From the NCBI GenBank assembly GCA_014730115.1, contig WJIU01000045.1, positions 14,085 to 78,084 of the forward strand: a stretch of 64,000 nucleotides of DNA. Reading direction: 5' to 3'. Of this stretch, positions 1 through 64,000 are shown piece by piece. The notes beneath the pieces were generated by a model, which saw only the letters and a program-made list of their open reading frames with translations, ran no database searches and was not told the DNA's origin. The position numbers and the translations under genes were made by a program. Positions within the stretch are counted from its first letter, which is position 1; every line of letters starts with the position of its first letter. This stretch comes from Candidatus Micrarchaeota archaeon. Lineage in GTDB: Archaea > Micrarchaeota > Micrarchaeia > Anstonellales > Bilamarchaeaceae.

Positions 1-1
1 G

Positions 2-721
2 GTGCAGAAAGTGTTTAAAAATGTAATTAGTCAATATCTATTGGGAGAGGCTGTGTTTTTTACCAGAAAGAAAACAGGCGAGAGCCACAGAAAATCGCTG
101 CATTACATGAGAAGGGCCAGAAACCTCTCTGAAAGCCTGCAGAGGCAGGAAAGATTAATCAGGAATGCAAAGGCAGCCTTTCCCGCCTATGCTGCAGCTG
201 CAAAAAGATGCCTGGAGGAATATGCAGGGGAAATTGCTTCCATGCCGGACGGAGGGCCGTACCGGCGCCTGCAGGAAACCGGGAACAGGGCAGAAGACAT
301 TGAGCAGAAACTGGCGGTGGCAAGCTTTGACCTGGCCGAGCTTTACGCCTCTGTTGTGGCACTTGAAAAAGACTGTGTTAAACGCCTGAAGGAACTAAAT
401 GATATCCCAAAACCGGAGAGGGGGCGGGTGTATGTTGGATGGCCGCCTGCGGAGAATTCTGCAGCCGCGGCTGAATTCCTGCAGGTGCTTGCCAGGGACA
501 AAATAAATGCCGGGCAGTCCCTGATTGGAAAGAAAAACCAGGACAATGCTGCCGGCCACTTTGACGACGCCAAGAGCCTGCTGAAAAGGGCCGGCCTGGT
601 CATAGAAAGAATCCAGGCGGATTTTGCAGGGAAAATCGGCTCCGCCACGATGAAATTCATGGAGCTGCTTCCGGAACGGTTCATGGCATATGAAGTGCTG
701 TCCAGATTCAATCTCCGCTGA
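2..721 (+). CDS. hypothetical protein (may continue upstream of window)
   Basis: 239-aa ORF open from the window edge. Helical, Ala/Arg-rich, no motif I recognise. Confidence 0.4.
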   Translation: MQKVFKNVISQYLLGEAVFFTRKKTGESHRKSLHYMRRARNLSESLQRQERLIRNAKAAFPAYAAAAKRCLEEYAGEIASMPDGGPYRRLQETGNRAEDIEQKLAVASFDLAELYASVVALEKDCVKRLKELNDIPKPERGRVYVGWPPAENSAAAAEFLQVLARDKINAGQSLIGKKNQDNAAGHFDDAKSLLKRAGLVIERIQADFAGKIGSATMKFMELLPERFMAYEVLSRFNLR

Positions 722-723
722 TT

Positions 724-1257
724 TCAGTAGAATTCCTTTCCCTTTTCCGATGGCCTGATTCGGAGTTTCCCTTTGAAGTCGAAGCCGCTCAGCTCTTTTC
801 CCTGCATAAGCCTGTCCAGGATTATGGCCAGTGCGGCGACCTCACTGTGGGGCTGGTTTGTAACCGATATGTTGAAATCGGCAAGGCCGTATATTTCCTT
901 TGGGACCTGCCCGGAGCCAACTATCAGAAGCAGTTTTTCATTGGCTTTCATTTTCTTGAGCTTTTCCTGAAGCGGGATTCCATACATGGTAAGATGAACT
1001 GCTGCAAATCCCTGTTTTTTCATTTTCCTGATAGCGCTCCGGGGGCTCTTTTCATAGGAAACAGAAAAGTTTCCGGATGACGTTTTTCCGCCCCATCTTT
1101 CGCAGATTCTTTTGACGCTTTCTTCCAGGCCGGAGTCATGCTGCCCTGTGTATATAAGCGAGTCTGCCCCGAATGCCCTGGCCACCAGCGCAACATGGGT
1201 GGATATCCTTTCGTCCCTCGGAAGCCGGTGGCAGAGGCGCAGAACGATAATTTCCAT
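724..1257 (-). CDS. trm56: tRNA (cytidine56-2'-O)-methyltransferase aTrm56 (SPOUT)
   Basis: ORF 724..1341 trimmed to the internal ATG (MEIIVLRLCHRLPRDERISTHVALVARAFGAD). HLTMYG, IVGSGQVPKEIY and NQPHSEVAALAIILDRL match the aTrm56 family as I remember it. Confidence 0.88.
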   Translation of the reverse strand: MEIIVLRLCHRLPRDERISTHVALVARAFGADSLIYTGQHDSGLEESVKRICERWGGKTSSGNFSVSYEKSPRSAIRKMKKQGFAAVHLTMYGIPLQEKLKKMKANEKLLLIVGSGQVPKEIYGLADFNISVTNQPHSEVAALAIILDRLMQGKELSGFDFKGKLRIRPSEKGKEFY

Positions 1258-1316
1258 GAACTGGATTGAAGAACAGCAAAAAAAATAAATAGAGCAGAAC
1301 CACCCGGCTCTTCTTA

Positions 1317-1550
1317 TCACCGCACCCCCGCATTTCTGCATGGAACTACGGGCGGGGCCCGGCTTGGGGAAAGGCCGGTTACGATACTGTCCAGAACATT
1401 CTGCAGTTCAGCGCTGACGGCTTCCATCTGCCTGTCGTTTTCCGGAAGCCCAGGGGCCTGTTTTACAATTTGCCTTACCTTGTCCGCAAGAGACTGGGGG
1501 GTTCCGGAAGGCGGCGAATCAAGGGCGCGGTCAAGCTCCCTGAGGTCCAC
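1317..1550 (-). CDS. small hypothetical protein (GTG start), doubtful
   Basis: 77-aa ORF upstream of and co-oriented with trm56. Pro/Ser-rich ends with a helical middle (LADKVRQIVKQ..MEAVSAELQNVLDSIV). Lies in a GC-rich stretch that is otherwise unassigned. Confidence 0.25.
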   Translation of the reverse strand: MDLRELDRALDSPPSGTPQSLADKVRQIVKQAPGLPENDRQMEAVSAELQNVLDSIVTGLSPSRAPPVVPCRNAGVR

Positions 1551-1761
1551 ACCCGGCGTGAGGGCATCTGTTGCGCCCTCCGGGACATGCCCTGCCCATC
1601 ATAGGTGGGGCTTGTCGGTCCACAACCTCAAGAAGGCCCTCCAGGCTGGCGGAGCCCGGAGAATCCCTGGCTGAAAACCTCTTCCTGCGTGGATAGTGTT
1701 TTCCTCATAATAAACATCTGCAAACAGCACCTTTAAATCCATAAACAACCGACTTTCCTGC

Positions 1762-3084
1762 ATGTATTTCGGAACCAACGGGGTCAGGGGGCTTTTCAGC
1801 GAGCTGAACCCTTCGCTTGCATTAAAAGTTGCCCAGGCGGTGGGCATGTACTTCAAAAAAGGAAAGATTATAGTGGCAAGGGACTGCCGGCTGACCGGGG
1901 ATGTGCTGCGCTCTGCAGTAGTCTCCGGCCTGGCCAGTGTGGGCTGTGACGTGGTTGAGCTGGGCATAACAAGTGCACCTACCGCGGAGTACATGATAAA
2001 GAAGCTGGATGCAGACGGCTGCATAATCATAACCGCATCCCACAACCCTCCTGAGTGGAATGCACTCAAGGTGGTAGACGGCAAGGGCATTGCAGTATCC
2101 AAAGAAAGGGGAGAAGAGATAGAGAAACTTATGGACAGCATTGGGCTTGCAGAATGGGACAGGGTGGGGAGCATCACCTTTTACGACCGGGCAGTGCCTG
2201 ACCATATCCAGGCAATAAAGGAGCATGTGGACACGGAAAAAATCAGAAAACGGAAGCCAAAGCTGGTCCTGGACTGCGGCAACGGAACCGCATCGGTGAT
2301 TGCGCCCAGGCTTTTCAAGGAGCTTGGCGCTGACATCATAACCCTGAACTCCCATCTGGACGGCCGTTTCCCCGGAAGGCCCAGCGAGCCTTCTGAAAAG
2401 AACGTGCAGGAGCTTATCGCAGCAGTGGAATCCGGCAATGCGGATGCCGGGATTGCCTGGGATGCGGACGGTGACCGTGTAATATTCGTGGATGAGAAAG
2501 GGAACTACGTGATTGGGGACAGGGTATACGCACTCTGTGTACTCTGGAAGCTTTCCGGAAAAAAAGGGGATGCAGTAACCACGGTCGCGACCAGCAGGGC
2601 GGTTGAAGATGTCGCAGAAAGGTTCAGCTGCAGGGTGAGGTACACCGCCATTGGCGCACCCTATCTTTGCGAGGAGATTGTAAGCCGGCCGGCAGTGATA
2701 GGCGGGGAAGAAGTGGGGGGCGTCATCTGGCCGGAACTCAGCCTGGCAAAGGACGGAATGCTCACCGCAGCCAAGCTTGCCGAGGCATTGTGCGAAAAAA
2801 AGCTCAGCAGCTGGCTGGAGGAAATACCTGCCTACCACAATGTAAAGCTGAAGATTGAAGCGCAGGGAGAAAAAAAGAAACAGATTGTGCAGAAGGCCCT
2901 GGACTATGCAAAGGAAAACAACAGGGATTATGTGGACGTTGACGGGGTGCGCATCAATCTTGAAGATTCATGGGTTATAATAAGGCCGTCGGGAACTGAG
3001 GACTACGTCAGGCTTTTTGCAGAAGCAAAAACAAAGGAAAAGGCAGAGCGGCTGGCCGAAGAGTACAGGGCCCTGGTCACCTGA
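1762..3084 (+). CDS. phosphohexomutase (phosphoglucosamine mutase / phosphomannomutase family)
   Basis: Active-site loop ITASHNPPEWNALK, metal loop AWDADGDR, and GEEVGG sugar-binding loop. 440 aa. Confidence 0.9.
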   Translation: MYFGTNGVRGLFSELNPSLALKVAQAVGMYFKKGKIIVARDCRLTGDVLRSAVVSGLASVGCDVVELGITSAPTAEYMIKKLDADGCIIITASHNPPEWNALKVVDGKGIAVSKERGEEIEKLMDSIGLAEWDRVGSITFYDRAVPDHIQAIKEHVDTEKIRKRKPKLVLDCGNGTASVIAPRLFKELGADIITLNSHLDGRFPGRPSEPSEKNVQELIAAVESGNADAGIAWDADGDRVIFVDEKGNYVIGDRVYALCVLWKLSGKKGDAVTTVATSRAVEDVAERFSCRVRYTAIGAPYLCEEIVSRPAVIGGEEVGGVIWPELSLAKDGMLTAAKLAEALCEKKLSSWLEEIPAYHNVKLKIEAQGEKKKQIVQKALDYAKENNRDYVDVDGVRINLEDSWVIIRPSGTEDYVRLFAEAKTKEKAERLAEEYRALVT

Positions 3085-3913
3085 GCAGGGGCAGTATATC
3101 CACCTCGGCAGCAGGATTCAGTATGGAATTTGCTGTGAAAACGCCGTCGGTGAGACCTTTCAGCTTTTCCAGGGAATTCTTCAGGAAGAACCCGTGGGTT
3201 GCTGCGCACAGCACCGTCCTGGCGCCCCCTTTCTTCACGTTTTTTACTGCCTCTATCATTGTCCCCCCGGTTGATATCATGTCGTCCAGGATAAGGACAT
3301 GCTTGTCGCGCACATCAAATTCAGATTCCACCTTTTCAACGGTACGGTAGGCTTCTTCCCCTTCCTGGTATTCGCCCCGGACCTTTTTCATGCTCTTGCC
3401 GCCGAAGTCAGAGACAAGGTAGTTGGCCCCCTGGTCCGGGGAGATGAGTTCCAGCTCCCGGGCTTCAAGCTTTTTCCTGGCATGCTCCACGAGCAGCCTG
3501 TTTGCGCTGCGGTTGTCTATTTTCAGGCCGCCGTATTCGGCCTCGCCTTCCTTTTTCAGGAAATGGCAGTCAACAGTGACCAGCTTGTGGGCTCCGGCGT
3601 GGGAGAGCAGACCGCAAAGCGCCTGTGCGCTAAGGGCCTCCCCTTCCCTGAATGTCTTGTCCTGGCGGGAATAGGGAAGATAGGGGGAGACCAGGGTGGT
3701 CCTTGCCCCTACCCTTTTCAGGGTATCAAGGAGGAAAAGTGCACTGAGAATCTCGGTATCCTGGTTGGGATAAAGGCGGTGGAACAGGCTCACATCCTCT
3801 CCCTGCAGCTCGGAGATTCCGGGTATGCGGACATAGACATCGCTGTCCGGGAACTTCCTGATTTCAACATTTGGTTCCATAACGTCTGAAAAATTCGGGC
3901 TGACAAGATTCAT
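3077..3913 (-). CDS. prs: ribose-phosphate pyrophosphokinase
   Basis: PRPP loop VLILDDMISTGGTM, SPYLPYSRQD and HRLYPNQD. Trimmed to the internal ATG (MNLVSPNF). Confidence 0.88.
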   Translation of the reverse strand: MNLVSPNFSDVMEPNVEIRKFPDSDVYVRIPGISELQGEDVSLFHRLYPNQDTEILSALFLLDTLKRVGARTTLVSPYLPYSRQDKTFREGEALSAQALCGLLSHAGAHKLVTVDCHFLKKEGEAEYGGLKIDNRSANRLLVEHARKKLEARELELISPDQGANYLVSDFGGKSMKKVRGEYQEGEEAYRTVEKVESEFDVRDKHVLILDDMISTGGTMIEAVKNVKKGGARTVLCAATHGFFLKNSLEKLKGLTDGVFTANSILNPAAEVDILPLLR

Positions 3914-3996
3914 GCCCTTCTGTTGTAAGTTAGGGATTAAAAACAGTCGATATTGGCACGTAAACATTTATAATCTCATTGAAACACAAAATTATC

Positions 3997-4965
3997 ATGG
4001 GTTTAAGAGTTATCAGCCTAAGGCACAACGATATCTGCCAATTCAAAAACATCTCGCCCCAGCTCACCCGCAAAAGCCTGGAGAGATTCAAAAGGCTTAC
4101 TGAAAATGGATGTGTCCCGTTGCATCTGCACACCGAAAAGGGTGCCAGAAGCAGTCGCTCAGTATACGTTATTCCCGCATATGGAAGGCTTTCGGATTTG
4201 AGGCTTCCGGACAGCATCAGGGAAAAGGCTTCTGCAATCAGAAGCAGGGAAAACGCTAAAGCAGGTGGAAGATGGGTTGACAGCGACAAGCTGGCTGTGG
4301 ATTCCCTAGGTATACTGCCGGGGACAATTTCCGCCCTGGTAACAAAAATGAAGTTGTCGGAAACCCTTGCAATGAAACATTTTGGGATTGAAGACATCTG
4401 CAGGCTCAAGGCTTTCAGGCTGAACACCAATGCCCATGTTACTGCAAGAGACAATGGCAGGGAGGTGTTGCTTGTAGCCCAGAAAGAAACAACCCCTTCA
4501 GGCAAAAGGATGGGGGATAACGCTCTTCTGTCCGAAAAGACCCGGGGGGGCCTGGCATCAAACGGCATGTTTGATGCTGACGTGATTTCCAGTGAAAAAA
4601 GGGCCGGGGATGCCTGGGAAAGCTGCTGCAGAAAAGAATTTGAAGAGGAAACTGGCATAAGCCTGGAAACAACCAATCCGGATTACCTAGGACTGGTGAT
4701 GGACACCGTCCAGCCTGTGGGGGCGATAGGCATACTCGGGATTCTCAGAGCCGAACTGGAAACAAAGCAGATTGATGAAGCAAGGAAAAAGGCAAACGGC
4801 AGTGCAGGGATTGCAGCTTTGGACACCATACCAATGGAGGGTTCGGCAATGGCAAGATATCTCAGGGAAAACCGGGACTCTATGGTTCCGCAGCTGATTA
4901 CCGGCCTTGTGATTCTGGGCTATGAAAACTGGGGAGCAGAATTTCTCCGCCAGGCCGACAAGTAG
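3997..4965 (+). CDS. hypothetical protein with degenerate Nudix-like box
   Basis: KEFEEETGI resembles the REUxEExGU part of the Nudix box, but the upstream G-x5-E spacing is not met. A TATA-like ATTTATAAT lies about 25 nt upstream of ATG 3997. Confidence 0.5.
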   Translation: MGLRVISLRHNDICQFKNISPQLTRKSLERFKRLTENGCVPLHLHTEKGARSSRSVYVIPAYGRLSDLRLPDSIREKASAIRSRENAKAGGRWVDSDKLAVDSLGILPGTISALVTKMKLSETLAMKHFGIEDICRLKAFRLNTNAHVTARDNGREVLLVAQKETTPSGKRMGDNALLSEKTRGGLASNGMFDADVISSEKRAGDAWESCCRKEFEEETGISLETTNPDYLGLVMDTVQPVGAIGILGILRAELETKQIDEARKKANGSAGIAALDTIPMEGSAMARYLRENRDSMVPQLITGLVILGYENWGAEFLRQADK

Positions 4966-5010
4966 CTTTATAATTTCTATCAGGCAAACCCCGATACAGG
5001 TGAATTCCCG

Positions 5011-5220
5011 ATGATTAAAATCAAGCATGAGGGATGCATATTCTGTGTCGGCTGTTCATCGGTCTGTCCTGTAAATGCAATTGAAGCAGTGGGAACCAGG
5101 ATGAAGCATTATCCCGAAAAATGCATAGACTGCGGCCTCTGTGTAAAGGTGTGTCCTGCGAATGTAATAGAGCTTCACAAGGGCGTCAAAAAGGCCGAAG
5201 ACCTTCCAAAAGAGGACTGA
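5011..5220 (+). CDS. 2x[4Fe-4S] ferredoxin
   Basis: CIFCVGCSSVCP and CIDCGLCVKVCP motifs. 69 aa. Stop lies 4 nt before the reductase gene. Confidence 0.85.
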   Translation: MIKIKHEGCIFCVGCSSVCPVNAIEAVGTRMKHYPEKCIDCGLCVKVCPANVIELHKGVKKAEDLPKED

Positions 5221-5224
5221 GTTC

Positions 5225-6436
5225 ATGGACTTTGACCATGATGTCATAGTAATCGGCGGGGGGCCTGCCGGCTCAACCTTTGCCCGTTATGCTGCGGCAG
5301 AGGGAATGGATGTACTGGTAGTGGACAAAAGAAAGGAAATCGGAGTGCCGGTCCGGTGCGGCGAGGGGCTTGGCGAAAGCGAAATAATCACCGGCGAGGT
5401 TGACCTACCTGGAAGATGCTTTTCCACCAATGTGAGGGGGGCAAGGATATATGCCCCCAACGGAAAATCCTTAACCTGGAAAACCGACGGCACCCAGGGA
5501 TGGGTTCTGGAAAGGAAAATCTTTGACAAATGGCTCTGCGAGCTGGCGGTGGAAAAGGGTGCCAGGGTAAAAGTTTATACAAGGGCAACCGGCCTGCTTA
5601 AGGAAAACGGCAGTATAAACGGTGTCATGCTTTCTGAATCCGGAAAGGGGGAATACCCGGCAAGGGCACCTCTGGTAGTCTCTGCAGAGGGAATGGAATC
5701 AATGATTGCCCGGGAAGCGGGCTTCAACACTGTGCACCGGCTTCAGGATGTGGGAACATGCTACCAGTATGAGATGAAACCAATAGAGCATGAGAACCTC
5801 ATTGAGCTTTATTTCGGAAAGCAGGTAGCCCCCCGGGGCTATGTCTGGATATTTCCCAAGGCCGGCCGCAAGGCCAACGTGGGAGTGGGCATCGGAGGCC
5901 ACCTCACAGACTGGAAGAAAAGAAGCGGAATTGACGGGGCTGCGCCCAAGGAGGTCCTTGACCGTTTCATTGAGAAACGAAAGGGTTTCAGTGATGCAAA
6001 TATCCTTACTGAATTTGGCGGGGTAATATCAGTGGGCGCTCCCATGAAGGAATTCGTAACAGACAATTTCATGGTAATAGGAACCGCGGCAAAGCAGGTG
6101 GACCCAATCCATGGAGGGGGCATTTATCTTGCCATGCATGCAGGCCGGCTTGCCGCAGGAATCGCGGCAAAGGCCCATGAAACAAAGGATTACAGCAAAA
6201 AGACGCTTTATGAATACGAAAAGCTGTGGAGGGAAAGCGAGGGAAAAACCTGCGAGCAGAGGCTGAAGCTGCAGAAAGCCCTTGAAAAGCTGGACGATGA
6301 AGACCTCGACTACATAATCGGCGCAGTTACATACAAGGACCTGGAGCTGGCGATGTCCGGAAAATTTGCAGAGCCGGTCGCAAAAATAGTTGCCGGAAGG
6401 CCCCGGCTTCTGAAAGTGCTGGGAGCCCTCAGGTAG
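5225..6436 (+). CDS. geranylgeranyl reductase family flavoprotein (digeranylgeranylglycerophospholipid reductase-like)
   Basis: VIVIGGGPAGS FAD fold, VRCGEG, RGYVWIFPK and DPIHGGGI. Confidence 0.88.
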   Translation: MDFDHDVIVIGGGPAGSTFARYAAAEGMDVLVVDKRKEIGVPVRCGEGLGESEIITGEVDLPGRCFSTNVRGARIYAPNGKSLTWKTDGTQGWVLERKIFDKWLCELAVEKGARVKVYTRATGLLKENGSINGVMLSESGKGEYPARAPLVVSAEGMESMIAREAGFNTVHRLQDVGTCYQYEMKPIEHENLIELYFGKQVAPRGYVWIFPKAGRKANVGVGIGGHLTDWKKRSGIDGAAPKEVLDRFIEKRKGFSDANILTEFGGVISVGAPMKEFVTDNFMVIGTAAKQVDPIHGGGIYLAMHAGRLAAGIAAKAHETKDYSKKTLYEYEKLWRESEGKTCEQRLKLQKALEKLDDEDLDYIIGAVTYKDLELAMSGKFAEPVAKIVAGRPRLLKVLGALR

Positions 6437-6437
6437 C

Positions 6438-7505
6438 TTACCAGTAGCCCAGCAATTTTCTTTTGAGAATCTCTGCCCTGCATGCAAGCTCGCCGACAGT
6501 ATTGTATACAAGCTCATTGGGCTCGGTCATAGAATAGTCAACAGTGTCGTTGTTTTTGAACTTCCGGAAGTACCATTCCACTGCCCGGTCTCCGGCAATG
6601 GTAACTGCAAGCCTCCTGGCAAAATCCTTTTTCAGGCTGTTTCCCAGCGATTTCCTCCAAAGGGAATTATAGTCTTTTTTGTCAAGAATAGACCTGGCGG
6701 CCAGCCTTCCTGATTCAAGCGCATAGCTGATTCCGAACCCCCTGCAGACATCCTGGAACCCTGCTGCCTCTCCTACCAGCATCTGCCCGCCCTTCTTTGC
6801 AGTGGCCGGAAAATCCACGCTTCCGAAACCGCCGAACGCACTGGCCGGCTCCTTGTCTCCGATATAGCCCCTGATAAAGGAATTCTCCCGGACAAGCCGT
6901 GAATAGTATTCCCTGAGCCTGGGAACATTGGGCTGGGATACACAGTTGACTACCTCAACCAGCCCTCCGCCCATGGGAACAATATAGCAGTACCAGCCCC
7001 GGGGGGAATGACGGTCGTTGTGCATGTAAAAGAAGCGGTCCTCCGGAAATTCTGGAACCTCGTATATTTCCCCGTAGGCAGCTGCATCGCAGCGCATGTG
7101 CCCGGTTGCCACAATATCAGCGGTTTTCTGCCGGGTGTTGAATTCAAATTCCACTCCCATCTCCCTGGCCTCATTGTAAAGGGCCCACTCCAGCGAGCCT
7201 TTTCCCCCCCGCAAAACAAAAGGAACCGGCTCCACAAACGAAAGCTCCCTGATTCCGGTGTTTGGGGTTTCAAGAACCATTTTGGAAAGGAACTGGGCCC
7301 GGTAGCCTTTCGGCCGCAGGCCCATGGAAGAAAACCAGCCGTCCAGGCTCTGACCGGTTATGCTGGTCCTGAGAGCCTGGTAATTGGGGTGAATATGCAT
7401 GCCCACCGATGGCAGCCTTTCCATCACCAGAACGTCTTTTCCGCCTCTTTTGAGGTTGATGGCGGCAGAAAGGCCGGACAGTCCGGCGCCGAGAATTTTT
7501 ATCAT
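6438..7505 (-). CDS. FAD-dependent oxidoreductase, distant geranylgeranyl-reductase/FixC-like
   Basis: N-terminal KILGAGLSGLSAA dinucleotide fold. 355 aa. Sits between the two ferredoxin-reductase modules. Confidence 0.75.
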   Translation of the reverse strand: MIKILGAGLSGLSAAINLKRGGKDVLVMERLPSVGMHIHPNYQALRTSITGQSLDGWFSSMGLRPKGYRAQFLSKMVLETPNTGIRELSFVEPVPFVLRGGKGSLEWALYNEAREMGVEFEFNTRQKTADIVATGHMRCDAAAYGEIYEVPEFPEDRFFYMHNDRHSPRGWYCYIVPMGGGLVEVVNCVSQPNVPRLREYYSRLVRENSFIRGYIGDKEPASAFGGFGSVDFPATAKKGGQMLVGEAAGFQDVCRGFGISYALESGRLAARSILDKKDYNSLWRKSLGNSLKKDFARRLAVTIAGDRAVEWYFRKFKNNDTVDYSMTEPNELVYNTVGELACRAEILKRKLLGYW

Positions 7506-7570
7506 CTTTTAACTAATGGACAGAACGGTTTAATTAATTTTTCAGACAGTGTTTTCCCAGTGTGGTCCTG

Positions 7571-7753
7571 ATGATAGCAATAGATTACCAGAAATGCATC
7601 CTCTGCCGGAACTGCTATTCAGTGTGCCCCTCCGGTGCCATAGAAGTGACAGACACGAGAATCAGAATAAGTCCCGGGAAATGTGTGGACTGCGGGCTAT
7701 GCGTCCAGAACTGCCCGGTGCATGCAATCACGCTCCACAGAAAAAAGAGATGA
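7571..7753 (+). CDS. 2x[4Fe-4S] ferredoxin (paralog of 5011..5220)
   Basis: CILCRNCYSVCP and CVDCGLCVQNCP. A GTG at 7562 is an alternative start. TTTAATTAATTTTT box lies about 30 nt upstream. Confidence 0.85.
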   Translation: MIAIDYQKCILCRNCYSVCPSGAIEVTDTRIRISPGKCVDCGLCVQNCPVHAITLHRKKR

Positions 7754-7757
7754 TAGA

Positions 7758-8993
7758 ATGAAATACGATTATGACGCTGTTGTGATAGGGGGAGGGCCTG
7801 CCGGCTCCACATTTGCGCGGGTTGCGGCAGAATCCGGCATGGAGGTGCTGGTAGTCGACAAAAGAAAGGAGATAGGGGTTCCGGTGAGGTGCGGGGAAGG
7901 GCTCAGGAATTTTGAAGTTATCAGGGAAGGCCTGGAGCTCCCGAAAGCCTGCTATTCTGCCCCGGTGGAGGGGACAAAGGTATACTCCCCGGATGGAACC
8001 GCCCTGGTATGGAAGACCGAGGGTACGAGGGGGTGGGTCCTGGAAAGAAAGACATTCGACAAATGGCTCTGTGAGCTGGCAGTGGACAAAGGAGCAAAAG
8101 TCCGCGTCTATACCAGGGCAGTCGGAATAATAAAAGACGAAAAAGGCAGGCCTGGGGGAGTCCGGCTTTCACATGGGGGAAGAGAGCCGTATGAAGTCCG
8201 GGCTCCGCTGGTTGTATCTGCGGAAGGAATGGAATCAATGATGGCTAGGCAGATGGGCTTCAAGACCGTTCACCAGCTTTATGATGTTGACACCTGCTAC
8301 CAGTACGAGATGGGGCCTTATCCCCATGAGAACCTGATTGAGCTTTATTTCGGAAACAAGATCGCACCGAGGGGGTATGTCTGGATATTCCCCAAGGCCA
8401 AGTCAAAGGCAAATGTTGGAATCGGCATCGGCGGAAGCCTCAACACCGGTAAAAAACAGGGGGGAATGGACGGTGCAACCCCGAAAAGGCTGCTTGACGA
8501 CTTCATCAGCAGCCAGGAAAAGCTGAAAATTGCCTCCACCCTTGATGATTTCGGAGGTGTTATTTCAGTGGGGGCCCCACTGAACGAATTTGTCCAAGAC
8601 AACTGCATGGTGATAGGAACCGCTGCAAAGCAGGTGGACCCGACCCACGGCGGAGGAATTGCCCTGGCAATGGAAAGCGGGGTAATGGCGGCAAAGTTTG
8701 CTGCGGCCGCACACCAGGAAAAAGACTACAGCAGGCAAAGGCTTGCCGGATACGAAAAACAGTGGAAGGAAAGCGCAGGGAAGAAGGTGGCCAAAAGGTT
8801 GCTGGTAAGAAAAGTGCTGGAAAAGCTTAGCGACGACGACCTGAACCACATATTCAACTCAATCGCTGGCAAGGACCTTGAAGCAATAATGGCGGGAAAA
8901 TTCGCAGGCCCGGTTGCCAAGGTAGTTGCCACCAGGCCCCAGCTGCTGGGAGTGCTTGGTGCGCTCATGCCTGAGAAAAAAGAGGGCTCATGA
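7758..8993 (+). CDS. geranylgeranyl reductase family flavoprotein (paralog of 5225..6436)
   Basis: Starts MKYDYDAVVIGGGPAGS at ATG 7758, 4 nt after the ferredoxin stop. Collinear with the first reductase (VRCGEG, RGYVWIFPK, DPTHGGGI). Confidence 0.88.
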   Translation: MKYDYDAVVIGGGPAGSTFARVAAESGMEVLVVDKRKEIGVPVRCGEGLRNFEVIREGLELPKACYSAPVEGTKVYSPDGTALVWKTEGTRGWVLERKTFDKWLCELAVDKGAKVRVYTRAVGIIKDEKGRPGGVRLSHGGREPYEVRAPLVVSAEGMESMMARQMGFKTVHQLYDVDTCYQYEMGPYPHENLIELYFGNKIAPRGYVWIFPKAKSKANVGIGIGGSLNTGKKQGGMDGATPKRLLDDFISSQEKLKIASTLDDFGGVISVGAPLNEFVQDNCMVIGTAAKQVDPTHGGGIALAMESGVMAAKFAAAAHQEKDYSRQRLAGYEKQWKESAGKKVAKRLLVRKVLEKLSDDDLNHIFNSIAGKDLEAIMAGKFAGPVAKVVATRPQLLGVLGALMPEKKEGS

Positions 8994-9641
8994 GCTTTCA
9001 GAACGGTCCTTTTTCCGATAAACCACAGTTATTCTATTATTCCTGCTGTCATATTCAGCAGTCATTGGGAGGGAAGACCTTGCCTGCCCAAGCCTTTCTG
9101 CAAGATGCCTGGCCAGTTCATTCCCGAACTCCGGGAACCATCTTCCTATCCTGCCAATGTCAAACCTTACCGGAGCCTGGTTTGCATAGGCACGCACTGC
9201 AGCTGACATAAATCTCCGGGCCATTGGCTGGAAGACCTCCCGGACATCCTCCTGCAAGGCTCTGGCCCTGAAAACAATCCTTCGCCCCAGCCGGTCAAAG
9301 GTTTCAGCGTCAAACCGCACCGGGCTGTCCACTGAAAGAATCCACCCGGTGGTGCGGGCGGCCCAGTAGTACCTGGAAATCAGAAAATCAGGGTGTTTTC
9401 TTGAAAACCTGTTCATCAGGGCATCCATGTCCACAATCCCCCTGGAACTTACTGAATTTTTCAGATAGTTTCTTAATTCGGAAATCTCAGATGCAGGCGG
9501 CCGCCTGCTGAAATGCTCCCGGATTATTGCATTGACTGAAGCCTGGAAGGCCCTGCCGGCCCTTGCGCCCACTTCGCTGAGGGTAAGAGTCGGAACCCGC
9601 ACAACCGAGGGCGCCCTTCTCACCCTTCTCCCTCTGGCCAT
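8988..9641 (-). CDS. hypothetical Arg-rich protein
   Basis: ORF trimmed to MARGRRVRR. 218 aa, no recognisable motif, and locally higher GC. Confidence 0.5.
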   Translation of the reverse strand: MARGRRVRRAPSVVRVPTLTLSEVGARAGRAFQASVNAIIREHFSRRPPASEISELRNYLKNSVSSRGIVDMDALMNRFSRKHPDFLISRYYWAARTTGWILSVDSPVRFDAETFDRLGRRIVFRARALQEDVREVFQPMARRFMSAAVRAYANQAPVRFDIGRIGRWFPEFGNELARHLAERLGQARSSLPMTAEYDSRNNRITVVYRKKDRSESS

Positions 9642-9660
9642 AAAGAAGTAATGAAAGAGA

Positions 9661-10236
9661 CTAATAAATATACCATCCTTTCCCGGGGCAGGAAAGGTCG
9701 ATTGTCCATTCATTGCCCTTGCTGGTCCTGACTGTGAACATGCTCCCGTGTATTTCAGCCTTCTCAATTCCCTCTGAAGCCGGCTTCATCATCTCCAGCT
9801 CATAGGAATTTGCAGGGAAAAAAGCCCCGTCAATGCTCCCAAGCATTCCCCTGCCGGCCATAATCTTTTCAATTCCCAGGGTTACAACTGCCACTTCAGA
9901 AGACAGTATCACAGTAAAGCTCTCGGAGCAGAGCAGCCGGGATTTCCCCTCTACCGTTATATCCAGCAGAACCGACTGCTCTGTTCCGTTCGCAGAGCAG
10001 CTGAGTGTGTTGTTTGAAAGAGTGCAGCGGGGTTTTTTCCGGGTTTCGGCCTGCCTGGCAAAAAAAAGGTTTTGGCGTGCAAAACTTCCGGGAGGGTGGT
10101 ACCCTTTGTTTTTTGCAGAGAAATGCCCCGCAGAGCAGCTGACCATCAGGAACATGGCAAAGGCTGAAACTGCCTTGCTCCCCGCATGCCTTGTGCGCTG
10201 AAGGATAGATTTTTTGCTGTGGAAAGCCTGCCTCAT
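9661..10236 (-). CDS. hypothetical secreted/lipoprotein-like protein
   Basis: Hydrophobic N-terminus ending in a Cys (AFAMFLMVSCSAG), followed by a beta-rich body. Confidence 0.45.
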   Translation of the reverse strand: MRQAFHSKKSILQRTRHAGSKAVSAFAMFLMVSCSAGHFSAKNKGYHPPGSFARQNLFFARQAETRKKPRCTLSNNTLSCSANGTEQSVLLDITVEGKSRLLCSESFTVILSSEVAVVTLGIEKIMAGRGMLGSIDGAFFPANSYELEMMKPASEGIEKAEIHGSMFTVRTSKGNEWTIDLSCPGKGWYIY

Positions 10237-10316
10237 TTGACCACTATATTAATTAATTTACAACATTTTAAAAAGGTAACAAATACAATAAAAACTCTTT
10301 CAGGGAAAGAAGCAGT

Positions 10317-11927
10317 ATGGCTTTGACAGAAGAAGAAAAGAAACTGGTCGCTCCTTTTATGACCAATGTGGACAAACCGGTCTTTGTTCTTACCAATCTT
10401 CCCGAAGTGGTGAAAGGCGCCCTTTTTTCAAGGTACAGCAGAACACCCAAGAGCCTCAGGGAGGTGCTCCTCAGGGAATTCATGCAGTCAGAAGAGCTTA
10501 ATCTCCGGGAAATGCTTGCATCTGTACCAAAAGCAGGTCCTGAGGGGATAAAAACCGGCAAGGCAGAAAAGTTCTATGAGAGGGTGCTGGTAGGCTATGG
10601 TGATGATTCAGTGGCAGAGCTCGCCGGAGCACACATTGCGCTGGAAGGAATCTCAATACTTGCAACCAAGGCAATAGAGGATGCAAGGATAGGGCTTTCC
10701 CCCCTGGAAAAATCTACACGTTACGTGTATTTTGACCAGAAGAGAGAGGACGGGATATGGCCCTACCACCGGGACGAAATGCTTATGAATTCTGATTTTG
10801 CAGACCTTTACGTCGAGACATGCGACATGTGCTTCGACAAGTATTCAGAACTGGTGCCGGCGGTATCCGCCTTTGTGAAGGAAAAGGAGCCCCAGGGAGA
10901 GGACGTAAGCGAAAGGGCGTATGAATCAACAGTCAGGGCAAAAACCTGTGATATACTGAGGGGCATGCTCCCGGCCTCCACCCTCACCAACATGGGACTT
11001 TTCGGCAACGGCAGGGCATTTGAATACCTTCTAACCAGGATGTACGCGGATGACCTTCTGGAGATGAACACACTTGCCCGGAGCATGCAGGAGGAGCTCT
11101 CCAAGGTAATACCGTCTTTTGTCAAAAGGGCAGACAACAAATACGGCCTTTCCATGCAGGCTTATTTCAAGAGAGTAAGGGCCGCAATGGACAGCCTGGT
11201 GGAGGAATACCGGAAGCCAGGCGGAAAAGAGGAAGTAAAGCTGGTGAAGTACGATGCTGCGGCAGAAACCAAGATTATCACTGCGGCCCTTTACCCCTAT
11301 CTCTCCAAGCCCATGGGTGAGATAGCCAGGATTGTGGAGGAGATGACTGACGAGGAAAAGCAGGCAGTCATAGCCGCATACACCAACAAAAGGGAGAACC
11401 GGAGGCACAAGCCGGGCCGGGCATTTGAGCATGCGTATTATACATTCGATATCTGCGCCAATTTCGGGGCCTACCGGGACATGCACAGGCACAGGATGCT
11501 TACCCAGCAGAGACAGCTTTTGAGCACCCACCATGGCTACATGCTGCCAGGGGAGATAGTGGAGGCCGGCCTGGAAGATGCCTTCAGCGATGCCATGGAG
11601 CAGGCGAGAAATGCCTATGGCCAGATTTCAAAAAAATACGAAACACATGCCCAGTATGTGGTTCCGCTGGCATTCAATATAAGGTGGTACATGTCCTTCA
11701 ATCTGAGGGAGGCATACCATATGCTCGAACTCCGGACCTCCATGCAGGGCCATCCCGATTACCGGAGGATTGCCCAGGAGATGTTCAAACAGATAAAGGA
11801 GGTCCACCCGAAACTTGCCGAAGGGATGGAATTCGTGGACCTTGAAGAATACCGTCTCAGCAGGCTGGAAGCAGAGAAAAAGATTGACAACAAAATGAAA
11901 GAGATAGCGAAGAAGTATGAACTCTAG
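10317..11927 (+). CDS. thyX: FAD-dependent thymidylate synthase ThyX, double-length form
   Basis: FSRYSRTP near the N-terminus and a ThyX-type HRHRMLTQQRQ motif in the C-terminal half. 536 aa, about twice the canonical ThyX size. Confidence 0.8.
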   Translation: MALTEEEKKLVAPFMTNVDKPVFVLTNLPEVVKGALFSRYSRTPKSLREVLLREFMQSEELNLREMLASVPKAGPEGIKTGKAEKFYERVLVGYGDDSVAELAGAHIALEGISILATKAIEDARIGLSPLEKSTRYVYFDQKREDGIWPYHRDEMLMNSDFADLYVETCDMCFDKYSELVPAVSAFVKEKEPQGEDVSERAYESTVRAKTCDILRGMLPASTLTNMGLFGNGRAFEYLLTRMYADDLLEMNTLARSMQEELSKVIPSFVKRADNKYGLSMQAYFKRVRAAMDSLVEEYRKPGGKEEVKLVKYDAAAETKIITAALYPYLSKPMGEIARIVEEMTDEEKQAVIAAYTNKRENRRHKPGRAFEHAYYTFDICANFGAYRDMHRHRMLTQQRQLLSTHHGYMLPGEIVEAGLEDAFSDAMEQARNAYGQISKKYETHAQYVVPLAFNIRWYMSFNLREAYHMLELRTSMQGHPDYRRIAQEMFKQIKEVHPKLAEGMEFVDLEEYRLSRLEAEKKIDNKMKEIAKKYEL

Positions 11928-12819
11928 GATTTACGTCACCGGTGCCAGCGGCCGGCTTGGCCGGGCAGTGCTTGAAAGGATGGATGCAACTGCAGTTGTA
12001 AGGAAAAAAAGCGGCATTGAAGGCGAAACAGTCACCGATTTTTCAGGGGAGAGCCTCAAAAAGATTTTCAGGGACGCAAAAACAGTAATCCATCTTGCAG
12101 GTTCCAGGGATTTTCTGGATAAAAAGAAATCCATGGAAGGCAATGTGGAGCTTACCCGGAGGGTCGTTTCAGCTCTCCCCCCCGGAGCCCGGATTGTATT
12201 CTCCAGCTCAATTTCTGTCTACGGAAAGAGGCTGGCGGATATCCCCGCCGATGAAGAAACGCCTGTCAGCCCAGACACGCCGTATGCAGAGTCAAAGCTC
12301 CGGGCAGAGAGGATAGTGAAATCCCATCCCAACCATGTGATTCTGAGGATTGGGCCTGTCTACGGCCCCGGATTCAAGGAATATTTCAAGGTATTGAGGC
12401 TGATAGACAAAGGAAAAATGTCACTAATGGGCGACGGCCAGAACCACATTCCTTTTGTGCACGTCTCTGATGTAGTTGATGCCATTGAAAGCGCAGTTGA
12501 AAAGGGAAACGGGGTTTATGTGATAGTGGGGGAATGTCTTCCCCAGGCCGAGGTGTACCGGATTGCATCGGAAAAACTGGGGGCCGGTTTCCCGGAAAGA
12601 AGAATGCCGGTCTGCCTGGCCAGGGTTTTTGCAAACCTGGAGCTTCTCAGGACAAGCCTGCTGGGCGGAAATCCTCTATTCATCCCGGAGGACATCGCGG
12701 TTCTTTCCAGCGACCGGGTTTTCAACTGCAGCAAAGCCCGAAAAGAGCTTGGATTTTCCCCCCGGCCACTGGAGCGGGGGATTGGGGAAATGGTTGCCGA
12801 ATATAAGAAGGCTATATAA
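11917..12819 (+). CDS. NAD-dependent epimerase/dehydratase (extended SDR)
   Basis: VTGASGRLGRAV Rossmann motif and YAESK (YxxxK). Overlaps the thyX end by 11 nt. Confidence 0.85.
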   Translation: MNSRIYVTGASGRLGRAVLERMDATAVVRKKSGIEGETVTDFSGESLKKIFRDAKTVIHLAGSRDFLDKKKSMEGNVELTRRVVSALPPGARIVFSSSISVYGKRLADIPADEETPVSPDTPYAESKLRAERIVKSHPNHVILRIGPVYGPGFKEYFKVLRLIDKGKMSLMGDGQNHIPFVHVSDVVDAIESAVEKGNGVYVIVGECLPQAEVYRIASEKLGAGFPERRMPVCLARVFANLELLRTSLLGGNPLFIPEDIAVLSSDRVFNCSKARKELGFSPRPLERGIGEMVAEYKKAI

Positions 12820-12841
12820 AAGTTTAGTGCGAGGGAAAATT

Positions 12842-13555
12842 ATGAGGAGGTTTATCTTTGCTCTGCTTCTGATGTCTCTGGCTGTGCATGCCGGAATCGC
12901 CCAGAGTTATGAGCAGACCGTGAAACGCGATGGCAGTTCAGTGATTGTCAAGAGTATGGACATCAACCTGTTTGCCGCGGAGCTCGGAGAAAATGCTCTT
13001 GAGGGGGTCAGTGTAATATGCAACGAAAGCCAGGCATATACCTGCAGCGTTGAGGGTGACAGAATCTCAATGTCCGAGAGTTTTTCGGCAGGTCCCTATT
13101 ACAGTTTCAAAACAGAATACGGCGTTTTCAACATAGATTACACGCTGGTTGTAAGCAAAGTGCCTACTGACCGGTTCAGCCGGACCCTGGACCAGCTGCT
13201 GGATGAGGCAGACATCCTGGAATCCGAAGGGGAATCATCAGAAGTGCTGGACCTTCTTGACAGTGAAACCAACAGCGAGGCAGTAGGATATCTCAGAAGA
13301 TTTGATTCCAGCCTAAGTTACAGGATAATCATGCCCGCGCCGATAACCGAAGCCCATGCAGGAAACGTTACCCCCGGATTCAATGGAAACACAGTGCAGT
13401 TTGACCTTGTGGATGTGATGGCTGAATCCAAGGCAATGACAGTTAAAAGCAGTGAGCTGAACATGGCCAACATGATAATAATCGGTGCCATACTCGTGCT
13501 GGGTGCACTGGCGTTGTCATTCTTCAAGGAAAGGCCCAAGAAGAAAGGCAAATAA
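12842..13555 (+). CDS. secreted protein with C-terminal membrane anchor
   Basis: Signal-like MRRFIFALLLMSLAVHAG. C-terminal TM IIIGAILVLGALALSFF followed by KERPKKKGK. Confidence 0.6.
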   Translation: MRRFIFALLLMSLAVHAGIAQSYEQTVKRDGSSVIVKSMDINLFAAELGENALEGVSVICNESQAYTCSVEGDRISMSESFSAGPYYSFKTEYGVFNIDYTLVVSKVPTDRFSRTLDQLLDEADILESEGESSEVLDLLDSETNSEAVGYLRRFDSSLSYRIIMPAPITEAHAGNVTPGFNGNTVQFDLVDVMAESKAMTVKSSELNMANMIIIGAILVLGALALSFFKERPKKKGK

Positions 13556-13616
13556 CTTTAAAAAGCAGGATTGACAACATTATTTGCAAGGGTTTAGTTG
13601 TAAAAGAGGTTTTCAG

Positions 13617-14657
13617 ATGAGTGGTATTGTTGGTTATGGCTCTTACGTCCCCCTTTACAGAATAAAAACTGAAGAGATTGCAAAGGTATGGGGAGAGGAT
13701 TCCCAAAGGATAGAAAAGGGCCTGGGCATAATTGAAAAGGCAGTGGGCGGAGTAGATGAAGATTCTGCCACCATTTCGGTGGAGGCTGCAAGAAATGCAC
13801 TTGCCAGGGCCGGTGTGGACCCCAAGAGGATAGGGGCTCTCTATGTTGGGAGCGAATCCCACCCTTATGCAGTGAAGCCCACCGGCACAATAGTTGCGGA
13901 GGCAATAAATGCCACTCCTGAGCTTACCTGTGCAGATTTGGAATTTGCGTGCAAGGCGGGAACCGCCGGGCTCCAGATTGTGCTTTCCATGGTTGACTCC
14001 GGAGATATCCAGTATGGCATGGCAATAGGGGCAGACACCGCCCAGGGAAGGCCCGGGGACCCCCTGGAGTATTCAGCAGCATCCGGAGGGGCAGCATTTC
14101 TCACCGGGCCGGAAGAGGAATCAGTGGCAGTGGTTGATGCCACCTGCTCGCATACCACAGATACCCCTGACTTCTGGAGAAGGCAGCACGCGGAATACCC
14201 CTCCCATGGCGGCAGGTTCACAGGAAAGCCGGCTTATTTCAATCATGTTCTAAGCTCCACCCAGATGCTAATGAAAAAGACTGGCACCAAAACAGAGGAC
14301 TACAGCCACATAGTATTCCACCAGCCCAACGGAAGGTTCCCCAGGGAAGCTGCAAAGAAACTGGGCGCGACAACGGAGCAGCTGGAAACCGGACTGCTCA
14401 CTCCAATCATAGGAAACACATACTCGGGCGCCTCCATGCTTGGCCTTTCCGCAGTTCTGGACAAGGCAAAGCCAGGAGAGAGAATCCTGGTTACTTCTTA
14501 CGGCTCGGGTGCGGGAAGCGATTCATTTGCACTTACCGTAACAGAAAAGATAGATGAGGTCAGAAACAAAGCGCCGCTTACCAGGGAATACATAGAAAAG
14601 AAGAAATACATAGACTATTCAACATACGTAAAATACAGAAAAAAGCTGAAAACCTAG
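13617..14657 (+). CDS. hydroxymethylglutaryl-CoA synthase (archaeal type)
   Basis: [11 protein letters not shown] (catalytic Cys region), FHQPNGRFP and GNTYSGAS. Starts [12 protein letters not shown]. Confidence 0.88.
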
Positions 14658-16174
14658 CCGCCCGGCATGTTTCTTATCTGATAGGTTTTTCCTTCCCCGA
14701 GGAAATCAAAAAAGTCCCTTGCCACCATTCCGAAATAGCGGAGGTTCACAGTATTGCTGTAATGCCGTGCAATGCCCCTAAGCTCGTCAGGGATCTCGCA
14801 TCTCTCGCTGTAGACGGTCATTGCCTCCTTTCTTTTTACCGCGAACACCCGGCCGTACATCTTCACCGCCTTTTTCCTGAGCATGTATACGAGGTCAGAC
14901 GATGTGGGCCTCCGCCCGTATCTTGAAATCAGTTCCTCAGGAACCTCAATGACCGTGGCTCCGCTGCAGAGGCTGTCTCCCCCCAGCACATAGCCTCCGT
15001 TCCTGAAATCACGCAGAAAGGGCAGGGTCTTGTGCTCGTCAGTTTCAAAATGAGTGAAAAGGTTGTACCGGTCATGAAGCTCCCGGGAAAGGGAATAATT
15101 TGACTGGTTGACCCAAAGCCTTTTGTTGCCGATATGCTTTTTGTTCAGATGGCGGAGAAACATCTTGAGCTCCCTGTTTTCAACCGGCACTTCTTTGGCC
15201 GTGGTGCAAAGGCTTGCATTCCACATTGCAACTGAATCAAAATTCCTGGCAATATCATGAGCCTCCCGGAGCTCCAGTGCTCCGGTCTCAACAGCAGTGT
15301 AGAGGCCCACCATCGGAATAGGCAGGGAGGGGGAATTGAAATTTACCGGATGGGCAATCCCCAGGGCAGCCAGGTTCGCTTCCCTGAACCTATACAGAAC
15401 GTCCAGAATTTCAAACATTGACATTCCAGAGAAATAGGCGGGCATTTCCAGTCTCCTTCCCCTGTCGATGATGGCTCTTTTTACCTGCCTGGCCACATTG
15501 CTGTTCCGCATCCATACCAGAAAATGTGGGCCGTTGGGCTCCCTTAGCGGGGCAGTAAACTCAATGCCCGGTACCGGGCTGAAACCAAGAAAGCGTCCTG
15601 CCCATGACATGAAACTGAATGCCTTTGCTGAAAAGCTGTTGTGGGATGTCAGGGAATGGAAATCAATTTGATAAAACAGCGCCTTCCTGATATTGTCGGT
15701 CAATGCGGAGACGCCATCATCATGGTCCACCATTCCCGGCCTGATTCTCTCCCCACTGGACGAAAAGTATGGCATGCTGAAACGGCCATAATGGGAATGG
15801 GAAACAAAATGAAATGAACTGGTCGGCTTTTTTCTGCTGTCTTCGGCAATCCGGTTTACTGCATCGGAAATTTCCTGGTCTGACGCATCCTTCCCCAGCC
15901 TTGCCTTGACCAGAAAATCCTTTCTTTTCAGCCAAAGCCCCTCCGGGTCGGGGTTGAAGTAATCAAGGGTAAGGGAGCCGTCTTTTTCCTTGACTGCAAA
16001 TATACAAAAATTGGAGCTCCGGCCATCAAGCCCCCTGTTAAAAATCAGTTCATATTCAGGCGAGAGCACCCTCCCCAGGGGCTTTTCCTGAATCACATCA
16101 TGCCTCGCCAAAGGAAAGCCTGCGCCACTCATCTTTTTTGCAAGCTTTTTCTGTACGCGGGTCAGCCCAGGCAT
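14654..16174 (-). CDS. hypothetical 506-aa protein, downstream partner of the Ser/Thr kinase
   Basis: Long uninterrupted ORF 38 nt downstream of the kinase on the same strand. His-rich patch [12 protein letters not shown] and MVDHDDG. No family recognised. Confidence 0.7.
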
Positions 16175-16212
16175 AGAATAATTGTGTTTAAAAGTGTTTA
16201 AAAATAAACGTT

Positions 16213-17166
16213 TTATGCAGTTTTAAGGGAGGCGGCCATCTCACCCATTGACTGGAACCGCTCCTCCGGCTTTCTTCCCAGAGCCTTCATGATTATTTCA
16301 TCTGCAATCCGGGGGATGTCCAGCTTCTGCTTTAGTTTACTGGGACTCAGAGGGCTGGTGTGCACCCTCATCTGAAGCTTTGCAATCTCATTGTGGGCAA
16401 CAAAAGGAAGCGTGCCGCAGACCATTTCATAAAGAATTACCCCTACCGAATAAATGTCCGCCCGGTGGTCGAAGGGCCTCCCGGAGGCTTCTTCCGGAGA
16501 GGCATAATTGATTGTTCCGAGGAAGTAGCCCCTGGTCAGTTTGCCCGGCTCTTCTTCTTCAAGAAACTTGAATTCTGATATGTCAAAGTCAATAAGCTTG
16601 ACTGTTCCACCGTTGGTCACAATTATATTCGCAGGCTTCACGTCCTTGTGGACTATCCCGTTTTTGTGAAGCTCCTCCAGCCCTGCACACACCTGGACAA
16701 TGGTTTCCTTTGCCTCTTCCCATTTACAGGGCAGGCATTCAGTGAAAAGGTCGCTGAGGTCGCGCCCCTCCAGGTAATCCATTACTATGTACACAACCCC
16801 GTCGGAGCGGCCGGAATCCCGGATATTGACAATATTTTCATGGTTTATCCCGGATAGGATATCGGCCTCATTCAGGATGCGCTCAATCTTTTTCCTGCCG
16901 CCCATGGAATTTTCAGTATACAGCTTTACTGCCACCTTCTCGTTTCTTTCTTTGTCCAGTGACCCGTAAACCACACCCATGCCGCCTTTTCCCCTTACCG
17001 GCCCAAGGGTGTACCTGTTGCAAAGCGTCTTTCCGGTGTAATCGCCCGGAAGACCATGGAATTTTCTAAAGTCTCTGGCTCTGTCCAGAAGGGTTGTCCT
17101 GGATGAAAATGGCTTTCCAAGGAATTCTGCAGTTGGCAGTTTTACGGTGGTAGTCTGTGACAACAT
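16213..17166 (-). CDS. Hanks-type Ser/Thr protein kinase
   Basis: G-loop GKGGMGVVY, VAVKL, catalytic loop HKDVKPANI, DFD (DFG-like) and SPEE (APE). Confidence 0.9.
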   Translation of the reverse strand: MLSQTTTVKLPTAEFLGKPFSSRTTLLDRARDFRKFHGLPGDYTGKTLCNRYTLGPVRGKGGMGVVYGSLDKERNEKVAVKLYTENSMGGRKKIERILNEADILSGINHENIVNIRDSGRSDGVVYIVMDYLEGRDLSDLFTECLPCKWEEAKETIVQVCAGLEELHKNGIVHKDVKPANIIVTNGGTVKLIDFDISEFKFLEEEEPGKLTRGYFLGTINYASPEEASGRPFDHRADIYSVGVILYEMVCGTLPFVAHNEIAKLQMRVHTSPLSPSKLKQKLDIPRIADEIIMKALGRKPEERFQSMGEMAASLKTA

Positions 17167-17238
17167 ATATTAATTAGGACAATTTCTGTTTTTAAATGTT
17201 GTGTTTAAAGGTGAAAAACCATGTTGATTGGTTTTTCC

Positions 17239-17253
17239 AAAACAAATAGAAAA
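17239..17253 (-). terminator. T-rich tract directly 3' of tRNA-Ile
   Basis: The minus strand reads TTTTCTATTTGTTTT immediately after the discriminator base. Archaeal terminators are oligo-T tracts. Confidence 0.5.
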
Positions 17254-17489
17254 TGGGCCTGCGGAGATAAATCCAGCCATGACGAGTTTACCTCGGAGCT
17301 TTCCCAAGGTCTGCCCCTGGAAGGACTGTCAAAAGGCTTTTGAACTCCGGACCTACGGCTTTCCTAGGCCAGCCAGTCCGTAAGGACTGTGCTAGAACGT
17401 GTCATATAAGACCGTCGCTCTAACCATTTCAGGCCCTGCCTGATAAAATCTTGAACAAATCAGTTCAAGGCTGACTGAGCTACAGGCCC
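17254..17489 (-). tRNA. tRNA-Ile(UAU) interrupted by three introns (D-loop, 37/38, T-loop)
   Basis: Hand-folded from the reverse complement. Acceptor GGGCCTG/CAGGCCC plus A73. D-stem GCTC/GAGC. Anticodon stem ACGGT/GCCGT with loop CTTATA|A. Variable AGGTC. T-stem CGGAG/CTCCG with loop TTCAAA|T. Inserted blocks are about 46 nt (17427-17472), 44 nt (17361-17404) and 71 nt (17268-17338). Mature length is 75 nt. Junctions are uncertain by 1-2 nt. Confidence 0.75.
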
Positions 17490-17507
17490 ATCTGGGAAGA
17501 ATTACCG

Positions 17508-17523
17508 ATAAATGTTTTTTAAA
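17508..17523. promoter_or_regulatory. shared AT-rich TATA-like element between tRNA-Ile (minus) and folD (plus)
   Basis: ATAAATGTTTTTTAAA lies 19-34 nt from the tRNA 5' end and 24-39 nt from the folD ATG. Confidence 0.45.
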
Positions 17524-17546
17524 CCCTTACTCGACAACAAAAGTCC

Positions 17547-18374
17547 ATGTACAATGTTTTATCCGGCAAAGAGCCGGCCAACGCGGCTCTTGAAAAGGCG
17601 CAGAAAAAGGTTGCCGAAATGGAAAAAAAGCCGGGCCTTGCCATAGTCCTGGTCGGAAGCGACCCTGCTTCTGAGATTTATGTGAAAAAGAAGCTGGAAA
17701 AGGCAGAGAGGATTGGCATAAAGACCCGGCTGGAAAAGCTGGGTGCTGATGCCTCTGAAGAGCAGGTTCTGAAGCTTGTGGAGGAACTGAACAACGACAG
17801 GGAGGTGGATGGCTACATTGTACAGGCGCCGCTCCCCCCGCAGATAGACTATTCCAGGGTACTGCAGCGCATCTCTCCGGAAAAGGATGTGGATGGGTGG
17901 ACACCGGCAAGCATGGGAAAACTGGTCAGCGGGGTAAAATCCTTTCGTCCGGCTACCCCGCTGGGCGTTATCAGAATCCTGGAGCATTACGGGGTTGAAA
18001 CCCGGGGAAAGGACGCAACAGTCATAGGAAGGAGCAATGTGGTGGGCAAGCCCCTTGCCCTAATGCTTCTGGAGAAGAACGCAACGGTTACAGTATGCCA
18101 CTCCAGGACGCAAGACCTCTCCGAACACACCAGGAATGCTGACATCCTGATAGCTGCGGTCGGAAAACCGGGCCTGGTTACTGCAGATATGGTGAAGAAA
18201 GGGGCTTATGTAATAGACGTAGGCACCACAAGGGTTGAAGGAAAGCTGAAGGGGGATGTCGATTTTGAGAATGTGATAAAAAAAGCGCACTGCAGCCCTG
18301 TGCCCGGTGGAGTCGGACCGATGACAGTGGCAATGCTCATCAGCAACTTGGTGGATGCAGCACCCTCAGGATGA
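17547..18374 (+). CDS. folD: bifunctional methylenetetrahydrofolate dehydrogenase/cyclohydrolase
   Basis: GRSNVVGKPLALML and PVPGGVGPMT motifs. 275 aa. Confidence 0.9.
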   Translation: MYNVLSGKEPANAALEKAQKKVAEMEKKPGLAIVLVGSDPASEIYVKKKLEKAERIGIKTRLEKLGADASEEQVLKLVEELNNDREVDGYIVQAPLPPQIDYSRVLQRISPEKDVDGWTPASMGKLVSGVKSFRPATPLGVIRILEHYGVETRGKDATVIGRSNVVGKPLALMLLEKNATVTVCHSRTQDLSEHTRNADILIAAVGKPGLVTADMVKKGAYVIDVGTTRVEGKLKGDVDFENVIKKAHCSPVPGGVGPMTVAMLISNLVDAAPSG

Positions 18375-19130
18375 GCCCGGATACCGGCGGTTTATCTCTT
18401 CAGAATGTTTCAGGAGAATCTTGTGAACTCCTGAGCCGTACTGCATGGCCTTTTTCTTCCGTTTTACCGCAATGCTGGGGACATTAAGAATCTTTGCTGC
18501 TTCCCTGAGCATCCCCTTTTTCAGAAGCCGCTCTTCCATCCTGTCCTCAACCGGCACAGAGAACACCATGTCTGCGATATTCCTGTCATAAAGGGGGAAC
18601 CTTGCCTCAATGTTGAATTTCCGGCAGATTTTTTTTATCCAGGCAATTTCCCTTTTGCAGAGGGTCCTGAATTCCTCCTTCAGTATTGAATCCAGGTTTT
18701 TGCCTTCATCATGATACCTGTAGTAGCGGTCATAGCCAACAAAAAGCTCTTCTGCCCCTGCCCCGAACAACATCACGCTGTGGCCGCTTTCCGCAGCAGC
18801 CTCGGCAGTGCAGTAAACAGGAACCAGTATTTCCAGCTTGAGAAATTCCAGGGGAAGGAAAGAGTAGATTTCCTGGTAAGATGACAATGCCTTGTCCTTT
18901 TCCAGCAGGACCCTTCTCCAGGGAAGGCCAAGGGTCTCTGCAACCTTTTCCGCGTATTCCAGGTCCTGGCTTTTTTCACAGCCGCAGGAAAAAAGCTCCA
19001 CATCCGCATTTTTTCCTGCAACCGTGGCTATGGTTGTTGAGTCCAGGCCGCCGGAAAAAGAGACTGCAACCCGGTCTTCAAGGCTTTGTTCAACAGACTG
19101 CCTGATGAGTGAGGATAATTCCAGAATCAT
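18366..19130 (-). CDS. PP-loop ATP pyrophosphatase, asparagine synthase C-terminal-domain-like
   Basis: SFSGGLDST PP-loop. 254 aa with no glutaminase domain. Confidence 0.75.
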   Translation of the reverse strand: MILELSSLIRQSVEQSLEDRVAVSFSGGLDSTTIATVAGKNADVELFSCGCEKSQDLEYAEKVAETLGLPWRRVLLEKDKALSSYQEIYSFLPLEFLKLEILVPVYCTAEAAAESGHSVMLFGAGAEELFVGYDRYYRYHDEGKNLDSILKEEFRTLCKREIAWIKKICRKFNIEARFPLYDRNIADMVFSVPVEDRMEERLLKKGMLREAAKILNVPSIAVKRKKKAMQYGSGVHKILLKHSEEINRRYPGSS

Positions 19131-19198
19131 AGGATTGCTATTTCGGTAGAAAACAATTTAAAAACAAACTCAGCAAATTCGTTTCGCCAACTAATTTA

Positions 19199-19309
19199 GG
19201 GCCCGTAGCTCAGCTTGGATAGAGCGACGCTCTCCTATTGCGTCCCGGAGGACAGGCTCCGGAAACAGCGGACAGGCGAAGGTCAAGGGTTCAAATCCCT
19301 TCGGGCCCG
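19199..19309 (+). tRNA. tRNA-Arg(CCU) with a 36-nt intron at the canonical 37/38 position
   Basis: Acceptor GGGCCCG/CGGGCCC plus G73. D-arm GCTC-AGCTTGGATA-GAGC. Anticodon stem ACGCT/GGCGA (one A-A mismatch, one G-U) with loop CTCCTA|A. AGGTC. T-arm AAGGG-TTCAAAT-CCCTT. Intron 19238-19273 contains the hairpin CCGGAG..CTCCGG. Confidence 0.78.
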
Positions 19310-19720
19310 CTACTTTTTCTTTTTACTGGTTTTTTTCTTGGGCTTGACATCAATATGGACTTCGGGCACTTCCGGCCATTCCTTTTTCTGGAACTCTTCT
19401 TCCATAGAAGGCCTTTCATGCTTTTTCCAGTCGTGCCCCCCGTTTCCCCAGTTCTTGAAGAATCCTGCTATGAATCCAAGCATTGCTCCGATTGCCACCA
19501 GGTCCGGGGACTCTATCCCAAACACTGAAGCAAAGCCTGTCCTGACCACATCACCGAGCACAGGGGTATGTGCCACTATCCAGCCTGTTATCGCCCCAAT
19601 AAGGGCACCGAGCACTGCAAATAGGAATATTCCAATAATTCCGAGGAGAAGCACTACAATGCCAACGGCTACCCCTCCCACAATCGTTCCTGCAATTTTC
19701 TGGGGATTCATGAAAAACAC
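19310..19720 (-). CDS. small membrane protein with Lys-rich C-terminal tail
   Basis: Gly/Ile-rich TM segments (GTIVGGVAVGIVVLLLGIIGIFLFAVLGALIGAITGW). Ends KPKKKTSKKKK. Confidence 0.6.
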   Translation of the reverse strand: MFFMNPQKIAGTIVGGVAVGIVVLLLGIIGIFLFAVLGALIGAITGWIVAHTPVLGDVVRTGFASVFGIESPDLVAIGAMLGFIAGFFKNWGNGGHDWKKHERPSMEEEFQKKEWPEVPEVHIDVKPKKKTSKKKK

Positions 19721-19741
19721 AACCTGATGAAGTTTATAAGG

Positions 19742-20344
19742 CTACTGCATAATGCTGGAGAGAATCCGGTAGGCTGCCCCGGTATCAGCCTGCCGCACGA
19801 CCAAAAGCGTGTCAGTATAGCAAGAAATGAATTCAACCACATTAATCCCTTCGGATGCCAGGGACCCCAGGACATAGGATATTACCCCAGGCACTTCCTC
19901 CAGCTCTTCAGGGCTTTCTATGGTTATCAGATTCAGGTTTTCCTCTATCTTCCATATGGCTCTGCTTTTCGGTATTTTCTGCAGTTCCTTCTGCTCTATG
20001 ATATAGGTCATATGGCGGCCGGATTTGGCAAATGAGAGGGGCGTGAGCCCCTCCAGTTGCCCTGTTGAGATAACCACGGCCACCTTGCTCTTAATCAGCA
20101 TTGAACTGTTTTGCAGAAGCTCCAGAATCTTGCCTTCCAGGTCGGTTTCAATCCTTTCCATCTTCCTGGAAAGGCGTATCAGTGCCATCTTGACGGCGTT
20201 CTCATGCTCAAGATTCCCGAAAATCTCCAGGGAAATTTTTCTTGCAAGTGCAGAATAATTTACAATATTCTCGCGGAGCACTTCCTTGAGAAATGGCCTT
20301 TTCTTGACATAAAGCCAGACCATTTCCGAGATGTTTTGTTTCAT
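19742..20344 (-). CDS. ACT-domain regulatory protein (predicted amino-acid metabolism regulator)
   Basis: C-terminal ACT-like VPGVISYVLGSLASEGINVVEFISCYTDTLLVV and an N-terminal helical HTH-like part. Divergent from argG. Confidence 0.65.
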   Translation of the reverse strand: MKQNISEMVWLYVKKRPFLKEVLRENIVNYSALARKISLEIFGNLEHENAVKMALIRLSRKMERIETDLEGKILELLQNSSMLIKSKVAVVISTGQLEGLTPLSFAKSGRHMTYIIEQKELQKIPKSRAIWKIEENLNLITIESPEELEEVPGVISYVLGSLASEGINVVEFISCYTDTLLVVRQADTGAAYRILSSIMQ

Positions 20345-20436
20345 TTGCAACACTTGTGTAACAGAATGTAACATATCTCGCAAAACATTTATAAGCCTGA
20401 TTTGAAGCAGTAAATTCCAAACAAAGAGTGGTAATC

Positions 20437-21663
20437 ATGGAAAAAGTTGTATTGGCCTATTCAGGAGGGCTTGACACCTCCTGCATACTGAAATGGCTTG
20501 TGGAAAAGGGATATGATGTAATAGCATATATTGCGGACGTGGGCCAGAATGAGGATTTTCAGGCGGCAAAGGAAAAGGCCCTGGACATCGGCGCCTCAAA
20601 GGTATATATAGAGGACCTGAAAGGGGAGTTCGTAACGGATTTTATCTTCAAGGCAATTGAAGCCAACGCCATATACGAAAGCAGGTATCTGCTCGGAACC
20701 GCCCTGGCAAGGCCGCCTATTGCCAAAAGACAGATTGAAATTGCAGAAAAGGAAGGGGCAGGCTACGTAGCTCATGGGGCCACCGGAAAAGGTAATGACC
20801 AGGTGCGGTTTGAACTCACCTATTATGCGCTTAACCCTGGAATCAAAATAATATCACCGTGGAAGGACAAGGAATTTCTGGAACAGTTCAGTGGGCGTCC
20901 GGACCTTATCAATTATGCCAAAGAAAAGGGTATACCGGTGGATGCCACCCATGAGAAGCCATTCAGTACCGACGAAAATCTTATGCACATCAGCTATGAG
21001 TCAGGCATTCTTGAAAATCCTGCGGTCCAGCCAAACAGAGACATGTTCAAACTGACGGTTGACCCAAGGGATGCCCCTAACCGGGAAACTGAACTGGAAA
21101 TCCATTTCAGGGACGGGCTTCCGGTAAAGGTAGTCAACAAGGACGACGGAACAGAAAGGGAAGACCCCCTGGAGCTTTTTCAGTACCTGAATGAGCTTGG
21201 AGCCAAGAACGGCATCGGAAGAATAGACATCGTGGAGAACAGGTATGTGGGCATCAAGTCGCGGGGGGTTTACGAAACCCCCGGAGCCACCATTCTGCGG
21301 GAGGCCCATCTGGACATAGAATCAATAGCAATGGACAGGGAGGTCATGCGCCTGCGCGACATGCTTGCTCCCAAGTTTGCCGAGCTGGTATACTACGGCT
21401 TCTGGTTCAGCCCTGAGATGGAGTTTCTGACTGCCTCAATCGGCAAAAGCCAGGAGCTTATAGACGGGGTGGTGCATCTCTCCCTGTACAGGGGAAATGT
21501 AACGATAAAGGGGAGAGAATCGCCCAGCTCACTCTACAATAAAGAGCTTTCAAGCATGGACATTGAAGGCGGATTCAATCAGGAGGATTCGGAAGGCTTT
21601 ATAAAAATAAACGCGATTCGACTGATGGCCCACCGTGCAATCGTGGAAAAAAAGAGGCAGTAG
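20437..21663 (+). CDS. argG: argininosuccinate synthase
   Basis: AYSGGLDTS and [15 protein letters not shown]. Confidence 0.95.
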
Positions 21664-22995
21664 ATGCTCTGGGGAGGAAGGTTTTCTAAAAGTCCCGACA
21701 GGGACATACTGGAATACAACAGCGCTGAGAATACGCGGCTGGACCTGAGGCTGGTGCCTTATGATATTGCAGGCAGCATCGCCCATGTCATGATGCTGGA
21801 GAAACAGGGCATCCTCCGGAAAAAAGAATCGTCAGAGATAACCAGGGCGCTAAAGGGCCTTTTCAATAAATGGAAAACGTCGGGCCTTGGCCTGGACCCT
21901 GAAATTGAGGATGTGCACACTTACATAGAAAGGGCTGTGAGCAGGAAAACAGAACACGGCAAAAAGATGCATACCGCACGCTCCCGGAACGACCAGGTTC
22001 TTGCAGACATGAGAATGTATATGCGGGACATGGTGCTGGAACTCAACAAAAAGCTGTTTTCACTTCAGAAAAGTTTTGAATGCCTTTCCAAAAAAGACGG
22101 GCCGATGGCCGGTTATACCCACACCAGGGTGGCACAGCCGCTTACAGTCAGCTTCTGGTGCGACTCTTATGTCCAGGGCCTGAAAAGGGATGCGCAAAGG
22201 CTTGAGGACTGTTACAGGCGAATCAACAGCAATCCCCTGGGAGCCTGTGCCCTTGCCGGAACTCCGTGGGGCATTGACCGCAGACACACCGCCAGGCTGC
22301 TTGGCTTCAGCAATGTTCAGGAAAACGAGCTTGATGCCATCAGCTCGCGGGGAGAGGCCGAAGCCGAGCTCCTTTCCGCGCTTGGCATAACAATGGCAAG
22401 GCTTTCCGGACTTGCCGAGGAGCTTATCTGGCTGTCCCAGAAAAATCTTCTGGAGATTCCGGAGGAATACTGTACAGGAAGCAGCATCATGCCAAACAAA
22501 AAGAATCCCGATGCCCTGGAGCTGGTCCGGGGCCGCACCTCGCGCGTGCACAGCTGCCTGTTTCATGCCCTCTCTGTTAAAAAAGGGCTCATTCCCGGCT
22601 ACCATTCTGATTTGCAGGAAACCAAGCCTGCGGTAATGAGCGGCACGGAAACAACGCTGGCCAGCATCTCTGTAATGACGAAGATGGTAAAGAAACTGAA
22701 ATTCAACAAAAAGAATATTGAAAACGAGCTGGAGCAGGGCTTTGCCCGGGCGACAGAAATAGCTGATACACTTGCCATGCAGGGGATGCCCTTCAGGGAA
22801 GCGCATCGTAAAGCAGGGATGATAGTAAGGGAATGCGAAGAAAAGGGAATTGTACTTTCCCAGCACCCTGGGGCCAAAGAAATGGCATCCCCGGAAAGAA
22901 AACGGCTGAAAAGAACTGTCAAGGCTGAGAAGAACGGTTACCTGTCCTCAGAAGAAAAGAGGATAACGGAAGTTTACTCTAAACTTCTTCGTTGA
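21664..22995 (+). CDS. argH: argininosuccinate lyase
   Basis: GSSIMPNKKNPD fumarate-lyase signature. The ATG directly follows the argG stop. Confidence 0.95.
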   Translation: MLWGGRFSKSPDRDILEYNSAENTRLDLRLVPYDIAGSIAHVMMLEKQGILRKKESSEITRALKGLFNKWKTSGLGLDPEIEDVHTYIERAVSRKTEHGKKMHTARSRNDQVLADMRMYMRDMVLELNKKLFSLQKSFECLSKKDGPMAGYTHTRVAQPLTVSFWCDSYVQGLKRDAQRLEDCYRRINSNPLGACALAGTPWGIDRRHTARLLGFSNVQENELDAISSRGEAEAELLSALGITMARLSGLAEELIWLSQKNLLEIPEEYCTGSSIMPNKKNPDALELVRGRTSRVHSCLFHALSVKKGLIPGYHSDLQETKPAVMSGTETTLASISVMTKMVKKLKFNKKNIENELEQGFARATEIADTLAMQGMPFREAHRKAGMIVRECEEKGIVLSQHPGAKEMASPERKRLKRTVKAEKNGYLSSEEKRITEVYSKLLR

Positions 22996-23626
22996 TGCTT
23001 TTTTTGAACAGCATGAAGAGTACCCCCACTGAAGCCATTCCCAGAAGCAGTATGGCCCATGAAAGGTTTCCGAGCACAGACTGGTGGGATGCAGGAGCTG
23101 CCACCGGAATATCCTCGCCGGTTACAACATCATTTTCCTCCACCACTGGCGGGGCATATTCCTCAGGCTCTGGCTGCGGCTCAGCTGTTTCTTCCTCCTC
23201 TGCAGCATATTCAGGAATCTGTTCTGTCTGGTTCTCCTGTTCGGCCTCCTCCTGAACTTCTTCCTGCCCGGGGAATTCCCGGGGGGGTGTTTCACCGCAT
23301 ACAGATTCCTGCGGACAGAAGTTGGGGATCATCATCTGAAGGCACTGGGCTCCCATTTCAGGGGGAGCAACATCGGGACAGTGCACCAAGCTTCCGTCCG
23401 GCCTGTAGAATGTGCTTCCTTCGCCGGACACAGCAGAATCAGCCCTTACCACATTTCCATTGCAGATGTATACGGCAGACACGTTTTCTTCCTGGCACAA
23501 TGCCTGGGAGGTGTCTTCTGCGAACTGCAGTCCGTTGTCGCCGGATTCAATCACAGCGGCACAGCTGACAGAAAATGCAAGCAATATCGCAAGAAAGACA
23601 CTAAAAGGCCCAATTCTCATGTACAC
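22979..23626 (-). CDS. secreted acidic protein with C-terminal TM anchor
   Basis: Signal-like FSVFLAILLAFSVSCAA, a Cys-containing domain, a Glu/Pro-rich linker, and the TM WAILLLGMASVGVLFMLF. Confidence 0.6.
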   Translation of the reverse strand: MYMRIGPFSVFLAILLAFSVSCAAVIESGDNGLQFAEDTSQALCQEENVSAVYICNGNVVRADSAVSGEGSTFYRPDGSLVHCPDVAPPEMGAQCLQMMIPNFCPQESVCGETPPREFPGQEEVQEEAEQENQTEQIPEYAAEEEETAEPQPEPEEYAPPVVEENDVVTGEDIPVAAPASHQSVLGNLSWAILLLGMASVGVLFMLFKKSINEEV

Positions 23627-23677
23627 ACCTATACAAATTATGAAACAAATAGATTATAAAGGTTAGCCTGAAACCCT

Positions 23678-24853
23678 TCAGGGCTGAACCCATTCGATTT
23701 CATAGTATTCATATTCGCTCCCGGGAAGTTCAATGGCCTTTATCACATAATAGGTGACGCTGCTCTCCCTGTCACTGATGCCTACAACCATTTCCAGTCC
23801 GAAGTGCTCGCATTCCGCGAGGGCTTTTGCCAGCTCCTCTCCGCCAATATATTCATCCTCGGTAAGGGAGTACATAAAATACCTGGGGGTTCCGTCTTTG
23901 GGAGTCTCTACCCCCCCCTTTTTCCGGTGATAGAGCAGAAAATCAAGGCGGGGGTTTTCAGAATCCACCTTTATCTTGGTTTTTTTGCCCGGGATTGCCA
24001 GGATAAATGTCTTTCTCACACTGTGGGCAACCCTTATGGCCCTTGCCCATTCTGAAATCAGCTGCTTGTGCTTGCGGGGAAACACATGGATTACGTGCTT
24101 GGAATGCATCCAGTCGGTGTTAGTACGCACCGGTGATGCTCCCGGGAAATAAAGCCGGAAATGGGTCCCGAATTTGAATCCGGTCTTCATCACATACCCC
24201 CTTTTTCTCCAGTCTTCATACACTGAATAGATGTCGTCAAAGAACTTTATCCTGCCCCTGGCAGTTTTCTGGATATCGGCAAGCTTTTTGTTGCGAAGTT
24301 GCAGACCGCCATGGCGCAGAAGAAAGATTGTCTCAAAGATGTCAAGCTTGGATATGTTTCCCCTGTGGGCAGCCTTGTAGGTTCCGAACTGGCCCATCCA
24401 GTATTTCTGATAAAGGTCCTTTCCGGTAGGGACATCATCGACAACTGTAAGCAGGTCATCCGCGAAAAACAGCCCGTCGAAAGAATAGGCATCCATCCTG
24501 AAATCAGAGCTTTCGTATTTGATTAGCACTGTTTTCCCATAATTGCCCTCCGCCTTTGCGGCGGCGCATATCATCAGGCCCTTGTCCCTCCAGTCCTTGT
24601 ACGTCAGATAGCGCGCAAGCAGCTTCTCGGCCTTCAGGAACAATGCTGCAATATCGTTGAAGGTATAGAGATTGCCCGCCTCATCGTAGCACCTGCCGTT
24701 CCTGATATCCATGATGTAAAGCGCTTCAACAGGTGAAAGATAGATTATCCCCTTTTTCATCTCTCCAAAAAATCCGTTTTGCAGGGACGAAACGTCTGGA
24801 GGCTCTTTTGCCGTTATCTGTCTGGTTTTCCGGTTCAGCTCAAGTTTTATCAT
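23678..24853 (-). CDS. endA: tRNA-splicing endonuclease, long single-chain multi-unit form
   Basis: 391 aa from MIKLELNRK. The catalytic unit reads YEDWRKRGYVMKTGFKFGTHFRLY .. HSKHVIHV .. SVRK (Tyr/His/Lys). A degenerate upstream unit reads YLTYKDWRDKGLMI. An extra C-terminal unit reads YFMYSL..FGLEMVVGISD. Confidence 0.85.
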   Translation of the reverse strand: MIKLELNRKTRQITAKEPPDVSSLQNGFFGEMKKGIIYLSPVEALYIMDIRNGRCYDEAGNLYTFNDIAALFLKAEKLLARYLTYKDWRDKGLMICAAAKAEGNYGKTVLIKYESSDFRMDAYSFDGLFFADDLLTVVDDVPTGKDLYQKYWMGQFGTYKAAHRGNISKLDIFETIFLLRHGGLQLRNKKLADIQKTARGRIKFFDDIYSVYEDWRKRGYVMKTGFKFGTHFRLYFPGASPVRTNTDWMHSKHVIHVFPRKHKQLISEWARAIRVAHSVRKTFILAIPGKKTKIKVDSENPRLDFLLYHRKKGGVETPKDGTPRYFMYSLTEDEYIGGEELAKALAECEHFGLEMVVGISDRESSVTYYVIKAIELPGSEYEYYEIEWVQP

Positions 24854-24930
24854 AAATACACCTCGAGCGGAAATTCCGAACACTGTAGAAATTCCGTAAA
24901 TGTATATTGAATGAAACCATCTAAATCCTT

Positions 24931-25569
24931 TCACCCAAAGAACCGGAGAATTCTGCTGTCCCTGAAGTCCCTTATTTCCAAGTCGCACTCCGGCCTTTCC
25001 AGCGATTCATGGGGCCTTACCCACACAAGCTTCATTCCGGCCTTTCTTGCAGCCTCGCATCCTGCATAGGAATCCTCGATTACCAGGCAGCCCCCCGGTT
25101 TCACCCCCAGGCTTTCCGCTGCAATCAGGAAAGGGCCGGGGTCGGGCTTCCTGGCACTGCTGTCATCGGCGCTGATAATGAAATCAAAGCTTTCCTCCAG
25201 GCCCAGCATATCAAGCAGCTCCGTTATGTAGCTGCGGTGCCCTCCTGAAACCACTGCGGTCTTCACCCCGCGGGACTCAAGAAAGGAAAGAAAGTCCTTC
25301 AGCCCGGGAGTCTCCTTCAGCTTGTTGCTTTTCACCTTTTCCATGAAGAGTTTTCTTCTTTTCTCCACAAGCTCATTCACGTCTGCATCAATATCGTATT
25401 CTTCCAACAGTGCACGGAATATCCTTCCTGAGCCTGTCCCGGCAAACTCGTAGTACCAGCGGTCCCTGATTTCCACCTGCTGGGGAAGCAGCTCCAGGAA
25501 AGATTCCTTGTGCAGCTCCTCGGTCTGCACAACAACACCGTCAAAATCAAAAAGCACAGCCTGAACCAT
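24931..25569 (-). CDS. HAD-superfamily phosphatase (beta-phosphoglucomutase-like)
   Basis: FDFDGVVV (motif I), VVSGG, and K...EDSYAG (motifs III/IV). Confidence 0.85.
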   Translation of the reverse strand: MVQAVLFDFDGVVVQTEELHKESFLELLPQQVEIRDRWYYEFAGTGSGRIFRALLEEYDIDADVNELVEKRRKLFMEKVKSNKLKETPGLKDFLSFLESRGVKTAVVSGGHRSYITELLDMLGLEESFDFIISADDSSARKPDPGPFLIAAESLGVKPGGCLVIEDSYAGCEAARKAGMKLVWVRPHESLERPECDLEIRDFRDSRILRFFG

Positions 25570-25622
25570 CAGACGGTTATCATAAAGCAACTTTTATATA
25601 ATGAACCTCCAAAAAACCATCC

Positions 25623-26351
25623 ATGGACCGTTTACTTATCGCCCTCGTGGCACTGTCTTTGGTATTTTCAGGATGCTTTCTCCTGGAAGAAGAGGAGGAA
25701 GAGAACGTCACCGAGAACGTCACTCCGCCTCCGCCTCCTCCGCCGCCCAATCCGGGCATTGCAATAACAAGCCCCACTGAGGGGGAAACCATTTTGATGG
25801 AAGGGGAAACTTCAGACGTCACCCTTGTACTAAGCTCCCAGAACCTTGTTCTGATGCCTCCCGGAGGCACAAAACAGACAGGAGAAGGGCATTTCAGGCT
25901 GACCCTTGACGGCACTGTAATGGGCACATTTGCAAGCAAAATACACGTGATTGAAGGCTTGGGGCCCGGAAGCCATACCCTGGAGGTGGAGCTGTTGCAC
26001 AACGACGGCACCTCCTATATGCCAAGGATAGCAAAACAGGTTACTTTCACCCTGGAGCAGCAGGAGCCTGAAGAATACGAGCCCCAGGAATACAACGTCA
26101 TAATGAAGGACTTTGAATACGAGCCTGCTTCCCTTACAGTAAAGCAGACTGATTCGGTTACATGGGTCAACGAAGGCAACTTCCCCCGGTCTGCCACCTG
26201 CTTCAAGGACGGGGCAGAGGTGTTCAACACCGGCGTTCTTGGCCCGGGCCAGAGCAGAACACTTGCCTTCAACGATGTTCTGGAGTGCGAGTATTACTCA
26301 ACAACCCACCCGCCGATGAAAGGAACCCTGACCGTTGAGAGCAACGAGTAA
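25623..26351 (+). CDS. lipoprotein-like secreted protein: DUF4399-like domain plus cupredoxin-like domain lacking canonical Cu ligands
   Basis: Lipobox-like LVFSGC, poly-Glu and poly-Pro linkers, and GEGHFRLTLDG. The C-terminal plastocyanin-like VTWVNEG...CEYYSTTHPPMKGTL has Ser where the ligand Cys is expected. Confidence 0.65.
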   Translation: MDRLLIALVALSLVFSGCFLLEEEEEENVTENVTPPPPPPPPNPGIAITSPTEGETILMEGETSDVTLVLSSQNLVLMPPGGTKQTGEGHFRLTLDGTVMGTFASKIHVIEGLGPGSHTLEVELLHNDGTSYMPRIAKQVTFTLEQQEPEEYEPQEYNVIMKDFEYEPASLTVKQTDSVTWVNEGNFPRSATCFKDGAEVFNTGVLGPGQSRTLAFNDVLECEYYSTTHPPMKGTLTVESNE

Positions 26352-26355
26352 TTTT

Positions 26356-26988
26356 TTATTCTTCAAATAATTTTCTTTGTTTCACAGTGTCCAGGGTCTT
26401 CCATCTGGTGCGTACAAAAGGCTTTAATTTTGCGTAGCTCTCCCTGTCCTTGAGGGCCGCTATTGTCTTGCGGTCGCAGGGATAGCCGCTCCCGAAATCC
26501 AGTGTGGCCTCTCTAATTCTGGCAATCTTGTCATCGCGGACAACTTTGGCGCATATGGAAGCGGCAGCCACAATCGGGTATTTCTCATCTGCCTTGTGCT
26601 CTGCCTCAAAGCGTTTTATGCCGAACTTTTCCATCCGCTTTCTGAAAACCCAGGAATACCGGTCCGGCATGTCTATCATGACGTCGGCATTCTCAAGCTT
26701 TTTGAGCAGGTCGGCGATAAACATGGCCTCAATGTCGTTGAGCGACATCTCCCCCATAAGGCGGTTAATGTCTGCCGCGCTTATCTCCACAAAGCGGAAG
26801 TTGCATATTTCCTTCAGCTTTTCGTAAATCTTCCTTCTCTGGGAATCAGAAAATCCCTTTGAATCCCTGAAGGCGATTTTCCCCAGCTGTTTTTCCTTGT
26901 TTCTTTTACAAAAAGCGCAGCATATAACAAGCGGGCCGAGAACAGGGCCTCTTCCGGCCTCGTCAATCCCGGCAATGTAAGAAAACAT
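26356..26988 (-). CDS. rnhB: ribonuclease HII
   Basis: GIDEAGRGPVLGPLV at the N-terminus after trimming to MFSYIAG. Confidence 0.9.
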   Translation of the reverse strand: MFSYIAGIDEAGRGPVLGPLVICCAFCKRNKEKQLGKIAFRDSKGFSDSQRRKIYEKLKEICNFRFVEISAADINRLMGEMSLNDIEAMFIADLLKKLENADVMIDMPDRYSWVFRKRMEKFGIKRFEAEHKADEKYPIVAAASICAKVVRDDKIARIREATLDFGSGYPCDRKTIAALKDRESYAKLKPFVRTRWKTLDTVKQRKLFEE

Positions 26989-26993
26989 AAGAA

Positions 26994-27251
26994 TTAGTAG
27001 GACATGTTTCTTTTTTCGAGGATGATATAATCTCCGACGGCAAGCACGCTTTCGTAAGGAACGTGGCACATACCATCCTCTTTTCTCAGGTTATTTGCAA
27101 GGCTGTTGTCCGGGTTGGGCTCTGCAACCAGGTATTCCACTCTGCCACTCACTTCATTGACACTGATATCAACAAGCCGTCCAAAGTCTTCGCCGTCATT
27201 GGTTACCAATTTTCTTCCGGAAAGTTGCCTTGCAATTAGATACTTGCTCAT
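26994..27251 (-). CDS. PRC-barrel domain protein
   Basis: 85 aa. GRKLVTNDGEDFGRLVDISVNEVSGRVEYLV is typical of archaeal PRC-barrel proteins. Lies 5 nt upstream of rnhB. Confidence 0.65.
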   Translation of the reverse strand: MSKYLIARQLSGRKLVTNDGEDFGRLVDISVNEVSGRVEYLVAEPNPDNSLANNLRKEDGMCHVPYESVLAVGDYIILEKRNMSY

Positions 27252-27323
27252 TAAACCACCTTGAATATCTTCAGTAAGTGAGGATTTGCAGTTTAGGTTT
27301 ATAAAGATTCCTACCTCGGAGAA

Positions 27324-28760
27324 TCAAGATTTAAAATCAAGTGTCCGGAGGCGGCCGTATTTCATTTCATAAACCGGCACCATGGCCGGGGTGGGCACAT
27401 GGCCCTGCTTTACCTGGAAATCGGTCTGGTCCTGAAAAGTACCAGAATTTATAACAAGTGTCCCCCGGTACTGGGTATAGCCGTTTTTGTGCACATGGCC
27501 GGTATGAAAGATATCAGGCGGCTCCTCCACCACCATATAGTCAATATTTTCAGGGATAATGAGGTTTCCGCCGTAAATAGGGGAAAGGTGCCTTCTTTTC
27601 AGGTATTCCACCATTACTTTCTCCGGATGCATGTAGGAAAGGTTGGGAATGCTGGATATCATTGAATCTATGGACGTGCCATGGTAGATAAGATGCTTTA
27701 TTCCTTCAAGTGAGAAGCTGGACGGATTGCCCAAGGACGTTACATCAGCAGAGATAAGGTCTTTTCCAAGGGCAGGCTGTGGCTCGCCGCGCCGGACGGC
27801 ATCATGGTTTCCAGGGGTAACTATAACCTCTATATAGTCCGGAAGGCTTTCCACAAAATCATCAAACATTTTGTACTGTCCGTATATGTTTTTTATCAGC
27901 AGGTCCTTTTCCTGGTTGGGATAAATGCCGATGCCGTCCACAACATCCCCTGCTATTGAGATGTATTTTACCTTTCCGGCCAGCTCCTTGGCAGCGCCCT
28001 TGCCGTGGAGCCAGTCGGTGAATGCTTTCAGATACTGGCCCAGGAACTGCTTGCTTCCAAAGTGTATATCAGAAAGATAGACGGTCGCGAGGTCATTCTC
28101 GGACAGCTTTTTCTCCCTTATGACCGGAAGCTCCGGCCATTCAATGTCCTCTGCAATAATGTAGGGCTCCAGAACTTTGCCGGTGATTGCAATCACATCG
28201 TCAAGTATAATCCCCTTTGCCTTGTCCATGATTTTTTCGTTGTACTTGGAAAAAGAAACCACGACCTTGAACGTTCCGGTCATGTCCTCCACTTCCAGCA
28301 GCAGATTGCCCTTTTTTGTTTCTCTCTTGGAAAGAACCAGCACTATTATCCTGACTTTTTCGTTGAGGTGTCTCTTAACATCGGCAAGGCTGACGGAGGG
28401 AGTCTGGCCACTTCTCTTAAGCAGCCTGCCAAGCCTCTCGAACCTGTTCCGGAAATGGCTGACAAAATTATCCACCCCTCCCTTGGTCCTTGACTTGCCG
28501 GTAACGTCAAAAGTATGGTTGACCTTTATCTCAGCATCAAATTCCCGGGCAACCGGCCGGAATCCGGGGGTTCTTTCCACCTCAACCCCGGGTTTTTCAA
28601 TAAGGGGTTCAATGTCCTCTCTGGAAACCAGCGGCTTTTCAAGCTCTACTATCTTCTTCAGCAGCTCGTCGGAGTGGTTGGATTTAAGAAAATCCTCTGC
28701 ATCAACCGTAAGTCTTATTCCTTTTTCATTGAGCGCGTCAATCATTCTGACCCTGCTCAT
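27324..28760 (-). CDS. DNA polymerase II (PolD) small subunit DP1
   Basis: Calcineurin-like phosphoesterase motifs (LSDIHFGS, GDVVDG, PGNHD, TGHVH) after an OB-fold-like region. 478 aa. Confidence 0.9.
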   Translation of the reverse strand: MSRVRMIDALNEKGIRLTVDAEDFLKSNHSDELLKKIVELEKPLVSREDIEPLIEKPGVEVERTPGFRPVAREFDAEIKVNHTFDVTGKSRTKGGVDNFVSHFRNRFERLGRLLKRSGQTPSVSLADVKRHLNEKVRIIVLVLSKRETKKGNLLLEVEDMTGTFKVVVSFSKYNEKIMDKAKGIILDDVIAITGKVLEPYIIAEDIEWPELPVIREKKLSENDLATVYLSDIHFGSKQFLGQYLKAFTDWLHGKGAAKELAGKVKYISIAGDVVDGIGIYPNQEKDLLIKNIYGQYKMFDDFVESLPDYIEVIVTPGNHDAVRRGEPQPALGKDLISADVTSLGNPSSFSLEGIKHLIYHGTSIDSMISSIPNLSYMHPEKVMVEYLKRRHLSPIYGGNLIIPENIDYMVVEEPPDIFHTGHVHKNGYTQYRGTLVINSGTFQDQTDFQVKQGHVPTPAMVPVYEMKYGRLRTLDFKS

Positions 28761-29001
28761 TCAGTGATTCCAGGGCACTGATTATTGCCCAGACCTGGGT
28801 CCGGGCATGAGACGGCATATTAATGTCTTCAGTAATAGACTCTATGATGTAGATTGCAGCACTTATTTTCACACTGTCCTCGTCCTCTCCATCAAGGCGC
28901 TCTTTCGCCTCTGCAAGAGCCCGCCTGATGTTTTTTGGAATAGTGGTATCATCAAGCAAATCACCGACCATGGCGCTGATTTCCGGTATCTTCATGCTCA
29001 T
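28738..29001 (-). CDS. UPF0147-family small protein
   Basis: LLDDTTIPKNIRRALAEAKERL ... MPSHARTQVWAIISALE matches the conserved archaeal UPF0147 pattern. Confidence 0.75.
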   Translation of the reverse strand: MSMKIPEISAMVGDLLDDTTIPKNIRRALAEAKERLDGEDEDSVKISAAIYIIESITEDINMPSHARTQVWAIISALESLNEQGQND

Positions 29002-29080
29002 AATATCACCTGGACCTCTGATTCTTGAGAATTGGGTAGGTTAAATCTAATGGAAAAGAAATTTAAAGGAGTATTTTCAT

Positions 29081-29199
29081 CGGGCCCGGGGGGATTTGAA
29101 CCCCCGACCCTCAGCTTAGAAGGCTGCTGCGCTATCCATTGCAGGAGCATCCGGCTGCCAACAGGTCAAGCCAAAAGGCTCAGGCTGCGCCACGGGCCC
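29081..29199 (-). tRNA. tRNA-Arg(UCU) with a 44-nt intron in the D-loop
   Basis: Acceptor GGGCCCG/CGGGCCC plus G73. D-stem GCGC/GCGC encloses 54 nt (AGCCTG|AGCCTTTTGG...CTGCAATG|GATA). Intact anticodon arm GCAGC-CTTCTAA-GCTGA. T-arm GGGGG-TTCAAAT-CCCCC. Intron is about 29137-29180. Confidence 0.8.
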
Positions 29200-29205
29200 G
29201 AAAAG

Positions 29206-29222
29206 TTGATATCTGATATCAA
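29206..29222. repeat. perfect 8+1+8 palindrome TTGATATC-T-GATATCAA just upstream of tRNA-Arg(UCU)
   Basis: Read directly. Lies 7-23 nt upstream of the tRNA 5' end, so it may overlap the promoter. Confidence 0.6.
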
Positions 29223-29260
29223 AGGAAAAGTTTAAGGGAGGATGGGAAATGCGGGGAAAA

Positions 29261-29341
29261 TTAGAACTCTTCGTCTTCTTCTTCCTCTCCCCACTCCTCA
29301 TCTTCGAAATCGTCTTCTTCCCAGTCTTCTTCTTCGCTCAT
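29261..29341 (-). CDS. candidate micro-ORF encoding a 26-aa poly-acidic peptide
   Basis: Hand translation gives MSEEEDWEEDDFEDEEWGEEEEDEEF*. An in-frame upstream ATG at 29356 adds MRSFR. ATTATATATT box lies about 15-25 nt upstream of 29356. Too short for the ORF track. Confidence 0.3.
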   Translation of the reverse strand: MSEEEDWEEDDFEDEEWGEEEEDEEF

Positions 29342-29467
29342 TCTGAAGGATCTCATTGCTTACACCCAATATATAATTCAGGTGGTTTTAACTGAGAAAG
29401 CCTTTTAAAAGTTTGTTGAAGTGTTTTTCGTTGTAAATTCATTTGTTTGGCCCGGAAGAAGAAGTTT

Positions 29468-29954
29468 TATGAAACTGCTGAGGATAAGCTGGAATGCTGT
29501 AACGAAATACTGCGAGGAGCTTGCTGAAAAAACCAGTCCTTTCCGGCCGGACATGATAATCGGCATCTCCAGGGGAGGCATTGTCCCCGCAAGGATTCTG
29601 AGCGACGTGCTTGGAATAAAAAAACTGGGCATAATCGGGGTTGCGTTCTACCGGAAAGCAGGGAAAAAGGGGATGGAGCCTGAAATAACCCAGCACCTTG
29701 ATATGGAAATTGCAGGAAAAAGAGTTCTGCTGGTGGATGATGTTTCCGATACCGGAAACAGCCTTGTATTTGTAAAAAGACGCCTGGAAAAGAAGCGCCC
29801 CAAGGAGGTAAAAACCGCCACCCTTCACTATAAGCCCCATTCAGTGCTCAAGCCTGATTATTTCATCGGCACCACTGAGGCATGGATTGTTTATCCCTGG
29901 GAAAGGCATGAAGTGGAAAGAGAGCTGAAAGAACAGCCTATCCTGCAAAATTGA
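29468..29954 (+). CDS. purine phosphoribosyltransferase (hypoxanthine/xanthine-guanine type)
   Basis: PRPP-binding loop VLLVDDVSDTGNS. 161 aa from MKLLRISW. Confidence 0.85.
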
Positions 29955-30391
29955 ATGTCTCTGCGGAACCCGCCGGCAGGGTAAAAACAAGGCAGCCTCC
30001 ATCCTTTGTTGTAAATTTTACCTGGGAAGGTGCAGGGTGCTGGCTTCTATTGGAGGATACACTTGTACTGTCCAGTATTTCCGACTTAAGAATGCGCTCG
30101 AATTCCCTGAAACTGATATTGCGCCTGCGTCCTTCACTCGTTACCAGTGAAGCATATCATTATCCTGGCTCCTTTCCAGCACAGCCAGCGTGCAGGTGCA
30201 AGCAGACCCCGAATGTTTCCTGCTCTATTTTGGCAGCAGGAGACTCAGACAGGGGGCCTGCCCACATAATCGTCACATCCGCCCTTCCTTAGATAAAATC
30301 CGGGAGAATCGGCAGCTTTCCCTTTTTGTTTGGGCATTCTGCCCGCAAATCAGCTGTCTTTCTTTGGTCTTCCCCATTTCCCATAAATGAA

Positions 30392-32272
30392 TCACCTCAG
30401 CCTGACTGCCTCCAGGTTTGCAATGGCCCTGGATTCTTTCCGGAGCATGCTGCCCCCGGAGCGGGCAAAGTCTTCGGTCTTGCCCCAGTCGCCGTGCATG
30501 GTAAGGATGCGCTCCGGAGAGGGCCGGAGGTTCTTAAGGAATGCCATAAGCTGGGCACGGTCGCTGTGGCCGGAGAATCCCTCGGCAGTCTCAATCCGCA
30601 TATTAATGTTGAGGGATTTGGTTCTTCCGTCATCTCCAACGACAGGAACCTCCTTCACTCCTTTCTGAATCTTGTTTCCAAGGGAAAGTGCGCTCTGGTA
30701 GCCGCAGAAGATAAGGGTATTCTTCTCATCATTTGCCATCATCTTAAGATATTCATAGGACGGGCCTCCGGTAAGCATGCCGGACGGGGCCAGGATTACG
30801 CATGGCTCTTCATTCACGATGTCCTCTTTGGAGGTGCCCTTTGCAACCTTTATGAGAGGAGATTCAAACGGGCTCCGGTCGGAAAGAATCCTGCGGTGCA
30901 GCTGTTCTCTAAGATATTCAGGATAAGCAGTGTGGATTGCTGATGCTTCCATGACCATGCCGTCAATGTAGATTGAAGCATTGAAATCCGGGTCCCTTCT
31001 TGCATACTCTTCAATTACCAGCATGATTTCCTGGGACCTCCCAACTGCGAATACGGGGATAAGGACTTTTCCTTTCTTTGCCAGCGTCTCCCTGATTATC
31101 CTCATCAGCCTTTTTTCGCTTTCAAAGCGGTTGATGGTCATATCCTTTCTTCCGCCATATGTACTCTCAACAAAAAGTGTTTCCAGTCTTGGAAAACGGG
31201 TGTTGGCCGGGTCGAACAGTCTTGTAAAACCAAACTTGAAGTCTCCGGAATAAACAAGATTGTGGGCCCCTTCGCCTACATGCAGGTGCACGCTGGCGCT
31301 GCCCAGTATGTGGCCGGCGTTGTACAGCGTCATCTTTATTTCCGGAGTTATGTCCACTACTTCCTCGTAGTCAACCGTGATTATGTTTCTGAGTTCGGTC
31401 TGGATATCCTTCTTTTTGTAGGGGGCGTCTATATTGAAGACCTTGTTGCAGAGGTTCAGGTAGTCCTGCTGAAGAAGCACCATGAGGTCTCTTGTCGGAG
31501 GAGTGCAGTAAACTGGGCCGTCGTATCCATAGGCAAAAAGATAGGGAACAAAGCCCATGTGGTCCATGTGGCCGTGGCTGACGACAACGGCATCCAGGTT
31601 TTTCAGCGAAAACCCTGCCATGTTCAGATAGGGATATGCCTTGGTGGGGTCGGATGTGGCGGTATTTACGCCGCAGTCAATCAGGACCTTGCTGTTGGGC
31701 GTCTGCACCAGAAGGCAGGAACGCCCGATTTCCTTGAATCCGCCCAGTGCCATTACCCTAATCCAGTCGCTCTGGGGGGGCTCCTGGCATATCTTTTTGC
31801 CTATGCCGACCAGGAATTTCTTGCGGGCAGCGGCCTCGGCAACCTGGCTTTTCCTGATGCCGTCCAGAGTGGATGAGGGCATGGTGGGGGCCCGCAGGGT
31901 GACCGGGGACCAGTTGGTCCTCAGCATGATTTCCTTGAGAATGGAGCCGCCTTTTCCGATAACCAGACCGGGCTTTATCGCCTCAATTCGCACTTCGCAC
32001 ATCTCCGGGACAAATGATATGGACTTGATTTCGGCCTCTTCAGGAACAAGATTCTCGATTTCCTTTTTGGCCTTGTCTATATCCATGAGCTCGGTGGGGT
32101 CGACCCGGATGGTGACCTTTTTCTTTAATGCACCTGCAAGCTCCTTTATCAGCCTGTCGTTGGAATAGAATGCCTTTATGTCCTTGATGTAAATCACTGT
32201 AGAAAGGCCTTCCGGCTCCACATTGGTAACAACGCATTCTTTTGGCATAATTTCATTTATTTTCTTGACCAT
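30392..32272 (-). CDS. aCPSF1: KH-domain beta-CASP metallo-beta-lactamase RNase
   Basis: N-terminal KH-like region, VVSHGHMDH motif, and a beta-CASP C-terminal part ending GHSD..MHGD. Confidence 0.9.
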   Translation of the reverse strand: MVKKINEIMPKECVVTNVEPEGLSTVIYIKDIKAFYSNDRLIKELAGALKKKVTIRVDPTELMDIDKAKKEIENLVPEEAEIKSISFVPEMCEVRIEAIKPGLVIGKGGSILKEIMLRTNWSPVTLRAPTMPSSTLDGIRKSQVAEAAARKKFLVGIGKKICQEPPQSDWIRVMALGGFKEIGRSCLLVQTPNSKVLIDCGVNTATSDPTKAYPYLNMAGFSLKNLDAVVVSHGHMDHMGFVPYLFAYGYDGPVYCTPPTRDLMVLLQQDYLNLCNKVFNIDAPYKKKDIQTELRNIITVDYEEVVDITPEIKMTLYNAGHILGSASVHLHVGEGAHNLVYSGDFKFGFTRLFDPANTRFPRLETLFVESTYGGRKDMTINRFESEKRLMRIIRETLAKKGKVLIPVFAVGRSQEIMLVIEEYARRDPDFNASIYIDGMVMEASAIHTAYPEYLREQLHRRILSDRSPFESPLIKVAKGTSKEDIVNEEPCVILAPSGMLTGGPSYEYLKMMANDEKNTLIFCGYQSALSLGNKIQKGVKEVPVVGDDGRTKSLNINMRIETAEGFSGHSDRAQLMAFLKNLRPSPERILTMHGDWGKTEDFARSGGSMLRKESRAIANLEAVRLR

Positions 32273-32345
32273 TTCCTTAAATTGCAAAATAACACCTCTG
32301 TTGAACGTGTAGAAAAAACGATGCTTAAAAGAAAAACAAAACGAA

Positions 32346-32981
32346 TTACTGGTTCAGAAGTTTCTTAACTTCATTTTTTTCCATTCTGTTGAATCCTGAT
32401 TCTGTTAGAGTCACAAGGTCAACCCTTTCACCGCTTGCCGCGTCTCTCTTCATCGCGGCGCTTACCGCCTTTGCAGCAACCGGAAGGTTGTTTGACACTT
32501 CCAGGGACTCTTTGTACAATTCCTCAAGCACACCGAAAGCAATTGGCGAGCCGCTGCCGGTAGCAGTGAACTTTTCTTCCGTCACCCCTCCAAGCATGTC
32601 AACAGAGAAGAGCCTGGGCCCCCCGTCAACACCGCCAACCAGCAGTTGTACAAAGAACGGGAAAAACTTATGCTGGGAAAGGATGTTTGCAAGCAGGGAT
32701 GCTGCAGCTTCTACCGTAGGGGGCTTTTCGTTCTTCAGCTCATACAGCTTGAGTTCTGCAGTCATCCAGCGGACCAGGGTCTGTGCATCACCGACGCTTC
32801 CTGCGATAGTCATCGCAATGCGCTCATGAATCGGGTATATCTTGTCTATGTCCTTGCTTGCGATAAGATACCCCATAGTTGCACGCCTGTCGCTGGCCAT
32901 TACAACACCGTCCTTGCAGACAACACCTACCGTAGTGGTTCCGGTTTGTCTTGCTTCTTGCATAGATTTAGAATTATCCAT
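32346..32981 (-). CDS. psmB: proteasome beta subunit
   Basis: Propeptide, then TGTTTVGVVCKDGVVMASDRRAT. Confidence 0.9.
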   Translation of the reverse strand: MDNSKSMQEARQTGTTTVGVVCKDGVVMASDRRATMGYLIASKDIDKIYPIHERIAMTIAGSVGDAQTLVRWMTAELKLYELKNEKPPTVEAAASLLANILSQHKFFPFFVQLLVGGVDGGPRLFSVDMLGGVTEEKFTATGSGSPIAFGVLEELYKESLEVSNNLPVAAKAVSAAMKRDAASGERVDLVTLTESGFNRMEKNEVKKLLNQ

Positions 32982-33064
32982 GTTTATCACTTGGGAGAAC
33001 AAGTTCTATTTTATACTTCAACCTAATGTTTTTAAACCTCCCTTCAAAGCATGATTCGTCTTGA

Positions 33065-33346
33065 CTACTGGAATGCATAAAGATATGCTTCAGCAGCCTG
33101 CCTTGTCTCGGGACATCTTGTCTCTTCAGCAACTTTTTTCAAAGCGCTTTTGTTGCCTCCAAGCTCCTGAACTGCGGCCTTCCGCTCTTCAAGCCTTGGA
33201 GAAGCAAGTGCAGTCTGGAGGCAGCGACTGTCCAGCTGCTCCAGCATTTCCCTTCCGCCCTGGGAAAACGGATTGATTGTTTTTCTTGAAGCAGAAGTGC
33301 CTGTTTCCTTGGTAGAACGCAAAGTCTTCCTTTTTGCACCCATCAT
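33065..33346 (-). CDS. small hypothetical protein (HEAT-like helical)
   Basis: 93-aa ORF. Basic N-terminus, then RLEERKAAVQELGG / ETRQAAEAYL helices. Confidence 0.4.
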   Translation of the reverse strand: MMGAKRKTLRSTKETGTSASRKTINPFSQGGREMLEQLDSRCLQTALASPRLEERKAAVQELGGNKSALKKVAEETRCPETRQAAEAYLYAFQ

Positions 33347-33440
33347 AGGATTACCTGTTTGATTTAATAGATTTTTGTGCTGTTGATATTAGGGGCGTAA
33401 ATATTTATAAATGTTCCTATTTTTCCACTTTCTATAACTT

Positions 33441-36089
33441 CTATTCCTCCTTTATGAAGTAATGCTCAATTCGGAGGGCAATGCCCACCAGGACCAGGTA
33501 GACAATCTGTGCTGCACCTATCATCAGCCAGTCCTGCAGTGCAAGGGGCTCTATCAGGAACAGTGAATTCAGCGGGGTGTATATCACAACCACCTGCAGC
33601 GCAAGCGATGTAAAAACTGCAAGGTGCAGCCACCCGTTAGAGAAAAGATTGGTTTTGTATCTCCAGCGGACCAGGTATACGGTAAGCATCTCCAGGACAA
33701 CAAAACCGGCGAACAGCATTGTGTAGCCTTTTATCTGGCCTATGGAAAGAGACCATGCATAAAGCGAGATTATTGCAATTGCCGCACTTACGCCCAGAGA
33801 CACAAGGAAATACATGGTATCCTTGTCAATCATGCGCTCGCTTTTTTCCCGGGGCTTTCTTTCCATGATATTTTTGGCAGGGGCGTCCACCCCCAGGGCC
33901 AGTGCCGGAAGCCCGTCAGTAAGAAGGTTAATCCAGAGCAGCTGTATCGGAATCTTTGGTGAAATTCCCAGGGATGTTACAGTGGCAAGGAAAACCACCA
34001 GCACTTCTGATATGTTCGCTCCAAGAAGATAAGTCACAAACTTCCTGATGTTGTCGAAGGTCCCCCGGCCTTCAGCAACTGCATTTCTGATTGAAATGAA
34101 ATTGTCGTCCAGTATTATGATGTCGCTGGCCTGCTTGGTCACTTCGGTGCCCCTTACACCCATTGCAATTCCTACATCGGAATTCTTTATGGCGGCAGCG
34201 TCATTGACACCGTCCCCGGTCATGCACACCGCATGGCCGCTGTTCTTGAGAGTCTTCAGAATCATCACTTTGTGATGCGGGCTGGTGCGTGCATAGATAT
34301 CGCTGTTTTCAATTACCTCGGAAAGCTTTTCTTCCGGGAGGCGGTCCAGCTCATCCCCGGTCACAGCTTCGCCGGGAAAGCCCAGTTCGCTTCCAATTGC
34401 TTCTGCGGTGTATTTATTGTCGCCGGTTATCATTATGACCCGTATGCCGGCATTCCTGCAGTCCTCCACTGCCTGCTTCACTCCCTCCCTCGGCGGGTCA
34501 ATCATCCCCATGAGCCCAAGGAATACGAGATTCTCCTCATCATACTCCCTTTTGCCGTTCTCCTTGTAGGCGAGGCCTATTACCCTGAATGCTTCAGAAG
34601 CCATCTCCTTGTTCTTTTCCTCAATTTCCTTTCTCTCCACGGATGTGAGTTTCTTGGGCTTGCCATCATCCAGTATCCGGTTGCACCTGGAAACCACAAC
34701 CTCGGGAGCCCCTTTCACAAATACAAAATTGTTTTCCTCCCCCTTGTTGAGGGTAGACATCATCTTCCGGTCCGAGGAAAACGGATTCTCGTTGAGCCTT
34801 TTCATTTTCCCCCGGATTTTTTCAACGTCATAGCCTGCCTTGTAGGCAGGAAGCAGAAGCGCAACCTCGGTGGGGTCGCCCTTGAATCTTTTTCCCTTCT
34901 CCTCTTCTATCTCATGGGCATCGTTGCAGAGAACTGCAGCCTTAAGCAGAAGCTCCAGCCTTGCAGGACATTTGCCTTTTTCGCAGACAATTTCCCCGTT
35001 TTTCTCAAGGCCCTTTCCCCCTACTGACATATACTTTCCTTCAAAATAGATTTTCCTGACTGTCATTGTGTTCTCAGTCAGGGTACCTGTCTTGTCCGTG
35101 CATATGACATCCACAGAGCCAAGGTCCTGGATAGTGGAGAGGCGCCTCATAAGCGCGTTCTGCTCCAGCATGCGGTTGGTAGCCATGGAAAGGGCCAGCG
35201 TAACCACTGCGGGAAGGCCCTCAGGTATGGCGGCCACGCCCAGGGCAACCGCGGCCAGGAAAATGAAAATCAAGTCTCCGCTTCCAAGAATTATGTTCGT
35301 TGCCGCGATGACTATCAGAATTCCCAGGGTAATTACCGAAATCTTCTTTCCGACGTCCTCAATTTCAAACTGGAACCGGGTCTTTTTCTGAGGTGCTTCT
35401 GAAATCTCTTTTGCTATCTTTCCTACTTCTGTATTCAGGGCAGTTTCAACTGCAACCGCCTTGCCATGGCCTCTGGTAACCACAGTATTCATGAACACCA
35501 TATTGCTGCGCTCTGCCAGGGGGATGTCCTTTTCAAGAACACCGGGCCGCTTCTCCGCAGGAAAGCTCTCTCCTGTAAGCGCGGATTCGTCAACCTGCAG
35601 GGAAAACGATTCAATCAGCTTCGCATCGGCAGGCACCTTGTCCCCCTCATCCAGAAGAATGATGTCTCCCGGAACCACCTTTTCGGAGTTTATTTCCTTT
35701 TCCTTTCCGTTTCTCAGGACAGTTGCCATGGGGGCGCTCATCTTGGTGAGCTCCTCAATTGTTTTTTCGGCCTTGTACTCCTGAACAAAGCCGAATATTG
35801 CGTTGGCTATTACGATTCCGAAAATCAGGTATGCATCTATTGCCTCCGCCTCCCCCGGTTCAAAATAGCTGAGAGCCAGGGAGATGGTCGCGGCAATAAT
35901 CAGGATGATTACAAGAAGATTCTTGAACTGGTTGACAAAGATTGTCAGGGGGGACACTCCTTTTTCCACTGTAATCTTGTTGGGCCCGTACTCCTCCAGA
36001 CGCTTTTCTGCCGCCTCTTCGGAAAGGCCCTTGGGACTGCTTTCAAGTTTTTTTATGACTTTCTCCGAAGAGAGGGTGTGCCAGCCCAT
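33441..36089 (-). CDS. P-type cation-transporting ATPase (type II, Ca2+/cation pump-like)
   Basis: TGES, CTDKTGTLT, TGDN, GDGVNDAAA and about 10 TM segments. Confidence 0.9.
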   Translation of the reverse strand: MGWHTLSSEKVIKKLESSPKGLSEEAAEKRLEEYGPNKITVEKGVSPLTIFVNQFKNLLVIILIIAATISLALSYFEPGEAEAIDAYLIFGIVIANAIFGFVQEYKAEKTIEELTKMSAPMATVLRNGKEKEINSEKVVPGDIILLDEGDKVPADAKLIESFSLQVDESALTGESFPAEKRPGVLEKDIPLAERSNMVFMNTVVTRGHGKAVAVETALNTEVGKIAKEISEAPQKKTRFQFEIEDVGKKISVITLGILIVIAATNIILGSGDLIFIFLAAVALGVAAIPEGLPAVVTLALSMATNRMLEQNALMRRLSTIQDLGSVDVICTDKTGTLTENTMTVRKIYFEGKYMSVGGKGLEKNGEIVCEKGKCPARLELLLKAAVLCNDAHEIEEEKGKRFKGDPTEVALLLPAYKAGYDVEKIRGKMKRLNENPFSSDRKMMSTLNKGEENNFVFVKGAPEVVVSRCNRILDDGKPKKLTSVERKEIEEKNKEMASEAFRVIGLAYKENGKREYDEENLVFLGLMGMIDPPREGVKQAVEDCRNAGIRVIMITGDNKYTAEAIGSELGFPGEAVTGDELDRLPEEKLSEVIENSDIYARTSPHHKVMILKTLKNSGHAVCMTGDGVNDAAAIKNSDVGIAMGVRGTEVTKQASDIIILDDNFISIRNAVAEGRGTFDNIRKFVTYLLGANISEVLVVFLATVTSLGISPKIPIQLLWINLLTDGLPALALGVDAPAKNIMERKPREKSERMIDKDTMYFLVSLGVSAAIAIISLYAWSLSIGQIKGYTMLFAGFVVLEMLTVYLVRWRYKTNLFSNGWLHLAVFTSLALQVVVIYTPLNSLFLIEPLALQDWLMIGAAQIVYLVLVGIALRIEHYFIKEE

Positions 36090-36129
36090 TAGCAACCACA
36101 GTACGCCTGAAGATTAAAAAGGTTTGGAC

Positions 36130-37011
36130 TCAGCCCTGATAGGGCTGAACATCCACCAGTGTTACCTCAAATTTCAGGGTTTCATTCGCAAGATGATGGT
36201 TGGCGTCAAGAGTAATGTTCTGCTCGCTCTTGTTGACTACCCGGAAGGAAGTCGGAGCGCCGGTTTCAGGGTGGGGAAGCACATAGCTCGAATTAATCTC
36301 CAGCATGTATTCAATTGTTGCATTCAGATCGTGTAGCGTTGAGACCTGCTGGGGTATGCCGTTGAAGGTAAAGTTTGCGCCGGGGGTCAGTATGTAGAAT
36401 AAAGTCACATTCTCCCCGTCAATGCTGTCGATGAATACCGTTCCGTAGTCGGTGGGATAGCCGTCCCCGACCGATATGTTGATTCCCTGCTCCTCAAGGA
36501 AGGAGGCTGGGACAGTCTCATACAGGCTCTTGTTGTAGTACCGGGGAACCACCATCACCTTGGAGGGGTCGTAAGGTCCATAGCCCCTCTCCGGGTCCAC
36601 GTTAAACATAACCGTTTCGTTTACTTTCATGCCAATTACATTGATTATGAATCCCTTGATGATTCCCTGGTTGAAGACAACATCAAACATAAGGGGCTCG
36701 TAGGTGCGGTAGGGGTTATAGGTGCCTGCTTTCCGGGCAAGGGTCTCATTGCTGGTGTCAATGACCTCCTCATCTACCCAAAGAGTGTAATTCACCCAGA
36801 CAGTATCCCCCAAATCCACTGTATAATCAGGGGGGATTTCCATTTCGGTTTCATTTTCTTCTCCCGTGCCTGTATCGTTTTGGGAAGTGAAATTGTCGAC
36901 AGGCTCAATTTCAGGAAGTCCGTCTTCAGTTTCATTTTCCTGCATCTGTCCTTCATCCACGCATCCGAAAATAGCCAAACCTATCAGCAAAACTGCAATA
37001 ATCCGCTTCAT
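36130..37011 (-). CDS. secreted FKBP-type peptidyl-prolyl isomerase-like lipoprotein
   Basis: Lipobox-like LAIFGC. FKBP-like VWVNYTLWVDEEVIDTS..PLMFDVVFNQGIIKGF. Confidence 0.7.
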   Translation of the reverse strand: MKRIIAVLLIGLAIFGCVDEGQMQENETEDGLPEIEPVDNFTSQNDTGTGEENETEMEIPPDYTVDLGDTVWVNYTLWVDEEVIDTSNETLARKAGTYNPYRTYEPLMFDVVFNQGIIKGFIINVIGMKVNETVMFNVDPERGYGPYDPSKVMVVPRYYNKSLYETVPASFLEEQGINISVGDGYPTDYGTVFIDSIDGENVTLFYILTPGANFTFNGIPQQVSTLHDLNATIEYMLEINSSYVLPHPETGAPTSFRVVNKSEQNITLDANHHLANETLKFEVTLVDVQPYQG

Positions 37012-37034
37012 ACGTATCACATCGGGGAAAATGA

Positions 37035-37175
37035 TGGGGTCATGGAGATTGGCGGCCCTGCCGGCATCGGCCTTTCAGGCTTTCGAACTCCAATATGCAG
37101 GTTTCTACGGCCAAATGTGTCCACAAAAGGACGGGATCTGGAGCCTGCCGTACTACCTGGTTATACTATGACCCC
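37035..37175 (-). tRNA. tRNA-Trp(CCA) with two introns (anticodon loop and T-loop)
   Basis: Acceptor GGGGTCA/TGACCCC plus A73. D-arm GTAT-AACCAGGTA-GTAC. Anticodon stem GCAGG/CCTGC enclosing CTCCAG|35 nt|A. T-stem TGGAG/CTCCA enclosing TTCGAA|33 nt|T. Introns are about 37103-37137 and 37049-37081. Mature length is 73 nt. Confidence 0.75.
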
Positions 37176-37319
37176 ATCAAAAGGCCAAGCGATGGCCAAC
37201 CTTACACACTCTGACAATATTCAGAGAGCAATTTTTTTTAGAAGGGAGGCTTTTATATGGGTTACTGAATTTTATGGTCGGCAGCTAAGCATTTAACGGT
37301 TGCCTGAGACTGTAATCTC

Positions 37320-38126
37320 ATGACTGCTCTTGACAAACTTATCAAAAGCGCAGAGGAAAGCAGGACCATCCTCTGCTTTGGGATAGACCCGGCAATAAAC
37401 CGCATGGCCCGGGAACCTGGGGAAGAGGAGCTTGAGGGGCTCATCACTGATTATTTCAGCAGCATTGTGGAGTCCCTCCTGGAGGAGAACGCAATCTCCG
37501 CAATCAAGCCCAATTACGCCTTCTTCGCGCAGTACGGTTTTGACGGCCTTCACGCGCTTGAGCACCTGATTGGGGACTGTAAAGAGGATGTGCCGGTAAT
37601 ACTGGACGTCAAAAGGGGGGATATCGGGAAGACCAGCGAGGCTTATGCAAAGGAGGCGTATGATTTCTGGGGTGCGGATGCGGCCACTATAAGCCCCTAT
37701 ATGGGAGAGGATTCAGTGAAGCCGTTTTTGAGGGAAGGCAAGCTTGCGTACCTTTTGTGCAGGACCTCCAACAAAGGGGCGAAGGACTTCCAAGAGTTGA
37801 AATGCGGGGATTCCATGCTTTACGAGAAGGTCCTGGAGAAGGCAATGGAATGGAACTGCGGCATTGTCGTGGGGGCGACCAGCGACGCAATCAGGAAAAT
37901 CGTGGAGCAAACCGGCAACAAAGTCCCGATGCTGATTCCCGGGATAGGTGCCCAGGGAGGCGATTTGGGCATGGTAATGGAAGCAATCGGGGAAAATGTT
38001 GCGATTCACAGGATTAATGCCTCGTCATCCATTGCCTATGCCCATGAAAAGCACGGTGGGAACCCGGTGGGGGCAGCATTGAAGGAAGCTGAAAACCTGA
38101 ACAAAAAAATAAGGGAGCATCTCTAG
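37320..38126 (+). CDS. pyrF: orotidine 5'-phosphate decarboxylase
   Basis: LDVKRGDIGKT and PGIGAQGG. Confidence 0.9.
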   Translation: MTALDKLIKSAEESRTILCFGIDPAINRMAREPGEEELEGLITDYFSSIVESLLEENAISAIKPNYAFFAQYGFDGLHALEHLIGDCKEDVPVILDVKRGDIGKTSEAYAKEAYDFWGADAATISPYMGEDSVKPFLREGKLAYLLCRTSNKGAKDFQELKCGDSMLYEKVLEKAMEWNCGIVVGATSDAIRKIVEQTGNKVPMLIPGIGAQGGDLGMVMEAIGENVAIHRINASSSIAYAHEKHGGNPVGAALKEAENLNKKIREHL

Positions 38127-39610
38127 GAAAAATTCAGCGCATCAAGAAATCCCTGGATTAACGGCCAGTTAACTGCCATGATGTACAAAGCCAGCAAAGC
38201 CAAAATAAGCCATAGAATCCTGACCGGCTTCTTCACCAGCCACCTGAAAAGCCGCCTCCCCGGCTTGAAAACCGCAAAAGTAAATATTTTTCCAAGTGCC
38301 TTCAGGATGAAATCCAGGAGCTTCAAGAGGAATCCGAAGATTCCGTCCCATACCGAAGGCCCTTTTTTCTTCTGCTTTTCCCTTTTGCCTGGCTCCGGGG
38401 AGGCTGCATCCTGTTTCTCTGCTTTTCGGGCCATTTTGCCGGCTTTCTTCCGGGCGTATTTTCCAGCAAGCCTCTGGTCGGTTGCCTCAAGCATCTCATT
38501 GTCAGAAACCACATCCATTGTTGTGGCCGGAGCAAACATGGTAACCTCTTCGGGCGCTGTCTGATTACCTTTGCCGTCCAGGGTGGACACTATTGCAACC
38601 CCTGTAGGCATAGCCTTCAGTTTTTCCATAACATCAAGGCCGGTTTTGGGAAACGAGCCGGCCAGAGCCTTGAGCCTCCGGTTTCCCTTCTGGGTGAATA
38701 CCTTCTGGGAGAAGATAATCTTGGTGGACAGCTGGCTGAGTATCTCCTCGGGAAGGTCGGTGACGTCCTGGGTTACAAAAAACACCGAAACCCCCTTGGA
38801 ACGTATCTGCTTCAGGATTGTCACCATCAGGTCACGGAGAGACTTGTTGGAGTCCTTGAATAGATAGTGGGCCTCATCAAAGAATATTGCGTATTCCGGC
38901 CGGTCTGCATCGCCCTTTTCCGGCAGCTCGTAAAAGAGCTTCTGGAGAAGGAATGCCGGCGCAATTGAGACAAGCATGTTTTTCCTTGCATCCGAAAGGT
39001 TCAGGACATTCAGGCCCCTGAGGCTTGAAAGCGAAACGTCCGGCTTTCCAAAAAGCGCGCCTGCCCCGGATTCCTGCAGGGCAAGAACCTTCCGCTCAAT
39101 CACAGACACGCTGGAGGGGTTCAGCCCCCTCTGTTTTTTTTCAAGCAACTCATCCAGCAGGTCCAGAAGGTCCTCCAGGCCATCCACCTGTCTTTTGTTT
39201 TTGCCTGCATATGAAAATGCCAGGGCAAGATTGCTTTCCTGGGTGGAATTCAGGGAAAGCAGCCGGGAAAGCAGGACCGGCCCGGCATCGGACAGCGAAA
39301 ACCTGAGTGGCACCAGCCGGTTTCCTATGCTCCAGTAGTTTGCCTTCAGCGGCCGGGGCTGATAGGGCGCAAGCCTGTTTCTTTCATTTTCCTTTCCGGC
39401 GGCGCAGAAACCGGATGCGTCCCCTTTTACATCGGAAACAAAAACATTGACTCCGGCATCGGAAAGCTGCTCGGCGAGCACCTGCATGGTCCTGCTTTTC
39501 CCGGTGCCGGTGCTGCCGGCAATAAGCCCGTGCCTGGAAAGATACCGGAAAGGAAGAAGTGAAACCCTGCCTGAACTATCAATGCCTATGGAAGGCCCGT
39601 TCATGCACAT
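38123..39610 (-). CDS. HerA-like/DUF853-type P-loop NTPase with basic and hydrophobic C-terminal tail
   Basis: Walker A GSTGTGKSRT and Walker B AIFFDEAHYLF. The C-terminus has RKKAGKMARKAEK..KREKQKKKG followed by hydrophobic segments (ILWLILALLALYIMAV). Confidence 0.8.
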   Translation of the reverse strand: MCMNGPSIGIDSSGRVSLLPFRYLSRHGLIAGSTGTGKSRTMQVLAEQLSDAGVNVFVSDVKGDASGFCAAGKENERNRLAPYQPRPLKANYWSIGNRLVPLRFSLSDAGPVLLSRLLSLNSTQESNLALAFSYAGKNKRQVDGLEDLLDLLDELLEKKQRGLNPSSVSVIERKVLALQESGAGALFGKPDVSLSSLRGLNVLNLSDARKNMLVSIAPAFLLQKLFYELPEKGDADRPEYAIFFDEAHYLFKDSNKSLRDLMVTILKQIRSKGVSVFFVTQDVTDLPEEILSQLSTKIIFSQKVFTQKGNRRLKALAGSFPKTGLDVMEKLKAMPTGVAIVSTLDGKGNQTAPEEVTMFAPATTMDVVSDNEMLEATDQRLAGKYARKKAGKMARKAEKQDAASPEPGKREKQKKKGPSVWDGIFGFLLKLLDFILKALGKIFTFAVFKPGRRLFRWLVKKPVRILWLILALLALYIMAVNWPLIQGFLDALNFS

Positions 39611-39654
39611 ATTTCAATCCAACAAAATATAAATCTGAAACCAGATACTCATCC

Positions 39655-40380
39655 ATGAAGGTTTCCCTGCACACCCCGGAAAAGGATTCCCATAAGGGGG
39701 AAAATGGCAAGCTGCTCATTGTGGGCGGAAGCAAAACCTTCCACGGAGCCCCGATGCTTGCGATCCTGGCAGCCAGGCGGTTTGTGGACCTGGTGTTCCT
39801 TCTGCCGGGACAGAAGGATTCCCACCTGATTAATGCGGTCAAGACAATACCGGAGGCCATTGTTGTGTATGACATGAAAGGGCTCATGGACATGGACTGC
39901 GTGCTCTTCGGCACCGGGCTTGCAGAAGCGAAATTTGACATGAAAAAGCTGAAAGGGCCAAGGCTGGTGGTTGATGCGGACGGGCTGAAACGCATCAAGG
40001 GGAAGATACCTGCAGGAACCATACTCACCCCTCATGAAGGCGAATTCCGGATGCTCTTTGGCAAGCCGGGCACAGAAATGAATGTTAAGATAGCAGCGGC
40101 AAAGAACCGGTGCTTTATCCTGAAGAAAGGCCCGGCTGACATCATCAGCGACGGCAGAAAAGTTGTGAAAAACAGGGTGCACAACCCGGGAATGACAAAG
40201 GGGGGAACCGGAGACGTGCTGGCCGGGCTGGTGGCTGCCCTTGCCTGCAAGAATCCGCCCATGAAAGCCATGCAGGCCGCAGCCGCGATTGCTGGGCGGG
40301 CCGGAAACAGGTTAAAGAAAACGCACGGGTACAGCTACTGCGCATCCGACCTGGCAGAAGAGCTTGCCTTTGCAGTTTAG
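39655..40380 (+). CDS. nnrD: ADP-dependent NAD(P)H-hydrate dehydratase (YjeF C-terminal type)
   Basis: HKGENGKLLIVGGS and GGTGDVLAG. Confidence 0.85.
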   Translation: MKVSLHTPEKDSHKGENGKLLIVGGSKTFHGAPMLAILAARRFVDLVFLLPGQKDSHLINAVKTIPEAIVVYDMKGLMDMDCVLFGTGLAEAKFDMKKLKGPRLVVDADGLKRIKGKIPAGTILTPHEGEFRMLFGKPGTEMNVKIAAAKNRCFILKKGPADIISDGRKVVKNRVHNPGMTKGGTGDVLAGLVAALACKNPPMKAMQAAAAIAGRAGNRLKKTHGYSYCASDLAEELAFAV

Positions 40381-40416
40381 CCCTGTTTTTTATATTCTTC
40401 TCATCCAACATTTCCC

Positions 40417-41298
40417 ATGGAAAAAGTCAGGGATATTGACTTCGAAAACCCTTATGAAAATCTTGAAAATGTAGGGTTCCAGGCCACCAACATAGGAAAA
40501 GCGGTGGGGATAATCAGGAAAATGAAGGATGAAAATGCAACTGTTTTTTTCACTTTCACGTCCAACATGGTGGCTTCCGGCCTCAGGGGCATCATAAAGG
40601 AAATGTGCAAGAAGAAACTGGTGGACGCCATAATCACCGCGGGGGGAAGCCTGGACCACGATATCATCCGGTCGGAAAAGGACTATCTTATCGGGGATTT
40701 TCTGATGGATGATTCAGAGCTGCACAAGCAACAGATAAACAGGATTGGCAATATCCTGGTGCCGAACGAATGCTATCAGTACCTTGAGAGCTTCATGATG
40801 CCGGTTTTCAGGGAGCTGGAAGGAAAGACTGTTGCCCCTTCCGAGCTTGCAAAAAAAATCGGCGGGAAAACGGCAGAGGATTCGTTTCTTCACTGGTGCA
40901 CAAAAAACGACATTCCGGTGTTTTCACCAGGCATAACCGACTCGGCAATAGGACTTCAGACTTACTTTTACAAAAAACAGGACAATAAATTCTCAATAGA
41001 CGTTACCAGGGACATGGAAGCGCTTGCCCGGGTTTCCCTGGATGCAGAAAAAAGCGGGGGGATTATACTGGGGGGTGGTATTTCCAAGCACCATGCAATC
41101 GGAATCAACCTGCTGAGAGGGGGGTTTGACTATGCCGTTTACGTAACAACCTCCTCACCCTGGGACGGCTCCCTGAGCGGGGCACGGACAAATGAGGGGA
41201 TTTCCTGGGGGAAAATCAAGGAGAAAGCAACCCATGTAACTGTGGACTGTGACGCAACCATTGCGTTTCCTATAATAATCTCACCTTTCATTAAGTGA
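40417..41298 (+). CDS. dys: deoxyhypusine synthase
   Basis: SNMVASGLRGII, TAGGSLDHD and GGGISKHH. TATA-like TTTTTTATATTC lies 20-30 nt upstream. Confidence 0.88.
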   Translation: MEKVRDIDFENPYENLENVGFQATNIGKAVGIIRKMKDENATVFFTFTSNMVASGLRGIIKEMCKKKLVDAIITAGGSLDHDIIRSEKDYLIGDFLMDDSELHKQQINRIGNILVPNECYQYLESFMMPVFRELEGKTVAPSELAKKIGGKTAEDSFLHWCTKNDIPVFSPGITDSAIGLQTYFYKKQDNKFSIDVTRDMEALARVSLDAEKSGGIILGGGISKHHAIGINLLRGGFDYAVYVTTSSPWDGSLSGARTNEGISWGKIKEKATHVTVDCDATIAFPIIISPFIK

Positions 41299-41302
41299 TA
41301 AG

Positions 41303-41821
41303 ATGCTCGTACACTACATTCTTGCTTTCTTCACCGGCGTCCTGGTCAAGACAGTTGACTGGCTGGACGATGACATCAAAAGCAAGCACCCCATAAAGTT
41401 TGTGCTGGCAGCCCTTTACGGACTGGGCATAGGCTATCTTATCAGCAATGCGAGCTTTGCCATGCTTTTCCTTGGAGTTCTGGTTGCGATGGTGTTTGCA
41501 AGAAAAATTGACACCCTTGCGCACCGGCTGGGATTCCTGGTGGCTTCGCTTTCCCTCCTCTTCTTCGGGCTGCCGGAGATTGTTATTTATCTGTTTGTGT
41601 ACTTCCTGCTTCTGGGGTTCCTGGACGAGATTGACTTCATAGGCAGATGGAGGCTCCTGGAAACATACCGGCCCCTACTCCAGATAGGCTCCCTGGCGCT
41701 GGTTCTTATCGGAAGATGGGATTTCTTTTTCTCAATAATTGCATTTGACATAGGATACCTGACAATAAGCTTCCACGGCAAAAGATTCCAAAAACATAAA
41801 AAAATAAAAAAGAAAAGATGA
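41303..41821 (+). CDS. polytopic membrane protein, unknown function
   Basis: About 5 hydrophobic segments and a Lys-rich end (KHKKIKKKR). Stop overlaps the priL start (ATGA). Confidence 0.6.
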   Translation: MLVHYILAFFTGVLVKTVDWLDDDIKSKHPIKFVLAALYGLGIGYLISNASFAMLFLGVLVAMVFARKIDTLAHRLGFLVASLSLLFFGLPEIVIYLFVYFLLLGFLDEIDFIGRWRLLETYRPLLQIGSLALVLIGRWDFFFSIIAFDIGYLTISFHGKRFQKHKKIKKKR

Positions 41822-42759
41822 TTATGGATGACCTTGATTTTGCCTTGAAATACCCTTTCTCCAGCGAAGCCAAGCAGATTGTGCAGAATATACACCTGAC
41901 CGACAGGGTCCTGGAGCTTGGCGCGGAAAGGATAAAAAAAGCACTCCGGGGGGAAAGCAAAGCCAGGGTTGTTCTGAACCAGGAGGGAAAAAAGGAGGAT
42001 ATTGCATCATTTGCAGCGGCAAGAATGATTCTGGGCTTCATGAAGAACACGTTTCTCACCAATAAATTCGCAGTTAATGAATCAAAAGTAGTGCGGAGCC
42101 ATCTGGACAAAGAGGACAAAAAAACAGTAGAGAGAGTAGCCGCCCGTTTCGACATCTTCCCGGAAAACAGGAACAATACTATGCTGCTGGACCTCCCCAC
42201 CTATGTGAGGTTCAGTGTCCGCTCCCCATATTACCGCTTGGTCAACAGAAAGCTGACAAACGGATTCGTGGAGATAAACGACAATGACCTGAGAAGGCTG
42301 GTTGAAGAGGCAGTCCGCAAGCATACCGAGGATATACCCGTTGTCAGGGACCCTCCCAAGCAGGTAAAGCATATAGCAGAGCGCATTATTGAGGAGCTTC
42401 CCAAAAGCGAGACCACCATAAACGCGAAAGAGGGGGACCACCCCCCCTGCATACTGAACCTGCTGGAAAGTGCAAAGAAGCACCAGAACCTCAACCATTC
42501 GGCAAGATGGTACCTGGCCACCTACCTGAATGCGATAGGAATGGGGGAGGATGCAATCACCGGCATATATGCCCAGCTGCCTGATTTCAATGAGAAAACA
42601 ACCCGGTACCAGATAAAGCACCTGAGGAGAAAGGGCTACAATGTTCCGTCCTGCTCTACGGTAATGAGCTACGGCCTCTGCGTGGCTTCCTGCAGGACAG
42701 GAAATCCGGTAAGATGGCACAAGCTCAGCGAATCCAGGAAAAAGGAGATTTTGAAATGA
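41818..42759 (+). CDS. priL: DNA primase large subunit PriL
   Basis: C-terminal Fe-S cysteines (PPCILNLL, PSCSTVMSYGLCVASC). ATGA overlap with priS. Confidence 0.85.
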   Translation: MIMDDLDFALKYPFSSEAKQIVQNIHLTDRVLELGAERIKKALRGESKARVVLNQEGKKEDIASFAAARMILGFMKNTFLTNKFAVNESKVVRSHLDKEDKKTVERVAARFDIFPENRNNTMLLDLPTYVRFSVRSPYYRLVNRKLTNGFVEINDNDLRRLVEEAVRKHTEDIPVVRDPPKQVKHIAERIIEELPKSETTINAKEGDHPPCILNLLESAKKHQNLNHSARWYLATYLNAIGMGEDAITGIYAQLPDFNEKTTRYQIKHLRRKGYNVPSCSTVMSYGLCVASCRTGNPVRWHKLSESRKKEILK

Positions 42760-43850
42760 GACCCGAAGACCTCAAGAAAATAAAGCAGATTTTTGCTGCC
42801 TACTATGAGATTGCAGAGTTCTCGATACCCTCCCTGGAGCAGCGGGAATTCGGGGTTGGTAATGTAAAAAAGATTGACGCGAGGCATCTTGATTTTGCAA
42901 ACCTTTCCGCATTCCGGACCTACCTCTGCAACAACACCCCATTGTTTGTTTCCCATTCAGCGGCATACTATGGATTTCCCGGAGCCACACCCATGCAGAA
43001 AAAGCAATGGAAAGGCGCAGACCTTATCTTTGACCTTGACATCCATGCCGAAGGCAGGTACGGGGCATACCCCAAGCTTGATGAAATAAAAGAGGACCTG
43101 CAGAGGCTGGTAAACGATTTCCTTCTCAACGATTTCGGAATCAAGAGGGAGCATATTACCACCGTATTCTCCGGAAACAGGGGCTATCATGTGCATGTCA
43201 GGGACCCTGCTTACATTGCCCTTGGGGGAGACGAAAGAAGGGAGCTTGTGGATTACATCATGGGACAGGGTCTGAACTACGGGGATTTTTTCCGTTTTAC
43301 TGACACCAGCCCCAAGAAGCTCATGGGCCCTGTTCCTGAAGAAGGAGGTTACCGGGGAAGGCTTGCCAGAAAAACAATCCAGGTCCTGGAAAATAAGCCG
43401 ACCAGGCTATCCCGGCTGTTTTCAAAAAAAGAAAAACGGGATTTCTTTGTCGGCGGCATCCGGGAGGGGAACTGGAGCAAGACCTCCCTGAAGCTCAATG
43501 ACCTCCTCTCCAGGCTTCAGGCAGTGGCAGAATCCCTGCCGGTAAGCTCGGTTAACACAGACGCAGGCGTAACCCAGGACCTCAGCAAACTGATAAGGGT
43601 TCCCAACAGCATACACGGGGAAACTGGCCTTGTTGCAAAAATCGTAAAAGACGTTGATTCGTTCCAGCCACTGAGAGATGCCCTCCTGGAAAGCCCTACC
43701 GAAATCAAGATTAAATTCCTGGAAGATGTGCCTGAACTGGCCATAAAGGATGAAACAACGGGTTTTAGAAAAGGCGATGTCAGAGAGCTTTCCCAGCCGG
43801 TCGCACTATTCTATATACTGAAGGGAAGTGCAGAATTGTATAAAAATTAG
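42756..43850 (+). CDS. priS: DNA primase small (catalytic) subunit PriS
   Basis: LIFDLDIH and SGNRGYHVHV catalytic motifs. Confidence 0.9.
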   Translation: MRPEDLKKIKQIFAAYYEIAEFSIPSLEQREFGVGNVKKIDARHLDFANLSAFRTYLCNNTPLFVSHSAAYYGFPGATPMQKKQWKGADLIFDLDIHAEGRYGAYPKLDEIKEDLQRLVNDFLLNDFGIKREHITTVFSGNRGYHVHVRDPAYIALGGDERRELVDYIMGQGLNYGDFFRFTDTSPKKLMGPVPEEGGYRGRLARKTIQVLENKPTRLSRLFSKKEKRDFFVGGIREGNWSKTSLKLNDLLSRLQAVAESLPVSSVNTDAGVTQDLSKLIRVPNSIHGETGLVAKIVKDVDSFQPLRDALLESPTEIKIKFLEDVPELAIKDETTGFRKGDVRELSQPVALFYILKGSAELYKN

Positions 43851-43862
43851 GGGAAAAAAGAA

Positions 43863-44273
43863 TTACTTCTTTTCAGCCCTGGAAAGCTGAATCCTGGGCG
43901 GAATCAAAGGTGCGGTAAGGCCAAGTACCCTTGCAAGCAGGGTGCCGTTTGCACTTCCGCTGTAATTGATTGCGCTGAGAACCGTGGTTGCGTAATCCTC
44001 CGGAACTTTCTTTTCCTTTTTCCAGGTATCCAGTATCTCTTTGATTTTCTTGTCCTCTTCCTTTCCCAGAAGAACGCCCTTGATTTTGATTTCACCGACA
44101 TCTTCATTGTAGGATGCGGTATAAACATAAGTGATTTCCAGATATTCATCGCCTTTTTTGACTTCTTCGAGTGCGATGTTGATGTTCAGGCCCTTGACCG
44201 GTTCCCTTTTCTTTTTGTTTCCGCTAACTTCCAGTATTCGTTCTCCAACTATCATGGCATTCGCCTCATTCAA
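43863..44273 (-). CDS. hypothetical Lys/Glu-rich protein
   Basis: 136-aa ORF with clean coding appearance and no recognised motif. Confidence 0.5.
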   Translation of the reverse strand: MNEANAMIVGERILEVSGNKKKREPVKGLNINIALEEVKKGDEYLEITYVYTASYNEDVGEIKIKGVLLGKEEDKKIKEILDTWKKEKKVPEDYATTVLSAINYSGSANGTLLARVLGLTAPLIPPRIQLSRAEKK

Positions 44274-44361
44274 GTAGTAATTCCTACTCTATAGGGGAAA
44301 CTATTTAAAGACTAGCCGAATGGGCATTTGTTAAAAAGAATTTGCCAGCAAGAAGAGTGTT

Positions 44362-45558
44362 ATGGCTTCTTTTGACAGAATACTTTCACAGAAATCCATC
44401 TTTAGAAATCTATCAGTTCTATCTCCCCACTACGTACCAAAGGAGTTGCCTTTCCGGGAGCAGCACATAGAAGAGATAATGACTGTAGTTTCCCCGGCGC
44501 TCAAGGGACAGAAGCCAAGAAACCTGTTCATGTACGGAAAAACAGGAACAGGAAAGACCTGCTGCATGAAACGGGTCATGGAAGATTTTTTGGAGGCAGG
44601 CAGGGAAAAGAAAACAAGCATGCACTACGTAAACTGCAGAATATACAACTCCCGCTACAGGATAATGCAGAAGATAATGAAGAATTATGTTCCCGAGCTT
44701 GAGAAATCCGGCTTCGGACTGCCGTTCCTTTATGAAAAGCTTGTTGAAATCTGCTCCGGAGGCGAGCAGATGGTAGTAATCCTGGATGAAATAGACATGA
44801 CCAAGGACCTTGATGAGCTTGTTTATACCCTGACCAGGGCAAACGATGAGATAAACGGGGGAGGGGTTAGCATGGTGGGCATATCCAACAAGCTGTCCTT
44901 TAAGGATTCGCTGGATCCCAGAAGCAAGAGCAGCCTCTATGAAACAGAAATGATATTCCAGCCCTACACCGCTGAGCAGCTCCAGAGGATACTGGAGCAG
45001 CGGGCTGAGAAAGGGTTTGAGAAAGAAGTGGTAAACTCCTCTGCAATCAACCTCACTGCAGCAATAACATCACAGGAAAGCGGGGATGCCCGCTATGCGC
45101 TCAAACTTCTCAACAAGGCAGGGGAGATTGCACAGCAGAATGGGAAGAACAAGGTGACCGATGAAGATGTTGAAACCGCCCGGAAAAAGGTGGAGGTTGA
45201 CCTCACAATTGAAACAGTCAATACACTTCCCGAGATGCACCAGATAGTGCTTTACGCCATATGCGACCTTTCAGTCTCCGGCAGCAGGTATGCCCGGCTG
45301 CAGGGCTTTGAAAACAGCATGCTTTTTTCGGGGGAAGTGTACGAAGAATACGAAAAAATCTGCAAAAATCTGAGAAAACGGCCCCGCAGCTCCAGATGGT
45401 ACAAGGAGTATTTGAACGACCTCGAGGTCCTGGGGCTCATAACCACAACTCCCAGCGGCAAGGGAGTAAGGGGCCAGACCACCCTGGTAAGGATGGGGCA
45501 GGAGCCCAGGTGCATGCTGGATATACTGAAAAAGAGCCTTTTCAGCGAATATTCCTGA
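44362..45558 (+). CDS. cdc6: Orc1/Cdc6 replication initiator
   Basis: Walker A GKTGTGKT, Walker B VVILDEID, and a C-terminal winged helix. Confidence 0.9.
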   Translation: MASFDRILSQKSIFRNLSVLSPHYVPKELPFREQHIEEIMTVVSPALKGQKPRNLFMYGKTGTGKTCCMKRVMEDFLEAGREKKTSMHYVNCRIYNSRYRIMQKIMKNYVPELEKSGFGLPFLYEKLVEICSGGEQMVVILDEIDMTKDLDELVYTLTRANDEINGGGVSMVGISNKLSFKDSLDPRSKSSLYETEMIFQPYTAEQLQRILEQRAEKGFEKEVVNSSAINLTAAITSQESGDARYALKLLNKAGEIAQQNGKNKVTDEDVETARKKVEVDLTIETVNTLPEMHQIVLYAICDLSVSGSRYARLQGFENSMLFSGEVYEEYEKICKNLRKRPRSSRWYKEYLNDLEVLGLITTTPSGKGVRGQTTLVRMGQEPRCMLDILKKSLFSEYS

Positions 45559-45559
45559 A

Positions 45560-45904
45560 TCATCCGCCGTTTCTGGCAAAGAAATGGAATGCAGAAAACA
45601 GGATAAATCCTATAAAGGCAGCAATGGTAAATTCCTTCATTTCAATGGAATAAAGTGAAATAATGAATGCAAAAAGGCTGACAAGTGCCATTTTAAAGAA
45701 AATAGACGAAAGGCTCATGTCAATCTCAAAATCGCTGGGCGCTTCCTCGGATTTTCTTTTCTTCAGCATTTCATAATAAGAATCCCCAGTCTTGAGCGGA
45801 GGCCCATCATATCCGCAGTCCCCACATCTCACTGCCATTCCGGTGAATACAATATCAGAGCTTTCCAGCTCTTTTCCGCACTTTGGACATCTGGGAGAAG
45901 CCAT
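45560..45904 (-). CDS. zinc-ribbon membrane protein
   Basis: CPKCG...CGDCG ribbon followed by two hydrophobic segments. Confidence 0.6.
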   Translation of the reverse strand: MASPRCPKCGKELESSDIVFTGMAVRCGDCGYDGPPLKTGDSYYEMLKKRKSEEAPSDFEIDMSLSSIFFKMALVSLFAFIISLYSIEMKEFTIAAFIGFILFSAFHFFARNGG

Positions 45905-45975
45905 CTTATCTTCTGAAATAATTGTGCATGAAAATGTTTAAAAATGCTTATTAACTCAATTTAACATGTTGGCCC

Positions 45976-46962
45976 ATGAAAAGAAAACTTGAGATAACCC
46001 GAAAGCTGGAATTCATGGCAGTTTCCAGCCATCCGAAAAAACTGGGGAACCTTCTTGAAAACTCTGTTGCGATTTTGAACCTGCCCGCTTCCTTCCACTG
46101 TGACAAAGGCTGCCCGGGGTGTGTAATGCAGAAGGACGATGCGATACTGAAGGAAAGAGAGGGGGCGCTTCCCAGGTGGAAAATTTTCAGCCTTATTTCC
46201 GAATTCTCAGAAAAATTCGGCACAAAGTTTATCACGATAAACGGGAGAGGGGGGCCCCTTCATCCCATGGTGAAGGGGGAGACTCTGGAGAAAATACAAT
46301 ATGCAGAGGCAAGGGGCATTTCATCCTACCTCTTCACATCCGGGGATTACCTGGAGCCTGAGACGTGTGAGCTTCTTGCGGCTTTGGGAAGCAACGTCAT
46401 GATAAGCCTGCTTGGCAACGGATTCCTGGACAAAGACTTTTTCTCCGGCAGGGAATACCAGGGAACCCCAAAAACCATTGCAGGGAATGTCCGGATGCTG
46501 ATAAGCGCATTCCGGGATTCGCGGAACCAGCCGGAAGAAGGGCTGACCCGCCTGGGAATGAATTATGTGGTTTCCAGAAGGGACCTCAAAAAGCCGGCCA
46601 GGCTGAGGGAGCTGAAAAAGGCCGCCAACGACAACGGCATCTTTTTTGTGTGCAATGTTGATTTTGAGCCTGACCTTAATCCTTTCAGAAGGGCCAGGCT
46701 GCTGCGGCTTGCAAAGGAATGCAGCGACTTTAATCTCAGCCACAGCACCTCTGTAAAAGGCATCTGCCAGATGGGCGCAGGCTCTTCCCTGACAATCGCG
46801 CCTGACGGGAGCATCTACCACTGCCCCTACATGTATGAAGGCAGCGACGGCAATATAACAACTGTTTCTGAAGAGCAGCTCCTGAGGATTGCGGCCAGGT
46901 ACATAACCCAGGAGCAGTACGCCTGCATCAAAAGAAAAACAAAAGCACAGAAAAAGCGCTGA
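45976..46962 (+). CDS. radical SAM protein with SPASM-like C-terminal Cys cluster
   Basis: CDKGCPGC (CxxxCxxC). Later CNVD.., CQMGAGSSLTIAPDGSIYHCPYM. Confidence 0.78.
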   Translation: MKRKLEITRKLEFMAVSSHPKKLGNLLENSVAILNLPASFHCDKGCPGCVMQKDDAILKEREGALPRWKIFSLISEFSEKFGTKFITINGRGGPLHPMVKGETLEKIQYAEARGISSYLFTSGDYLEPETCELLAALGSNVMISLLGNGFLDKDFFSGREYQGTPKTIAGNVRMLISAFRDSRNQPEEGLTRLGMNYVVSRRDLKKPARLRELKKAANDNGIFFVCNVDFEPDLNPFRRARLLRLAKECSDFNLSHSTSVKGICQMGAGSSLTIAPDGSIYHCPYMYEGSDGNITTVSEEQLLRIAARYITQEQYACIKRKTKAQKKR

Positions 46963-47039
46963 GGGGGAGATTTGAACTCCCGAGTGCAAAGCACACAAGG
47001 TTAGCAACCTTGCGCCCTACCAGACTAGGCGACCTCAGC
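46957..47039 (-). tRNA. tRNA-Ser(GCU), intron-less class II tRNA
   Basis: Acceptor GCTGAGG/CCTCAGC plus G73. Anticodon arm CAAGG-TTGCTAA-CCTTG. Long variable arm TGTGCTTTGCACTC. T-arm GGGAG-TTCAAAT-CTCCC. Confidence 0.9.
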
Positions 47040-47050
47040 TTGATGAACAT

Positions 47051-48247
47051 TCAGGAGACAATCTGGCCCCAGGCGGAGAGCCTCCACCTCTGGCCCATTC
47101 TCTTGGAAAGCGCGGTGTGCATTCCTTCATATACCACGGTCGGCTTTTTGAGCTTGATGGTGGCAACCCCTTTGGAAAGTTTTGCAATAAGCCCGACCCC
47201 GGTTGAGGTATGAACATTGACCACAATGGGCTCATTCTCCCTGAGAGGGGTGTTCTTTACGTCCTTTCTTTCGAGCATCTTGTATTTTACCTTGATGGTG
47301 TCCACCGGCTCAGGAACCTCGCCAACCCGGCCCACTACCGAGCCCACCAGGGCATCAGATTTGGTCAGGGAGGGGTCAAGAGTGGTGCCAATAGCCACCA
47401 GCCCTCCCGTGGTTGCGGTATCCAGGGCATCGCCCCCTTCCATGAGGCCCTGCACCTGGCATTTCACAGGGGAGGGGCGGCCCCCTTCTTTCTTGGTTAT
47501 GCCCGGTCTTATCTCTATTTCCTCGCCTGTCTTCAGGAAGCCCTGTACAATGGAGCCTCCCAGTACCCCGCCCTTCAAACCGGCGATTTCAGCTCCGGGG
47601 CGGTTAATATCAAATGAGCGTGACACATAAAGCCTCAGCTGGGCATCCCTGTCCCTTTCCGGAGGCTCCATAACCTTGTTGATAGTGCCCAGCAGAACAT
47701 CTATATTGGTGCCATAGTTTGCAGCAACCGGTATTATGGGGGCATTTTCAGCTATTGTCCCCTTTAGAAATTCTCTTATCTGCTTCTGGTTTTCCAGGGC
47801 CTGCTCCTTGCTCACAAGGTCAACCTTTGTCTGTACCACCACAATCTTGTCCACACCGGTAGAATCCAGCACAAGCAGGTGTTCTGCAGTCTGGGGCTGG
47901 GGGCAGGGCTCGTTTGCTGCTATAAGGAATATTACACCGTCCAGGATGCTGGTGGCGGAGATAACTGTAGTCATCAGGGTTTCATGGCCGGGAGCATCCA
48001 CTATGGACACCTTTCTCAGAAGCTTGGGCTTGCCGCCGTCTTCCTTGCAGGCTTCCTCGGAAGGACAAAGCTTGCCGGTCTTCTCACACCTGTAGATTTC
48101 AGCATCGGCATATCCCAGCCTGATTGAGATTCCCCTTTTTATTTCCTCGCTGTGGGTGTCTGTCCACTTTCCGGTAAGCGCTCTTGTCAGCGTGGTTTTG
48201 CCGTGGTCAACATGACCAAGCATTCCGATATTCATGTCGGCCTGCAT
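47051..48247 (-). CDS. translation initiation factor aIF2 gamma subunit
   Basis: GHVDHGKTT, DAPGHE and QTKVD GTPase motifs, plus a zinc-knuckle region. Confidence 0.95.
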   Translation of the reverse strand: MQADMNIGMLGHVDHGKTTLTRALTGKWTDTHSEEIKRGISIRLGYADAEIYRCEKTGKLCPSEEACKEDGGKPKLLRKVSIVDAPGHETLMTTVISATSILDGVIFLIAANEPCPQPQTAEHLLVLDSTGVDKIVVVQTKVDLVSKEQALENQKQIREFLKGTIAENAPIIPVAANYGTNIDVLLGTINKVMEPPERDRDAQLRLYVSRSFDINRPGAEIAGLKGGVLGGSIVQGFLKTGEEIEIRPGITKKEGGRPSPVKCQVQGLMEGGDALDTATTGGLVAIGTTLDPSLTKSDALVGSVVGRVGEVPEPVDTIKVKYKMLERKDVKNTPLRENEPIVVNVHTSTGVGLIAKLSKGVATIKLKKPTVVYEGMHTALSKRMGQRWRLSAWGQIVS

Positions 48248-48636
48248 TATTTACTCTCCTTTTCCTCCTTCTTGAAAAGCTGGTCAAGAGGAGTCGCGCC
48301 TGCTTTTTTCACTTTGGTGTTGACCTGCACAATATCAGAAGAATAGGTATTGCCCCGGATTACCTTTCTTTTTCTCTCCCCTTTTCTTTTTGCATTGAAA
48401 CCAACGCCTTTGCTGGTAAGCACCTTCTTTTTGACAGGGCCGAACACCTCCCTTCGCATTGGAAATCCGCTGTCGTCGCTTCCGCCGGTAAGCTCAAGAG
48501 TATAGCCTGCCGCACCCACAAGGTTGCCGTCAAGCTCATCCCCTATTTTCTTGCCCGCTATCTGGGCCTCCTTTTCCTTGGGCAGTTCCACCTGGTAACT
48601 TTTTCCGCTGGCAGTATCTGATATAACTATCCGCAT
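48247..48636 (-). CDS. rps6e: 30S ribosomal protein S6e
   Basis: LTGGSDDSGFPMR motif. TAATG stop/start overlap with aIF2-gamma. Confidence 0.9.
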   Translation of the reverse strand: MRIVISDTASGKSYQVELPKEKEAQIAGKKIGDELDGNLVGAAGYTLELTGGSDDSGFPMRREVFGPVKKKVLTSKGVGFNAKRKGERKRKVIRGNTYSSDIVQVNTKVKKAGATPLDQLFKKEEKESK

Positions 48637-48703
48637 ATTTTCACCTCATAAATAGAGATTAAAAAAATAAAGTAAAGGATTGTTTAAAAAAGGATAGGAA
48701 AGA

Positions 48704-48919
48704 TTATGCGTTTTTGAGCTTGGTCTCATAAACGTAGCCATCGCTTCCGAGATAATACATATAGCCGGAGCGCTTGTCTATTTTTTCGCTGCCAACCTTC
48801 TTTTTCCTGCCCCTCTTGTTGTGCTTCATAGGAGCAGCCCAAACATACCCGTCCTTGCCGACATAATACAGAAATCCATCTTCCCTTCTGATTTTTTCAG
48901 ATCCTACTTTCCTTGCCAT
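48704..48919 (-). CDS. small basic protein made of two about 30-aa tandem repeats
   Basis: RKVGSEKIRREDGFLYYVGKDGYVWAAPMK / KKVGSEKIDKRSGYMYYLGSDGYVYETKLK. ATG at 48919. Confidence 0.6.
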   Translation of the reverse strand: MARKVGSEKIRREDGFLYYVGKDGYVWAAPMKHNKRGRKKKVGSEKIDKRSGYMYYLGSDGYVYETKLKNA

Positions 48920-49076
48920 ATAATTCACCTATTAGGCTTTTGTCAACCTCCCATGTCCGGCCAAACGTCCGGACTTGTCAAGGAAATTAATTGACACGAC
49001 TATATTCAATCGATATTTTATAAACCTATCGTCGAGACACCGACGGTAAAAACCGTGCGTTCCATTTTAATACTTA

Positions 49077-49355
49077 ATGAAAGATATGCGCCTTATGTTC
49101 CATCTTTTCGCACGGCCCAAGCCCTGCAAGATAATGTCGGTGCTGAAAGACACTGAAACAGCCTGGCACCTCTCCAGGCTGGCCAAGGCAACCGACACCA
49201 CCTATGTCTACGTCACAAATCTGGTGTCAAAGCTGGAAGAGGAGAATATACTCACAGTGGAAAGCAGGGGAAAGAAAAGGGTGGTCAAGCTCACTGAAAA
49301 GGGAACAAAAATCGCCAATGCCATCGACGAGCTCAGAAACAGCCTTGAGAGCTAG
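49077..49355 (+). CDS. winged-helix transcriptional regulator (ArsR/MarR-like)
   Basis: 92 aa. HLSRLAKATDTTYVYVTNLVSKLEEENIL...GKKRVVKLTEKG. Confidence 0.65.
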   Translation: MKDMRLMFHLFARPKPCKIMSVLKDTETAWHLSRLAKATDTTYVYVTNLVSKLEEENILTVESRGKKRVVKLTEKGTKIANAIDELRNSLES

Positions 49356-49798
49356 ACAACCCGGAAAGAAGCCTGCTTTTTCAGGTAGCTCAGGACCTTG
49401 TCGTAGCCGATGTAATGGGAAAAAACAGTAACTTCTACCTCATACTTCCCGTCTTCAGTCTGGTTGTTGGCCCACATCGGTATGGATACCTCTGTTTCCT
49501 CGCCCGGCTTCAGCTCCCCAAGCCTTTTTTCCACTCCCTTGTTTATGCCCGGCTTGTCAAAGCCGATAAGGGAATTCTTCGGCAGGAGGGCATCAATTGA
49601 AGTAAGCTGAACGTCAGAAGAGACGTTCCTGACCTTTACAATCAGATTGATTGAATTGCTGCCATGCGCTGACAGCCTCAGGGGGTGAAATAAAAGAGAG
49701 ACGGCAAAGGGGTTTGTTTTTCCCTTTGCTCCCGCTTCTGGAGCTTCGGTGGGTTTTTCTCCGCCAATCAATGAATCCAAGAATCCCATAGTAATCAC
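49352..49798 (-). CDS. hypothetical protein (beta-sandwich-like)
   Basis: 148-aa ORF. LKPGEETEVSIPM pattern resembles CARDB/Ig-like folds. Convergent 4-nt overlap with the wHTH gene. Confidence 0.5.
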   Translation of the reverse strand: MITMGFLDSLIGGEKPTEAPEAGAKGKTNPFAVSLLFHPLRLSAHGSNSINLIVKVRNVSSDVQLTSIDALLPKNSLIGFDKPGINKGVEKRLGELKPGEETEVSIPMWANNQTEDGKYEVEVTVFSHYIGYDKVLSYLKKQASFRVV

Positions 49799-49880
49799 CT
49801 TTCGTTTAGAACAATAAAAAATGAAAGAATCTTTTTAAGGGTTATATATAAATTGCAAATTGCAAAATGAGGTTTTCTTT

Positions 49881-51122
49881 ATGGACTATCAGGAAAAAAC
49901 AATATTGTTAGTAGTCCTGCTGCTATCGGCACTGGCTGTTTATTTTGTTTTTACAGCAGAAACGCCGGAAATCCCGGAGCAGGAAGAGGATGTTTCCGAA
50001 GCAGAAGCTCTGCTTCTGAAAGGCGTGTCCTTCGGCAAGGGGCATGACAACTATATCTATGCATACACCGAAACCGCAGACGGTTACGTAACAGAATATG
50101 GGCTTACCTCCAATGGCGACAGACAACTTGTAGAAGTCCGGAACCTGCTTTCAAACAAAAAGGCCTATTACCTGGAAAACGACACCGTGCTCTGCATTGA
50201 ATATCCTCCCGGAGAGGAAGTGTGCTCTTCAGTAAAGGGCAAATCCAGAGTAGAGAACTACATGAGGTCCCTGGAGGTCAAGCTGCTCAATGACACCCTC
50301 ATTGAAAACGGTGTGCGGAACACCCAGTACCTGCTTGACCAGGGATACATCAGGCTGAGCCCCAACATAACCAACCGCAGCAACTGCAGGGAAATCAGCT
50401 ACCAAATCGACTATACCGATGCATCGGTAGGAGATGCTGCAAGGTTCGGAATAGGCATCAACACACCAAAAATCTTCAATGTAACAATGTGCGTCAACAA
50501 CCGTAGCGGTTACATGCACGAAAGAAGTGTTACATATGAGCAGGAGGGCACAGTGCACTACAAGAATACCAGCCTGGTCTCCTTCAGCTCGATGAGCAGC
50601 GCAATCGAGGCTCCCCAGAACCTTAGCACCGGTGCAATAACCGCCCTGGAAAAAGAGCGGGAGCAGCAGGTCAGGCTGGTGGGCTGCTTCACCACAAAGG
50701 AAGGAGAGGAAAGGGACAAGTGCATCGCAACAATTGCTCTGGACCTTGAGAGAAAGGACCTTTGTGAATATGCCGGGGACCGCAGAGGCCGCTGCCTGGT
50801 TTCAATCGTCCCGCTAACCTTGGACGAGGGAATATGCCCCACAATCCAGGACCAGTCTTTCAGGGATGACTGCTATACCGAACTGGCCGGGGCATACCAG
50901 GACTCCAGCTACTGCGAGCAGGTGCAGGACCCTGAAAAGAAAGACTTCTGCACTGAGATCGCAGTACCGGAGGAAGAGGAAGAAGAACCGGACACAAACC
51001 AGAACGAATCAGGCAATGAGAGCGACATTCTGGATTTCATGGAGTATGTGGACCAGTACGGTGAAGAAGCCAACGAAACCGGCGGGGGCAATGAAACCAA
51101 CGCCACCAATACAACCCAATAA
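49881..51122 (+). CDS. membrane-anchored extracytoplasmic protein with periodic Cys repeats and acidic tail
   Basis: N-terminal TM ILLVVLLLSALAVYFVF. Seven Cys spaced about 12-15 aa apart (RDKCIATIAL, KDLCEYAG, RGRCLVS, EGICPTI, RDDCYTEL, SSYCEQV, KDFCTEI). Glu/Asn-rich end. Confidence 0.6.
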   Translation: MDYQEKTILLVVLLLSALAVYFVFTAETPEIPEQEEDVSEAEALLLKGVSFGKGHDNYIYAYTETADGYVTEYGLTSNGDRQLVEVRNLLSNKKAYYLENDTVLCIEYPPGEEVCSSVKGKSRVENYMRSLEVKLLNDTLIENGVRNTQYLLDQGYIRLSPNITNRSNCREISYQIDYTDASVGDAARFGIGINTPKIFNVTMCVNNRSGYMHERSVTYEQEGTVHYKNTSLVSFSSMSSAIEAPQNLSTGAITALEKEREQQVRLVGCFTTKEGEERDKCIATIALDLERKDLCEYAGDRRGRCLVSIVPLTLDEGICPTIQDQSFRDDCYTELAGAYQDSSYCEQVQDPEKKDFCTEIAVPEEEEEEPDTNQNESGNESDILDFMEYVDQYGEEANETGGGNETNATNTTQ

Positions 51123-51166
51123 CTTTTTCTTTTTATTTTTAAACTTTCATTGGCAAAGGTAAATGC

Positions 51167-52330
51167 ATGAAAATAGCTGTTTTCACAGATACCTATTTTC
51201 CACAGGTAAATGGCGTGGTGACATGCATCTCCGACTCAGTGAGGGTACTGTCCAGAAACAACAGCATTGTTCTTTTTGCCCCGGGGGGCAAAAAACTCAG
51301 AACTGAAAAACGCTCAAAAAACTTCAGAATACGCTGGGTTCCGGCAAAACAGTTTCCTTTCTATGAGGGATACAGGATATCCTCTCTTAACTACAAACGG
51401 GTCAGCAGCCTGCTGGACAAGGAAAATCCGGATATCGTTCATGCCCATGCCCCGGTGCTTCTGGGACTGCAGGGCATCATCGCAGCCAAAAGAAGGGGCA
51501 TCCCGGTGGTGGCCACATACCATACACATTATCCTGATTATGTTCCCCACCTGCTCAACGGCAAGCTGCCCAAGCCCTTTGAAAGCATCAGCGAATATAC
51601 GGTCAAAAAACTGATAAGGCACGCCTTTGGCATGGCCGATGCGGTTACTGCCCCTACCCGTGAGCTGGTAAGCGAGCTGCGCTCCTATGGGGTTGAAAAT
51701 GCAGCCTACCTTCCCAACGGAGTGGACTTAAAGAAGTTCACCAGGGACCCGGAGAAGGGCTCTGAATTCAGGGAACAGTTTGGCATCCGGAAAACAGACA
51801 AAGTCGTGCTTTACCTGGGCAGGATAAGCTTTGAGAAAAAGCCGGATGTGCTGTTGCAGGCGTTCAGGATGATAGAAGAACCGGGCAGGGTCCTGGTGAT
51901 TGCAGGAAAGGGGCCCTATATGGAAGAGATGAAACGGCTTGCACATGCCCTGGAGCTTGAAAGGGTGGTCTTCACTGGATACCTTGAAGACCTAACTGCG
52001 GCATATTCGGCGGCAGACATCTTTGCCTCTGCCTCAGATACCGAAACATTCGGCCTCACGTTCATTGAGGCAATGCATACCGGCCTGCCGGTTATTGGAG
52101 TAAGCAGGCTGGGGGCAAAAGAGGTGATTGAAAACGGCAAAACAGGCATCCTGGTAGAGCCGGACAATGTCCTGAAACTGGCCGGGGCTATGGACGGTCT
52201 GCTGAAAAACGATAAAAAAAGAAGAAAAATGGCTCTGGAGGCCAGAAAAAGCTCGGAAGAGTATTCACTTAAGAAAAGCACCCGGGAACTGATGAAGATA
52301 TACAGGGGCCTGGCAGGGGAGGTGGACTGA
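51167..52330 (+). CDS. glycosyltransferase family 4
   Basis: ETFGLTFIEAMHTGLPVIG (E-x7-E region). GT-B architecture. Confidence 0.88.
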   Translation: MKIAVFTDTYFPQVNGVVTCISDSVRVLSRNNSIVLFAPGGKKLRTEKRSKNFRIRWVPAKQFPFYEGYRISSLNYKRVSSLLDKENPDIVHAHAPVLLGLQGIIAAKRRGIPVVATYHTHYPDYVPHLLNGKLPKPFESISEYTVKKLIRHAFGMADAVTAPTRELVSELRSYGVENAAYLPNGVDLKKFTRDPEKGSEFREQFGIRKTDKVVLYLGRISFEKKPDVLLQAFRMIEEPGRVLVIAGKGPYMEEMKRLAHALELERVVFTGYLEDLTAAYSAADIFASASDTETFGLTFIEAMHTGLPVIGVSRLGAKEVIENGKTGILVEPDNVLKLAGAMDGLLKNDKKRRKMALEARKSSEEYSLKKSTRELMKIYRGLAGEVD

Positions 52331-52377
52331 TTTACGTCATAGTAGGAATTGACCCGGGGATAAATACCGGCTATGCG

Positions 52378-52776
52378 GTGCTGAACCTGAATGGGGAGAT
52401 GGTAGCGTCCGGCTGTGAGAAAGAAGCCAGCGATGAGAAAATCATCACCCTGGTCTCCACACACGGCATTCCCGTCCTCATTGCTTCTGATACTTCTCCC
52501 CCTTCTTATTTTGTGCAGAAAATGGCAGCAAGGCTGAATGCCAGGGTATTCTCCCCTTCCGCAAGCCTCACCAGGGCCGAGAAGAAGGCTATTGGAAGGA
52601 GCATAGAGGTGGTCCATGTACGGGATGCCTATGCCGCGGCAGTAAAGGCCTACCGGCGGTATCAGAACCGCCTCAGGCAGATTGAGGCAATGGACGTAAA
52701 AGACAAGGATGAGCTGAAGATGATGATTATCGTCGGAAAAAGGGTTGGAGAAAGGATTGCCAGCCAAAACATTTAA
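52378..52776 (+). CDS. DUF460-like / RuvC-fold-like small protein (start codon unresolved)
   Basis: The ORF track starts at GTG 52378, but the conserved-looking IVGIDPGINTGYA segment is encoded in frame just upstream (52339-52377), where no ATG/GTG/TTG exists. Confidence 0.55.
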   Translation: MLNLNGEMVASGCEKEASDEKIITLVSTHGIPVLIASDTSPPSYFVQKMAARLNARVFSPSASLTRAEKKAIGRSIEVVHVRDAYAAAVKAYRRYQNRLRQIEAMDVKDKDELKMMIIVGKRVGERIASQNI

Positions 52777-52829
52777 ATATGAAGAATGAGCAATTATAGT
52801 GTTATTGAGTTGGATGGACTGGTGGTAAT

Positions 52830-53591
52830 TTGGCAAAAGACAGAGTTAAGAAGAAAAAGAAATCCCCTACTACAAAAAGGAGGAAAAAACCTTCTCCTAC
52901 TAAAAAGAAAAAACCTCTGAAATCAGCCGGTAAAAAGAAAGTGGCAAAGAAGAAAACAAAGGCCGCGGTAAAGAAAAGAGCAAAAAAGGCAGTCAAGAAA
53001 AGGGCCAGCAAAACAGTGAAGAAAAAGGCGGCCAGTAAAAAAACAAAACCTGCAAAAAGAAAGGAAGATGCCCCCAGGGCGCAAAAACCGAGGAGCGAAG
53101 AGGCCAGGGTAAAGAAGCAGATTACCGCAATCCTCAGTGATGCATCAGTAAGACAGATGCTTATTGAAATCGGGGGTGAAAACGCCATCGCGATTGTAAG
53201 AAATTTCTACAGCGACCACAGCGATGAGGAGCTTGCCAAGAAGCTGAAAATCAAAATCAGCGACGTAAGGGCCACTCTCAACAAGCTGCACAATGAAGGT
53301 CTTGTCAACTATCTGAGGGAAAGGGACAGCGAAACAGGTTGGTATTCCTACAGCTGGTCGCTAAACCACGAAAGAATAGAAAAATGGGCGGATGAGCAGA
53401 GCAGCAAAATAAACTCACTTTGCAGCGAAGAGGGGGAGCAGTATTACTTCTGCCCCTCCTGCGGCATGTCCACCATAATTGATTTTGAATCAGCTTCCTG
53501 CTGGGAGTTCAGATGCGAGCAATGCAACCGGTTTTTGGAATTCATTGATGAAAAGAAGATGAGCGAACTTCTTGACAAGGTTTATCTGTAA
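52830..53591 (+). CDS. tfe: transcription factor E (TFE-alpha) with about 95-aa Lys-rich N-terminal extension
   Basis: Winged helix (VRQMLIEIGGENAIAIVRNF..LAKKLKIKISDVRATLNKLHNEGLV) plus zinc ribbon (CPSCG..CEQCN). TTG start. The N-terminus is KKxK/AKK repeats. Confidence 0.82.
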   Translation: MAKDRVKKKKKSPTTKRRKKPSPTKKKKPLKSAGKKKVAKKKTKAAVKKRAKKAVKKRASKTVKKKAASKKTKPAKRKEDAPRAQKPRSEEARVKKQITAILSDASVRQMLIEIGGENAIAIVRNFYSDHSDEELAKKLKIKISDVRATLNKLHNEGLVNYLRERDSETGWYSYSWSLNHERIEKWADEQSSKINSLCSEEGEQYYFCPSCGMSTIIDFESASCWEFRCEQCNRFLEFIDEKKMSELLDKVYL

Positions 53592-53603
53592 GGGCTGATT
53601 CTT

Positions 53604-53987
53604 TTGAAGATACAGGAACTCAACTCTTATGTGGTCCTTTTCAACAGGGACCGCTTACTTCTTCTGAAGAGAAAAAACGGCATCTGGGAGTTTCCGGGAG
53701 GCCAGGTAGAATGGGGGGAAGGCCCTGAAAAATCAGCAGTCCGGGAAACCAGGGAAGAAACCGGGCTGGTTCCGAAAAACCTGAAACTGCTGACCATCAC
53801 ATCTGCCACGTATGAAAAGGAAGGCAACCAGAAGCATTCCGTGTACATCGTATACCAGGGAGAGAGCGACGGGGACAACGTAACCCTCAGTGGGGAGCAT
53901 GAAGAGTGCCGGTGGCTCACCCTGACTGAAGCGGGCTTCATGAAAAACCTTGGCCTCAATGCAGAGGCTGTGCTGGAGGTCCTCTAG
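53604..53987 (+). CDS. NUDIX hydrolase
   Basis: Complete Nudix box GGQVEWGEGPEKSAVRETREETGL. TTG start. Confidence 0.85.
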   Translation: MKIQELNSYVVLFNRDRLLLLKRKNGIWEFPGGQVEWGEGPEKSAVRETREETGLVPKNLKLLTITSATYEKEGNQKHSVYIVYQGESDGDNVTLSGEHEECRWLTLTEAGFMKNLGLNAEAVLEVL

Positions 53988-53990
53988 CAG

Positions 53991-56576
53991 CTACATGCTC
54001 TTGAATTCCTTTATCATATCCTCAAGCTCATCAGCAGTGTAGAGCAGCAGGGACTTGCTTTCGGCCTCCATCTTGAGTATGAGGGGTGCTACGGTCGGAG
54101 ACGAATCAACCAATTCCCTGAATTTCTCTTTCTCTCCAATGTCCTTAAACACGATTATCGTTATTCCTTTCCCAATGGTATTGAGAACGCCCTCAAGCAG
54201 CTCCTTGACACGCTTCTCCCCTTCAAAGAAGTGCAGGAACATCTGCTGGCCCACCACGGTGATTACACTGTCTGCTTTTTTGGATTCTCCAAGGCCGGTG
54301 AACGGGACCGCATTATTCACGCATATGTCCCTGAGCTTTCTCATAATGGCAAGATAATCGATGGAATGCTTGGTTTTCTCCTCCCATTCGGCAAGCCCAT
54401 AGTATTCCATTGCCTCGCTAACCAGTTCCTTTTTCTCGAGCTGCTCCAGCAGGAACTCCACATTGTAATCAGTTATGAAGATGGGCCTTCCCTTGTAGAA
54501 CACCCCCTTGAAGGCACTTTTTATTTCGGAAGTGGTCAGCGGCGTGAATTCCCAGTGGTAATTTTCATTCACCTTTGAGAAAAGGCTGAGAACCACATCC
54601 TGGGAGAGAGGTATCTTGGTTCTGGCCACCGGCGGGAAGTCTGGTATGTCAAGGGAGTAGAATATTTCCTCCTGCCTTGCAAAGTAGACGCCAAAGCCTA
54701 CGATTACTGCTGTGAGAATTACGGTAACCCAGAACAGCGGGTCGGTGAAAATGCTGGGCGGGCTTTCATGCTTCACGGTAACAGTTTCCCTGAGGCCGGA
54801 AGAAACAAACTCAAACGTATGCACACCATCCGGCAGCCTCTGGTTGGTGCTGCCAGTGTAGCGCTCAAGGTCTACCCTTATTGTTGAGACATCATTGAAT
54901 TCATATGTTCCGTACCTTCCATCGTCTATTTCCAGGGAAATGGTATCAATGGTAACCGGCTGGTTGTCCATGGCAATACTGAAGACATAGGTGGAGCGCC
55001 TCCTGCTGTCCAGTCCGCGGTAGCTTACATCTATGGAGACTACATTCAGATAGGTCTGGGCATAAACCCTGCTCTGGTCGTCAATCAGCTGCATTATGTA
55101 TTCGCCTTCTTTCCCGAATATGCCAACGTCAAACGAGCGGTCGGCCTGGACGTTTACGTTTCCCTGTGGATAGGTCTCCACCTGAGAGCCGTTCTCATCC
55201 ACAAGCAACAGGAACATATTGGGCTGACCGGGCTCAGGCTCCTTCATCTCCGCGTTCAGCCTGACCGGATTGTTGGTGAGGTTTGTGGGGATTACATTTA
55301 CGCCTTCCTGGATATAGAGGTTGCTATTGGTTTCCTTTTCAAGATAGATGTAAAGGGTTTCCCTTACCGGATATTTGGATGCTGAAGATTCGCCGATGAA
55401 ATCCACCCTTACCGAAGTCCTTTTTGGCTCGAAACCCTCTGTAAAGAAATATCTTTCACCAACATAGCTGCTCTGGTTGACAAACTGGTAGGTGGTATTG
55501 GACGCAAGGGAGTTGGCCCAGGGAATCTCAAACACTATCCTTGAAATATCATTTGCAGCAAGTTCGTAATCATTTCTCCATCCGCCGTCCAGTGTCTGGG
55601 GCACAAAGACAAATGCTCCGTTGTTTCTCCGGACCACGCTGACCGAGCCGTAGGCAATCCGGCTAACCCAGGTTCCCTTGGAGCCGGCCCGGTAAAGCGG
55701 CTGGAAAAGGCTGAAATTCTGCTCGGACTGCAGAGGGGTGGTCTCATCAAATGTCACCGGCAGCTCGTTCAGCTTTTCCTTGGGGGTCGAGACCGCCAGG
55801 GTTCCATTGAGCATCTGGGTAAACGGCTGTCCGATATATATGACCACCACCCCGCGGTTGGCAAGCTTGTTCATTGAGATTCTACTGTCATAGCCAAGAA
55901 GCTCTTTGGGCACAACCCCGCTGGGCACAATCACAATCGCTCCTTCCGGAATAGTTTCAAGCTGCTTGATGCTTATCTCGTTGAGCATCACATTTCTTGA
56001 GCCCAGTCGGTGCCTGAGCTCCCTCATGAAATCAGGATATATGGATGCCTCTATTTTTTCAGAATTGAGCACAAAAACCTCGGATGGTATTTTCTGCTCA
56101 TACGGAGTGAGTATGATAGTGTAGTTGTCAAGGTTGCTGGTGTTGTACTCGACAAAAACAGCAGCACGATGATTCAGCGAGCCCCTTTGCCCCGAATTCA
56201 AGACCTCGCCCGAAACTATGGTGTTCATGAGCTCAGGCTTGTCCGCGGCCGGCTTGAACTCCTCAGGCGGAGGCGCCAGCTGGACAGTCAGGTATATCCA
56301 GGCAATTCCCAGGACAATAAGCGCAATAAGCAAAGCTGCCCCTAAAACTGCAAAGTTGAATCCTCCCGGCGGCTTGGAGGGCGCAGCCAGCGGGGCTTCT
56401 TTTTTCTTTGCCTTTTTTTCCTTTTCCTTGGATGCAAAAAGCTTGTTGAGCTCGTCCCTGATCTGCTCTAAAGGAGACCGCTCAATAACCCGGTAGTGGT
56501 TTTCATACTGATAGCGGCGCTTAATGTCGAACCTGTAGAGCTTCTTCTGGATTTTCACCTTGTCGATGTCCACCAT
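53991..56576 (-). CDS. 861-aa bitopic membrane protein (operon gene 5)
   Basis: TM at about aa 70-95 (FNFAVLGAALLIALIVLGIAWIYL). An extracytoplasmic region of about 520 aa is rich in N-x-S/T. Second TM (LFWVTVILTAVIVGFGVYFA), then a cytoplasmic domain of about 225 aa. Lies 1 nt after gene 4. Confidence 0.7.
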   Translation of the reverse strand: MVDIDKVKIQKKLYRFDIKRRYQYENHYRVIERSPLEQIRDELNKLFASKEKEKKAKKKEAPLAAPSKPPGGFNFAVLGAALLIALIVLGIAWIYLTVQLAPPPEEFKPAADKPELMNTIVSGEVLNSGQRGSLNHRAAVFVEYNTSNLDNYTIILTPYEQKIPSEVFVLNSEKIEASIYPDFMRELRHRLGSRNVMLNEISIKQLETIPEGAIVIVPSGVVPKELLGYDSRISMNKLANRGVVVIYIGQPFTQMLNGTLAVSTPKEKLNELPVTFDETTPLQSEQNFSLFQPLYRAGSKGTWVSRIAYGSVSVVRRNNGAFVFVPQTLDGGWRNDYELAANDISRIVFEIPWANSLASNTTYQFVNQSSYVGERYFFTEGFEPKRTSVRVDFIGESSASKYPVRETLYIYLEKETNSNLYIQEGVNVIPTNLTNNPVRLNAEMKEPEPGQPNMFLLLVDENGSQVETYPQGNVNVQADRSFDVGIFGKEGEYIMQLIDDQSRVYAQTYLNVVSIDVSYRGLDSRRRSTYVFSIAMDNQPVTIDTISLEIDDGRYGTYEFNDVSTIRVDLERYTGSTNQRLPDGVHTFEFVSSGLRETVTVKHESPPSIFTDPLFWVTVILTAVIVGFGVYFARQEEIFYSLDIPDFPPVARTKIPLSQDVVLSLFSKVNENYHWEFTPLTTSEIKSAFKGVFYKGRPIFITDYNVEFLLEQLEKKELVSEAMEYYGLAEWEEKTKHSIDYLAIMRKLRDICVNNAVPFTGLGESKKADSVITVVGQQMFLHFFEGEKRVKELLEGVLNTIGKGITIIVFKDIGEKEKFRELVDSSPTVAPLILKMEAESKSLLLYTADELEDMIKEFKSM

Positions 56577-56577
56577 G

Positions 56578-57369
56578 TTACCTTACGACCTCAATGTATC
56601 CTTCGCTTACAAGCTTGTTGAGAATCTCTTCAACCCTGGCCTCGGAGACCTTGTACAATCTGCTGAATTCGGTGATGTTGACTGCGCCGCTGTGCTCGGC
56701 AATCCATTCCTGGAGCTTGGATTTGAGGGCATCCTCTGAAAGGGATTCCAGCTCCTGAACCCGGAGTTTGAGCTCGTCGTTCTCTGCCTTGAGGTCATAG
56801 TTCTGGGTGGTAAGTGCCTGGACCTGCTCGGTGAGCCGGGTCACTTTTCTCTTGTAATCGCCAACCTCCTTTTTCATTGAATCATAGGCCGTGTAGAGCT
56901 TGGTGTAGTCCATGGTCACAGAATCGGAAAGGTCCTTGATGGAATTTTCAACCAGCTGGAAAAGAGTCTTGTTTTCTACTTCGTAGTTATCATCCAGCAG
57001 AGAGAGGATGTTGAACAGGTAGCGCAGTATGTCCATGCGCCTTTTTCGGGGACTGATGCCGGTCGGAATTGTATAAAGAACCTCAGTCTCATCTTCCTTT
57101 ATTTTCACGATGGAGAAAAGATAGGGGTTCTTATTGATGTCCCTGCTTTCCACATATATAACATTGATCAGGTCTTTCTCTGGTGCAATCTCAAGAAAGG
57201 AAATAGAGCGCAGAATGGGGGGGAGGTCCTTGAGCTTGCCTTTTTTCAGCTTTCCCTTGACCTTGAAGCCGTCTACCTGCGGGGGATGGGCTTCATCCCC
57301 AGCCCCGGGTTTTTTTTCTTCCGGCTTTTCTTCTTTTTTCTGGCCCATTTTCGGCAAAGGCAATGCCAT
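56578..57369 (-). CDS. coiled-coil protein with C-terminal winged-helix-like domain (operon gene 4)
   Basis: Heptad-rich KRKVTRLTEQVQALTTQNYDLKAENDELKLRVQELE, then ITEFSRLYKVSEARVEEILNKLVSEGYIEVV. Confidence 0.65.
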   Translation of the reverse strand: MALPLPKMGQKKEEKPEEKKPGAGDEAHPPQVDGFKVKGKLKKGKLKDLPPILRSISFLEIAPEKDLINVIYVESRDINKNPYLFSIVKIKEDETEVLYTIPTGISPRKRRMDILRYLFNILSLLDDNYEVENKTLFQLVENSIKDLSDSVTMDYTKLYTAYDSMKKEVGDYKRKVTRLTEQVQALTTQNYDLKAENDELKLRVQELESLSEDALKSKLQEWIAEHSGAVNITEFSRLYKVSEARVEEILNKLVSEGYIEVVR

Positions 57370-57375
57370 TCATAT

Positions 57376-57876
57376 TCACCTCTTCTTTTTCTTTGGCTTT
57401 TTCCTGGCTGGCTTCTTCTTTTTGGCCTGTGCTTTCTTTCCTGCAGGCTTTGCCGCTGCCTTCTCAGGCAGGGGCGGCTCTTCCTCAGGAGCAGGCGGGG
57501 GGGCGCCAATCACCTTGGGAACCTTGCTTTCCACTGCAGGCGCATATTTGAAAAGGGGAAGCGCAAGCACAAAAGTCCCGACAATCAGGGCCGATACTAC
57601 CGCCCACAGGTCAAAGCGTCCGGAAAGAAACAGCGCCGCAAGGACGGCAATCACCAGAAGGCCGGCAACCACGCTTGCAAAAAGTATGCTCTTTTCAAAG
57701 GACCGCCTCCTCTTCAGGTGCTCCTCCAGGTGCTCCTCGGAAACATAAAGCTCGTTCATCTGGGCAATTCCAAGTGCCTTCTTTATCGCCCGGATTGCCT
57801 TGATAATCCTGTCTTCCTTGACCTTGACAGCACGCTTTCCTTCCACGCTCTTCTGGGTTGCGATGCAGATTTTCAT
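57376..57876 (-). CDS. small two-TM protein with Pro-rich linker and poly-Lys tail (operon gene 3)
   Basis: TMs ILFASVVAGLLVIAVLAALFL and AVVSALIVGTFVLALPLF. Tail KPAGKKAQAKKKKPARKKPKKKKR. Confidence 0.6.
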   Translation of the reverse strand: MKICIATQKSVEGKRAVKVKEDRIIKAIRAIKKALGIAQMNELYVSEEHLEEHLKRRRSFEKSILFASVVAGLLVIAVLAALFLSGRFDLWAVVSALIVGTFVLALPLFKYAPAVESKVPKVIGAPPPAPEEEPPLPEKAAAKPAGKKAQAKKKKPARKKPKKKKR

Positions 57877-57881
57877 CGTAT

Positions 57882-59474
57882 CTATTCCTCAAGCACAACC
57901 TGGCTTATCTCTCTTCCGACTCCGCCGCTCTTTTTCAGGTCCACTTTTCCGAAGATGTTGATGATGGTAATGTCATCAAGCCCGGAGTCCTTGAGAAAGT
58001 CGCTGATGTTCCTGCGTGCAACCCCGTCACGCTCCAGGGTAATCACAAAGGACACCACATCGAGCCGCCGGTTGTTCTTTTCGAACATCTTGGTGATTTC
58101 CTCCACCTTGTCATCTCCCAAACCAAACTGCCTGAGTCTTCTTCTTACATCTTCCTTCAGGAATGAAACGCTTCTTGCCACTGAAATGTCCCTCCTTTGT
58201 GTTTCGGTAAGCACCTCCTTGAGTTCAAGGAAGTACTCCTTGCTGGGCTCCTCCCCCTCGATTTTCTGAAGAAGGAATGTCGAGGGATATGGAGTGGGGG
58301 TGGTCATTGAAAGGTTCACTGCCGCCTGGCCCACGCCAAGGCGGGATATCTCCTCCCTCATATAGTTGCTGAAATTCAGCGAGCCCTGGAGATAGTCCAG
58401 GAACCTTTCGAATTTGACTTTTAGAATAAACGTTGTTCCCACGTTGCTGAAGATTGCTTCGCTGATGTCGGTGGGGTTCTGGGATGCGATAATCATGCCG
58501 AAGTTGTATTTTCTTCCTTCACGCACAATCATCACTGCGTCAGAGTTGTTGTCCTTCCCTATCTTCCACGCTTCGTCGAGAACCACGATAAGCCTGAGGC
58601 CTCTTTTCCTTGCCCCTTCAATGGAGCCGGCAAGCCTCATTCTTTCTTTGATGAACTGAAGCATTGTAAGTGCGGCAAGGGCACGGGATGTCTCGTCAGG
58701 AAGGCCCACCAGGTCCAGGTCTACAAGCCCGGAAGTAACTATATCATCCAGGCTTACCGTGCTCTGCTGGGCAAAGAAGTCCTCGCCTGACTTGGTGAAC
58801 TGCTTTAACCTGTAAATTGCGTTTTCCAGCTCTGCAGGGAATTCATAGCTTCCCATCTGGGCTTCCTCGGTAAGTATGCGGACCACGTCCTTGAGCGTGG
58901 GCGGGGTAAGGGGCTTTCCAAGCTCGTCCTTCTGCTCCCGGGAGTCCATCCTGAACTTGTTTTCCAGGTATGTCTTTTCTATTGCCTGCTCGGTGAGCCT
59001 CCTCTGCTCCGGATAGTTGCCTATATCTGTGAGCAGCTCAAGGGTCCTCATGACCTGCTTGATACGGTCATAAGGCCTCATCCCCCCCAAATCCAGCAGG
59101 TTGAGGTATGAGCCGCGGCCGAGTGAAACAACCTTTCCCCCGGTCATCTTCACCCAGTTCTTGTACTCTCCTGCCCAGTCCAAAATAAGAGCATTGGAAT
59201 CCCACACAAACGAAGCCCTCAACAGGAAGGTCTTGATGAAATAAGACTTGCCTGAACCTGAAATCCCGCACACTGCAATGTGGGGGTTGGCGAGGCTTTC
59301 GTGCGTCCAGTAGAACGGAACATCGAAAATCTTGGTCCTTCCGATATAAACAGAATCCCTGGGGTCGGCAAACAGGACTTTCATGGGCGGCTCCGGCGGA
59401 TGCACCAGAATATTGCGCTTGGAAATGTCCTTGTTTGGGACCTTGGTTAGTACGAGCTTTCCTCCTAGCACCAT
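57882..59474 (-). CDS. VirB4/HerA/FtsK-superfamily P-loop ATPase (operon gene 2)
   Basis: Walker A IAVCGISGSGKSY, Walker B LIVVLDEAWK, and FGMIIASQNP. Start ATG 59474 lies 2 nt after the gene 1 stop. A C-terminal extension of about 110 aa is present. Confidence 0.85.
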   Translation of the reverse strand: MVLGGKLVLTKVPNKDISKRNILVHPPEPPMKVLFADPRDSVYIGRTKIFDVPFYWTHESLANPHIAVCGISGSGKSYFIKTFLLRASFVWDSNALILDWAGEYKNWVKMTGGKVVSLGRGSYLNLLDLGGMRPYDRIKQVMRTLELLTDIGNYPEQRRLTEQAIEKTYLENKFRMDSREQKDELGKPLTPPTLKDVVRILTEEAQMGSYEFPAELENAIYRLKQFTKSGEDFFAQQSTVSLDDIVTSGLVDLDLVGLPDETSRALAALTMLQFIKERMRLAGSIEGARKRGLRLIVVLDEAWKIGKDNNSDAVMIVREGRKYNFGMIIASQNPTDISEAIFSNVGTTFILKVKFERFLDYLQGSLNFSNYMREEISRLGVGQAAVNLSMTTPTPYPSTFLLQKIEGEEPSKEYFLELKEVLTETQRRDISVARSVSFLKEDVRRRLRQFGLGDDKVEEITKMFEKNNRRLDVVSFVITLERDGVARRNISDFLKDSGLDDITIINIFGKVDLKKSGGVGREISQVVLEE

Positions 59475-59476
59475 TT

Positions 59477-60289
59477 TCAAACCACGCTCTCTTCCAGCTC
59501 CTGCGGGCTGGTGGGATAGAATTTCTCCCACTCAAAGCACTTCAGCATCTGGTCGCCGGTAAGGTGGGTCACTTCCACGTTCAGGGCATTGCCAAGAAGG
59601 GTGCGCAGCTCATTTGACTGGGAGCGTGCTGCGGCAATAGCCGCGTCCTTGCTGAGGCCGGTTGCTGTTGTCTGGGCATATGCCATAACACCCATCGGCT
59701 TGACACCCCTGATGAGGCGCTGAAGCTGCATGTCCCAGATTGCTACTTCTCTCTCGTATTTATCAATGGTCAGAGGGTCGGCCTGGGGCTTGTCCCTTTC
59801 CCTGGCAAGCCTGAGCTGGGCCTCTGCTCTCTTGGCCTCAATGTTCCTTCTTTTCTGTGCCACATCCTCAACGTACAGCATGTAGGCAATCTTGGTTACG
59901 TGCTTGATGTTTGAGATTGCTCGCTCAAAGAACTGGTTGTATGCAATTGCATCGTCCGATGCCTTTTCAGTGGTTGACTCAAAAATCTTGATTCCGAGGA
60001 AGACCGATGCATAATAAACCCCCCCGACGTTTTTCACAATAACGTCCTGGGAGGGTGGTATCTCATAGCCCGCCCTGTCCATCATAATAATATTTGTCCT
60101 CTGGGTGATGAGAGGAATTATCATATATCCATATTTCCAGAAAAGCGCGGCACCCATTGTGCCGACAAAGCAGAGAAAGGCGCCGATAAGGCTAAAGAAA
60201 CTTCCCCCTGCTGCCAGTGAAAAGATGGCACCGACGATTCCGACTCCCAGTGAAGCATAAATGTATTTTTTTGAACTGGTACTGGTCAT
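59477..60289 (-). CDS. membrane protein with N-terminal TMs and about 200-aa soluble coiled-coil domain (operon gene 1)
   Basis: IYASLGVGIVGAIFSLAAGGSFFSLIGAFLCFVGTMGAALFW, then a soluble part containing RRNIEAKRAEAQLRLARERD. Confidence 0.65.
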   Translation of the reverse strand: MTSTSSKKYIYASLGVGIVGAIFSLAAGGSFFSLIGAFLCFVGTMGAALFWKYGYMIIPLITQRTNIIMMDRAGYEIPPSQDVIVKNVGGVYYASVFLGIKIFESTTEKASDDAIAYNQFFERAISNIKHVTKIAYMLYVEDVAQKRRNIEAKRAEAQLRLARERDKPQADPLTIDKYEREVAIWDMQLQRLIRGVKPMGVMAYAQTTATGLSKDAAIAAARSQSNELRTLLGNALNVEVTHLTGDQMLKCFEWEKFYPTSPQELEESVV

Positions 60290-60330
60290 ACCTTATCCCT
60301 CATGTACTCAGCATTACAGTAGTGAGAAAA

Positions 60331-60340
60331 CTATATAAAA
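60331..60340 (-). promoter_or_regulatory. TATA-like box upstream of the five-gene operon
   Basis: Plus strand CTATATAAAA (minus TTTTATATAG), about 40-50 nt upstream of ATG 60289 in a 175-nt divergent intergenic region. Confidence 0.4.
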
Positions 60341-60464
60341 ACCCTCTATACCCCTTATTTTATCTATTGCTGACTGAAATTGTCATAAACTCACACTAAA
60401 CGAAAGGTTTATATACATGAAAATTCACAATAAGTAACGAGAAACCAGAGTATCCCAGGTGTAA

Positions 60465-61547
60465 ATGAAAATGCAGAAACTGAATGATTCACTCCTGAGA
60501 GGAGTAGAGGCAGGAAACAAGGAGGCCACCGCCATTGTTTCTGCGGTGGTGGAGACCAATGCGCTTACCCAGCAGGAGATTATCAGGGCATGGGAAAGTG
60601 CAGTACAGGGTGTTCTGAAGGGCAGCAAAGGAGCAGCAAAACTGGGCTTCGGGCTTGCAGACAAAAGCCAGGATGCCGAAGCAGGCCAGATTTACGAGGA
60701 CCTTGTTCTCCTGGCATTCAAGCCTACCCACAAGCTTTCTTTCAGCAAGACTATCAGCACCGGCGCTGCGGTGGTAAGGGTGCAGAATGGAAACATCAGC
60801 TGCAGGGGATTTGACCCTGATAAATTCCTGGAGCTGGCAAAGAAATGCCTGATTAATGCCGCAAAAAAGGGAAATGACTATTCCAAGCGCTTTGCTGTGG
60901 AGGCCCTGAGGAATTTCAATAACCGTGAAGGAATCAAGGAGGAGCTGCTTGCAATAGCCCAGGGCAGGAATGATGAAAAACTCATGGGGGCCGTTTTTGA
61001 AAGCCTGATGCATCTCAGGGTGGACGAAGAGCTGGAGGTCGCCCAGAGGGACAGGAAACTTATCCTGGATAATTACGACGAGACCTCGCCGGGCAGACTG
61101 TATGCGGAGATGCTTTTTGACAGCATTGAAACAGTTCTCAGAGACACAGGCAGAAAAGAAAGGGAACAGGACGTCACTGTTGCTACCATGCAGCTTGCAC
61201 GCTCCAACATCAAGTCAGAGGCACCAGGGGAGATGCTCGACGAGGTAAGCATCAAGCTTGCCCAGAAGAACATCGAAAATGCGCTGATTCATGCGATGGT
61301 CAACGGGGAAGGAAGAAGCAGGGAAGAGGCCTGCGAAGGGCTGGCATCTATAGGTGGTGAGAGAGTCAGCTTTATTCTGGACAGGATATCAAAGAGAGAG
61401 ATAAAAGACGGTACACCCACCAGAGCAGGGGATGCTGCAAGAACTACCCTGCTCAGGATTCACAAAAAGGAGAAACCGACGCTCCCCCCGCCTATTCCGC
61501 CGGCAGCAGTAAGGAAGGAAAAGGCAAGGAAACTGGCCAGACGGTAG
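60465..61547 (+). CDS. alpha-helical (HEAT/ARM-like) repeat protein with basic Pro-rich tail
   Basis: 360 aa, all-helical, with repeated ..A.EALRNF.. / ..ACEGLASIGG.. type helices. Tail KKEKPTLPPPIPPAAVRKEKARKLARR. Confidence 0.5.
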   Translation: MKMQKLNDSLLRGVEAGNKEATAIVSAVVETNALTQQEIIRAWESAVQGVLKGSKGAAKLGFGLADKSQDAEAGQIYEDLVLLAFKPTHKLSFSKTISTGAAVVRVQNGNISCRGFDPDKFLELAKKCLINAAKKGNDYSKRFAVEALRNFNNREGIKEELLAIAQGRNDEKLMGAVFESLMHLRVDEELEVAQRDRKLILDNYDETSPGRLYAEMLFDSIETVLRDTGRKEREQDVTVATMQLARSNIKSEAPGEMLDEVSIKLAQKNIENALIHAMVNGEGRSREEACEGLASIGGERVSFILDRISKREIKDGTPTRAGDAARTTLLRIHKKEKPTLPPPIPPAAVRKEKARKLARR

Positions 61548-61588
61548 CCGTGCCTATGCTTTTAAAGTAAAGTCAACCAATTTTATTT

Positions 61589-62326
61589 ATGGGCAGAGTG
61601 CGGATTCTGAAACGGAACGGAAAGGCTTATGTAGAGCTTCCGCCAGGCCTGCCGGACTGTGATGAGCTTGAGATTTATCCCCTGAAAGAAGGCTATTATC
61701 TGATAAGCCTGCCACTGGGCAGGGCCGTCACCAGGCCCAAAAAGGGGCTCAGCGAAAACGACCGGCAGGTACTGAGGAAACTGCTTTCAATACGGTTTGA
61801 AAAGCGCACCCCCGCCTATGTATCCAAGGCCCTGAGCGAGCAGGAAAAACAGATTCTCCGGGACCTGGAAAGAAGAGGACACGTCAATGTTTTCAGGGGA
61901 AAGAAATACCGGGACGGGGTCTACAACATCAACGACAAGACCTACCCCCTTCTGAAGAACCGGCCGCCCCCCAGCAAGCCGGTTCAGCGCAATTCTGATT
62001 CATTTACCCTGCTCAAAACCCAGGGCTACGTGGTAATTCCGGACCGCAGGGAAGCCTATTCGCTTTCACAAAAACTGAAGCAGGACCTGAAAACCGGCTC
62101 GGTTATAGGAATCAGGGGGTTCGACGGCAAGTTCTACGCAGTTACAAAGCAGTTCCTGGAAAAGGCGGAAAAAGCAATAGCCGCGGCACTCAAGGAAGAG
62201 ATGGATATTTCATCTATTGCCGAAACTGCAAAGCTGAACCGGGACGGCTGCATGGCGGTGCTGAGGATAATGGCCGAGAACGGAGAGGTAATTGAAAAAA
62301 AGAAGGGAGTTTTTGCACCGGTATGA
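61589..62326 (+). CDS. hypothetical protein: AbrB/SpoVT-like N-terminus plus two winged-helix-like modules
   Basis: RVRILKRNGKAYVELP, then LSEQEKQILRDLERRGHVNV and ISSIAETAKLNRDGCMAVLRIMAENGEVI. Confidence 0.5.
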   Translation: MGRVRILKRNGKAYVELPPGLPDCDELEIYPLKEGYYLISLPLGRAVTRPKKGLSENDRQVLRKLLSIRFEKRTPAYVSKALSEQEKQILRDLERRGHVNVFRGKKYRDGVYNINDKTYPLLKNRPPPSKPVQRNSDSFTLLKTQGYVVIPDRREAYSLSQKLKQDLKTGSVIGIRGFDGKFYAVTKQFLEKAEKAIAAALKEEMDISSIAETAKLNRDGCMAVLRIMAENGEVIEKKKGVFAPV

Positions 62327-62335
62327 GGGTTGTGG

Positions 62336-63448
62336 ATGATTATCAAGGATGAGATTCACGGAACAGTGGGATTCAGCAGCCTTGAGGAGAGGATTATCGA
62401 CCATCCTGATTTCCAGAGGCTGCGAAGGATAAGGCAGATGTCCATAACCTATCTTGTCTATCCGGGGGCAAACCACACCCGTTTTGAGCATTCCATTGGA
62501 ACCTCCTATCTTTCGCGGATGATGGCCAGAAAGCTCGGGCTTGATGGGGATGAAGCAGAAAAGGTAAAACTCAGCGGGCTCCTTCACGACATCGGCCATG
62601 CCGCATTCTCCCACGAAGGGGAGGATGTGCTTCAGGGCCATCTTGGCTCCCATGAGGAAATTGGAAGGAAAAAGATACTCCGGGGAGGGCTCAGCGATAT
62701 AATTTCCGAGAACTACCGGCCCGGGGAGATAACCGAGCTGCGAAAGCCTTACGGCAACATAATTGAATCAGACCTGGGCTCGGACCGGATGGACTATCTG
62801 AAAAGGGATGCTCTGAACACCGGCGTGGCTTACGGCATAATAGATATCGACAGGATTGTCCACACCCTTTGCATGGAGGGGGGGCAGCTGTGCATTGAGG
62901 AGGGGGGGCTGGAGGCTGCGGAATACCTCCTTATTGCAAGATTCATGATGTTCTCCACGGTCTACATGCACAAGACCGTGCGGATTGCCACTGCAATGCT
63001 TTACCGCGCAATTGAAAAATCCATTTCAGACAAAACTCTCCAACCAGAGGAATTCCTGGAGCTCGGGGACGAAAGTGCGCTGATGAAGATGGGCCAGTCC
63101 CCGGAGGGGGGCGGCTATGCCAAGGCGCTTCTGGACAGAACCCTCTACAAGGAGGTCTGCTCGTTTCCCAAGCAGCAGTTTTCGGAAAACACAGAAAAGG
63201 AGCTCTCCGAAAAGCTGGGATGCGACATCATTGTGGACCGCCCCCGGGAATTCTTCAAGCCGGTAAACCTGAAGGTGAAAACCGACCGGGGGCTGGAGCC
63301 GGTTTCTGAAATCTCCAAGCTGGTGCAGTCGCTGAAACTGGCTGAGGAGGAAAGAATGAAAGTGCTGGTGCTGGCGGATGAAAAGACCAGAAAGGAAAGG
63401 AGGGCAGAAATAAGAAAATCAGTAAACGACTGCCTTGCTGGCGATTAG
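62336..63448 (+). CDS. HD-domain phosphohydrolase (SAMHD1/dGTPase-like family)
   Basis: RFEHSIGT, LLHDIGHAAFSH and DRMDYLKRD. Confidence 0.85.
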   Translation: MIIKDEIHGTVGFSSLEERIIDHPDFQRLRRIRQMSITYLVYPGANHTRFEHSIGTSYLSRMMARKLGLDGDEAEKVKLSGLLHDIGHAAFSHEGEDVLQGHLGSHEEIGRKKILRGGLSDIISENYRPGEITELRKPYGNIIESDLGSDRMDYLKRDALNTGVAYGIIDIDRIVHTLCMEGGQLCIEEGGLEAAEYLLIARFMMFSTVYMHKTVRIATAMLYRAIEKSISDKTLQPEEFLELGDESALMKMGQSPEGGGYAKALLDRTLYKEVCSFPKQQFSENTEKELSEKLGCDIIVDRPREFFKPVNLKVKTDRGLEPVSEISKLVQSLKLAEEERMKVLVLADEKTRKERRAEIRKSVNDCLAGD

Positions 63449-63589
63449 CACAATCGCCACAAACAGCACCACTACTGCTATAAGTGCCCGGGGCTCAATC
63501 TCCCTGCCTTCTATTTTTACATCCGGTGAAAAGCCGATCATGCCTGCAGAAGACATGGGCATTGATACACTCTGCTGTTTAATTGCCAT
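63419..63589 (-). CDS. preprotein translocase Sec61-beta (archaeal SecG)
   Basis: MPMSSAGMIGF...IEPRALIAVVVLFVAIVLIA matches the SSAGL-x-RYF plus single C-terminal TM pattern. Trimmed to MAIKQQ. Confidence 0.65.
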   Translation of the reverse strand: MAIKQQSVSMPMSSAGMIGFSPDVKIEGREIEPRALIAVVVLFVAIVLIASKAVVY

Positions 63590-63643
63590 CAGTGATAATT
63601 TTGATGCGAATGCTATATAAGTTTTTGTCATACCATAATAATC

Positions 63644-64000
63644 ATGTCAGATGTAAAGATTCACCGTATTGCAAATTTCAATAAGATGAAAAAGCCCCTA
63701 ATCATAGTCGGCTTTCCCGGAACAGGACTGGTTGGCAGCGTCGCAGCCTCCCATATTGTGGACGCCCTGGGAATGGAATTCGGAGGATACATATCAAGCC
63801 CGGAGTTTGCACCCCTTGCAGCAATTCACGATTACAAGCCGATGCCGGCCGCCAGGATTCATTTCTCCCAAAAGCACAACCTGGTGGTGATAATTTCGGA
63901 AATGACAATCCCGGTTTCTTCATCACTGGATGTGGCTGACAAGCTTTACGAGTTTGCAAAGTCAGTGGGTGCCTCTGGCATAATCTCCCTGGGGGGGATA
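63644..64000 (+). CDS. PAC2-family proteasome assembly chaperone-like protein (3'-truncated by window end)
   Basis: Hand translation gives MSDVKIHRIANFNKMKKPLIIVGFPGTGLVGSVAASHIVDALGME... Open to the window end, so absent from the ORF track. Confidence 0.78.
   Translation, partial: MSDVKIHRIANFNKMKKPLIIVGFPGTGLVGSVAASHIVDALGMEFGGYISSPEFAPLAAIHDYKPMPAARIHFSQKHNLVVIISEMTIPVSSSLDVADKLYEFAKSVGASGIISLGGI

Follow-up and report, generated by a model that had tools for sequence, protein, structure and literature searches.

Within the window (the whole 64-kb stretch of DNA analysed here), positions 17254-17489 hold a genuine tRNA-Ile gene in four pieces, with three introns lying between them. The gene is carried on the minus strand and runs from 17489 to 17254, such that G1 falls at 17489 and the discriminator base, A73, at 17254; the coordinates put forward in the initial annotation, which was silent on strand, prove to be exact. 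In the numbering of the 236-nt precursor, the exons occupy positions 1-17, 64-85, 130-150 and 222-236, and the introns positions 18-63 (46 nt), 86-129 (44 nt) and 151-221 (71 nt).

Exon 1 (17 nt; 17473..17489, minus strand, as for every feature of the gene given here) supplies the 5' strand of the acceptor stem, U8-A9, the 5' strand of the D-stem and residues A14-C17 of the D-loop, and is the same in sequence as the corresponding exon at locus L051, a tRNA-Ile(UAU) gene in a Micrarchaeota MAG. It is followed by intron 1 (46 nt; 17427..17472), seated in the D-loop between C17 and U17a. Exon 2 (22 nt; 17405..17426) carries the rest of the D-loop (U17a, G18, G19, U20, U20a and A21), the 3' strand of the D-stem, G26, the 5' strand of the anticodon stem and the loop residues C32, U33, U34, A35, U36 and A37, with intron 2 (44 nt; 17361..17404) next, at the canonical 37/38 site. 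Exon 3 (21 nt; 17340..17360) runs from A38 through the 3' strand of the anticodon stem, the variable loop and the 5' strand of the T-stem to U54, U55, C56, A57 and A58, where intron 3 (71 nt; 17269..17339) breaks the T-loop at 58/59; exon 4 (15 nt; 17254..17268) then completes the gene with A59, U60, the 3' strands of the T-stem and acceptor stem, and A73.

Joined together, the four exons make a 75-mer, GGGCCTGTAGCTCAGTCTGGTTAGAGCGACGGTCTTATAAGCCGTAGGTCCGGAGTTCAAATCTCCGCAGGCCCA, that ARAGORN calls as tRNA-Ile(tat). It has an acceptor stem of 7 bp, a GCUC/GAGC D stem, the D-loop AGUCUGGUUA with G18G19, the variable loop AGGUC, the T-loop UUCAAAU and A73 as discriminator; splicing as defined by the junction motifs sets the UAU anticodon in a 7-nt loop, CUUAUAA (C32 U33 U34 A35 U36 A37 A38), with U33 and a purine at position 37. 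The energy of the cloverleaf is -30.6 kcal/mol, against -31.9 kcal/mol for the MFE fold. The 75-nt cloverleaf, the UAU anticodon, the CTTATAA loop and A73, as first described for this locus, all agree with the ARAGORN call on the spliced molecule.

Upstream of the gene, a TATA-like box (TTTAAAAAA; 17515..17523, minus strand), centred ~30 nt 5' of G1, belongs to a conserved element, GGTTTTAAAAAC-GTTTATCGG, that is also found 5' of the orthologues at loci L011, L043, L068, L047, L020 and L121; we infer that this box acts as the promoter. At the other end, the sequence encodes no CCA after A73, and a T-rich tract (TTTTCTATTTGTTTT; 17239..17253, minus strand) sitting directly 3' of A73 is the likely site at which transcription stops.

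In its unspliced form, the gene receives no ARAGORN call, with or without the intron options and across several settings, and a precursor in which just one intron is retained is assigned to the wrong isotypes; Rfam, too, gives no match to the unspliced locus, whether the cut-off is its gathering score or E<=5. The remark that standard scanners often miss multi-intron tRNAs is apt here, with ARAGORN and Rfam both blind to the unspliced gene.

Splice motifs and the endonuclease

The junctions were scanned for a motif made up of a 4-bp central helix (H), 3-nt bulges on opposite strands and outer helices h and h', with the cut placed between the second and third nucleotide of the bulge. This geometry fits the dU14/A15 scissile site in the structure of the ARMAN-2 enzyme with RNA (PMC12397907), and the identical geometry yields 37/38 splicing in dozens of orthologues among the matches listed. 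Folding of each junction, the check suggested in the initial annotation, allows a BHB-type motif to be drawn at all three (3/3). At the D-loop junction the motif is a relaxed HBh', with H formed by UCAG/CUGA, bulges UCA and AAU, 1 bp in h and 6 bp in h'; at 37/38 it is of the hBH type, with H formed by CUUA/UAGG, bulges UAU and AAA, a 5-bp h provided by the anticodon stem, and a weak h' (G:C, A.C, C:G); and at 58/59 it is a strict hBHBh', with H formed by GUUC/GGAU, bulges AAA and UUA, 3 bp in h and 4 bp in h'. The H helix is a perfect 4 bp at each of the three junctions, in a register that puts the cuts where the cloverleaf requires them. When the BHB criterion demands a 4-bp H and one outer helix (h or h') of 3 bp or more, 0.25% of junction pairs pass in shuffled sequence, so that for three junctions specified in advance the combined probability is ~1.6e-8.

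The same 236 nt also hold many other BHB-like pairings (69/18,836 junction pairs), and it could be supposed that one of the junctions differs and that another product is made, such as a tRNA of 73 nt whose D-loop has 8 nt (AGUGGUUA), or one in which the anticodon loop is shifted. Excision of a 48-nt segment, TCAGCC...CTGAAA, would indeed leave a legal D-loop as well, and the 37/38 and 58/59 junctions may each slide by one A, though the product is then unchanged and the motif fixes the register. We nevertheless think a different product very improbable, because the motif-defined product is that of the contiguous sequence at L051, the cuts reproducing the D-loop and T-loop of that gene exactly. 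The rival motif at the anticodon (5' exon end 84, 3' exon start 131), moreover, has an h' of 0 and gives a 5-nt loop, and the geometry of the 37/38 motif (H4, h5) is typical of most of the 54 orthologues that bear this intron among the matches listed.

One outer helix is weak, at 1 contiguous bp, in each of two motifs (h' at 37/38 and h at the D-loop), so that the D-loop and 37/38 sites both rely on an enzyme that tolerates relaxed motifs. Encoded 6 kb from the tRNA-Ile(UAU) gene is a tRNA splicing endonuclease of 391 aa and of the three-unit epsilon2 type (23678..24853, minus strand), recognised from Pfam and from its alignment to PDB 4FZ2_A. Its one strong Pfam match to a catalytic domain, PF01974, is internal (residues 205-294, E 6.6e-27), in line with descriptions of the ARMAN-1 and -2 enzymes, with a weak match to PF02778 near the N-terminus, and residues 3-391 align to residues 4-387 of 4FZ2_A (E 9e-133, 51% identity), which is the three-unit epsilon2 EndA of ARMAN-2, Candidatus Micrarchaeum acidiphilum (PMC3488258).

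The likeness to ARMAN-2 EndA (Hirata et al. 2012, PMC3488258; Miyata et al. 2025, PMC12397907) takes in length (391 vs 387-395 aa), the Y/H/K triad and the loop Lys, as well as overall identity. Using the catalytic and loop residues defined for that enzyme (PMC3488258; PMC12397907), the triad Y235/H250/K281 corresponds to ARMAN-2 Y236/H251/K282, and Y159-K160 to Y160-K161 of the ARMAN-specific loop (GTYKAAHR here vs GTYKVSEH in ARMAN-2). It is K161 that gives the ARMAN-2 enzyme its cleavage of relaxed motifs, and in vitro that enzyme, which forms a homodimer, cuts the pre-tRNA-Ile(UAU) of ARMAN-2, where the motif is strict, as well as a T-loop motif of the relaxed hBH form (PMC3239211; PMC3488258). 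Given an ARMAN-2-like enzyme, conserved key residues and known cleavage of strict and relaxed motifs alike, the means to remove all three introns appear to be encoded within the window itself, and we would expect the 391-aa endonuclease to cut each of them.

Orthologues with zero to four introns

An exact-pattern scan for GAGCGACGGTCTTATA, with one genome per species, returned at least 119 loci; among the matches listed, most are labelled Micrarchaeota and some fall in other DPANN groups. Weaker pattern matches in bacterial genomes and at locus L007 (Archaeoglobaceae) were rejected as chance 16-mers. Alignment of the spliced 75-mer to the pattern loci, with long gaps left free, gave 63 full-length, well-aligned orthologues among the matches listed; Aenigmatarchaeota loci, too divergent for an alignment-based parse, were omitted from the intron counts. 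Still among the matches listed, nine of the 63 have no intron and are uninterrupted 75-nt genes, 23 have one intron, 19 have two, 11 have three and a single orthologue has four, with sites that include 6/7, 15/16, 37/38, 45/46, 53/54, 56/57, 58/59 and 59/60. The 37/38 intron is present in 54/63 (most with the H4, h5 geometry), and homologous introns at this site are conserved across orthologues in their 5' half, both statements again applying to the matches listed; an intron at 58/59 with matching motif geometry is found at L011, L043, L048, L068, L069, L083 and L121. Among these relatives, then, the exons are conserved and constrained in structure, and the introns are variable; with 0-4 introns at no fewer than eight sites of one tRNA, the survey serves as a modest natural experiment in how introns are gained and lost.

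Structural constraint on the exons is seen in the covariation of 30 distinct spliced sequences, in which 99.2% of cells are paired and seven pairs have changed on both sides, four of them in the acceptor stem and the other three in the T stem. Neither the pairing nor the covariation score seen here was reached by any of 500 shuffles, and controls with slid partners came out 21-47% paired. Since no variation occurs in the D and anticodon stems of these orthologues, in part because the search pattern fixed them, the support drawn from covariation is confined to the acceptor and T stems. Taken with the BHB motifs and the orthologues, this confirms the three introns of the initial annotation, both in their positions and in their lengths (46, 44 and 71 nt).

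At L051, the exons are 100% identical to the spliced product of the window gene and the sole intron is that at 37/38; as this gene of identical exons is contiguous at the other two sites, the D-loop and T-loop blocks are clean insertions. When metagenomes were scanned for the D-loop junction, three contigs came up: L121, L122 and L123. Three introns occupy the three sites of the window gene in L121 and L123; those in the D-loop and at 37/38 have almost the same sequence as their counterparts in the window, and the one at 58/59 differs in sequence; the exons of L121 are identical to the window's. The homologous D-loop intron is 43 nt long in L121 and L123 and 39 nt long in L122, and one pair of its h' helix is U:A in all three contigs and U:G in the window. 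The orthologues in L122 (Ga0180433_10000004) and at L020 (JACRGB010000017.1) apparently contain four introns each. The stated archaeal maximum is three introns per tRNA gene (PMC8450103), and our literature search found no four-intron archaeal tRNA; these two genes would appear, from their sequences, to go one above that maximum.

The window's FolD is 100% identical to NCBI MBD3210904.1 and 76% identical to a protein on JAHJCT010000017.1, a contig of a Candidatus Micrarchaeota MAG, and a local gene order is common to the window and that contig (HMG-CoA synthase, gap, FolD, an Asn-synthase-like gene, argininosuccinate synthase and lyase). The tRNA-Ile(UAU) gene sits in the same position, beside FolD, in both; the orthologue in the gap of JAHJCT010000017.1 is without the D-loop intron, has a homologous intron at 37/38, and carries its T-arm intron at 53/54, not 58/59. 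From the FolD synteny, the tRNA exons and the 51% identity of the endonuclease, the host of the window is evidently a relative of the ARMAN organisms.

These comparisons bear directly on whether the locus might be a decaying pseudogene, that is, a former tRNA-Ile gene that three insertions have put out of action, another copy elsewhere still being functional. Such a state would be in keeping with the blindness of the standard finders to the gene, and with the relaxed, not strict, form of two of its three motifs (2/3). It is, however, hard to reconcile with a complete lack of exon substitutions relative to L051, with BHB motifs correctly phased in all three insertions, or with an architecture that is kept in L121 and L123 (the D-loop intron also in L122), where the change in h' preserves pairing. 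The putative promoter and terminator are likewise retained, a broad-specificity endonuclease is encoded in the window and the gene holds its conserved syntenic position; on these grounds we regard decay as a very slim prospect.

Synthesising these observations, we favour a tRNA-Ile(UAU) gene that is functional, is transcribed as a single molecule and carries three BHB-type introns, its host being a Micrarchaeota (DPANN) archaeon, and would put the probability of this reading, including the pathway proposed here, at roughly 0.88. In this pathway, the 236-nt precursor with a short leader would be transcribed from the upstream TATA-type promoter and would end at the T-run, whereupon the epsilon2-type endonuclease would cut at the three motifs, in each 3-nt bulge just after the second nucleotide. 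An RtcB-type ligase would then join the four exons; a Pfam scan found no RtcB among the 49 ORFs of the window, and its gene would lie outside. With the ends of the tRNA trimmed and CCA added, the 75-nt product (UAU, A73) would be charged with isoleucine and would read AUA. Transcription, the act of splicing, charging and the state of U34 are, in this scheme, deduced from sequence.

AUA decoding and a possible role for the introns

The long ORFs of the window (17,980 codons) use ATA 400 times, ATT 386 times and ATC 347 times. As AUA thus accounts for 35% of the Ile codons (400/1133), and is the commonest of the three at 22 per 1000 codons, a reader of AUA is required. Neither TiaS nor IleRS was found in the 64-kb window by the Pfam scan of its 49 ORFs, and no tRNA-Ile(CAU) was found in it by ARAGORN, Rfam or a scan for acceptor stems and T-arms. 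In ARMAN-2, -4 and -5, tRNA-Ile(UAU) is present and both tRNA-Ile(CAU) and TiaS are absent (Fujishima et al. 2011, PMC3239211); non-canonical tRNA introns were already reported for ARMAN archaea in the same study. Decoding of AUA without TiaS is therefore the published view for the ARMAN lineage and, by analogy, may apply to the genome of the window; that TiaS and tRNA-Ile(CAU) are absent from the rest of this genome we infer from the published ARMAN genomes. A literature search on TiaS in DPANN returned nothing relevant. AUA decoding in DPANN archaea was described in 2011, and the window gene leaves that picture unchanged.

The initial annotation had named Nanoarchaeum and Korarchaeum as carriers of a genomic UAU anticodon; this part stands, a UAU tRNA taking the place of tRNA-Ile2(CAU) in both (tRNAscan-SE 2.0 paper, PMC8450103), but the list was incomplete, with ARMAN-2, -4 and -5 left out (PMC3239211). 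Nanoarchaeum equitans and Korarchaeum cryptofilum are, however, of different lineages, and the comparison of the window gene with theirs is drawn on the anticodon alone.

It could also be that the tRNA-Ile(UAU) works, and yet shares its genome with a tRNA-Ile2(CAU) and TiaS encoded elsewhere, in which case the UAU tRNA would be a redundant or minor reader of AUA. Since our view covers 64 kb, the remainder of the genome may contain another intact copy of the gene, a tRNA-Ile(CAU) or a TiaS, and that neither TiaS nor tRNA(CAU) lies in the window carries no information on this point. Such coexistence nonetheless runs counter to the gene content of ARMAN-2, -4 and -5 (PMC3239211), to the conservation of tRNA-Ile(UAU) in dozens of Micrarchaeota species among the matches listed, and to the standing of AUA as the commonest Ile codon in the window; we judge it unlikely.

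The 37/38 intron, and perhaps the others, might themselves be functional, whether in modification of the anticodon before splicing, in the folding order of the precursor, or as a guard against integrating elements. In its 5' half, the 37/38 intron shows conservation roughly on a par with that of the exons, though the acceptor and T stems differ among Micrarchaeota, and this half has an 80% consensus of UG.C.CG.UCU...ACA among the matches listed; an intron segment, CGUUCUAA, is complementary to UUAGAGCG in the D-arm, and the two are paired in the unconstrained MFE fold. There is also a precedent in yeast tRNA-Ile(UAU), where pseudouridines 34 and 36 are made solely on the intron-containing precursor (PMC4090602). 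Set against this, nine of the 63 orthologues (among the matches listed) are intron-free, the third position of the complementary segment is variable (U/A/C), with pairing not consistently kept, and no Rfam family, C/D-box included, matches the introns or the region around them. A CUGA motif resembling a D box occurs in some orthologues only, and a role for the 37/38 intron as a C/D-box guide was rejected on this count and for the lack of a C box.

We consider intron function of any of these kinds doubtful, and are slightly more sceptical still of the proposal that the introns form part of the AUA-decoding system, with the unusually conserved 37/38 intron, possibly together with an ordered removal of the D-loop and T-loop introns, keeping the precursor in the shape required for modification of U34, U36 or both ahead of splicing. 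If this were the case, the genomic UAU anticodon would be guarded against misreading of AUG, and archaea would have a counterpart to the way in which pseudouridylation of eukaryotic tRNA-Ile(UAU) depends on its intron.

Known systems and neighbouring tRNA genes

By every feature tested, the window gene belongs to the class of archaeal BHB-intron tRNA genes, and the tRNA it specifies is the Micrarchaeota tRNA-Ile(UAU) that had served as a substrate for the endonuclease by 2011. Three-intron tRNAs are well known from Thermoproteales (PMC8450103), and account for 11/63 of our orthologues (among the matches listed). The nearest likeness is with ARMAN-2 (Fujishima et al. 2011, PMC3239211), which shares the phylum-level lineage, an Ile/UAU tRNA with an intron at 37/38, and a proposed TiaS-independent decoding of AUA; the ARMAN-2 gene, however, has one strict intron of 25 nt, whereas the window gene has a 44-nt hBH intron plus those in the D-loop and T-loop. 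Introns in the T-loop are also known from ARMAN-2 tRNA-Pro(GGG), which has two (53/54 and 59/60), and from tRNA-Cys(GCA), where the intron is relaxed (59/60, hBH), but these are other tRNAs, with at most two introns, and a D-loop intron is undescribed there (PMC3239211).

The multi-intron tRNAs of Thermoproteales, to which the initial annotation had drawn attention, do have up to three introns per gene, and, as described in two papers (PMC8450103; PMC4090602), resemble the window gene (in Pyrobaculum calidifontis, for example) in having BHB introns at canonical and non-canonical sites, relaxed hBH and HBh' motifs, and introns that come and go rapidly from one relative to the next. They differ in belonging to another phylum, in the use of a heterotetrameric (alpha-beta)2 enzyme with a Crenarchaea-specific loop in place of an epsilon2 enzyme, and in the use of TiaS and tRNA-Ile2(CAU). 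Eukaryotic tRNA-Ile(UAU) also pairs a UAU anticodon with an intron at 37/38 (PMC4090602), and AUA decoding in ARMAN has been likened to the eukaryotic strategy (PMC3239211); in yeast, however, the intron is needed for pseudouridylation of U34 and U36 (PMC4090602), whereas nine Micrarchaeota orthologues among the matches listed do without one. The window adds a well-documented case of the way in which lineages with an epsilon2 endonuclease gather introns at many tRNA positions.

A crude scan of the window for acceptor stems and T-arms gave its four known tRNA genes and one further candidate, of 405 nt, at 1405-1809, which was rejected as it reads like coding sequence. Besides tRNA-Ile(UAU), the known genes are an uninterrupted tRNA-Ser(GCU); a tRNA-Arg(CCU) (19199-19309), with a 36-nt intron at 37/38; and a tRNA-Arg(UCU) (29199-29081), whose 44-nt intron shares both the D-loop site and the HBh' geometry of that in tRNA-Ile(UAU). 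The idea of a recent transposition of the D-loop intron between tRNA-Ile and tRNA-Arg(UCU) was discarded, as the two introns have site and motif type in common and little sequence beyond AGCCTT. In all, three of the tRNA genes in the 64-kb window contain introns, and the gene for the enzyme lies in the window with them. The tRNA-Arg(UCU) gene falls under the Rfam threshold and is mis-called by ARAGORN, and the main Ile-AUA decoder and this tRNA are thus missed or mis-called by ARAGORN and the Rfam tRNA model; the tRNA sets of Micrarchaeota MAGs may, for this reason, be under-counted with such tools.

Conserved and shared sequence within the introns

In the 37/38 intron (intron 2 of the tRNA-Ile(UAU) gene), the 5′ half (window 17385-17404) is conserved in some 25 orthologues among the matches listed, drawn from Micrarchaeota with differing exonic stems, and yields an 80% consensus of UG.C.CG.UCU...ACA. 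Within this half of the intron, CGUUCUAA is complementary to UUAGAGCG of the D-arm, and in an unconstrained minimum free-energy fold we find the two segments paired with one another.

On comparing intron 3 (window 17269-17339) with the T-arm or D-loop introns of five orthologous loci (L043, L047, L078, L102 and L011), we also observed a C/U-rich intron ‘start’, CYUUUUGR...AAAAG, which sits just inside the outer helix h′ of the splice motif and is common to introns at sites 15/16, 53/54 and 58/59 in different species. This likeness, at the level of sequence, hints that the introns may be related by common descent, or that they may have moved between sites. Introns 2 and 3 of the window gene also share a 9-mer, ACAGTCCTT.

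Orthologues apparently carrying four introns, and matches labelled outside DPANN

Two tRNA-Ile(UAU) orthologues appear to carry four introns: L122, on metagenome contig Ga0180433_10000004 (oriented coordinates 1615-1860; sites 17/17a, 37/38, 53/54 and 59/60), and L020, on JACRGB010000017.1 (oriented coordinates 4226-4487; sites 15/16, 37/38, 53/54 and 59/60). After splicing, the L122 product is called as tRNA-Ile(tat). The outer helix of the 59/60 motif forms only once the 53/54 intron is out, and in L020 the motif at 53/54 is weak, having only a 3-bp central helix (H3). For archaeal tRNA genes, the tRNAscan-SE 2.0 paper states a maximum of three introns (PMC8450103).

Among the matches listed, the tRNA-Ile(UAU) anticodon arm was also matched well in metagenome-assembled genomes labelled as non-DPANN, with several of these loci bearing introns; namely Marsarchaeota (L030, L062), Methanobacteriota (L052), Sigynarchaeum (L053) and four loci labelled Methanosarcinales (L066, L076, L099, L115). 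Either tRNA-Ile(UAU) is distributed more widely in archaea than the published accounts consulted here state, or the bins concerned are mislabelled or contaminated.

Interrupted tRNA-Arg genes in the window

Of the window's four tRNA genes, three contain introns: those for Ile, Arg(UCU) and Arg(CCU). The second of these, a 119-nt gene on the minus strand (29081-29199), is also the second ‘hidden’ tRNA of the window, scoring 26.9 bits against the Rfam model, below the gathering score, and being reported by ARAGORN as tRNA-??? or tRNA-Ser. Removal of a 44-nt D-loop intron after position 17 (29182-29139, minus strand) leaves a 75-nt tRNA-Arg(tct); both the site of this intron and its relaxed HBh′ geometry (H4, h1, h′4) match those of intron 1 in the Ile gene. 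The Arg(CCU) gene (19199-19309, plus strand; Rfam tRNA score of 51 bits) has a single 36-nt intron at 37/38 (19238-19273, plus strand); splicing by the motif produces tRNA-Arg(CCU), with ARAGORN's own placement of the intron giving Phe.

Gene neighbourhood and other reading frames

In a Micrarchaeota relative (L001, 3577-5000), the tRNA is directly flanked by an HMG-CoA-synthase-like gene and FolD, as compared to the window, where two additional minus-strand genes lie between the HMG-CoA-synthase-like gene and FolD (14654-17166), encoding a 506-amino acid protein without a Pfam match and a 317-amino acid Ser/Thr protein kinase. A Pfam scan at E<=1e-5 returned zero matches for the large open reading frames at 53991-56576, 49881-51122, 60465-61547 and 45976-46962 (861, 413, 360 and 328 amino acids, respectively). 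Two HerA-like ATPases are encoded at 38123-39610 and 57882-59474.

Follow-up and report, generated by a model that had tools for sequence, protein, structure and literature searches.

How tRNA introns of archaea arrive at new positions is the question raised by the stretch of DNA analyzed here (the window, 64,000 nucleotides of a Micrarchaeota genome), in which four introns outside the canonical 37/38 site open with nearly the same word, AGCCT. To our knowledge, the Thermoproteales are the sole clear case of intron copying between tRNA genes. An initial annotation had proposed that the four introns are related copies of a duplicating or mobile intron, fitting a broad-specificity splicing endonuclease encoded in the same window.

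A genome census with our own intron-aware tRNA finder yielded 42 tRNA genes containing 47 introns (26 non-canonical, 21 canonical). Junctions were predicted with this finder from BHB geometry, which was scored at each of them; it is at these positions, several of which could shift by 1–2 nt, that we infer splicing. The gene for tRNA-Ile(UAU) (17254–17489, minus strand, 236 nt) carries three introns: a 46-nt D-loop intron (17/17a; 17427–17472), a 44-nt canonical 37/38 intron (17361–17404) and a 71-nt T-loop intron (58/59; 17269–17339), all on the minus strand; BHB splicing is predicted to leave a 75-nt cloverleaf with a score of 32. Also on the minus strand, tRNA-Arg(UCU) (29081–29199) has a single D-loop intron of 44 nt (17/17a; 29139–29182), and tRNA-Trp(CCA) (37035–37175) has a 33-nt T-loop intron (59/60; 37049–37081) and a 35-nt canonical 37/38 intron (37103–37137). 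Predicted splicing restores cloverleaves in all three genes (73–76 nt, scores 31–32 of 32). On the plus strand, tRNA-Arg(CCU) (19199–19309; Rfam tRNA 51 bits and our own model) contains a canonical intron only (19238–19273).

All four non-canonical introns displayed the BHB motif, i.e. two 3-nt bulges with a 4-bp helix between them, or its relaxed HBh′/hBH form. The central, h′ and h helices comprised 4, 6 and 1 pairs in the Ile D-loop intron, 4, 4 and 3 in the Ile T-loop intron, 4, 4 and 1 in the Arg(UCU) D-loop intron, and 2, 4 and 5 in the relaxed motif of the Trp T-loop intron. A complete central helix (4/4) supports the Ile D-loop junction, and a perfect 4-bp central helix is the basis of the Arg(UCU) junction.

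Every word quoted in the initial annotation is present in the window, in each case on the minus strand: AGCCTTGAAC in the Ile D-loop intron (17463–17472), AGCCTTTTG in both the Ile T-loop (17330–17338) and the Arg(UCU) D-loop (29172–29180) introns, AGCCTGAAAGG in the Trp T-loop intron (37071–37081), and GGCAGGGCC in both the Ile D-loop (17432–17440) and the Trp T-loop (37054–37062) introns, where the 3′ splice site lies 5 nt past its end alike. The claim that all four introns start with AGCCT stood in part. In the D-loop intron of Ile and the T-loop intron of Trp the BHB junctions agreed with those annotated and AGCCT occupies nucleotides 1–5, whereas the Ile T-loop intron (AAGCC) carries the word from nucleotide 2 and the Arg(UCU) D-loop intron (TGAGCC) from nucleotide 3, their BHB-based starts being 1 and 2 nt earlier than annotated, respectively; in all four it lies no more than 2 nt from the 5′ splice site. 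As claimed, the three canonical introns lack the prefix, starting with TGACA, ATCCC and TTGCG.

AGCCT by itself is frequent, with 213 matches across the window. Genome-wide, 9 of the 26 non-canonical introns have AGCC 0–2 nt from the 5′ splice site, against 0.38 expected (binomial 7e-11), as does only one of the 21 canonical ones (Fisher 0.015 for the difference); the excess is not due to chance. Adenosine is the first intron base in 18/26 non-canonical and 4/21 canonical introns of this genome.

In the modelled junctions, the AGCCT word is part of the anatomy of BHB-type, protein-spliced introns. The A would occupy the third position of the 5′ bulge and hence be the first base of the intron, and the abutting GCC(U) would form the 5′ strand of h′, the helix internal to the intron. 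The h′ partner, GGC, would lie within (CA)GGGC or GGCU, just 5′ of the 4-nt exon-pairing stretch and the last two bulge bases (usually AA). MFE folds paired AGCC with GGCU in the Ile T-loop intron, GCCU with GGGC in the Trp T-loop intron and GAGC with GCUC in the Arg(UCU) D-loop intron. In the EndA–RNA structure of ARMAN-2, the first intron base is an adenine that is stacked by R275 and W384 (PMC12397907). The shared prefix is partly a structural requirement, namely a bulged A and G-C pairs opening h′. A copy of the D-loop consensus or a target-site duplication was ruled out as the source of AGCC by the T-loop introns, which share the start.

The window also encodes a three-unit ε2-type tRNA splicing endonuclease (EndA; 23678–24988, minus strand; PF01974, 77.8 bits), whose ORF matches the ARMAN-2 ε2 EndA (PDB 4FZ2) over its full length (E 1.1e-132), so that the annotated broad-specificity enzyme is borne out. 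This ARMAN-2 homologue has been shown to act on relaxed motifs (PMC3239211). By analogy, the genome is predicted to encode an endonuclease able to cut such motifs; the enzyme of the window would cut them, and a ligase would then rejoin the exons.

Comparison of all introns of the genome with shuffled controls revealed 22 pairs at Z ≥ 5, with 0.18 expected. The general idea of related, mobile or duplicating introns therefore holds for this genome and lineage, but the four introns of the window are not detectably one family. Pairwise local alignment against 5000 dinucleotide shuffles gave two nominally significant pairs, Ile D-loop/Trp T-loop (p 0.006) and Ile T-loop/Arg(UCU) D-loop (p 0.037), which are exactly those picked out in the initial annotation; the remaining four of the six pairs had p > 0.4. 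When the seven introns of the window were searched against the genome with blastn-short, the significant hits were self matches alone, with no close copies. When the 47 introns were compared by BLAST with 98 tRNA loci of relatives, nothing was obtained at E < 0.01 for the Ile D-loop, Ile T-loop or Trp T-loop introns.

Two intron families could be followed with covariance models. The first, F3, is a unit of ∼44 nt consisting of AGCCUUG, a hairpin, GAUUU, CAAGGC, a 4-nt exon guide and AA. Its model (R1) was built solely from 10 introns of other genomes (9–10 genomes), in whose alignment the CCTTG, CAAG, TTT and GG columns are invariant. R1 matched the Ile D-loop intron over its entire length at 42.2 bits (E 3.6e-11) and scored 23.5 bits with the Ser(CGA) D-loop intron; it did not match the Trp T-loop, Ile T-loop or Arg(UCU) D-loop introns. 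Relatives have Ser D-loop introns to which the Ile D-loop intron also aligns, the hairpin differing by a compensatory change. Judged from these matches, the Ile D-loop intron is a clear copy of the widespread F3 family and the sole statistically secure family member among the four. Profiles of F3 and F4 searched with nhmmer found none of the four introns, the Ile D-loop intron included, and were judged too insensitive.

Of the 99 family genomes, 49 contain matches to R1, at 1–12 copies each (∼145 in total), and 13 of the 23 genera are represented. The hosts, read from the flanks, are tRNAs for Ser, Thr, Val, His, Arg, Lys and Ala in addition to Ile (at least eight identities), and the positions include D-loops at 15/16 and 17/17a as well as T-loops. 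The bodies of these host tRNAs are unrelated, so that duplication of whole genes does not account for the copies. The 4-nt guide varies with the exon (CTGA/TCAG, CTGC/GCAG, ACAC/GTGT). Among 18 readable genus relatives, none carries an F3 copy at Ile(UAU); 15 have no intron in this D-loop and the other three carry other introns. Accordingly, this F3 copy in the Ile D-loop was probably a recent acquisition of the lineage. The Ser D-loop site is intron-free in 16 of 26 relatives, and presence or absence at one site varies among close relatives for the Ile D-loop, Trp T-loop and Ser D-loop alike. In two relatives, the Ile D-loop site holds an unrelated intron whose last six bases are identical to those of the Ile D-loop intron; this identity is forced by exon pairing and was discarded as a sign of homology.

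The second family, F4 (∼80 nt), starts with RGCCUUUUUGRC and closes with AAAAGGC. In this genome, its model (R2), built from F4 copies of relatives, gave 56.6 bits for the D-loop intron of Glu(CUC) and 23.2 bits for the T-loop intron of Cys. R2 aligned the Ile T-loop intron over its full length and to its exact bounds at 15.2 bits, with an E of 0.35 in the search of the whole window, a value that becomes significant only with a post hoc limit to known introns. The summed local-alignment score of this intron against F4 members gave p 0.03, and in relatives the Ile(UAU) gene carries F4 introns at the same site. The Ile T-loop intron is thus probably a diverged F4 copy.

Of the four introns, each model matched at most one, and those in the D-loop of Arg(UCU) and the T-loop of Trp were matched by neither. 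Sharing across tRNA identities and positions, the mark of a transposed family, was found for the Ile D-loop intron and genome-wide, and not for these two, for which BLAST against tRNA loci of relatives, local alignment and, for the Trp T-loop intron, a pattern search gave no significant relatives. The best match of the Arg(UCU) D-loop intron was to an F4 copy, in the first ∼20 nt (p 0.05). Its site in relatives holds different introns, one F4-like and one F3, and BLAST against the 98 tRNA loci of relatives returned a 17-nt exact match near the Trp loci of two of them. The Trp T-loop intron resembles the Ile D-loop intron at the ends only. A copy of it is absent from 98 family genomes (28-nt pattern, ≤3 mismatches) and from the Trp gene of the closest relative, and the site is empty in 10 of 18 relatives. 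An F3-like half-element adjoins the tRNA-Trp of the closest relative and has a marginal likeness to the Trp T-loop intron (p 0.06 strict, 0.018 soft). Both introns are possibly decayed copies, weakly assignable by the F4-like 5′ end of the former and the F3-like ends of the latter.

We therefore consider it likely that the non-canonical introns of the window derive from at least two multi-copy mobile families, both of which begin with (A)GCCU and have dispersed among the tRNA genes of this archaeal lineage, and that AGCCT is the bulge A followed by the start of h′. AGCCT would recur mainly because the introns come from families with such 5′ ends. What is observed in the genomes behind this reading is which introns belong to a family, how many copies there are, which tRNAs host them and which relatives have or lack them.

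Descent of all four introns from one family marked by the prefix, as originally proposed, appears highly improbable. The proximity of AGCCT to every 5′ splice site speaks for it, and the terminal helices of the two families are analogous (GCC-UU-G/C-AA-GGC in F3, GCC-UUUUU-G/C-AAAA-GGC in F4) and could belong to one superfamily; however, four of the six pairwise comparisons were at chance, the F3 model hits the Ile D-loop intron only and the F4 model the Ile T-loop intron only, weakly, and the Ile D-loop intron scores under the shuffle mean against F4 members. Pure structural convergence, in which introns without an outer helix need a stackable first A and a strong G-C opening of h′ so that AGCC arises repeatedly without common ancestry, is unlikely as a full account. 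The preference for a first A in non-canonical introns and its stacking in the enzyme–RNA structure agree with it, as does the outer helix h of merely 0–1 bp in D-loop introns, which leaves h′ to carry the motif. In relatives, AGCGCG, AGGCC and AGGTT open introns at the same sites. Since the Met and Thr(UGU) D-loop introns also open with AGCC and yet fit no family, a purely structural preference does contribute. Convergence leaves unexplained, however, the full-length model match of the Ile D-loop intron and the common interior hairpin and spacer sequence of the F3 copies, and GCC is dispensable, because other G+C-rich openings (GGGC, CCGCC, GGCTTC, GAGC) serve in this genome.

As a rival source of the Ile D-loop intron, ectopic gene conversion between tRNA genes whose D-arms are nearly identical would require no intron-specific transposition. 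F3 hosts at 17/17a, i.e. Ile(UAU), Arg(CCU), Arg(UCG), Lys(UUU) and Lys(CUU), share the flanks GTAGCTCAG-YT and TGG-N-TAGAGCG. The F3 copy most like the Ile D-loop intron resides in tRNA-Arg(CCU) of one relative (G012), 2.3 kb from its Ile(UAU) gene, and the same gene pair is 1.7 kb apart in the window. Flank homology cannot, however, supply the F3 sites at 15/16 of Ser, Thr, Val and His, whose D-arms differ, or those in T-loops, and we regard conversion as a rather doubtful source of the intron.

Returning to mobile families, F3, and perhaps F4, could tentatively be seen as a self-contained mobile intron cassette, a reading we hold with less than even confidence; its terminal inverted repeat GCCUUG/CAAGGC would double as h′, and the 4-nt guide would be reset at each new site. 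If so, any tRNA loop in which four exon bases can pair would be a spliceable landing site, and the lineage would be a tractable system for archaeal tRNA intron gain, by reverse splicing or DNA-level insertion; the route by which copies move is one that we infer. With a short, defined intron trackable by one model, sites that are filled in some close relatives and empty in others, and a guide co-varying with the host exon, the vague idea of transposition becomes a set of specific tests, i.e. donor–recipient pairs, guide resetting and enzyme requirements.

Transposed tRNA introns have been described for the Thermoproteales (Fujishima et al. 2010, Mol Biol Evol 27:2233, as summarized in PMC4090602 and PMC3239211). 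As far as these sources go, those introns likewise have BHB or relaxed BHB junctions in a host with a broad-specificity endonuclease; that host, however, is a crenarchaeote with an (αβ)2 enzyme, whereas the present genome is of the DPANN/Micrarchaeota type with an ε2 enzyme. In contrast to the Thermoproteales case, F3 is short, at 44 nt, is defined by its structure and combines conserved termini with a variable 4-nt exon guide; a single covariance model follows it over 13 genera. In Ca. Micrarchaeum acidiphilum ARMAN-2 (PMC3239211, PMC3488258, PMC12397907), the EndA is of the same type, the motifs are relaxed, tRNA-Ile(UAU) has a canonical intron, and many tRNAs are interrupted in the D-loop, anticodon stem and T-loop. 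These papers cover intron positions and the enzyme, and we saw no report of intron families in them; in the searched passages of PMC3239211, transposition is raised only as a possibility taken from the Thermoproteales. Asgard archaea likewise possess many non-canonical, mostly D-arm introns at BHB-compatible sites that are missed by standard annotators, with gains on terminal branches, but hardly any copying across tRNA types (cross-type families hold 1.5% of introns), whereas cross-type families are obvious here; that study did not identify a general way in which introns are gained (bioRxiv 10.64898/2026.10.13.758758).

For annotation, standard tRNA finders miss most such genes: two of the five in the window were found, and tRNA-Ile(UAU) was detected by neither ARAGORN nor Rfam. 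The canonical intron of Trp is 83% identical to its ortholog in the closest relative, and that of Ile is conserved across the genus, with BLAST matches of 82–93% identity spanning exon–intron–exon in most genus relatives.

Local alignment of all 47 tRNA introns of the host genome in pairs yielded 22 pairs at Z of at least 5, compared with 0.18 in dinucleotide shuffles. The initial annotation, which had raised a possible single mobile family from an AGCCT start common to four non-canonical introns of the window, had named a genome-wide lack of similarity above shuffles as the outcome that would speak against it; the similarity observed far exceeds the level in shuffles. AGCC at an offset of 0-2 occurs in 9 of the 26 non-canonical introns (0.38 expected from genome frequency) and 1 of the 21 canonical ones.

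These introns come from 42 tRNA genes (genome of 1.15 Mb in 46 contigs, 83% complete, 51% G+C). In the window, ARAGORN and Rfam detected just two tRNAs. Our own finder excises candidate bulge-helix-bulge (BHB) introns and then scores the cloverleaf, with U8, A14 and U33 as hard rules; in its genome-wide pass, one intron is allowed per structural element. Five window genes were recovered: tRNA-Ile(UAU) (17254-17489, minus strand) with three introns, tRNA-Arg(CCU) (19199-19309, plus strand) with one canonical intron, tRNA-Arg(UCU) (29081-29199, minus strand) with one D-loop intron, tRNA-Trp (37035-37175, minus strand) with a canonical and a T-loop intron, and an intronless tRNA-Ser(GCU). The genome-wide set comprises 21 introns at 37/38 and 26 non-canonical ones; genes for Ile-GAU, Thr-GGU, Leu-UAG and Pro-GGG were not found in this census of an 83%-complete genome.

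All words quoted in the initial annotation are present in the window, and the prefix is indeed missing from the canonical introns. With junctions predicted from BHB geometry, AGCCT opens the Ile D-loop intron (Ile-D; 17427-17472, minus strand) and the Trp T-loop intron (Trp-T; 37049-37081, minus strand), but not the other two: the Ile T-loop intron (Ile-T; 17269-17339, minus strand) opens with AAGCC, and the Arg(UCU) D-loop intron (Arg-D; 29139-29182, minus strand) with TGAGCC, because a perfect GCAG/CTGC central helix fixes its junction. GGCAGGGCC occurs in Ile-D and Trp-T alike, ending 5 nt short of the 3' splice site. Cleavage of a BHB motif leaves the first two bases of the 5' bulge on the exon, so that the intron begins with the third; the bases that follow it start the intron-internal helix h'. 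In the predicted geometry, the A of the prefix takes this third position, and the pairing partner of GCC is a GGC located 6-7 nt ahead of the 3' splice site. Minimum free energy folds pair AGCC/GGCU in Ile-T, GCCU/GGGC in Trp-T and GAGC/GCUC in Arg-D; the Ile-D fold favours a conserved inner hairpin, with GCC/GGC remaining as a short h'. Since the A would be a bulge base and GCC/GGC would form h', the prefix is placed within the splice motif by both geometry and folds, which settles a point that the initial annotation had proposed to check. In the ARMAN-2 enzyme-RNA structure, R275 and W384 stack an adenine that is the first intron base (PMC12397907).

The window also encodes a splicing endonuclease of the kind initially proposed, the ORF at 23678-24988 (minus strand) being a three-unit EndA that matches the broad-specificity ARMAN-2 epsilon2 enzyme over its full length. 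In vitro, the ARMAN-2 enzyme is able to cleave relaxed motifs (PMC3239211). A second, short EndA-like PF01974 match (170-aa frame) lies outside the window at C33:7549-7791.

Ile-D aligns with three Ser D-loop introns of the same genome (Z 7.2, 6.8 and 3.6), and its architecture recurs in the Ser D-loop introns of relatives, where the hairpin shows a compensatory change. A search of 99 family genomes with the hairpin-core pattern of this ∼44-nt family (F3) found copies in 13 of them; the reversed pattern gave zero matches in the same set. In an alignment of ten copies from nine other genomes (one row, labelled Ile, is Lys(CUU)), termini and hairpin stems are invariant. The covariance model built from these ten copies matches Ile-D over its entire length (42.2 bits, E 3.6e-11) and the Ser(CGA) D-loop intron at 23.5 bits. 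It detects 1-12 copies per genome in 49 of the 99 genomes, which span 13 of 23 genera. Judged by their flanks, the hosts are Ser, Thr (three anticodons), Val, His, Arg (three), Lys (two) and Ala tRNAs, with copies at D-loop sites 15/16 and 17/17a and T-loop site 59/60. The 4 nt before the terminal AA vary among copies and are complementary to the local exon; h' and this 4-bp guide helix would together present both bulges to the EndA dimer. Many copies repeat the exon 4-mer inside the intron just upstream of CAAGGC (e.g. TCAG ... CTGA; window 17427-17445), so that the guide could pair within the intron rather than with the exon.

The D-loop of Ile(UAU) is uninterrupted in 15 of the 18 readable genes of the genus, and in the other three it holds unrelated introns; by sequence comparison, we take Ile-D to be a recent gain. 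Its closest F3 copy resides in the tRNA-Arg(CCU) of a relative (G012), adjoining that genome's Ile(UAU). The situation matches the tRNA-intron transposition described for Thermoproteales (Fujishima 2010, summarised in PMC4090602), here in another lineage, whose taxonomic label draws in part on the EndA match and for which our literature search found no published description of transposed tRNA introns. The canonical Ile(UAU) intron (17361-17404) is 82-93% identical across the genus, on par with the flanking exons, and this conservation hints at a function beyond splicing.

A second family (F4) is defined by a ∼80-nt alignment that joins 58/59 T-loop introns (Ile, Trp, several relatives) and one relative's Arg(UCU) D-loop intron. 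In the host genome, a covariance model from five of the relatives' introns matches introns of Glu(CUC) (D-loop, 56.6 bits), Cys (T-loop, 23.2 bits) and Leu(CAA) (canonical, 17.5 bits). Within the window, its full-length alignment coincides exactly with the bounds of Ile-T, but the match is weak (15.2 bits, E 0.35). Summed local-alignment scores against F4 members gave p 0.03 for Ile-T and p 0.02 for Arg-D, both post hoc, as are all p-values for the four window introns. Ile-T probably belongs to F4 on this sequence evidence, and Arg-D possibly does.

Trp-T is matched by neither model. Its likeness to Ile-D is confined to the ends (p 0.006, post hoc), no copies were found in 98 family genomes, and the Trp genes of the closest relative and nine others lack it. 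Upstream of the closest relative's tRNA-Trp by 19 nt (L022:1614-1660, relative G031), and in inverted orientation, lies a 5' half-element resembling F3 that runs into sequence similar to the 3' end of tRNA-Trp; the neighbouring gene is intron-poor, without a T-loop intron, and the likeness of the half-element to Trp-T is marginal.

A ∼30-nt module, a U-run/A-run hairpin with a CAAAAC tail, occurs outside the window in introns of Asn, Glu, Lys, Thr and Arg tRNAs (C7:62860-62887, C30:9212-9239, C32:2678-2698, C36:9876-9903 and C44:4723-4749), at canonical and D-loop sites and in either orientation. Sequence identity to copies in different tRNAs of other species is 93-100%. The module is also present within an apparent 23S rRNA gene insertion (C12:∼1845-1880), and two more copies lie in an intergenic spacer (C30:46020-46085). 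Two near-identical tRNA-Arg(CCG) genes, each with a 117-nt intron, are found on separate contigs (C21:3013-3203 and C25:21443-21633), reflecting either true duplication or assembly redundancy. The 60-nt canonical intron of a tRNA-Met(CAU) (C44:12118-12295) contains words resembling C and D boxes (two of GATGA, and CTGA close to the 3' end) and is a possible C/D guide RNA.

Follow-up and report, generated by a model that had tools for sequence, protein, structure and literature searches.

The closest described counterpart of the gene reported here is found in ARMAN-2 (Candidatus Micrarchaeum acidiphilum), in which 56% of the tRNA genes are disrupted, tRNA-Pro(GGG) carries introns at positions 53/54 and 59/60, and tRNA-Cys carries a relaxed 59/60 intron that the epsilon2 enzyme cuts in vitro (Fujishima et al. 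2011, PMC3239211). Substrates of this enzyme do not need the strict hBHBh′ motif, with its 4-bp central helix and both flanking helices (PMC3239211). Position 59/60 is one of the listed non-canonical intron positions (PMC4090602), and genes that combine canonical and non-canonical introns are listed in reviews (PMC4090602, PMC4033280). Such genes, as well as 59/60 introns and a patchy pattern of gain, are also known from Thermoproteales and other archaea with (alpha-beta)2 endonucleases (Sugahara 2008; Fujishima 2010; reviewed in PMC4033280, PMC4090602). A further described system concerns tRNA-Trp itself, whose 37/38 intron in Pyrococcus (sR50) and Haloferax volcanii encodes a dual C/D methylation guide (PMC7994747, PMC4090602); guide-bearing Trp introns have a median length of 65 nt (PMC4090602).

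The gene examined here is a two-intron tRNA-Trp of a described type and involves no new mechanism. Like ARMAN-2, its host belongs to the Micrarchaeota, encodes an epsilon2 enzyme with the catalytic triad and the ARMAN-specific loop of the ARMAN-2 structure (4fz2/9w2k, PMC12397907), and has a relaxed 59/60 intron and multi-intron genes. The differences from ARMAN-2 are that the host tRNA is tRNA-Trp, that the relaxed motif is built differently (it has both flanking helices and a central helix of 2 of 4), and that 31 of 42 listed tRNA genes are interrupted by a hand count, versus 56% in ARMAN-2. Compared with Thermoproteales, the enzyme architecture is different, and whereas their introns form transposed families, no donor was found for the Trp T-loop intron. 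The gene shares its host tRNA and a 37/38 intron with the Pyrococcus and Haloferax system, and genes for C/D core proteins are present. However, the intron is only 35 nt long and has neither boxes nor antisense elements, and in the order to which this genome belongs the guide is free-standing or undetected.

The gene lies in a stretch of 64,000 nucleotides (the window) from a Micrarchaeota MAG of 1.15 Mb in 46 contigs, estimated to be 83% complete. It is a real tRNA-Trp(CCA) gene broken by two introns, located on the minus strand at 37175-37035 and 141 nt long before splicing. The parts of the gene and its neighbours are as follows.

37138..37175, minus strand: tRNA-Trp exon 1, 38 nt, positions 1-37 (5′ acceptor strand, D arm, 5′ anticodon stem, CCA anticodon and G37), from the ARAGORN cloverleaf and orthologues
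37103..37137, minus strand: intron 1, 35 nt, at the canonical 37/38 site after G37, with one internal hairpin and without C/D boxes
37082..37102, minus strand: tRNA-Trp exon 2, 21 nt, positions 38-59 (3′ anticodon stem, 4-nt variable region, 5′ T stem and T-loop to A59)
37049..37081, minus strand: intron 2, in the T-loop, 33 nt, best register 59/60
37035..37048, minus strand: tRNA-Trp exon 3, 14 nt, positions 60-73, with discriminator A73 and no encoded CCA end
36130..37020, minus strand: FKBP-type PPIase gene, starting 15 nt behind tRNA-Trp, a neighbour kept in the genus
37320..38126, plus strand: pyrF (OMP decarboxylase), divergent from tRNA-Trp, a neighbour kept in the genus

The joined exons amount to 73 nt and are called by ARAGORN as tRNA-Trp(cca) with the acceptor, D, anticodon and T stems all paired; 21 stem positions pair and there are no stem-breaking changes. 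A sequence-only reading of this DNA had, without naming the strand, proposed a two-intron tRNA-Trp with blocks of 35 and 33 nt and a mature length of 73 nt, and the cloverleaf obtained after their removal bears this out exactly. The unspliced gene is missed by both ARAGORN and Rfam. Exact matches to its 5′ exon are found in Candidatus Micrarchaeota MAGs.

No other Trp gene was recovered from the genome by covariance search, pattern search or a stem-based scan. An uninterrupted Trp gene elsewhere, which the sequence-only reading had named as evidence that would count against it, was thus not encountered in the 83%-complete assembly; because 17% of the genome is missing, single copy is not proven. 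The only other Trp match of the stem-based scan is a loose 380-nt construct attributable to chance. ARAGORN also makes ‘Trp’ calls on two contigs, C21 and C25, that prove to be one duplicated tRNA-Arg(CCG) gene: a Trp reading needs a 35/36 junction without an outer helix, whereas 37/38 gives CCG, and the intron-less orthologues in G015, G051 and G052 read CCG. The two copies (G000:C21:3013-3203 and C25:21443-21633) carry a 117-nt hairpin-rich intron and lie at contig ends within segments about 98% identical, either strain variants or a duplication. Because standard tools miss the Trp gene and mislabel tRNA-Arg(CCG) as Trp, the tRNA sets of Micrarchaeota MAGs can be relied on only after an intron-aware inspection.

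Throughout the genus, tRNA-Trp orthologues sit between pyrF and the FKBP-type gene at a syntenic single Trp locus. The 33 parsed genus genes, counting the window gene, invariably have a 37/38 intron (median 37 nt). A T-loop insert is present in 12 of them, best placed at 59/60 in six and at 58/59 in the other six, and the T-loop of 21 is intact; 15 carry a further insert in the 5′ half, nearly always in the D-loop. The most informative relative is G052, whose Trp exons equal those of the window gene save for one compensatory T-stem pair (U49-A65 versus C49-G65) and whose anticodon intron of 35 nt is near-identical, while the T-loop has no insert. Since these exons match yet the T-loop is intact, the 33-nt block is an insert, and the comparison with relatives that the sequence-only reading had recommended thereby supports it: intact T-loops in relatives mark the block as inserted. 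Intron 1 offers no such comparison, being present in 93 of 93 parsed Trp genes with no intron-less orthologue seen, and its boundary is set by the 7-nt loop and the canonical position. Several genus members (G012, G042, G046 and G049) have three-intron Trp genes, and in G015 (L021) the anticodon arm holds an additional insert of about 40 nt besides introns at 37/38 and 58/59.

T-loop inserts are rarer outside the genus, occurring in 0 of 14 parsed Trp genes from other family members, 1 of 12 from the rest of the order and 3 of 34 from other orders. A tree of three proteins places the window genome as sister to G024 (SH-aLRT 95), which has no T-loop insert, and the pair falls inside a clade of nine in which seven have none. 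This distribution fits a recent gain of the T-loop intron in the window gene. However, the neighbouring branch, G003, carries a 59/60 intron that looks unrelated and has the same 2-of-4 helix, which makes one gain followed by loss in G024 possible as well; the three-protein tree is compatible with either history.

Neither intron has the strict hBHBh′ motif (4-bp central helix and both flanking helices), but both have a relaxed motif in register with the splice sites. Intron 1 is a relaxed hBH, with an anticodon stem of 5 bp, a 3-nt 3′ bulge, a central helix of 3 of 4 and an intron-side helix of 0 bp. Intron 2 at 59/60 combines the T stem of 5 bp with a central helix of 2 of 4, in which U54 and U55 face C, and an intron-side helix of 4 bp. 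Registers 57/58, 58/59 and 59/60 give the same mature sequence, with poorer motifs at the first two; at 58/59 the central helix is again 2 of 4, the outer helix has 3 bp and there is no intron-side helix. When intron 1 is shuffled, a helix of at least 3 arises at a frequency of 0.058, which is weak alone, and when intron 2 is shuffled a helix of at least 2 with an intron-side helix of at least 4 arises in 0.6%, a criterion picked after seeing the data. The minimum-energy fold of the precursor (−52.5 kcal/mol, z −2.4) leaves the T-loop site as an open 7x7 loop and takes up the 5′ splice site of intron 1 in a helix, and for these reasons neither splice motif is part of the predicted ground state. 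The bulge-helix-bulge folding suggested by the sequence-only reading therefore yields relaxed motifs at both introns that the minimum-energy fold does not show. In the genus, the central helix of the anticodon intron is only 2 of 4 in 26 of 33 genes, and many of these introns lack an intron-side helix. Near its 3′ end (window 37103-37113), the Trp 37/38 intron has a 7-nt motif that recurs in 29 of 33 genus members and in 3 of the sister genus.

The enzyme expected to act on such motifs is encoded inside the same window, 12 kb from tRNA-Trp.

23678..24850, minus strand: epsilon2-type (three-unit, ARMAN-2-like) tRNA splicing endonuclease, 390 aa, matching PDB 4fz2 over its full length (E 1.2e-132)

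Its residues Y234, H249 and K280 correspond to the catalytic triad Y236, H251 and K282 of ARMAN-2, and Y158/K159 to Y160/K161 of the ARMAN-specific loop (residue numbers and roles of triad and loop pair from PMC12397907). The Tyr-Lys pair is kept in 30 of 30 genus homologues, and a homologue of the endonuclease is present in 38 of 40 genus genomes. The window genome also has an RtcB gene and two genes of the class Ic (Tyr/Trp) synthetase family. At L002:1303-1788 (G000:C33) the genome encodes a second, stand-alone protein of 161 aa in which a tRNA intron endonuclease domain is recognised (PF01974, E 7.6e-11), and most genus genomes show a second candidate besides the epsilon2 enzyme.

The gene is thus very probably a working tRNA-Trp(CCA) from which the epsilon2 endonuclease removes both introns and whose exons RtcB joins. 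The 141-nt precursor would be transcribed, and an epsilon2 dimer would bind each local motif independently and cut after the second bulge base on each strand, as ARMAN-2 work and archaeal tRNA splicing in general suggest. In this way the introns would be removed at the relaxed bulge-helix-bulge motifs at 37/38 and 59/60, RtcB would ligate the exons, and the CCA-adding enzyme would then complete the 3′ end. The 37/38 intron would be an old and short element of the lineage without a methylation guide. The T-loop intron would be one of many gains or losses at 58/59 and 59/60 tolerated by a broad-specificity enzyme, and probably has no function of its own.

Intron 1 of the window gene lacks C and D boxes as well as any antisense element, and at 35 nt is about half the median length of guide-bearing introns. 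The sequence-only reading had seen no RUGAUGA/CUGA pair in it, which holds, and the covariance search it advised agrees, with no C/D family found by Rfam and no match to our guide models. The same is true of its relatives: none of the 33 genus Trp introns has a C box, and none has an antisense element to positions 34/39 placed five bases upstream of a D-type box. Across the window's order, a C-like box and antisense stretch occur together in 0 of 59 parsed Trp introns; Trp introns from the class's other orders have a median length of 69 nt, and 31 of 34 have a C-like box with a stretch antisense to the anticodon. A C′-box/antisense/D-box guide pattern matches 59 of 121 genomes of the window's order (reversed control, 1), a handful of these by chance, and most of the matches inspected prove to be complete free-standing dual guides that, by the five-base rule, target positions 34 and 39. 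The contrast that the sequence-only reading drew with the euryarchaeal guide intron is therefore real but not gene-specific, as the whole order has the guide out of the intron. In Haloferax the intron guide is reportedly dispensable, by the title of one study.

Free-standing dual guides for Trp 34/39 are seen in many genera of the order (L205-L232; L263; L264), in one genome (L196; G029:C7:13950-14027, minus strand) about 60 nt behind the tRNA-Trp gene. By eye, the base beside the antisense core often matches the base (A or G) with which the intron of that genome begins. In the 40 genomes of the window's genus, our models detected neither an intron-encoded nor a free-standing Trp guide. These models, R1 (intron-encoded) and R2 (free-standing), recover held-out positives at 48 bits and at 39 and 32 bits, respectively; in the window genome and genus their best score is 21 bits, for a different guide, with nothing credible for Trp. 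Three of the eight pattern matches in the genus were viewed in context. A guide-like 22-mer on C23 is a chance match: it lies mid-frame in a GINS gene, where it surrounds a conserved Trp codon, and five relatives do not retain it. The intron-encoded guide model lends no support to intron 1 as a guide vestige.

The genome has genes for fibrillarin, Nop5 and an L7Ae-family protein, and the same search found what is likely a free-standing C/D guide directed at C34 of spliced tRNA-Leu(CAA) (L262; G000:C30:45996-46048, minus strand), so the C/D system appears to be in use. The Trp guide was likely lost in this genus, a reading that draws on negative searches in incomplete genomes. The candidate tRNA-Leu(CAA) guide is kept in several genus members (L238, L239, L242 and L244), and its C-box region has a hairpin like those inside local tRNA introns.

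Alternative readings of the locus differ in what becomes of the 33-nt block. If it were an unspliced insertion that had inactivated the gene, the working tRNA-Trp would be encoded in an unassembled part of the genome, as the weak central helix (2 of 4), the absence of the block from the nearest relative on the tree and an assembly only 83% complete might allow. We consider this very unlikely, since the exons are undecayed with 21 stem positions paired, the gene occupies the syntenic single Trp locus of the genus, the intron-side helix lies in register, and 11 other genus members have T-loop inserts of bulge-helix-bulge geometry, one of them (G003) with the same 2-of-4 helix. Assembly error is extremely unlikely as a source of the block, even though it is found in no relative and its junction has no exact copy in metagenome contigs: its position is precisely that of a known intron site, with a helix to match, the genome holds no second copy that could have been the source of a misjoin, and at the same site relatives carry inserts unrelated to it. 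Removal of the T-loop intron by a cut at 58/59 (or 57/58) instead of 59/60 would leave the mature tRNA identical. Three registers yield the same T-loop, and in six genus members 58/59 is where the Trp T-loop intron lies, with a 4-of-4 helix in five of these. In the window gene, however, 58/59 offers an outer helix of 3 bp and no intron-side helix, compared with 5 bp and 4 bp at 59/60, the central helix being 2 of 4 in both, and a cut there is unlikely.

The 3′ part of intron 1 might also have a role of its own, as a shrunken or divergent methylation guide or as a sequence signal for the endonuclease. The 7-nt motif, with its 29 of 33 genus members and 3 of the sister genus, is what suggests this, and in some members it resembles the end of an antisense element plus a D-like box. 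Yet a C box and antisense element are absent from all 33 introns, the intron-encoded guide models find no match in the window or in genus introns, the motif shows by eye no covariation with the anticodon stem, and shared ancestry alone may explain it; such a role is distinctly unlikely. The reading preferred throughout remains a tRNA-Trp spliced at 37/38 and 59/60.

The origin of the T-loop intron was pursued within the genome and beyond it. The genome has no second copy, and at 33 nt the intron gives sequence comparisons little power: kinship to 18 other T-arm introns is not significant (best single p 0.018), and a comparison with 29 intron-bearing genes of the genome reveals no match beyond chance (family-wise p 0.145). 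D-arm introns of tRNA-Ser and tRNA-Ile show a by-eye likeness that is not significant. Although these comparisons brought up no donor, the intron may have arrived by transposition from another tRNA, the route proposed for Thermoproteales. The block is found in no relative, and its junction has no exact match in metagenome contigs. A 25-nt match in G039 falls outside a tRNA.

The sequence-only reading had called T-loop introns unusual, which fails for this lineage: inserts of this kind are present in 12 of 33 genus Trp genes, T-arm introns in six tRNA genes of the window genome, and there are precedents in ARMAN-2. Three tRNA-Ala genes have 59/60 introns with the same geometry as Trp intron 2 and central helices of 4 of 4 and 3 of 4. 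About 42 tRNA genes are listed in the genome and 31 are interrupted, about three quarters by the hand count. Our dynamic-programming tRNA scan misplaced several junctions and missed some genes, tRNA-Trp among them, and was used for candidates only, with counts curated by hand.

Because T-loop introns are common in the lineage and the enzyme type has already been shown to cut them, the two-intron gene is a correct but ordinary finding, mostly of use for annotation and as test material. A broader reading, which we offer tentatively and hold to be somewhat less probable than its opposite, is that the genus epsilon2 enzyme routinely cuts motifs weaker than those tested so far (2 of 4, as in this T-loop intron and 26 of 33 genus anticodon introns), perhaps helped by the conserved 3′ intron motif, and that the genus ends a series leading from an intron-encoded through a free-standing Trp guide to its loss, with the C/D machinery retained. 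The weak motifs of a gene that is apparently single-copy and essential lend themselves to probing the lower limit of what an epsilon2 enzyme can cut. Within the genus, a single orthologous gene displays many independent states of T-loop and D-loop introns. Why tRNA introns persist is a question that the three states of the Trp methylation guide found across Micrarchaeota can inform.

Other interrupted tRNA genes were observed along the way. A tRNA-Ile(UAU) gene at window 17254-17489 (minus strand), missed by ARAGORN and Rfam, has three introns, in the D-loop, at 37/38 and in the T-loop at 58/59, the last with a 4-of-4 helix by eye; the UAU anticodon has been reported for ARMAN genomes (PMC3239211). 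In the same window, tRNA-Arg(UCU) at 29081-29199 (minus strand; labelled ‘tRNA-???’ by ARAGORN) has a 43-nt D-loop intron and tRNA-Arg(CCU) at 19199-19309 (plus strand) a 36-nt 37/38 intron. Two T-arm introns, at 53/54 and 58/59, interrupt tRNA-Pro(GGG) (G000:C7:11237-11382, plus strand) and echo the ARMAN-2 gene. The genes for tRNA-Ala(CGC) and tRNA-Ala(UGC) (G000:C35:1039-1146 and C44:12907-13014) share an identical 36-nt 59/60 intron, and position 55 is G, not U. The Trp introns of the window genome are free of A/T-run hairpin modules, recurring elements that make up many long tRNA introns of G000 and relatives (for example on C21, C32, C42 and C10; L014, L026 and L056) and are also present outside tRNA genes.

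Follow-up and report, generated by a model that had tools for sequence, protein, structure and literature searches.

In our judgement, the chances are about even that the five minus-strand genes at positions 53991-60289 of the window (the whole 64,000-nucleotide stretch of DNA that was analysed) encode one membrane-embedded machine, in which a split CedB/VirB4-type motor works with lineage-specific partners in the translocation of a polymer, probably nucleic acid. The best reading of its origin is that it derives from a T4SS/Ced system and spans the envelope. The genes carry the locus tags GF318_06220-06240 on the source contig, part of a Candidatus Micrarchaeota MAG, and homologue matches likewise identify the source organism as a Micrarchaeota (DPANN) archaeon. 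The operon is a strong, apparently undescribed candidate for the transport of DNA or other large molecules across the envelope of the tiny, host-dependent Micrarchaeota.

In transcription order, the five ORFs, all on the minus strand, are gene 1 (g1; 59477-60289, 270 aa), g2 (57882-59474, 530 aa from an ATG), g3 (57376-57876, 166 aa), g4 (56578-57369, 263 aa) and g5 (53991-56576, 861 aa). Successive genes are separated by 2, 5, 6 and 1 nt, the same close packing as had been described in a first, sequence-only reading of this DNA. An alternative GTG start of g2 at 59531 would overlap g1; the ATG was chosen because orthologues run 524-530 aa. The 175-nt divergent intergenic region upstream, also recognized in that reading, contains two TTTATATA boxes, at 60332-60339 (minus strand) and 60408-60415 (plus strand). 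The minus-strand box is TATA-box-like, lies 43 nt upstream of the g1 ATG and is a candidate promoter for the operon; a GAGGG Shine-Dalgarno-like motif stands immediately ahead of the g1 start. A sigma-70 promoter scan of the region was set aside as irrelevant for archaea. On the other side, the NUDIX gene reported earlier is indeed convergent with the operon, its end being 3 nt from the g5 stop. Hydropathy analysis predicts two transmembrane (TM) helices in each of g1, g3 and g5, and none in g2 and g4.

Gene order and strand are constant for the genes recovered in the best 80 Micrarchaeota species genomes, and most of these loci contain all five. They include Candidatus Micrarchaeum A_DKE (L067), Ca. 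Fermentimicrarchaeum (L054), Anstonellaceae (L037) and Ca. Bilamarchaeum (L008); for A_DKE and Ca. Fermentimicrarchaeum the genomes carrying the operon are complete. Because synteny is conserved across the Micrarchaeota in these 80 loci, the objection that the neighbourhood might not be kept in any relative falls away. Flanking genes vary by lineage and are common to close relatives only. In locus L001, identity to the window genes reaches 85% for g2, 71% for g4 and 69% for g1, above the 59-65% of the flanking HD, TFE and GT4 genes. In more distant relatives the set is down to g1, the ATPase and g4, and a surface protein is absent; g4 still adjoins the split ATPase in L106 (E 1.6e-24) and, on a weak match (E 3e-4), in L108. 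Therefore, the ancestral core may act at the cytoplasmic face.

Residues 1-428 of g2 (58191-59474, minus strand) form a P-loop ATPase core with no N-terminal domain of its own. Pfam detects DUF87/HerA-central (6e-14), AAA_10 and TraG P-loop domains, and NCBIfam matches CedD (1.7e-17), CedB (1e-16) and VirB4-like CD1110 (4.8e-16), none of which comes near the curated cut-offs. The Walker A (GISGSGKS), Walker B (VVLDEAWK) and EGRK motifs are invariant across the family, in which identity ranges from 69 to 91% over the best 120 Micrarchaeota clusters. Together, these matches and motifs uphold the earlier assignment to the HerA/FtsK/VirB4 superfamily. The core aligns with a fused, CedB-like protein of about 890 aa (P0275) at 33% identity (E 8.7e-50), and its best annotated plasmid matches are VirB4-like CD1110 and TraC. 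From these comparisons, its nearest relatives are CedB-like and VirB4-like proteins. In some orthologues inteins interrupt the P-loop or Walker B region, as is typical of proteins that are important and conserved. The additional C-terminal module of g2 noted from the sequence is present at about 100 aa (gX; residues 429-530 plus stop, 57882-58190, minus strand); it is small and all-helical, and its fusion to the ATPase belongs to the lineage of the window. In L037, L042-L052, L054-L080 and A_DKE, gX is a separate gene of 98-106 aa right after the ATPase. Compared with the PDB, its profile gives weak helix-loop-helix matches only (EF-hand-like, 2.7e-4; Topo V HhH, 0.026).

The missing N-terminal part of the motor appears to be supplied by g1 (59477-60289, minus strand), the predicted membrane anchor and N-terminal-domain subunit. 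The protein is 100% identical to GF318_06240, has 512 homologues and belongs to no Pfam family. It has TM helices at about 10-28 and 31-49, with both termini predicted inside, and its soluble part is modelled by AF2 as a cytoplasmic alpha/beta domain with a helical hairpin. The two or three TM helices and soluble coiled coil proposed at first are thus reduced to two helices, without a third, and the soluble part is of another type. A profile built from diverse g1 proteins matches the TM and N-terminal domain of the single-chain relatives of about 890 aa (hhalign 98%, E 2.5e-13, 241 columns), and the orthologue from A_DKE aligns (E 2.2e-4) with positions 24-276 of the 894 in a VirB4 model, its N-terminal part. 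Just two of 22 diverse g1 proteins match VirB4 or CedB models directly, and when g1 and g2 were concatenated, the N-domain of the Sulfolobales CedB model still lay outside the match. The AF2 model, of moderate confidence (pLDDT 68), resembles R388 VirB4 weakly in Foldseek (E 0.1-0.3), with no significant fold match. As g1 matches the N-terminus, and g2 the core, of single-chain CedB-like relatives, the two are, on sequence comparison, a split CedB/VirB4-type motor. The idea of a split VirB3/VirB4 architecture therefore survives in part: a larger architecture is divided, but g1 corresponds to the TM/N-domain of CedB/CedD/VirB4 and not to VirB3.

No known relatives were found for g3, g4 or g5, the partners of this motor. 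The small membrane subunit g3 (57376-57876, minus strand) has TM helices at about 64-82 and 90-108, a topology that puts both ends in the cytoplasm according to hydropathy, and a Pro/Lys-rich cytoplasmic tail. The earlier picture of two TM helices and a basic Lys tail thus holds, and a zinc-ribbon-derived N-terminus can be added to it: a CxxC...CxxC ribbon is found in 40 of 77 orthologues and is degenerate in the window, where the cysteines are lost. Orthologues have a median of 9 K+R within the last 40 residues, and Pfam gives weak DUF983 and DUF2721 matches. Unrelated proteins encoded in the same genome, TFE for example, have Lys-rich tails too. The soluble g4 (56578-57369, minus strand) combines a basic disordered N-terminus, an alpha/beta domain, and the coiled coil and C-terminal winged helix already recognized. 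Its profile places the winged helix of CdvB (ESCRT-III; 2xvc, E 0.0017), which is of the protein-binding type, at the top of the PDB matches; family databases give Pfam EAP30 (6.8e-4) and TrmB (2.7e-3) and the NCBIfam CdvB C-terminus (0.019). With such a best match for g4, and Lys tails present elsewhere, the suggestion that these accessories bind nucleic acids is not established.

The last product, g5 (53991-56576, minus strand), is an envelope protein with two TM helices, identical to GF318_06220; its homologues are confined to Micrarchaeota and have no Pfam family. A basic cytoplasmic N-terminus (residues 1-74, 56355-56576) precedes TM1 (residues 75-100, hydropathy core 76-94); the outside domain (residues ~101-612, 54741-56276), made of beta-sandwich domains and one alpha/beta domain, is followed by TM2 (residues 613-633, core 614-632) and by a cytoplasmic domain (residues 634-861, 53994-54677) with a winged-helix-like secondary-structure pattern and an alpha/beta domain. 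From its position and visible resemblance, the basic N-terminus (~60 aa) appears to be a separate small gene in Micrarchaeales. The AF2 model has a pLDDT of 83, exceeding 90 in the outside domain, and Foldseek relates it to MG domains of alpha2-macroglobulin/complement, RbmA FnIII and phage FN3/Big arrays (E 8e-8 to 1e-5). On this model, MG/FN3-like beta-sandwich domains, set in an elongated array, make up the outside domain. By rough estimate, this stalk may be long enough to span the gap of 20-25 nm beneath the S-layer of Micrarchaeota; in A_DKE the pseudo-periplasm measures 20-25 nm. All 8 sequons lie in the predicted outside domain; the description of g5 as sequon-rich is not borne out, shuffled sequences having 5.2 +/- 2.0 (not significant). 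The cytoplasmic domain has no match among PDB sequences, and its similarity (E 0.011-0.019) to the PD-(D/E)xK-like end of fused CedB-like proteins falls short of significance.

These features can be assembled into a working scheme. With its two-helix anchor and cytoplasmic N-terminal domain, g1 would dock the catalytic core of g2, extended by the fused helical module in the lineage of the window, on the inner face of the membrane. VirB4, CedB and HerA serve as models for a hexameric g2 ring, which we infer, as we do the subunit contacts. Through its two TM helices, g5 would join an outside stalk of ~510 aa to its cytoplasmic domain. Most likely, the machine would use ATP to drive a polymer across the envelope. 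As DNA import is the function of the closest relatives, DNA or another nucleic acid is the probable substrate, and the likely direction would be uptake, by a cell with a reduced genome, from its surroundings or from a host with which the machine might make contact.

The same T4SS-derived machine could instead handle something other than nucleic acid, exporting proteins or effectors to a host, or extracting and assembling a surface filament or stalk of which g5 or g3 would be the exported or assembled part. We regard this as unlikely, while giving it some weight. Besides DNA transfer, VirB4 ATPases power pilus biogenesis and protein secretion (PMC11868833, PMC12102498), and the extraction and assembly of conjugative pilins by VirB4 is a precedent for the filament version. 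Moreover, g5 is a large surface protein of adhesin-like beta-sandwich domains, VirB4/TraG-like ATPase domains of Nanohaloarchaeota are coupled to giant surface proteins proposed to act on the host (PMC10266531), and a paralogous pair of g1-like and DUF87 genes lies beside giant Laminin_G proteins in another Micrarchaeota genome. However, the closest characterised relatives, CedB and CedD, import DNA, g3 is not pilin-like by profile comparison and has both ends in the cytoplasm, and no candidate effector genes travel with the operon. A membrane-tethered internal DNA pump, analogous to FtsK/SpoIIIE, that clears or segregates the chromosome at division and is linked by g4 to the division apparatus, seems improbable. 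A TM anchor, a motor and a winged helix are also found together in FtsK, and the operon, which encodes such a set, is universally conserved at a single locus in a housekeeping context. The distant relatives in which g1, the ATPase and g4 persist but the surface protein is missing, the CdvB and EAP30 matches of g4, and the L108 operon, three genes from an ftsZ that an SMC-like gene adjoins, point the same way. Nevertheless, g2 is nearest to the CedB/VirB4 type and matches Pfam FtsK_SpoIIIE only at 4.9e-4, below cut-off; the coiled-coil matches are generic, an outside domain of 510 aa is not obviously needed internally, and the proximity to ftsZ concerns one locus only.

A conjugative ICE or plasmid operon, an FtsK-HerA viral packaging module or a HerA/DptH-type defence module could be suggested by weak hits in PADLOC (DndH/DptH, mad8 and HerA, E about 1e-17), by hits to a terminase-like family in PHROG, and by the integrase-like genes adjoining some Ced-like relatives. 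This is very improbable: synteny holds without change across the phylum, the operon is better conserved than the genes around it, its GC content is that of the window as a whole, viral contigs contain only distant, partial relatives, and no plasmid match rises above ~28% identity. In addition, the neighbours scanned are housekeeping genes free of mobile-element functions, as the sequence-only reading had found, with no integrase, nuclease, Sir2 or capsid family. To the same very low degree, g2 might be an end-resection helicase for repair, as in HerA-NurA; the 'HerA central domain' name of Pfam DUF87, the presence of HerA (4d2i, 2.5e-9) among the best PDB sequence matches and the JGI label 'DNA helicase HerA-like ATPase' of some orthologues speak for it. 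Yet HerA models cover only the stretch from Walker B to the sensor, no NurA, Mre11 or Rad50 gene is a neighbour, and A_DKE has a separate arCOG00285 HerA helicase (Micr_00101). A HAS-barrel N-domain is absent, and the partner, g1, is a membrane protein. A plasmid, virus, defence or HerA-NurA module was thus rejected on synteny, partners and housekeeping context.

For a split motor in nucleic acid transport, the closest comparison is with the Ced systems. The fused relatives of about 890 aa match the NCBIfam CedB model over positions 58-587 of 590 (E 3.2e-38) and sit in cedA1-cedA-cedB-like operons, their upstream neighbours matching CedA1 (to 2.5e-20) and CedA (to 3e-23); the CedB of such operons is the nearest outgroup of the g2 ATPase. 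Whether the ATPase belongs to a described system with matching partners, a question left by the first reading, has a divided answer: it is nearest to CedB, but its partners differ. Neither the window nor Micrarchaeota neighbourhoods totalling about 1.2 Mb yielded a CedA/VirB6-like polytopic channel or a CedA1/VirB2-like pilin, and in hhalign g3 proved not homologous to proteins of the CedA1-like or CedA-like kind (probability below 1%). CedB and CedD, both needed for DNA import, have a TM, N-domain and ATPase architecture (PMC11868833); the same plan is here distributed over two genes. Thus, judged from sequence relationships, the motor is a split relative of the Sulfolobus DNA-import ATPase, and its partners set it apart from Ced: in the places of the CedA channel and the CedA1 pilin stand g3, g4 and g5, which would act as lineage-specific subunits. 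An analogy is offered by the chromosomal VirB4 system of Patescibacteria, which has no relaxase, occurs in about 80% of genomes, is reportedly essential for epibiotic growth (PMC12102498) and has been linked to the uptake of host RNA (bioRxiv 10.64898/2026.06.21.733656).

All five minus-strand genes described in the sequence-only reading are present as ORFs: g1 (59477-60289, 270 aa), g2 (57882-59474, 530 aa counted from the ATG), g3 (57376-57876, 166 aa), g4 (56578-57369, 263 aa) and g5 (53991-56576, 861 aa), with spacings of 2, 5, 6 and 1 nt. Two TTTATATA boxes in opposite orientations are found in the 175-nt divergent intergenic region, a NUDIX gene is convergent on the g5 stop, and the GC content of the operon is that of the rest of the window. 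By hydropathy, g1, g3 and g5 have two TM helices each, and g2 and g4 have none. The g1 and g5 proteins are identical to GF318_06240 and GF318_06220, respectively, from a Candidatus Micrarchaeota MAG, and close homologues of g2 carry the names Micrarchaeota, Bilamarchaeum or Bilamarchaeaceae.

A scan with a diverse ATPase alignment, restricted to one genome per species, gave 239 loci. The best 80 of these all belong to Micrarchaeota; Ca. Micrarchaeum sp. A_DKE and Ca. Fermentimicrarchaeum limneticum, each with a complete genome, are among them. When synteny was mapped by tblastn with all five proteins and seven neighbours, the five-gene arrangement held across the best 80 of 239 loci: the order and strand of the recovered genes are constant, and all five genes are present in most loci. 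The flanking NUDIX, TFE, DUF460, GT4 and HD genes are common to close relatives only. Identities to the proteins of L001, a close relative among these loci, and of A_DKE are 85% and 51% for g2, 71% and 35% for g4, 69% and 27% for g1, and 56% and 24% for g5; g3 is 65% identical in L001 and has no match in A_DKE, as is the case for the HD, TFE and GT4 neighbours (59-65% in L001). The preserved order and the identity levels therefore indicate a core operon of the phylum rather than a chance cluster or an island.

In Micrarchaeales the order is g1'-g1-g2(~505 aa)-gX(~100 aa)-g3-g4-gY(~45-65 aa)-g5(~800 aa), and g1 is duplicated in some lineages. The small gene gX clearly corresponds to the C-terminal ~100 aa of the window g2. 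Thus, the extra C-terminal module already noticed in g2 is present, and it can now be described as a fused subunit since it is encoded by a separate gene in Micrarchaeales. Searched against the PDB, the gX profile (A6) gave weak EF-hand-like and HhH-like matches only. By its position and visible resemblance in sequence, gY appears to be the counterpart of the basic ~60 aa at the N-terminus of the window g5. Inteins occur in some Micrarchaeota ATPase orthologues at two different insertion sites, with both N- and C-terminal splicing models matched. One site lies in the P-loop at about residue 75 (L062:6168-9311, 1047 aa, and the protein P0242, 1196 aa); the other, in P0243 (1026 aa), lies ahead of the Walker B region, the intein occupying about residues 291-797.

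Searches of Pfam, NCBIfam, PADLOC and PHROGs with all five proteins gave real family matches for g2 alone. Its Walker A, Walker B and EGRK motifs are intact, the Pfam matches are DUF87, AAA_10 and the TraG P-loop, and VirB4-family models cover the ATPase domain collinearly. The NCBIfam scores (CedD 63 bits, CedB 61, VirB4-like CD1110 58, VirB4_plasma 55, HerA 48, and 35 for TIGR00929 VirB4_CagE) are far below all of the curated cut-offs considered (CedB 700 bits, CD1110 325, TIGR00929 643). The g2 family proved small when 1.8 billion representative proteins were searched exhaustively, with 84 clusters below 1e-30. Directly after this family come proteins of ~890 aa, matched at residues ~284-653 (E 8.7e-50), in which two TM helices and a ~200-aa N-domain precede the ATPase and a wHTH + PD-(D/E)xK-like end. 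In metagenome loci, these long proteins are encoded last in a conserved block, behind genes for three other proteins: one of ~160 aa that is secreted, one of ~85 aa with two helices, and a polytopic one of ~300 aa. NCBIfam models identify CedA1 (down to 2.5e-20) and CedA (down to 3e-23) in the block, and the ~890-aa ATPases match CedB at 3.2e-38 over model positions 58-587 of 590.

An alignment of close g1 sequences shows weak similarity only to the N-terminus of the ~890-aa proteins. With a diverse g1 alignment (85 sequences from the loci), hhalign matches this N-terminus at 98% (E 2.5e-13) over 241 columns, and both TM helices are covered. The homology of both g2 and g1 to these CedB-like proteins therefore identifies the pair as a split CedB/VirB4-type ATPase. 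In this way, the suggestion that g1 and g2 are parts of a larger architecture is borne out, g1 aligning to the TM and N-domain portion of the fused proteins. CedB and CedD themselves are built of TM, N-domain and ATPase, with VirB4-like N-domains (PMC11868833; PMC9905601). Weak independent support comes from the A_DKE g1 orthologue, which aligns to positions 24-276 of a VirB4 model (E 2.2e-4); VirB4 or CedB models are touched, weakly, by two of 22 diverse g1 proteins. The AF2 model of g1 (pLDDT 68) has R388 VirB4 among its top Foldseek matches at a non-significant E of 0.1-0.3, and no significant match was obtained; neither sequence nor profile (A9) searches of the PDB matched g1. Concatenation of g1 and g2 was also tried, and did not extend the CedB-model match into the N-domain.

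Less can be recognized among the partners. When g4, gX and g3 were compared with the C-terminus of the fused CedB-like proteins, no signal was found for their being derivatives of it. As first described, g3 is a two-TM protein by hydropathy; a zinc-ribbon part precedes the two helices and a basic tail follows them. The N-terminal CxxC...CxxC zinc ribbon is found in 40 of 77 orthologues and is degenerate in the window g3. Compared with the orthologues in L004-L026, the window lineage has its zinc-ribbon cysteines replaced (CIAT...VSEE) within conserved surrounding sequence. Both ends of this small protein are predicted to be cytoplasmic, and g3 may resemble VirB3, by topology only. An identification with CedA1 or CedA was rejected, profile comparison revealing no relationship (hhalign probability 0.1% against the CedA1-like profile).

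The coiled coil and C-terminal winged helix attributed to g4 were both found, together with an alpha/beta domain. Among PDB entries, the winged helix matches that of the ESCRT-III protein CdvB best (2xvc, E 0.0017), and family matches to EAP30, TrmB and CdvB are weak. In more distant relatives, g4 is the sole accessory that stays with the split ATPase. At the locus L106, the gene of a 43% identical ATPase is accompanied by one g1-like (E 2.4e-44) and one g4-like (E 1.6e-24) gene, and L108 has the same set in weaker form, with a 30% identical ATPase and a weakly matching g4-like gene. In L108 (706-9060, Logan ERR12076115), the operon is three genes away from ftsZ, which is adjoined by an SMC-like gene; this is a single instance.

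The high-confidence AF2 model of g5 (pLDDT 83) predicts a basic N-terminus in the cytoplasm ahead of TM1. Between TM1 and TM2 lies the outside domain, made of beta-sandwich domains and one alpha/beta domain, and beyond TM2 comes a cytoplasmic domain in which a winged-helix-like pattern of secondary structure precedes an alpha/beta domain. Foldseek searches with g5 in the PDB and in viral libraries returned alpha2-macroglobulin and complement MG arrays, RbmA and phage FN3/Big arrays; the remaining domains are masked by such generic beta-sandwich arrays. The PDB gave no match to g5 by sequence search and none to its cytoplasmic domain by profile search (A7). Two identifications of g5 were also considered. 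Equating its cytoplasmic end with the wHTH + PD-(D/E)xK end of the fused CedB-like proteins is not supported, the same region being aligned twice but non-significantly (E 0.011-0.019, probability below 5%). The second, that g5 is the S-layer protein of Micrarchaeota, was rejected: in A_DKE that protein is Micr_00292 with PF05123, a domain that g5 does not have.

Several observations concern the surroundings of the operon and of its relatives. The Ced-like operons of metagenome loci L082-L098 (e.g. L085:6183-13605) consist of cedA1-like and cedA-like genes and then the gene of the ~890-aa CedB-like ATPase fused to wHTH + PD-(D/E)xK-like domains; among their neighbours are a NUDIX gene overlapping the stop, a Rad50-like ATPase, an HhH-GPD glycosylase and integrase-like genes. 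A NUDIX hydrolase gene also abuts the 3' end of the operon in the window (53604-53987) and in close relatives, as it does that of the ATPase gene in five Ced-like metagenomic loci (e.g. L085:10658-11113). A functional link, suggested by this recurrence, is not supported: the window and Ced-like NUDIX proteins share only 26% identity, a generic similarity, so that the adjacency may be coincidence. The neighbouring TFE (TFIIE alpha) homologue (52830-53591) has an extremely Lys-rich N-terminal extension of ~100 aa. Lys-rich tails are found on g3, g4 and g5 as well, and look like a habit of the proteome rather than a property of the operon. A 132-aa ORF (52378-52776) matches the DUF460 profile at positions 46-135 of 135 only, from its first residue (GTG start); this DUF460-type gene may start further upstream or be truncated. 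Finally, another Micrarchaeota genome (GCA_028866715.1, L110:4935-8113) contains a second, paralogous pair made of a TM-less g1-like protein (206 aa, hhalign E 2.1e-15) and a short DUF87 ATPase (P0324, 370 aa), directly downstream of the genes of two giant Laminin_G-domain proteins of 1073 aa and more than 747 aa.

Several known roles of such ATPases were considered for the operon. A viral or plasmid-borne module is very unlikely, given the absence of close relatives from viral contigs and plasmids: viral contigs contain distant, partial g2 relatives only, and plasmids no relative above ~28% identity, with VirB4-like CD1110 and TraC as the best annotated matches. The synteny is fixed on chromosomes and is not borne by a mobile element; no relaxase, in agreement with the sequence-only reading, and no coupling protein was found among the window neighbours scanned. 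For an anti-phage system (HerA-based or DptH-type), PADLOC matches the ATPase alone, weakly, and none of g1, g3, g4 and g5, and the effectors of such systems (Sir2, DUF4297, Dnd/Dpt partners) were not seen with it; moreover, the phylum-wide fixed synteny argues against defence. A HerA-NurA repair helicase is contradicted by the lack of a HAS barrel and by HerA models that match residues ~290-390 only, from Walker B to sensor, and no NurA, Mre11 or Rad50 neighbour was found in the 80 loci. A_DKE has a separate 569-aa arCOG00285 HerA helicase, Micr_00101 (supplement of PMC8975820), and the operon ATPase is therefore not the sole HerA-superfamily protein of these genomes. Nor does g2 qualify as an FtsK/SpoIIIE translocase: with 20 bits, over residues 49-87 only, PF01580 stays below its cut-off of 24, and the gamma winged helix expected on the same chain is here on a separate protein, g4.

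The operon product, whose motor is homologous to CedB, split and conserved, is best read as a T4SS/Ced-derived machine. As to its assembly, substrate and direction, we infer that a hexameric g2 ring (with gX) would be anchored at the membrane by g1, that g3 and g5 would form the membrane and envelope part, with g4 as a cytoplasmic adaptor, and that a polymer, most likely nucleic acid, would be moved across the envelope. The gap under the S-layer of A_DKE was measured at 20-25 nm, and by a rough estimate the g5 outside array may reach across it. Alternatively, the same machine could serve in protein export or filament assembly. It could also be an internal FtsK-like DNA pump tied to division, which is favoured by the g1, g2, g4 core of relatives that have no g5 and by the ESCRT-like winged helix of g4. 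Within the reading as a T4SS/Ced-derived machine, a more specific proposal can be made, though we judge the odds to be against it: the operon would be the DPANN counterpart of the Patescibacteria T4SS, a core conduit taking up macromolecules, whether DNA, RNA or others, from Thermoplasmatales hosts, in which g1, g3 and g5 would add to a split CedB-type motor a novel type of channel and stalk, replacing VirB6/CedA and the pilin.

The operon is thus real, strongly conserved and a core feature of a DPANN phylum, with a split motor of the Ced/T4SS family and an unrecognised partner set. How DPANN archaea get the nucleotides, lipids and other building blocks that they cannot make is an open question, and to our knowledge no transfer machine has been identified in Micrarchaeota. 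The operon provides a concrete, testable candidate: its order is constant in the sampled Micrarchaeota, its conservation exceeds that of the housekeeping neighbours, its motor comes from a family that imports DNA in Sulfolobales, and one of the organisms that have it, Ca. Micrarchaeum harzensis A_DKE, is amenable to co-cultivation. The operon further indicates that the anchor and the catalytic part of a VirB4/CedB-type motor can be separate subunits and still function, or at any rate be maintained by strong selection, and that such a motor persists without a recognisable VirB6-type channel or pilin.

Compared with the Ced system of Sulfolobales (CedA, CedA1, CedA2, CedB, plus CedD and CedE), the operon has a motor of CedB/CedD architecture, its g1 and g2 are homologous to CedB-like proteins encoded in cedA1-cedA-cedB order (L082-L098), and both systems are chromosomal and relaxase-less. 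A CedB-type ATPase is thus present, remotely and in split form. However, the ATPase is split over two genes in the window and three or four in Micrarchaeales, Ced has nothing that corresponds to g3, g4 and g5, and the operon is conserved across the phylum among housekeeping genes and is not a known damage-induced locus. A CedA-like HMM (VirB6-like polytopic channel) found nothing at E up to 1 in all ORFs of the window and L001-L080, hydropathy reveals no polytopic protein within the operon, and a CedA1 HMM (VirB2-like two-helix pilin) had no match in the window and L001-L080. Consequently, of an assignment to a described system with matching partners, the CedB-related motor stands, but CedA and CedA1 were not found nearby.

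With bacterial VirB4/VirB3 of the T4SS inner-membrane complex and Ted of Thermoproteales, the operon probably shares an ATPase of the same superfamily clade, and the g1 of A_DKE can be aligned with the N-terminal portion of a VirB4 model. In contrast, no VirB6, VirB8, VirB2, VirD4 or relaxase was detected with the window operon, and the fold match of g1 to R388 VirB4 is non-significant. The T4SS of Patescibacteria (CPR) are likewise relaxase-less, VirB4-centred, chromosomal and lineage-wide in ultrasmall host-dependent cells, and are apparently co-opted for something besides plasmid transfer (PMC12102498). They belong, however, to another domain of life and have another origin (MPF-FATA clade), and they keep recognisable partners including VirB2-like pilins, which the Micrarchaeota operon does not have. 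In Nanohaloarchaeota, also DPANN, SPEARE proteins similarly link a VirB4-family ATPase to a large surface protein that is anchored in the membrane and built of Ig-like domains (PMC10266531). There, the giant protein itself contains a VirB4/TraG-like ATPase domain, and its gene is followed by a second, VirB4-like one, whereas the window operon has a separate, split ATPase and a surface protein of 861 aa. The literature searched on Micrarchaeota or DPANN with HerA, VirB4, Ced or T4SS yielded no description of the operon; the nearest parallels are the VirB4-like domain of the nanohaloarchaeal giant proteins and the chromosomal Patescibacteria T4SS. Taken with the latter, the operon suggests that ultrasmall symbionts of both domains have converged on T4SS-derived machines.
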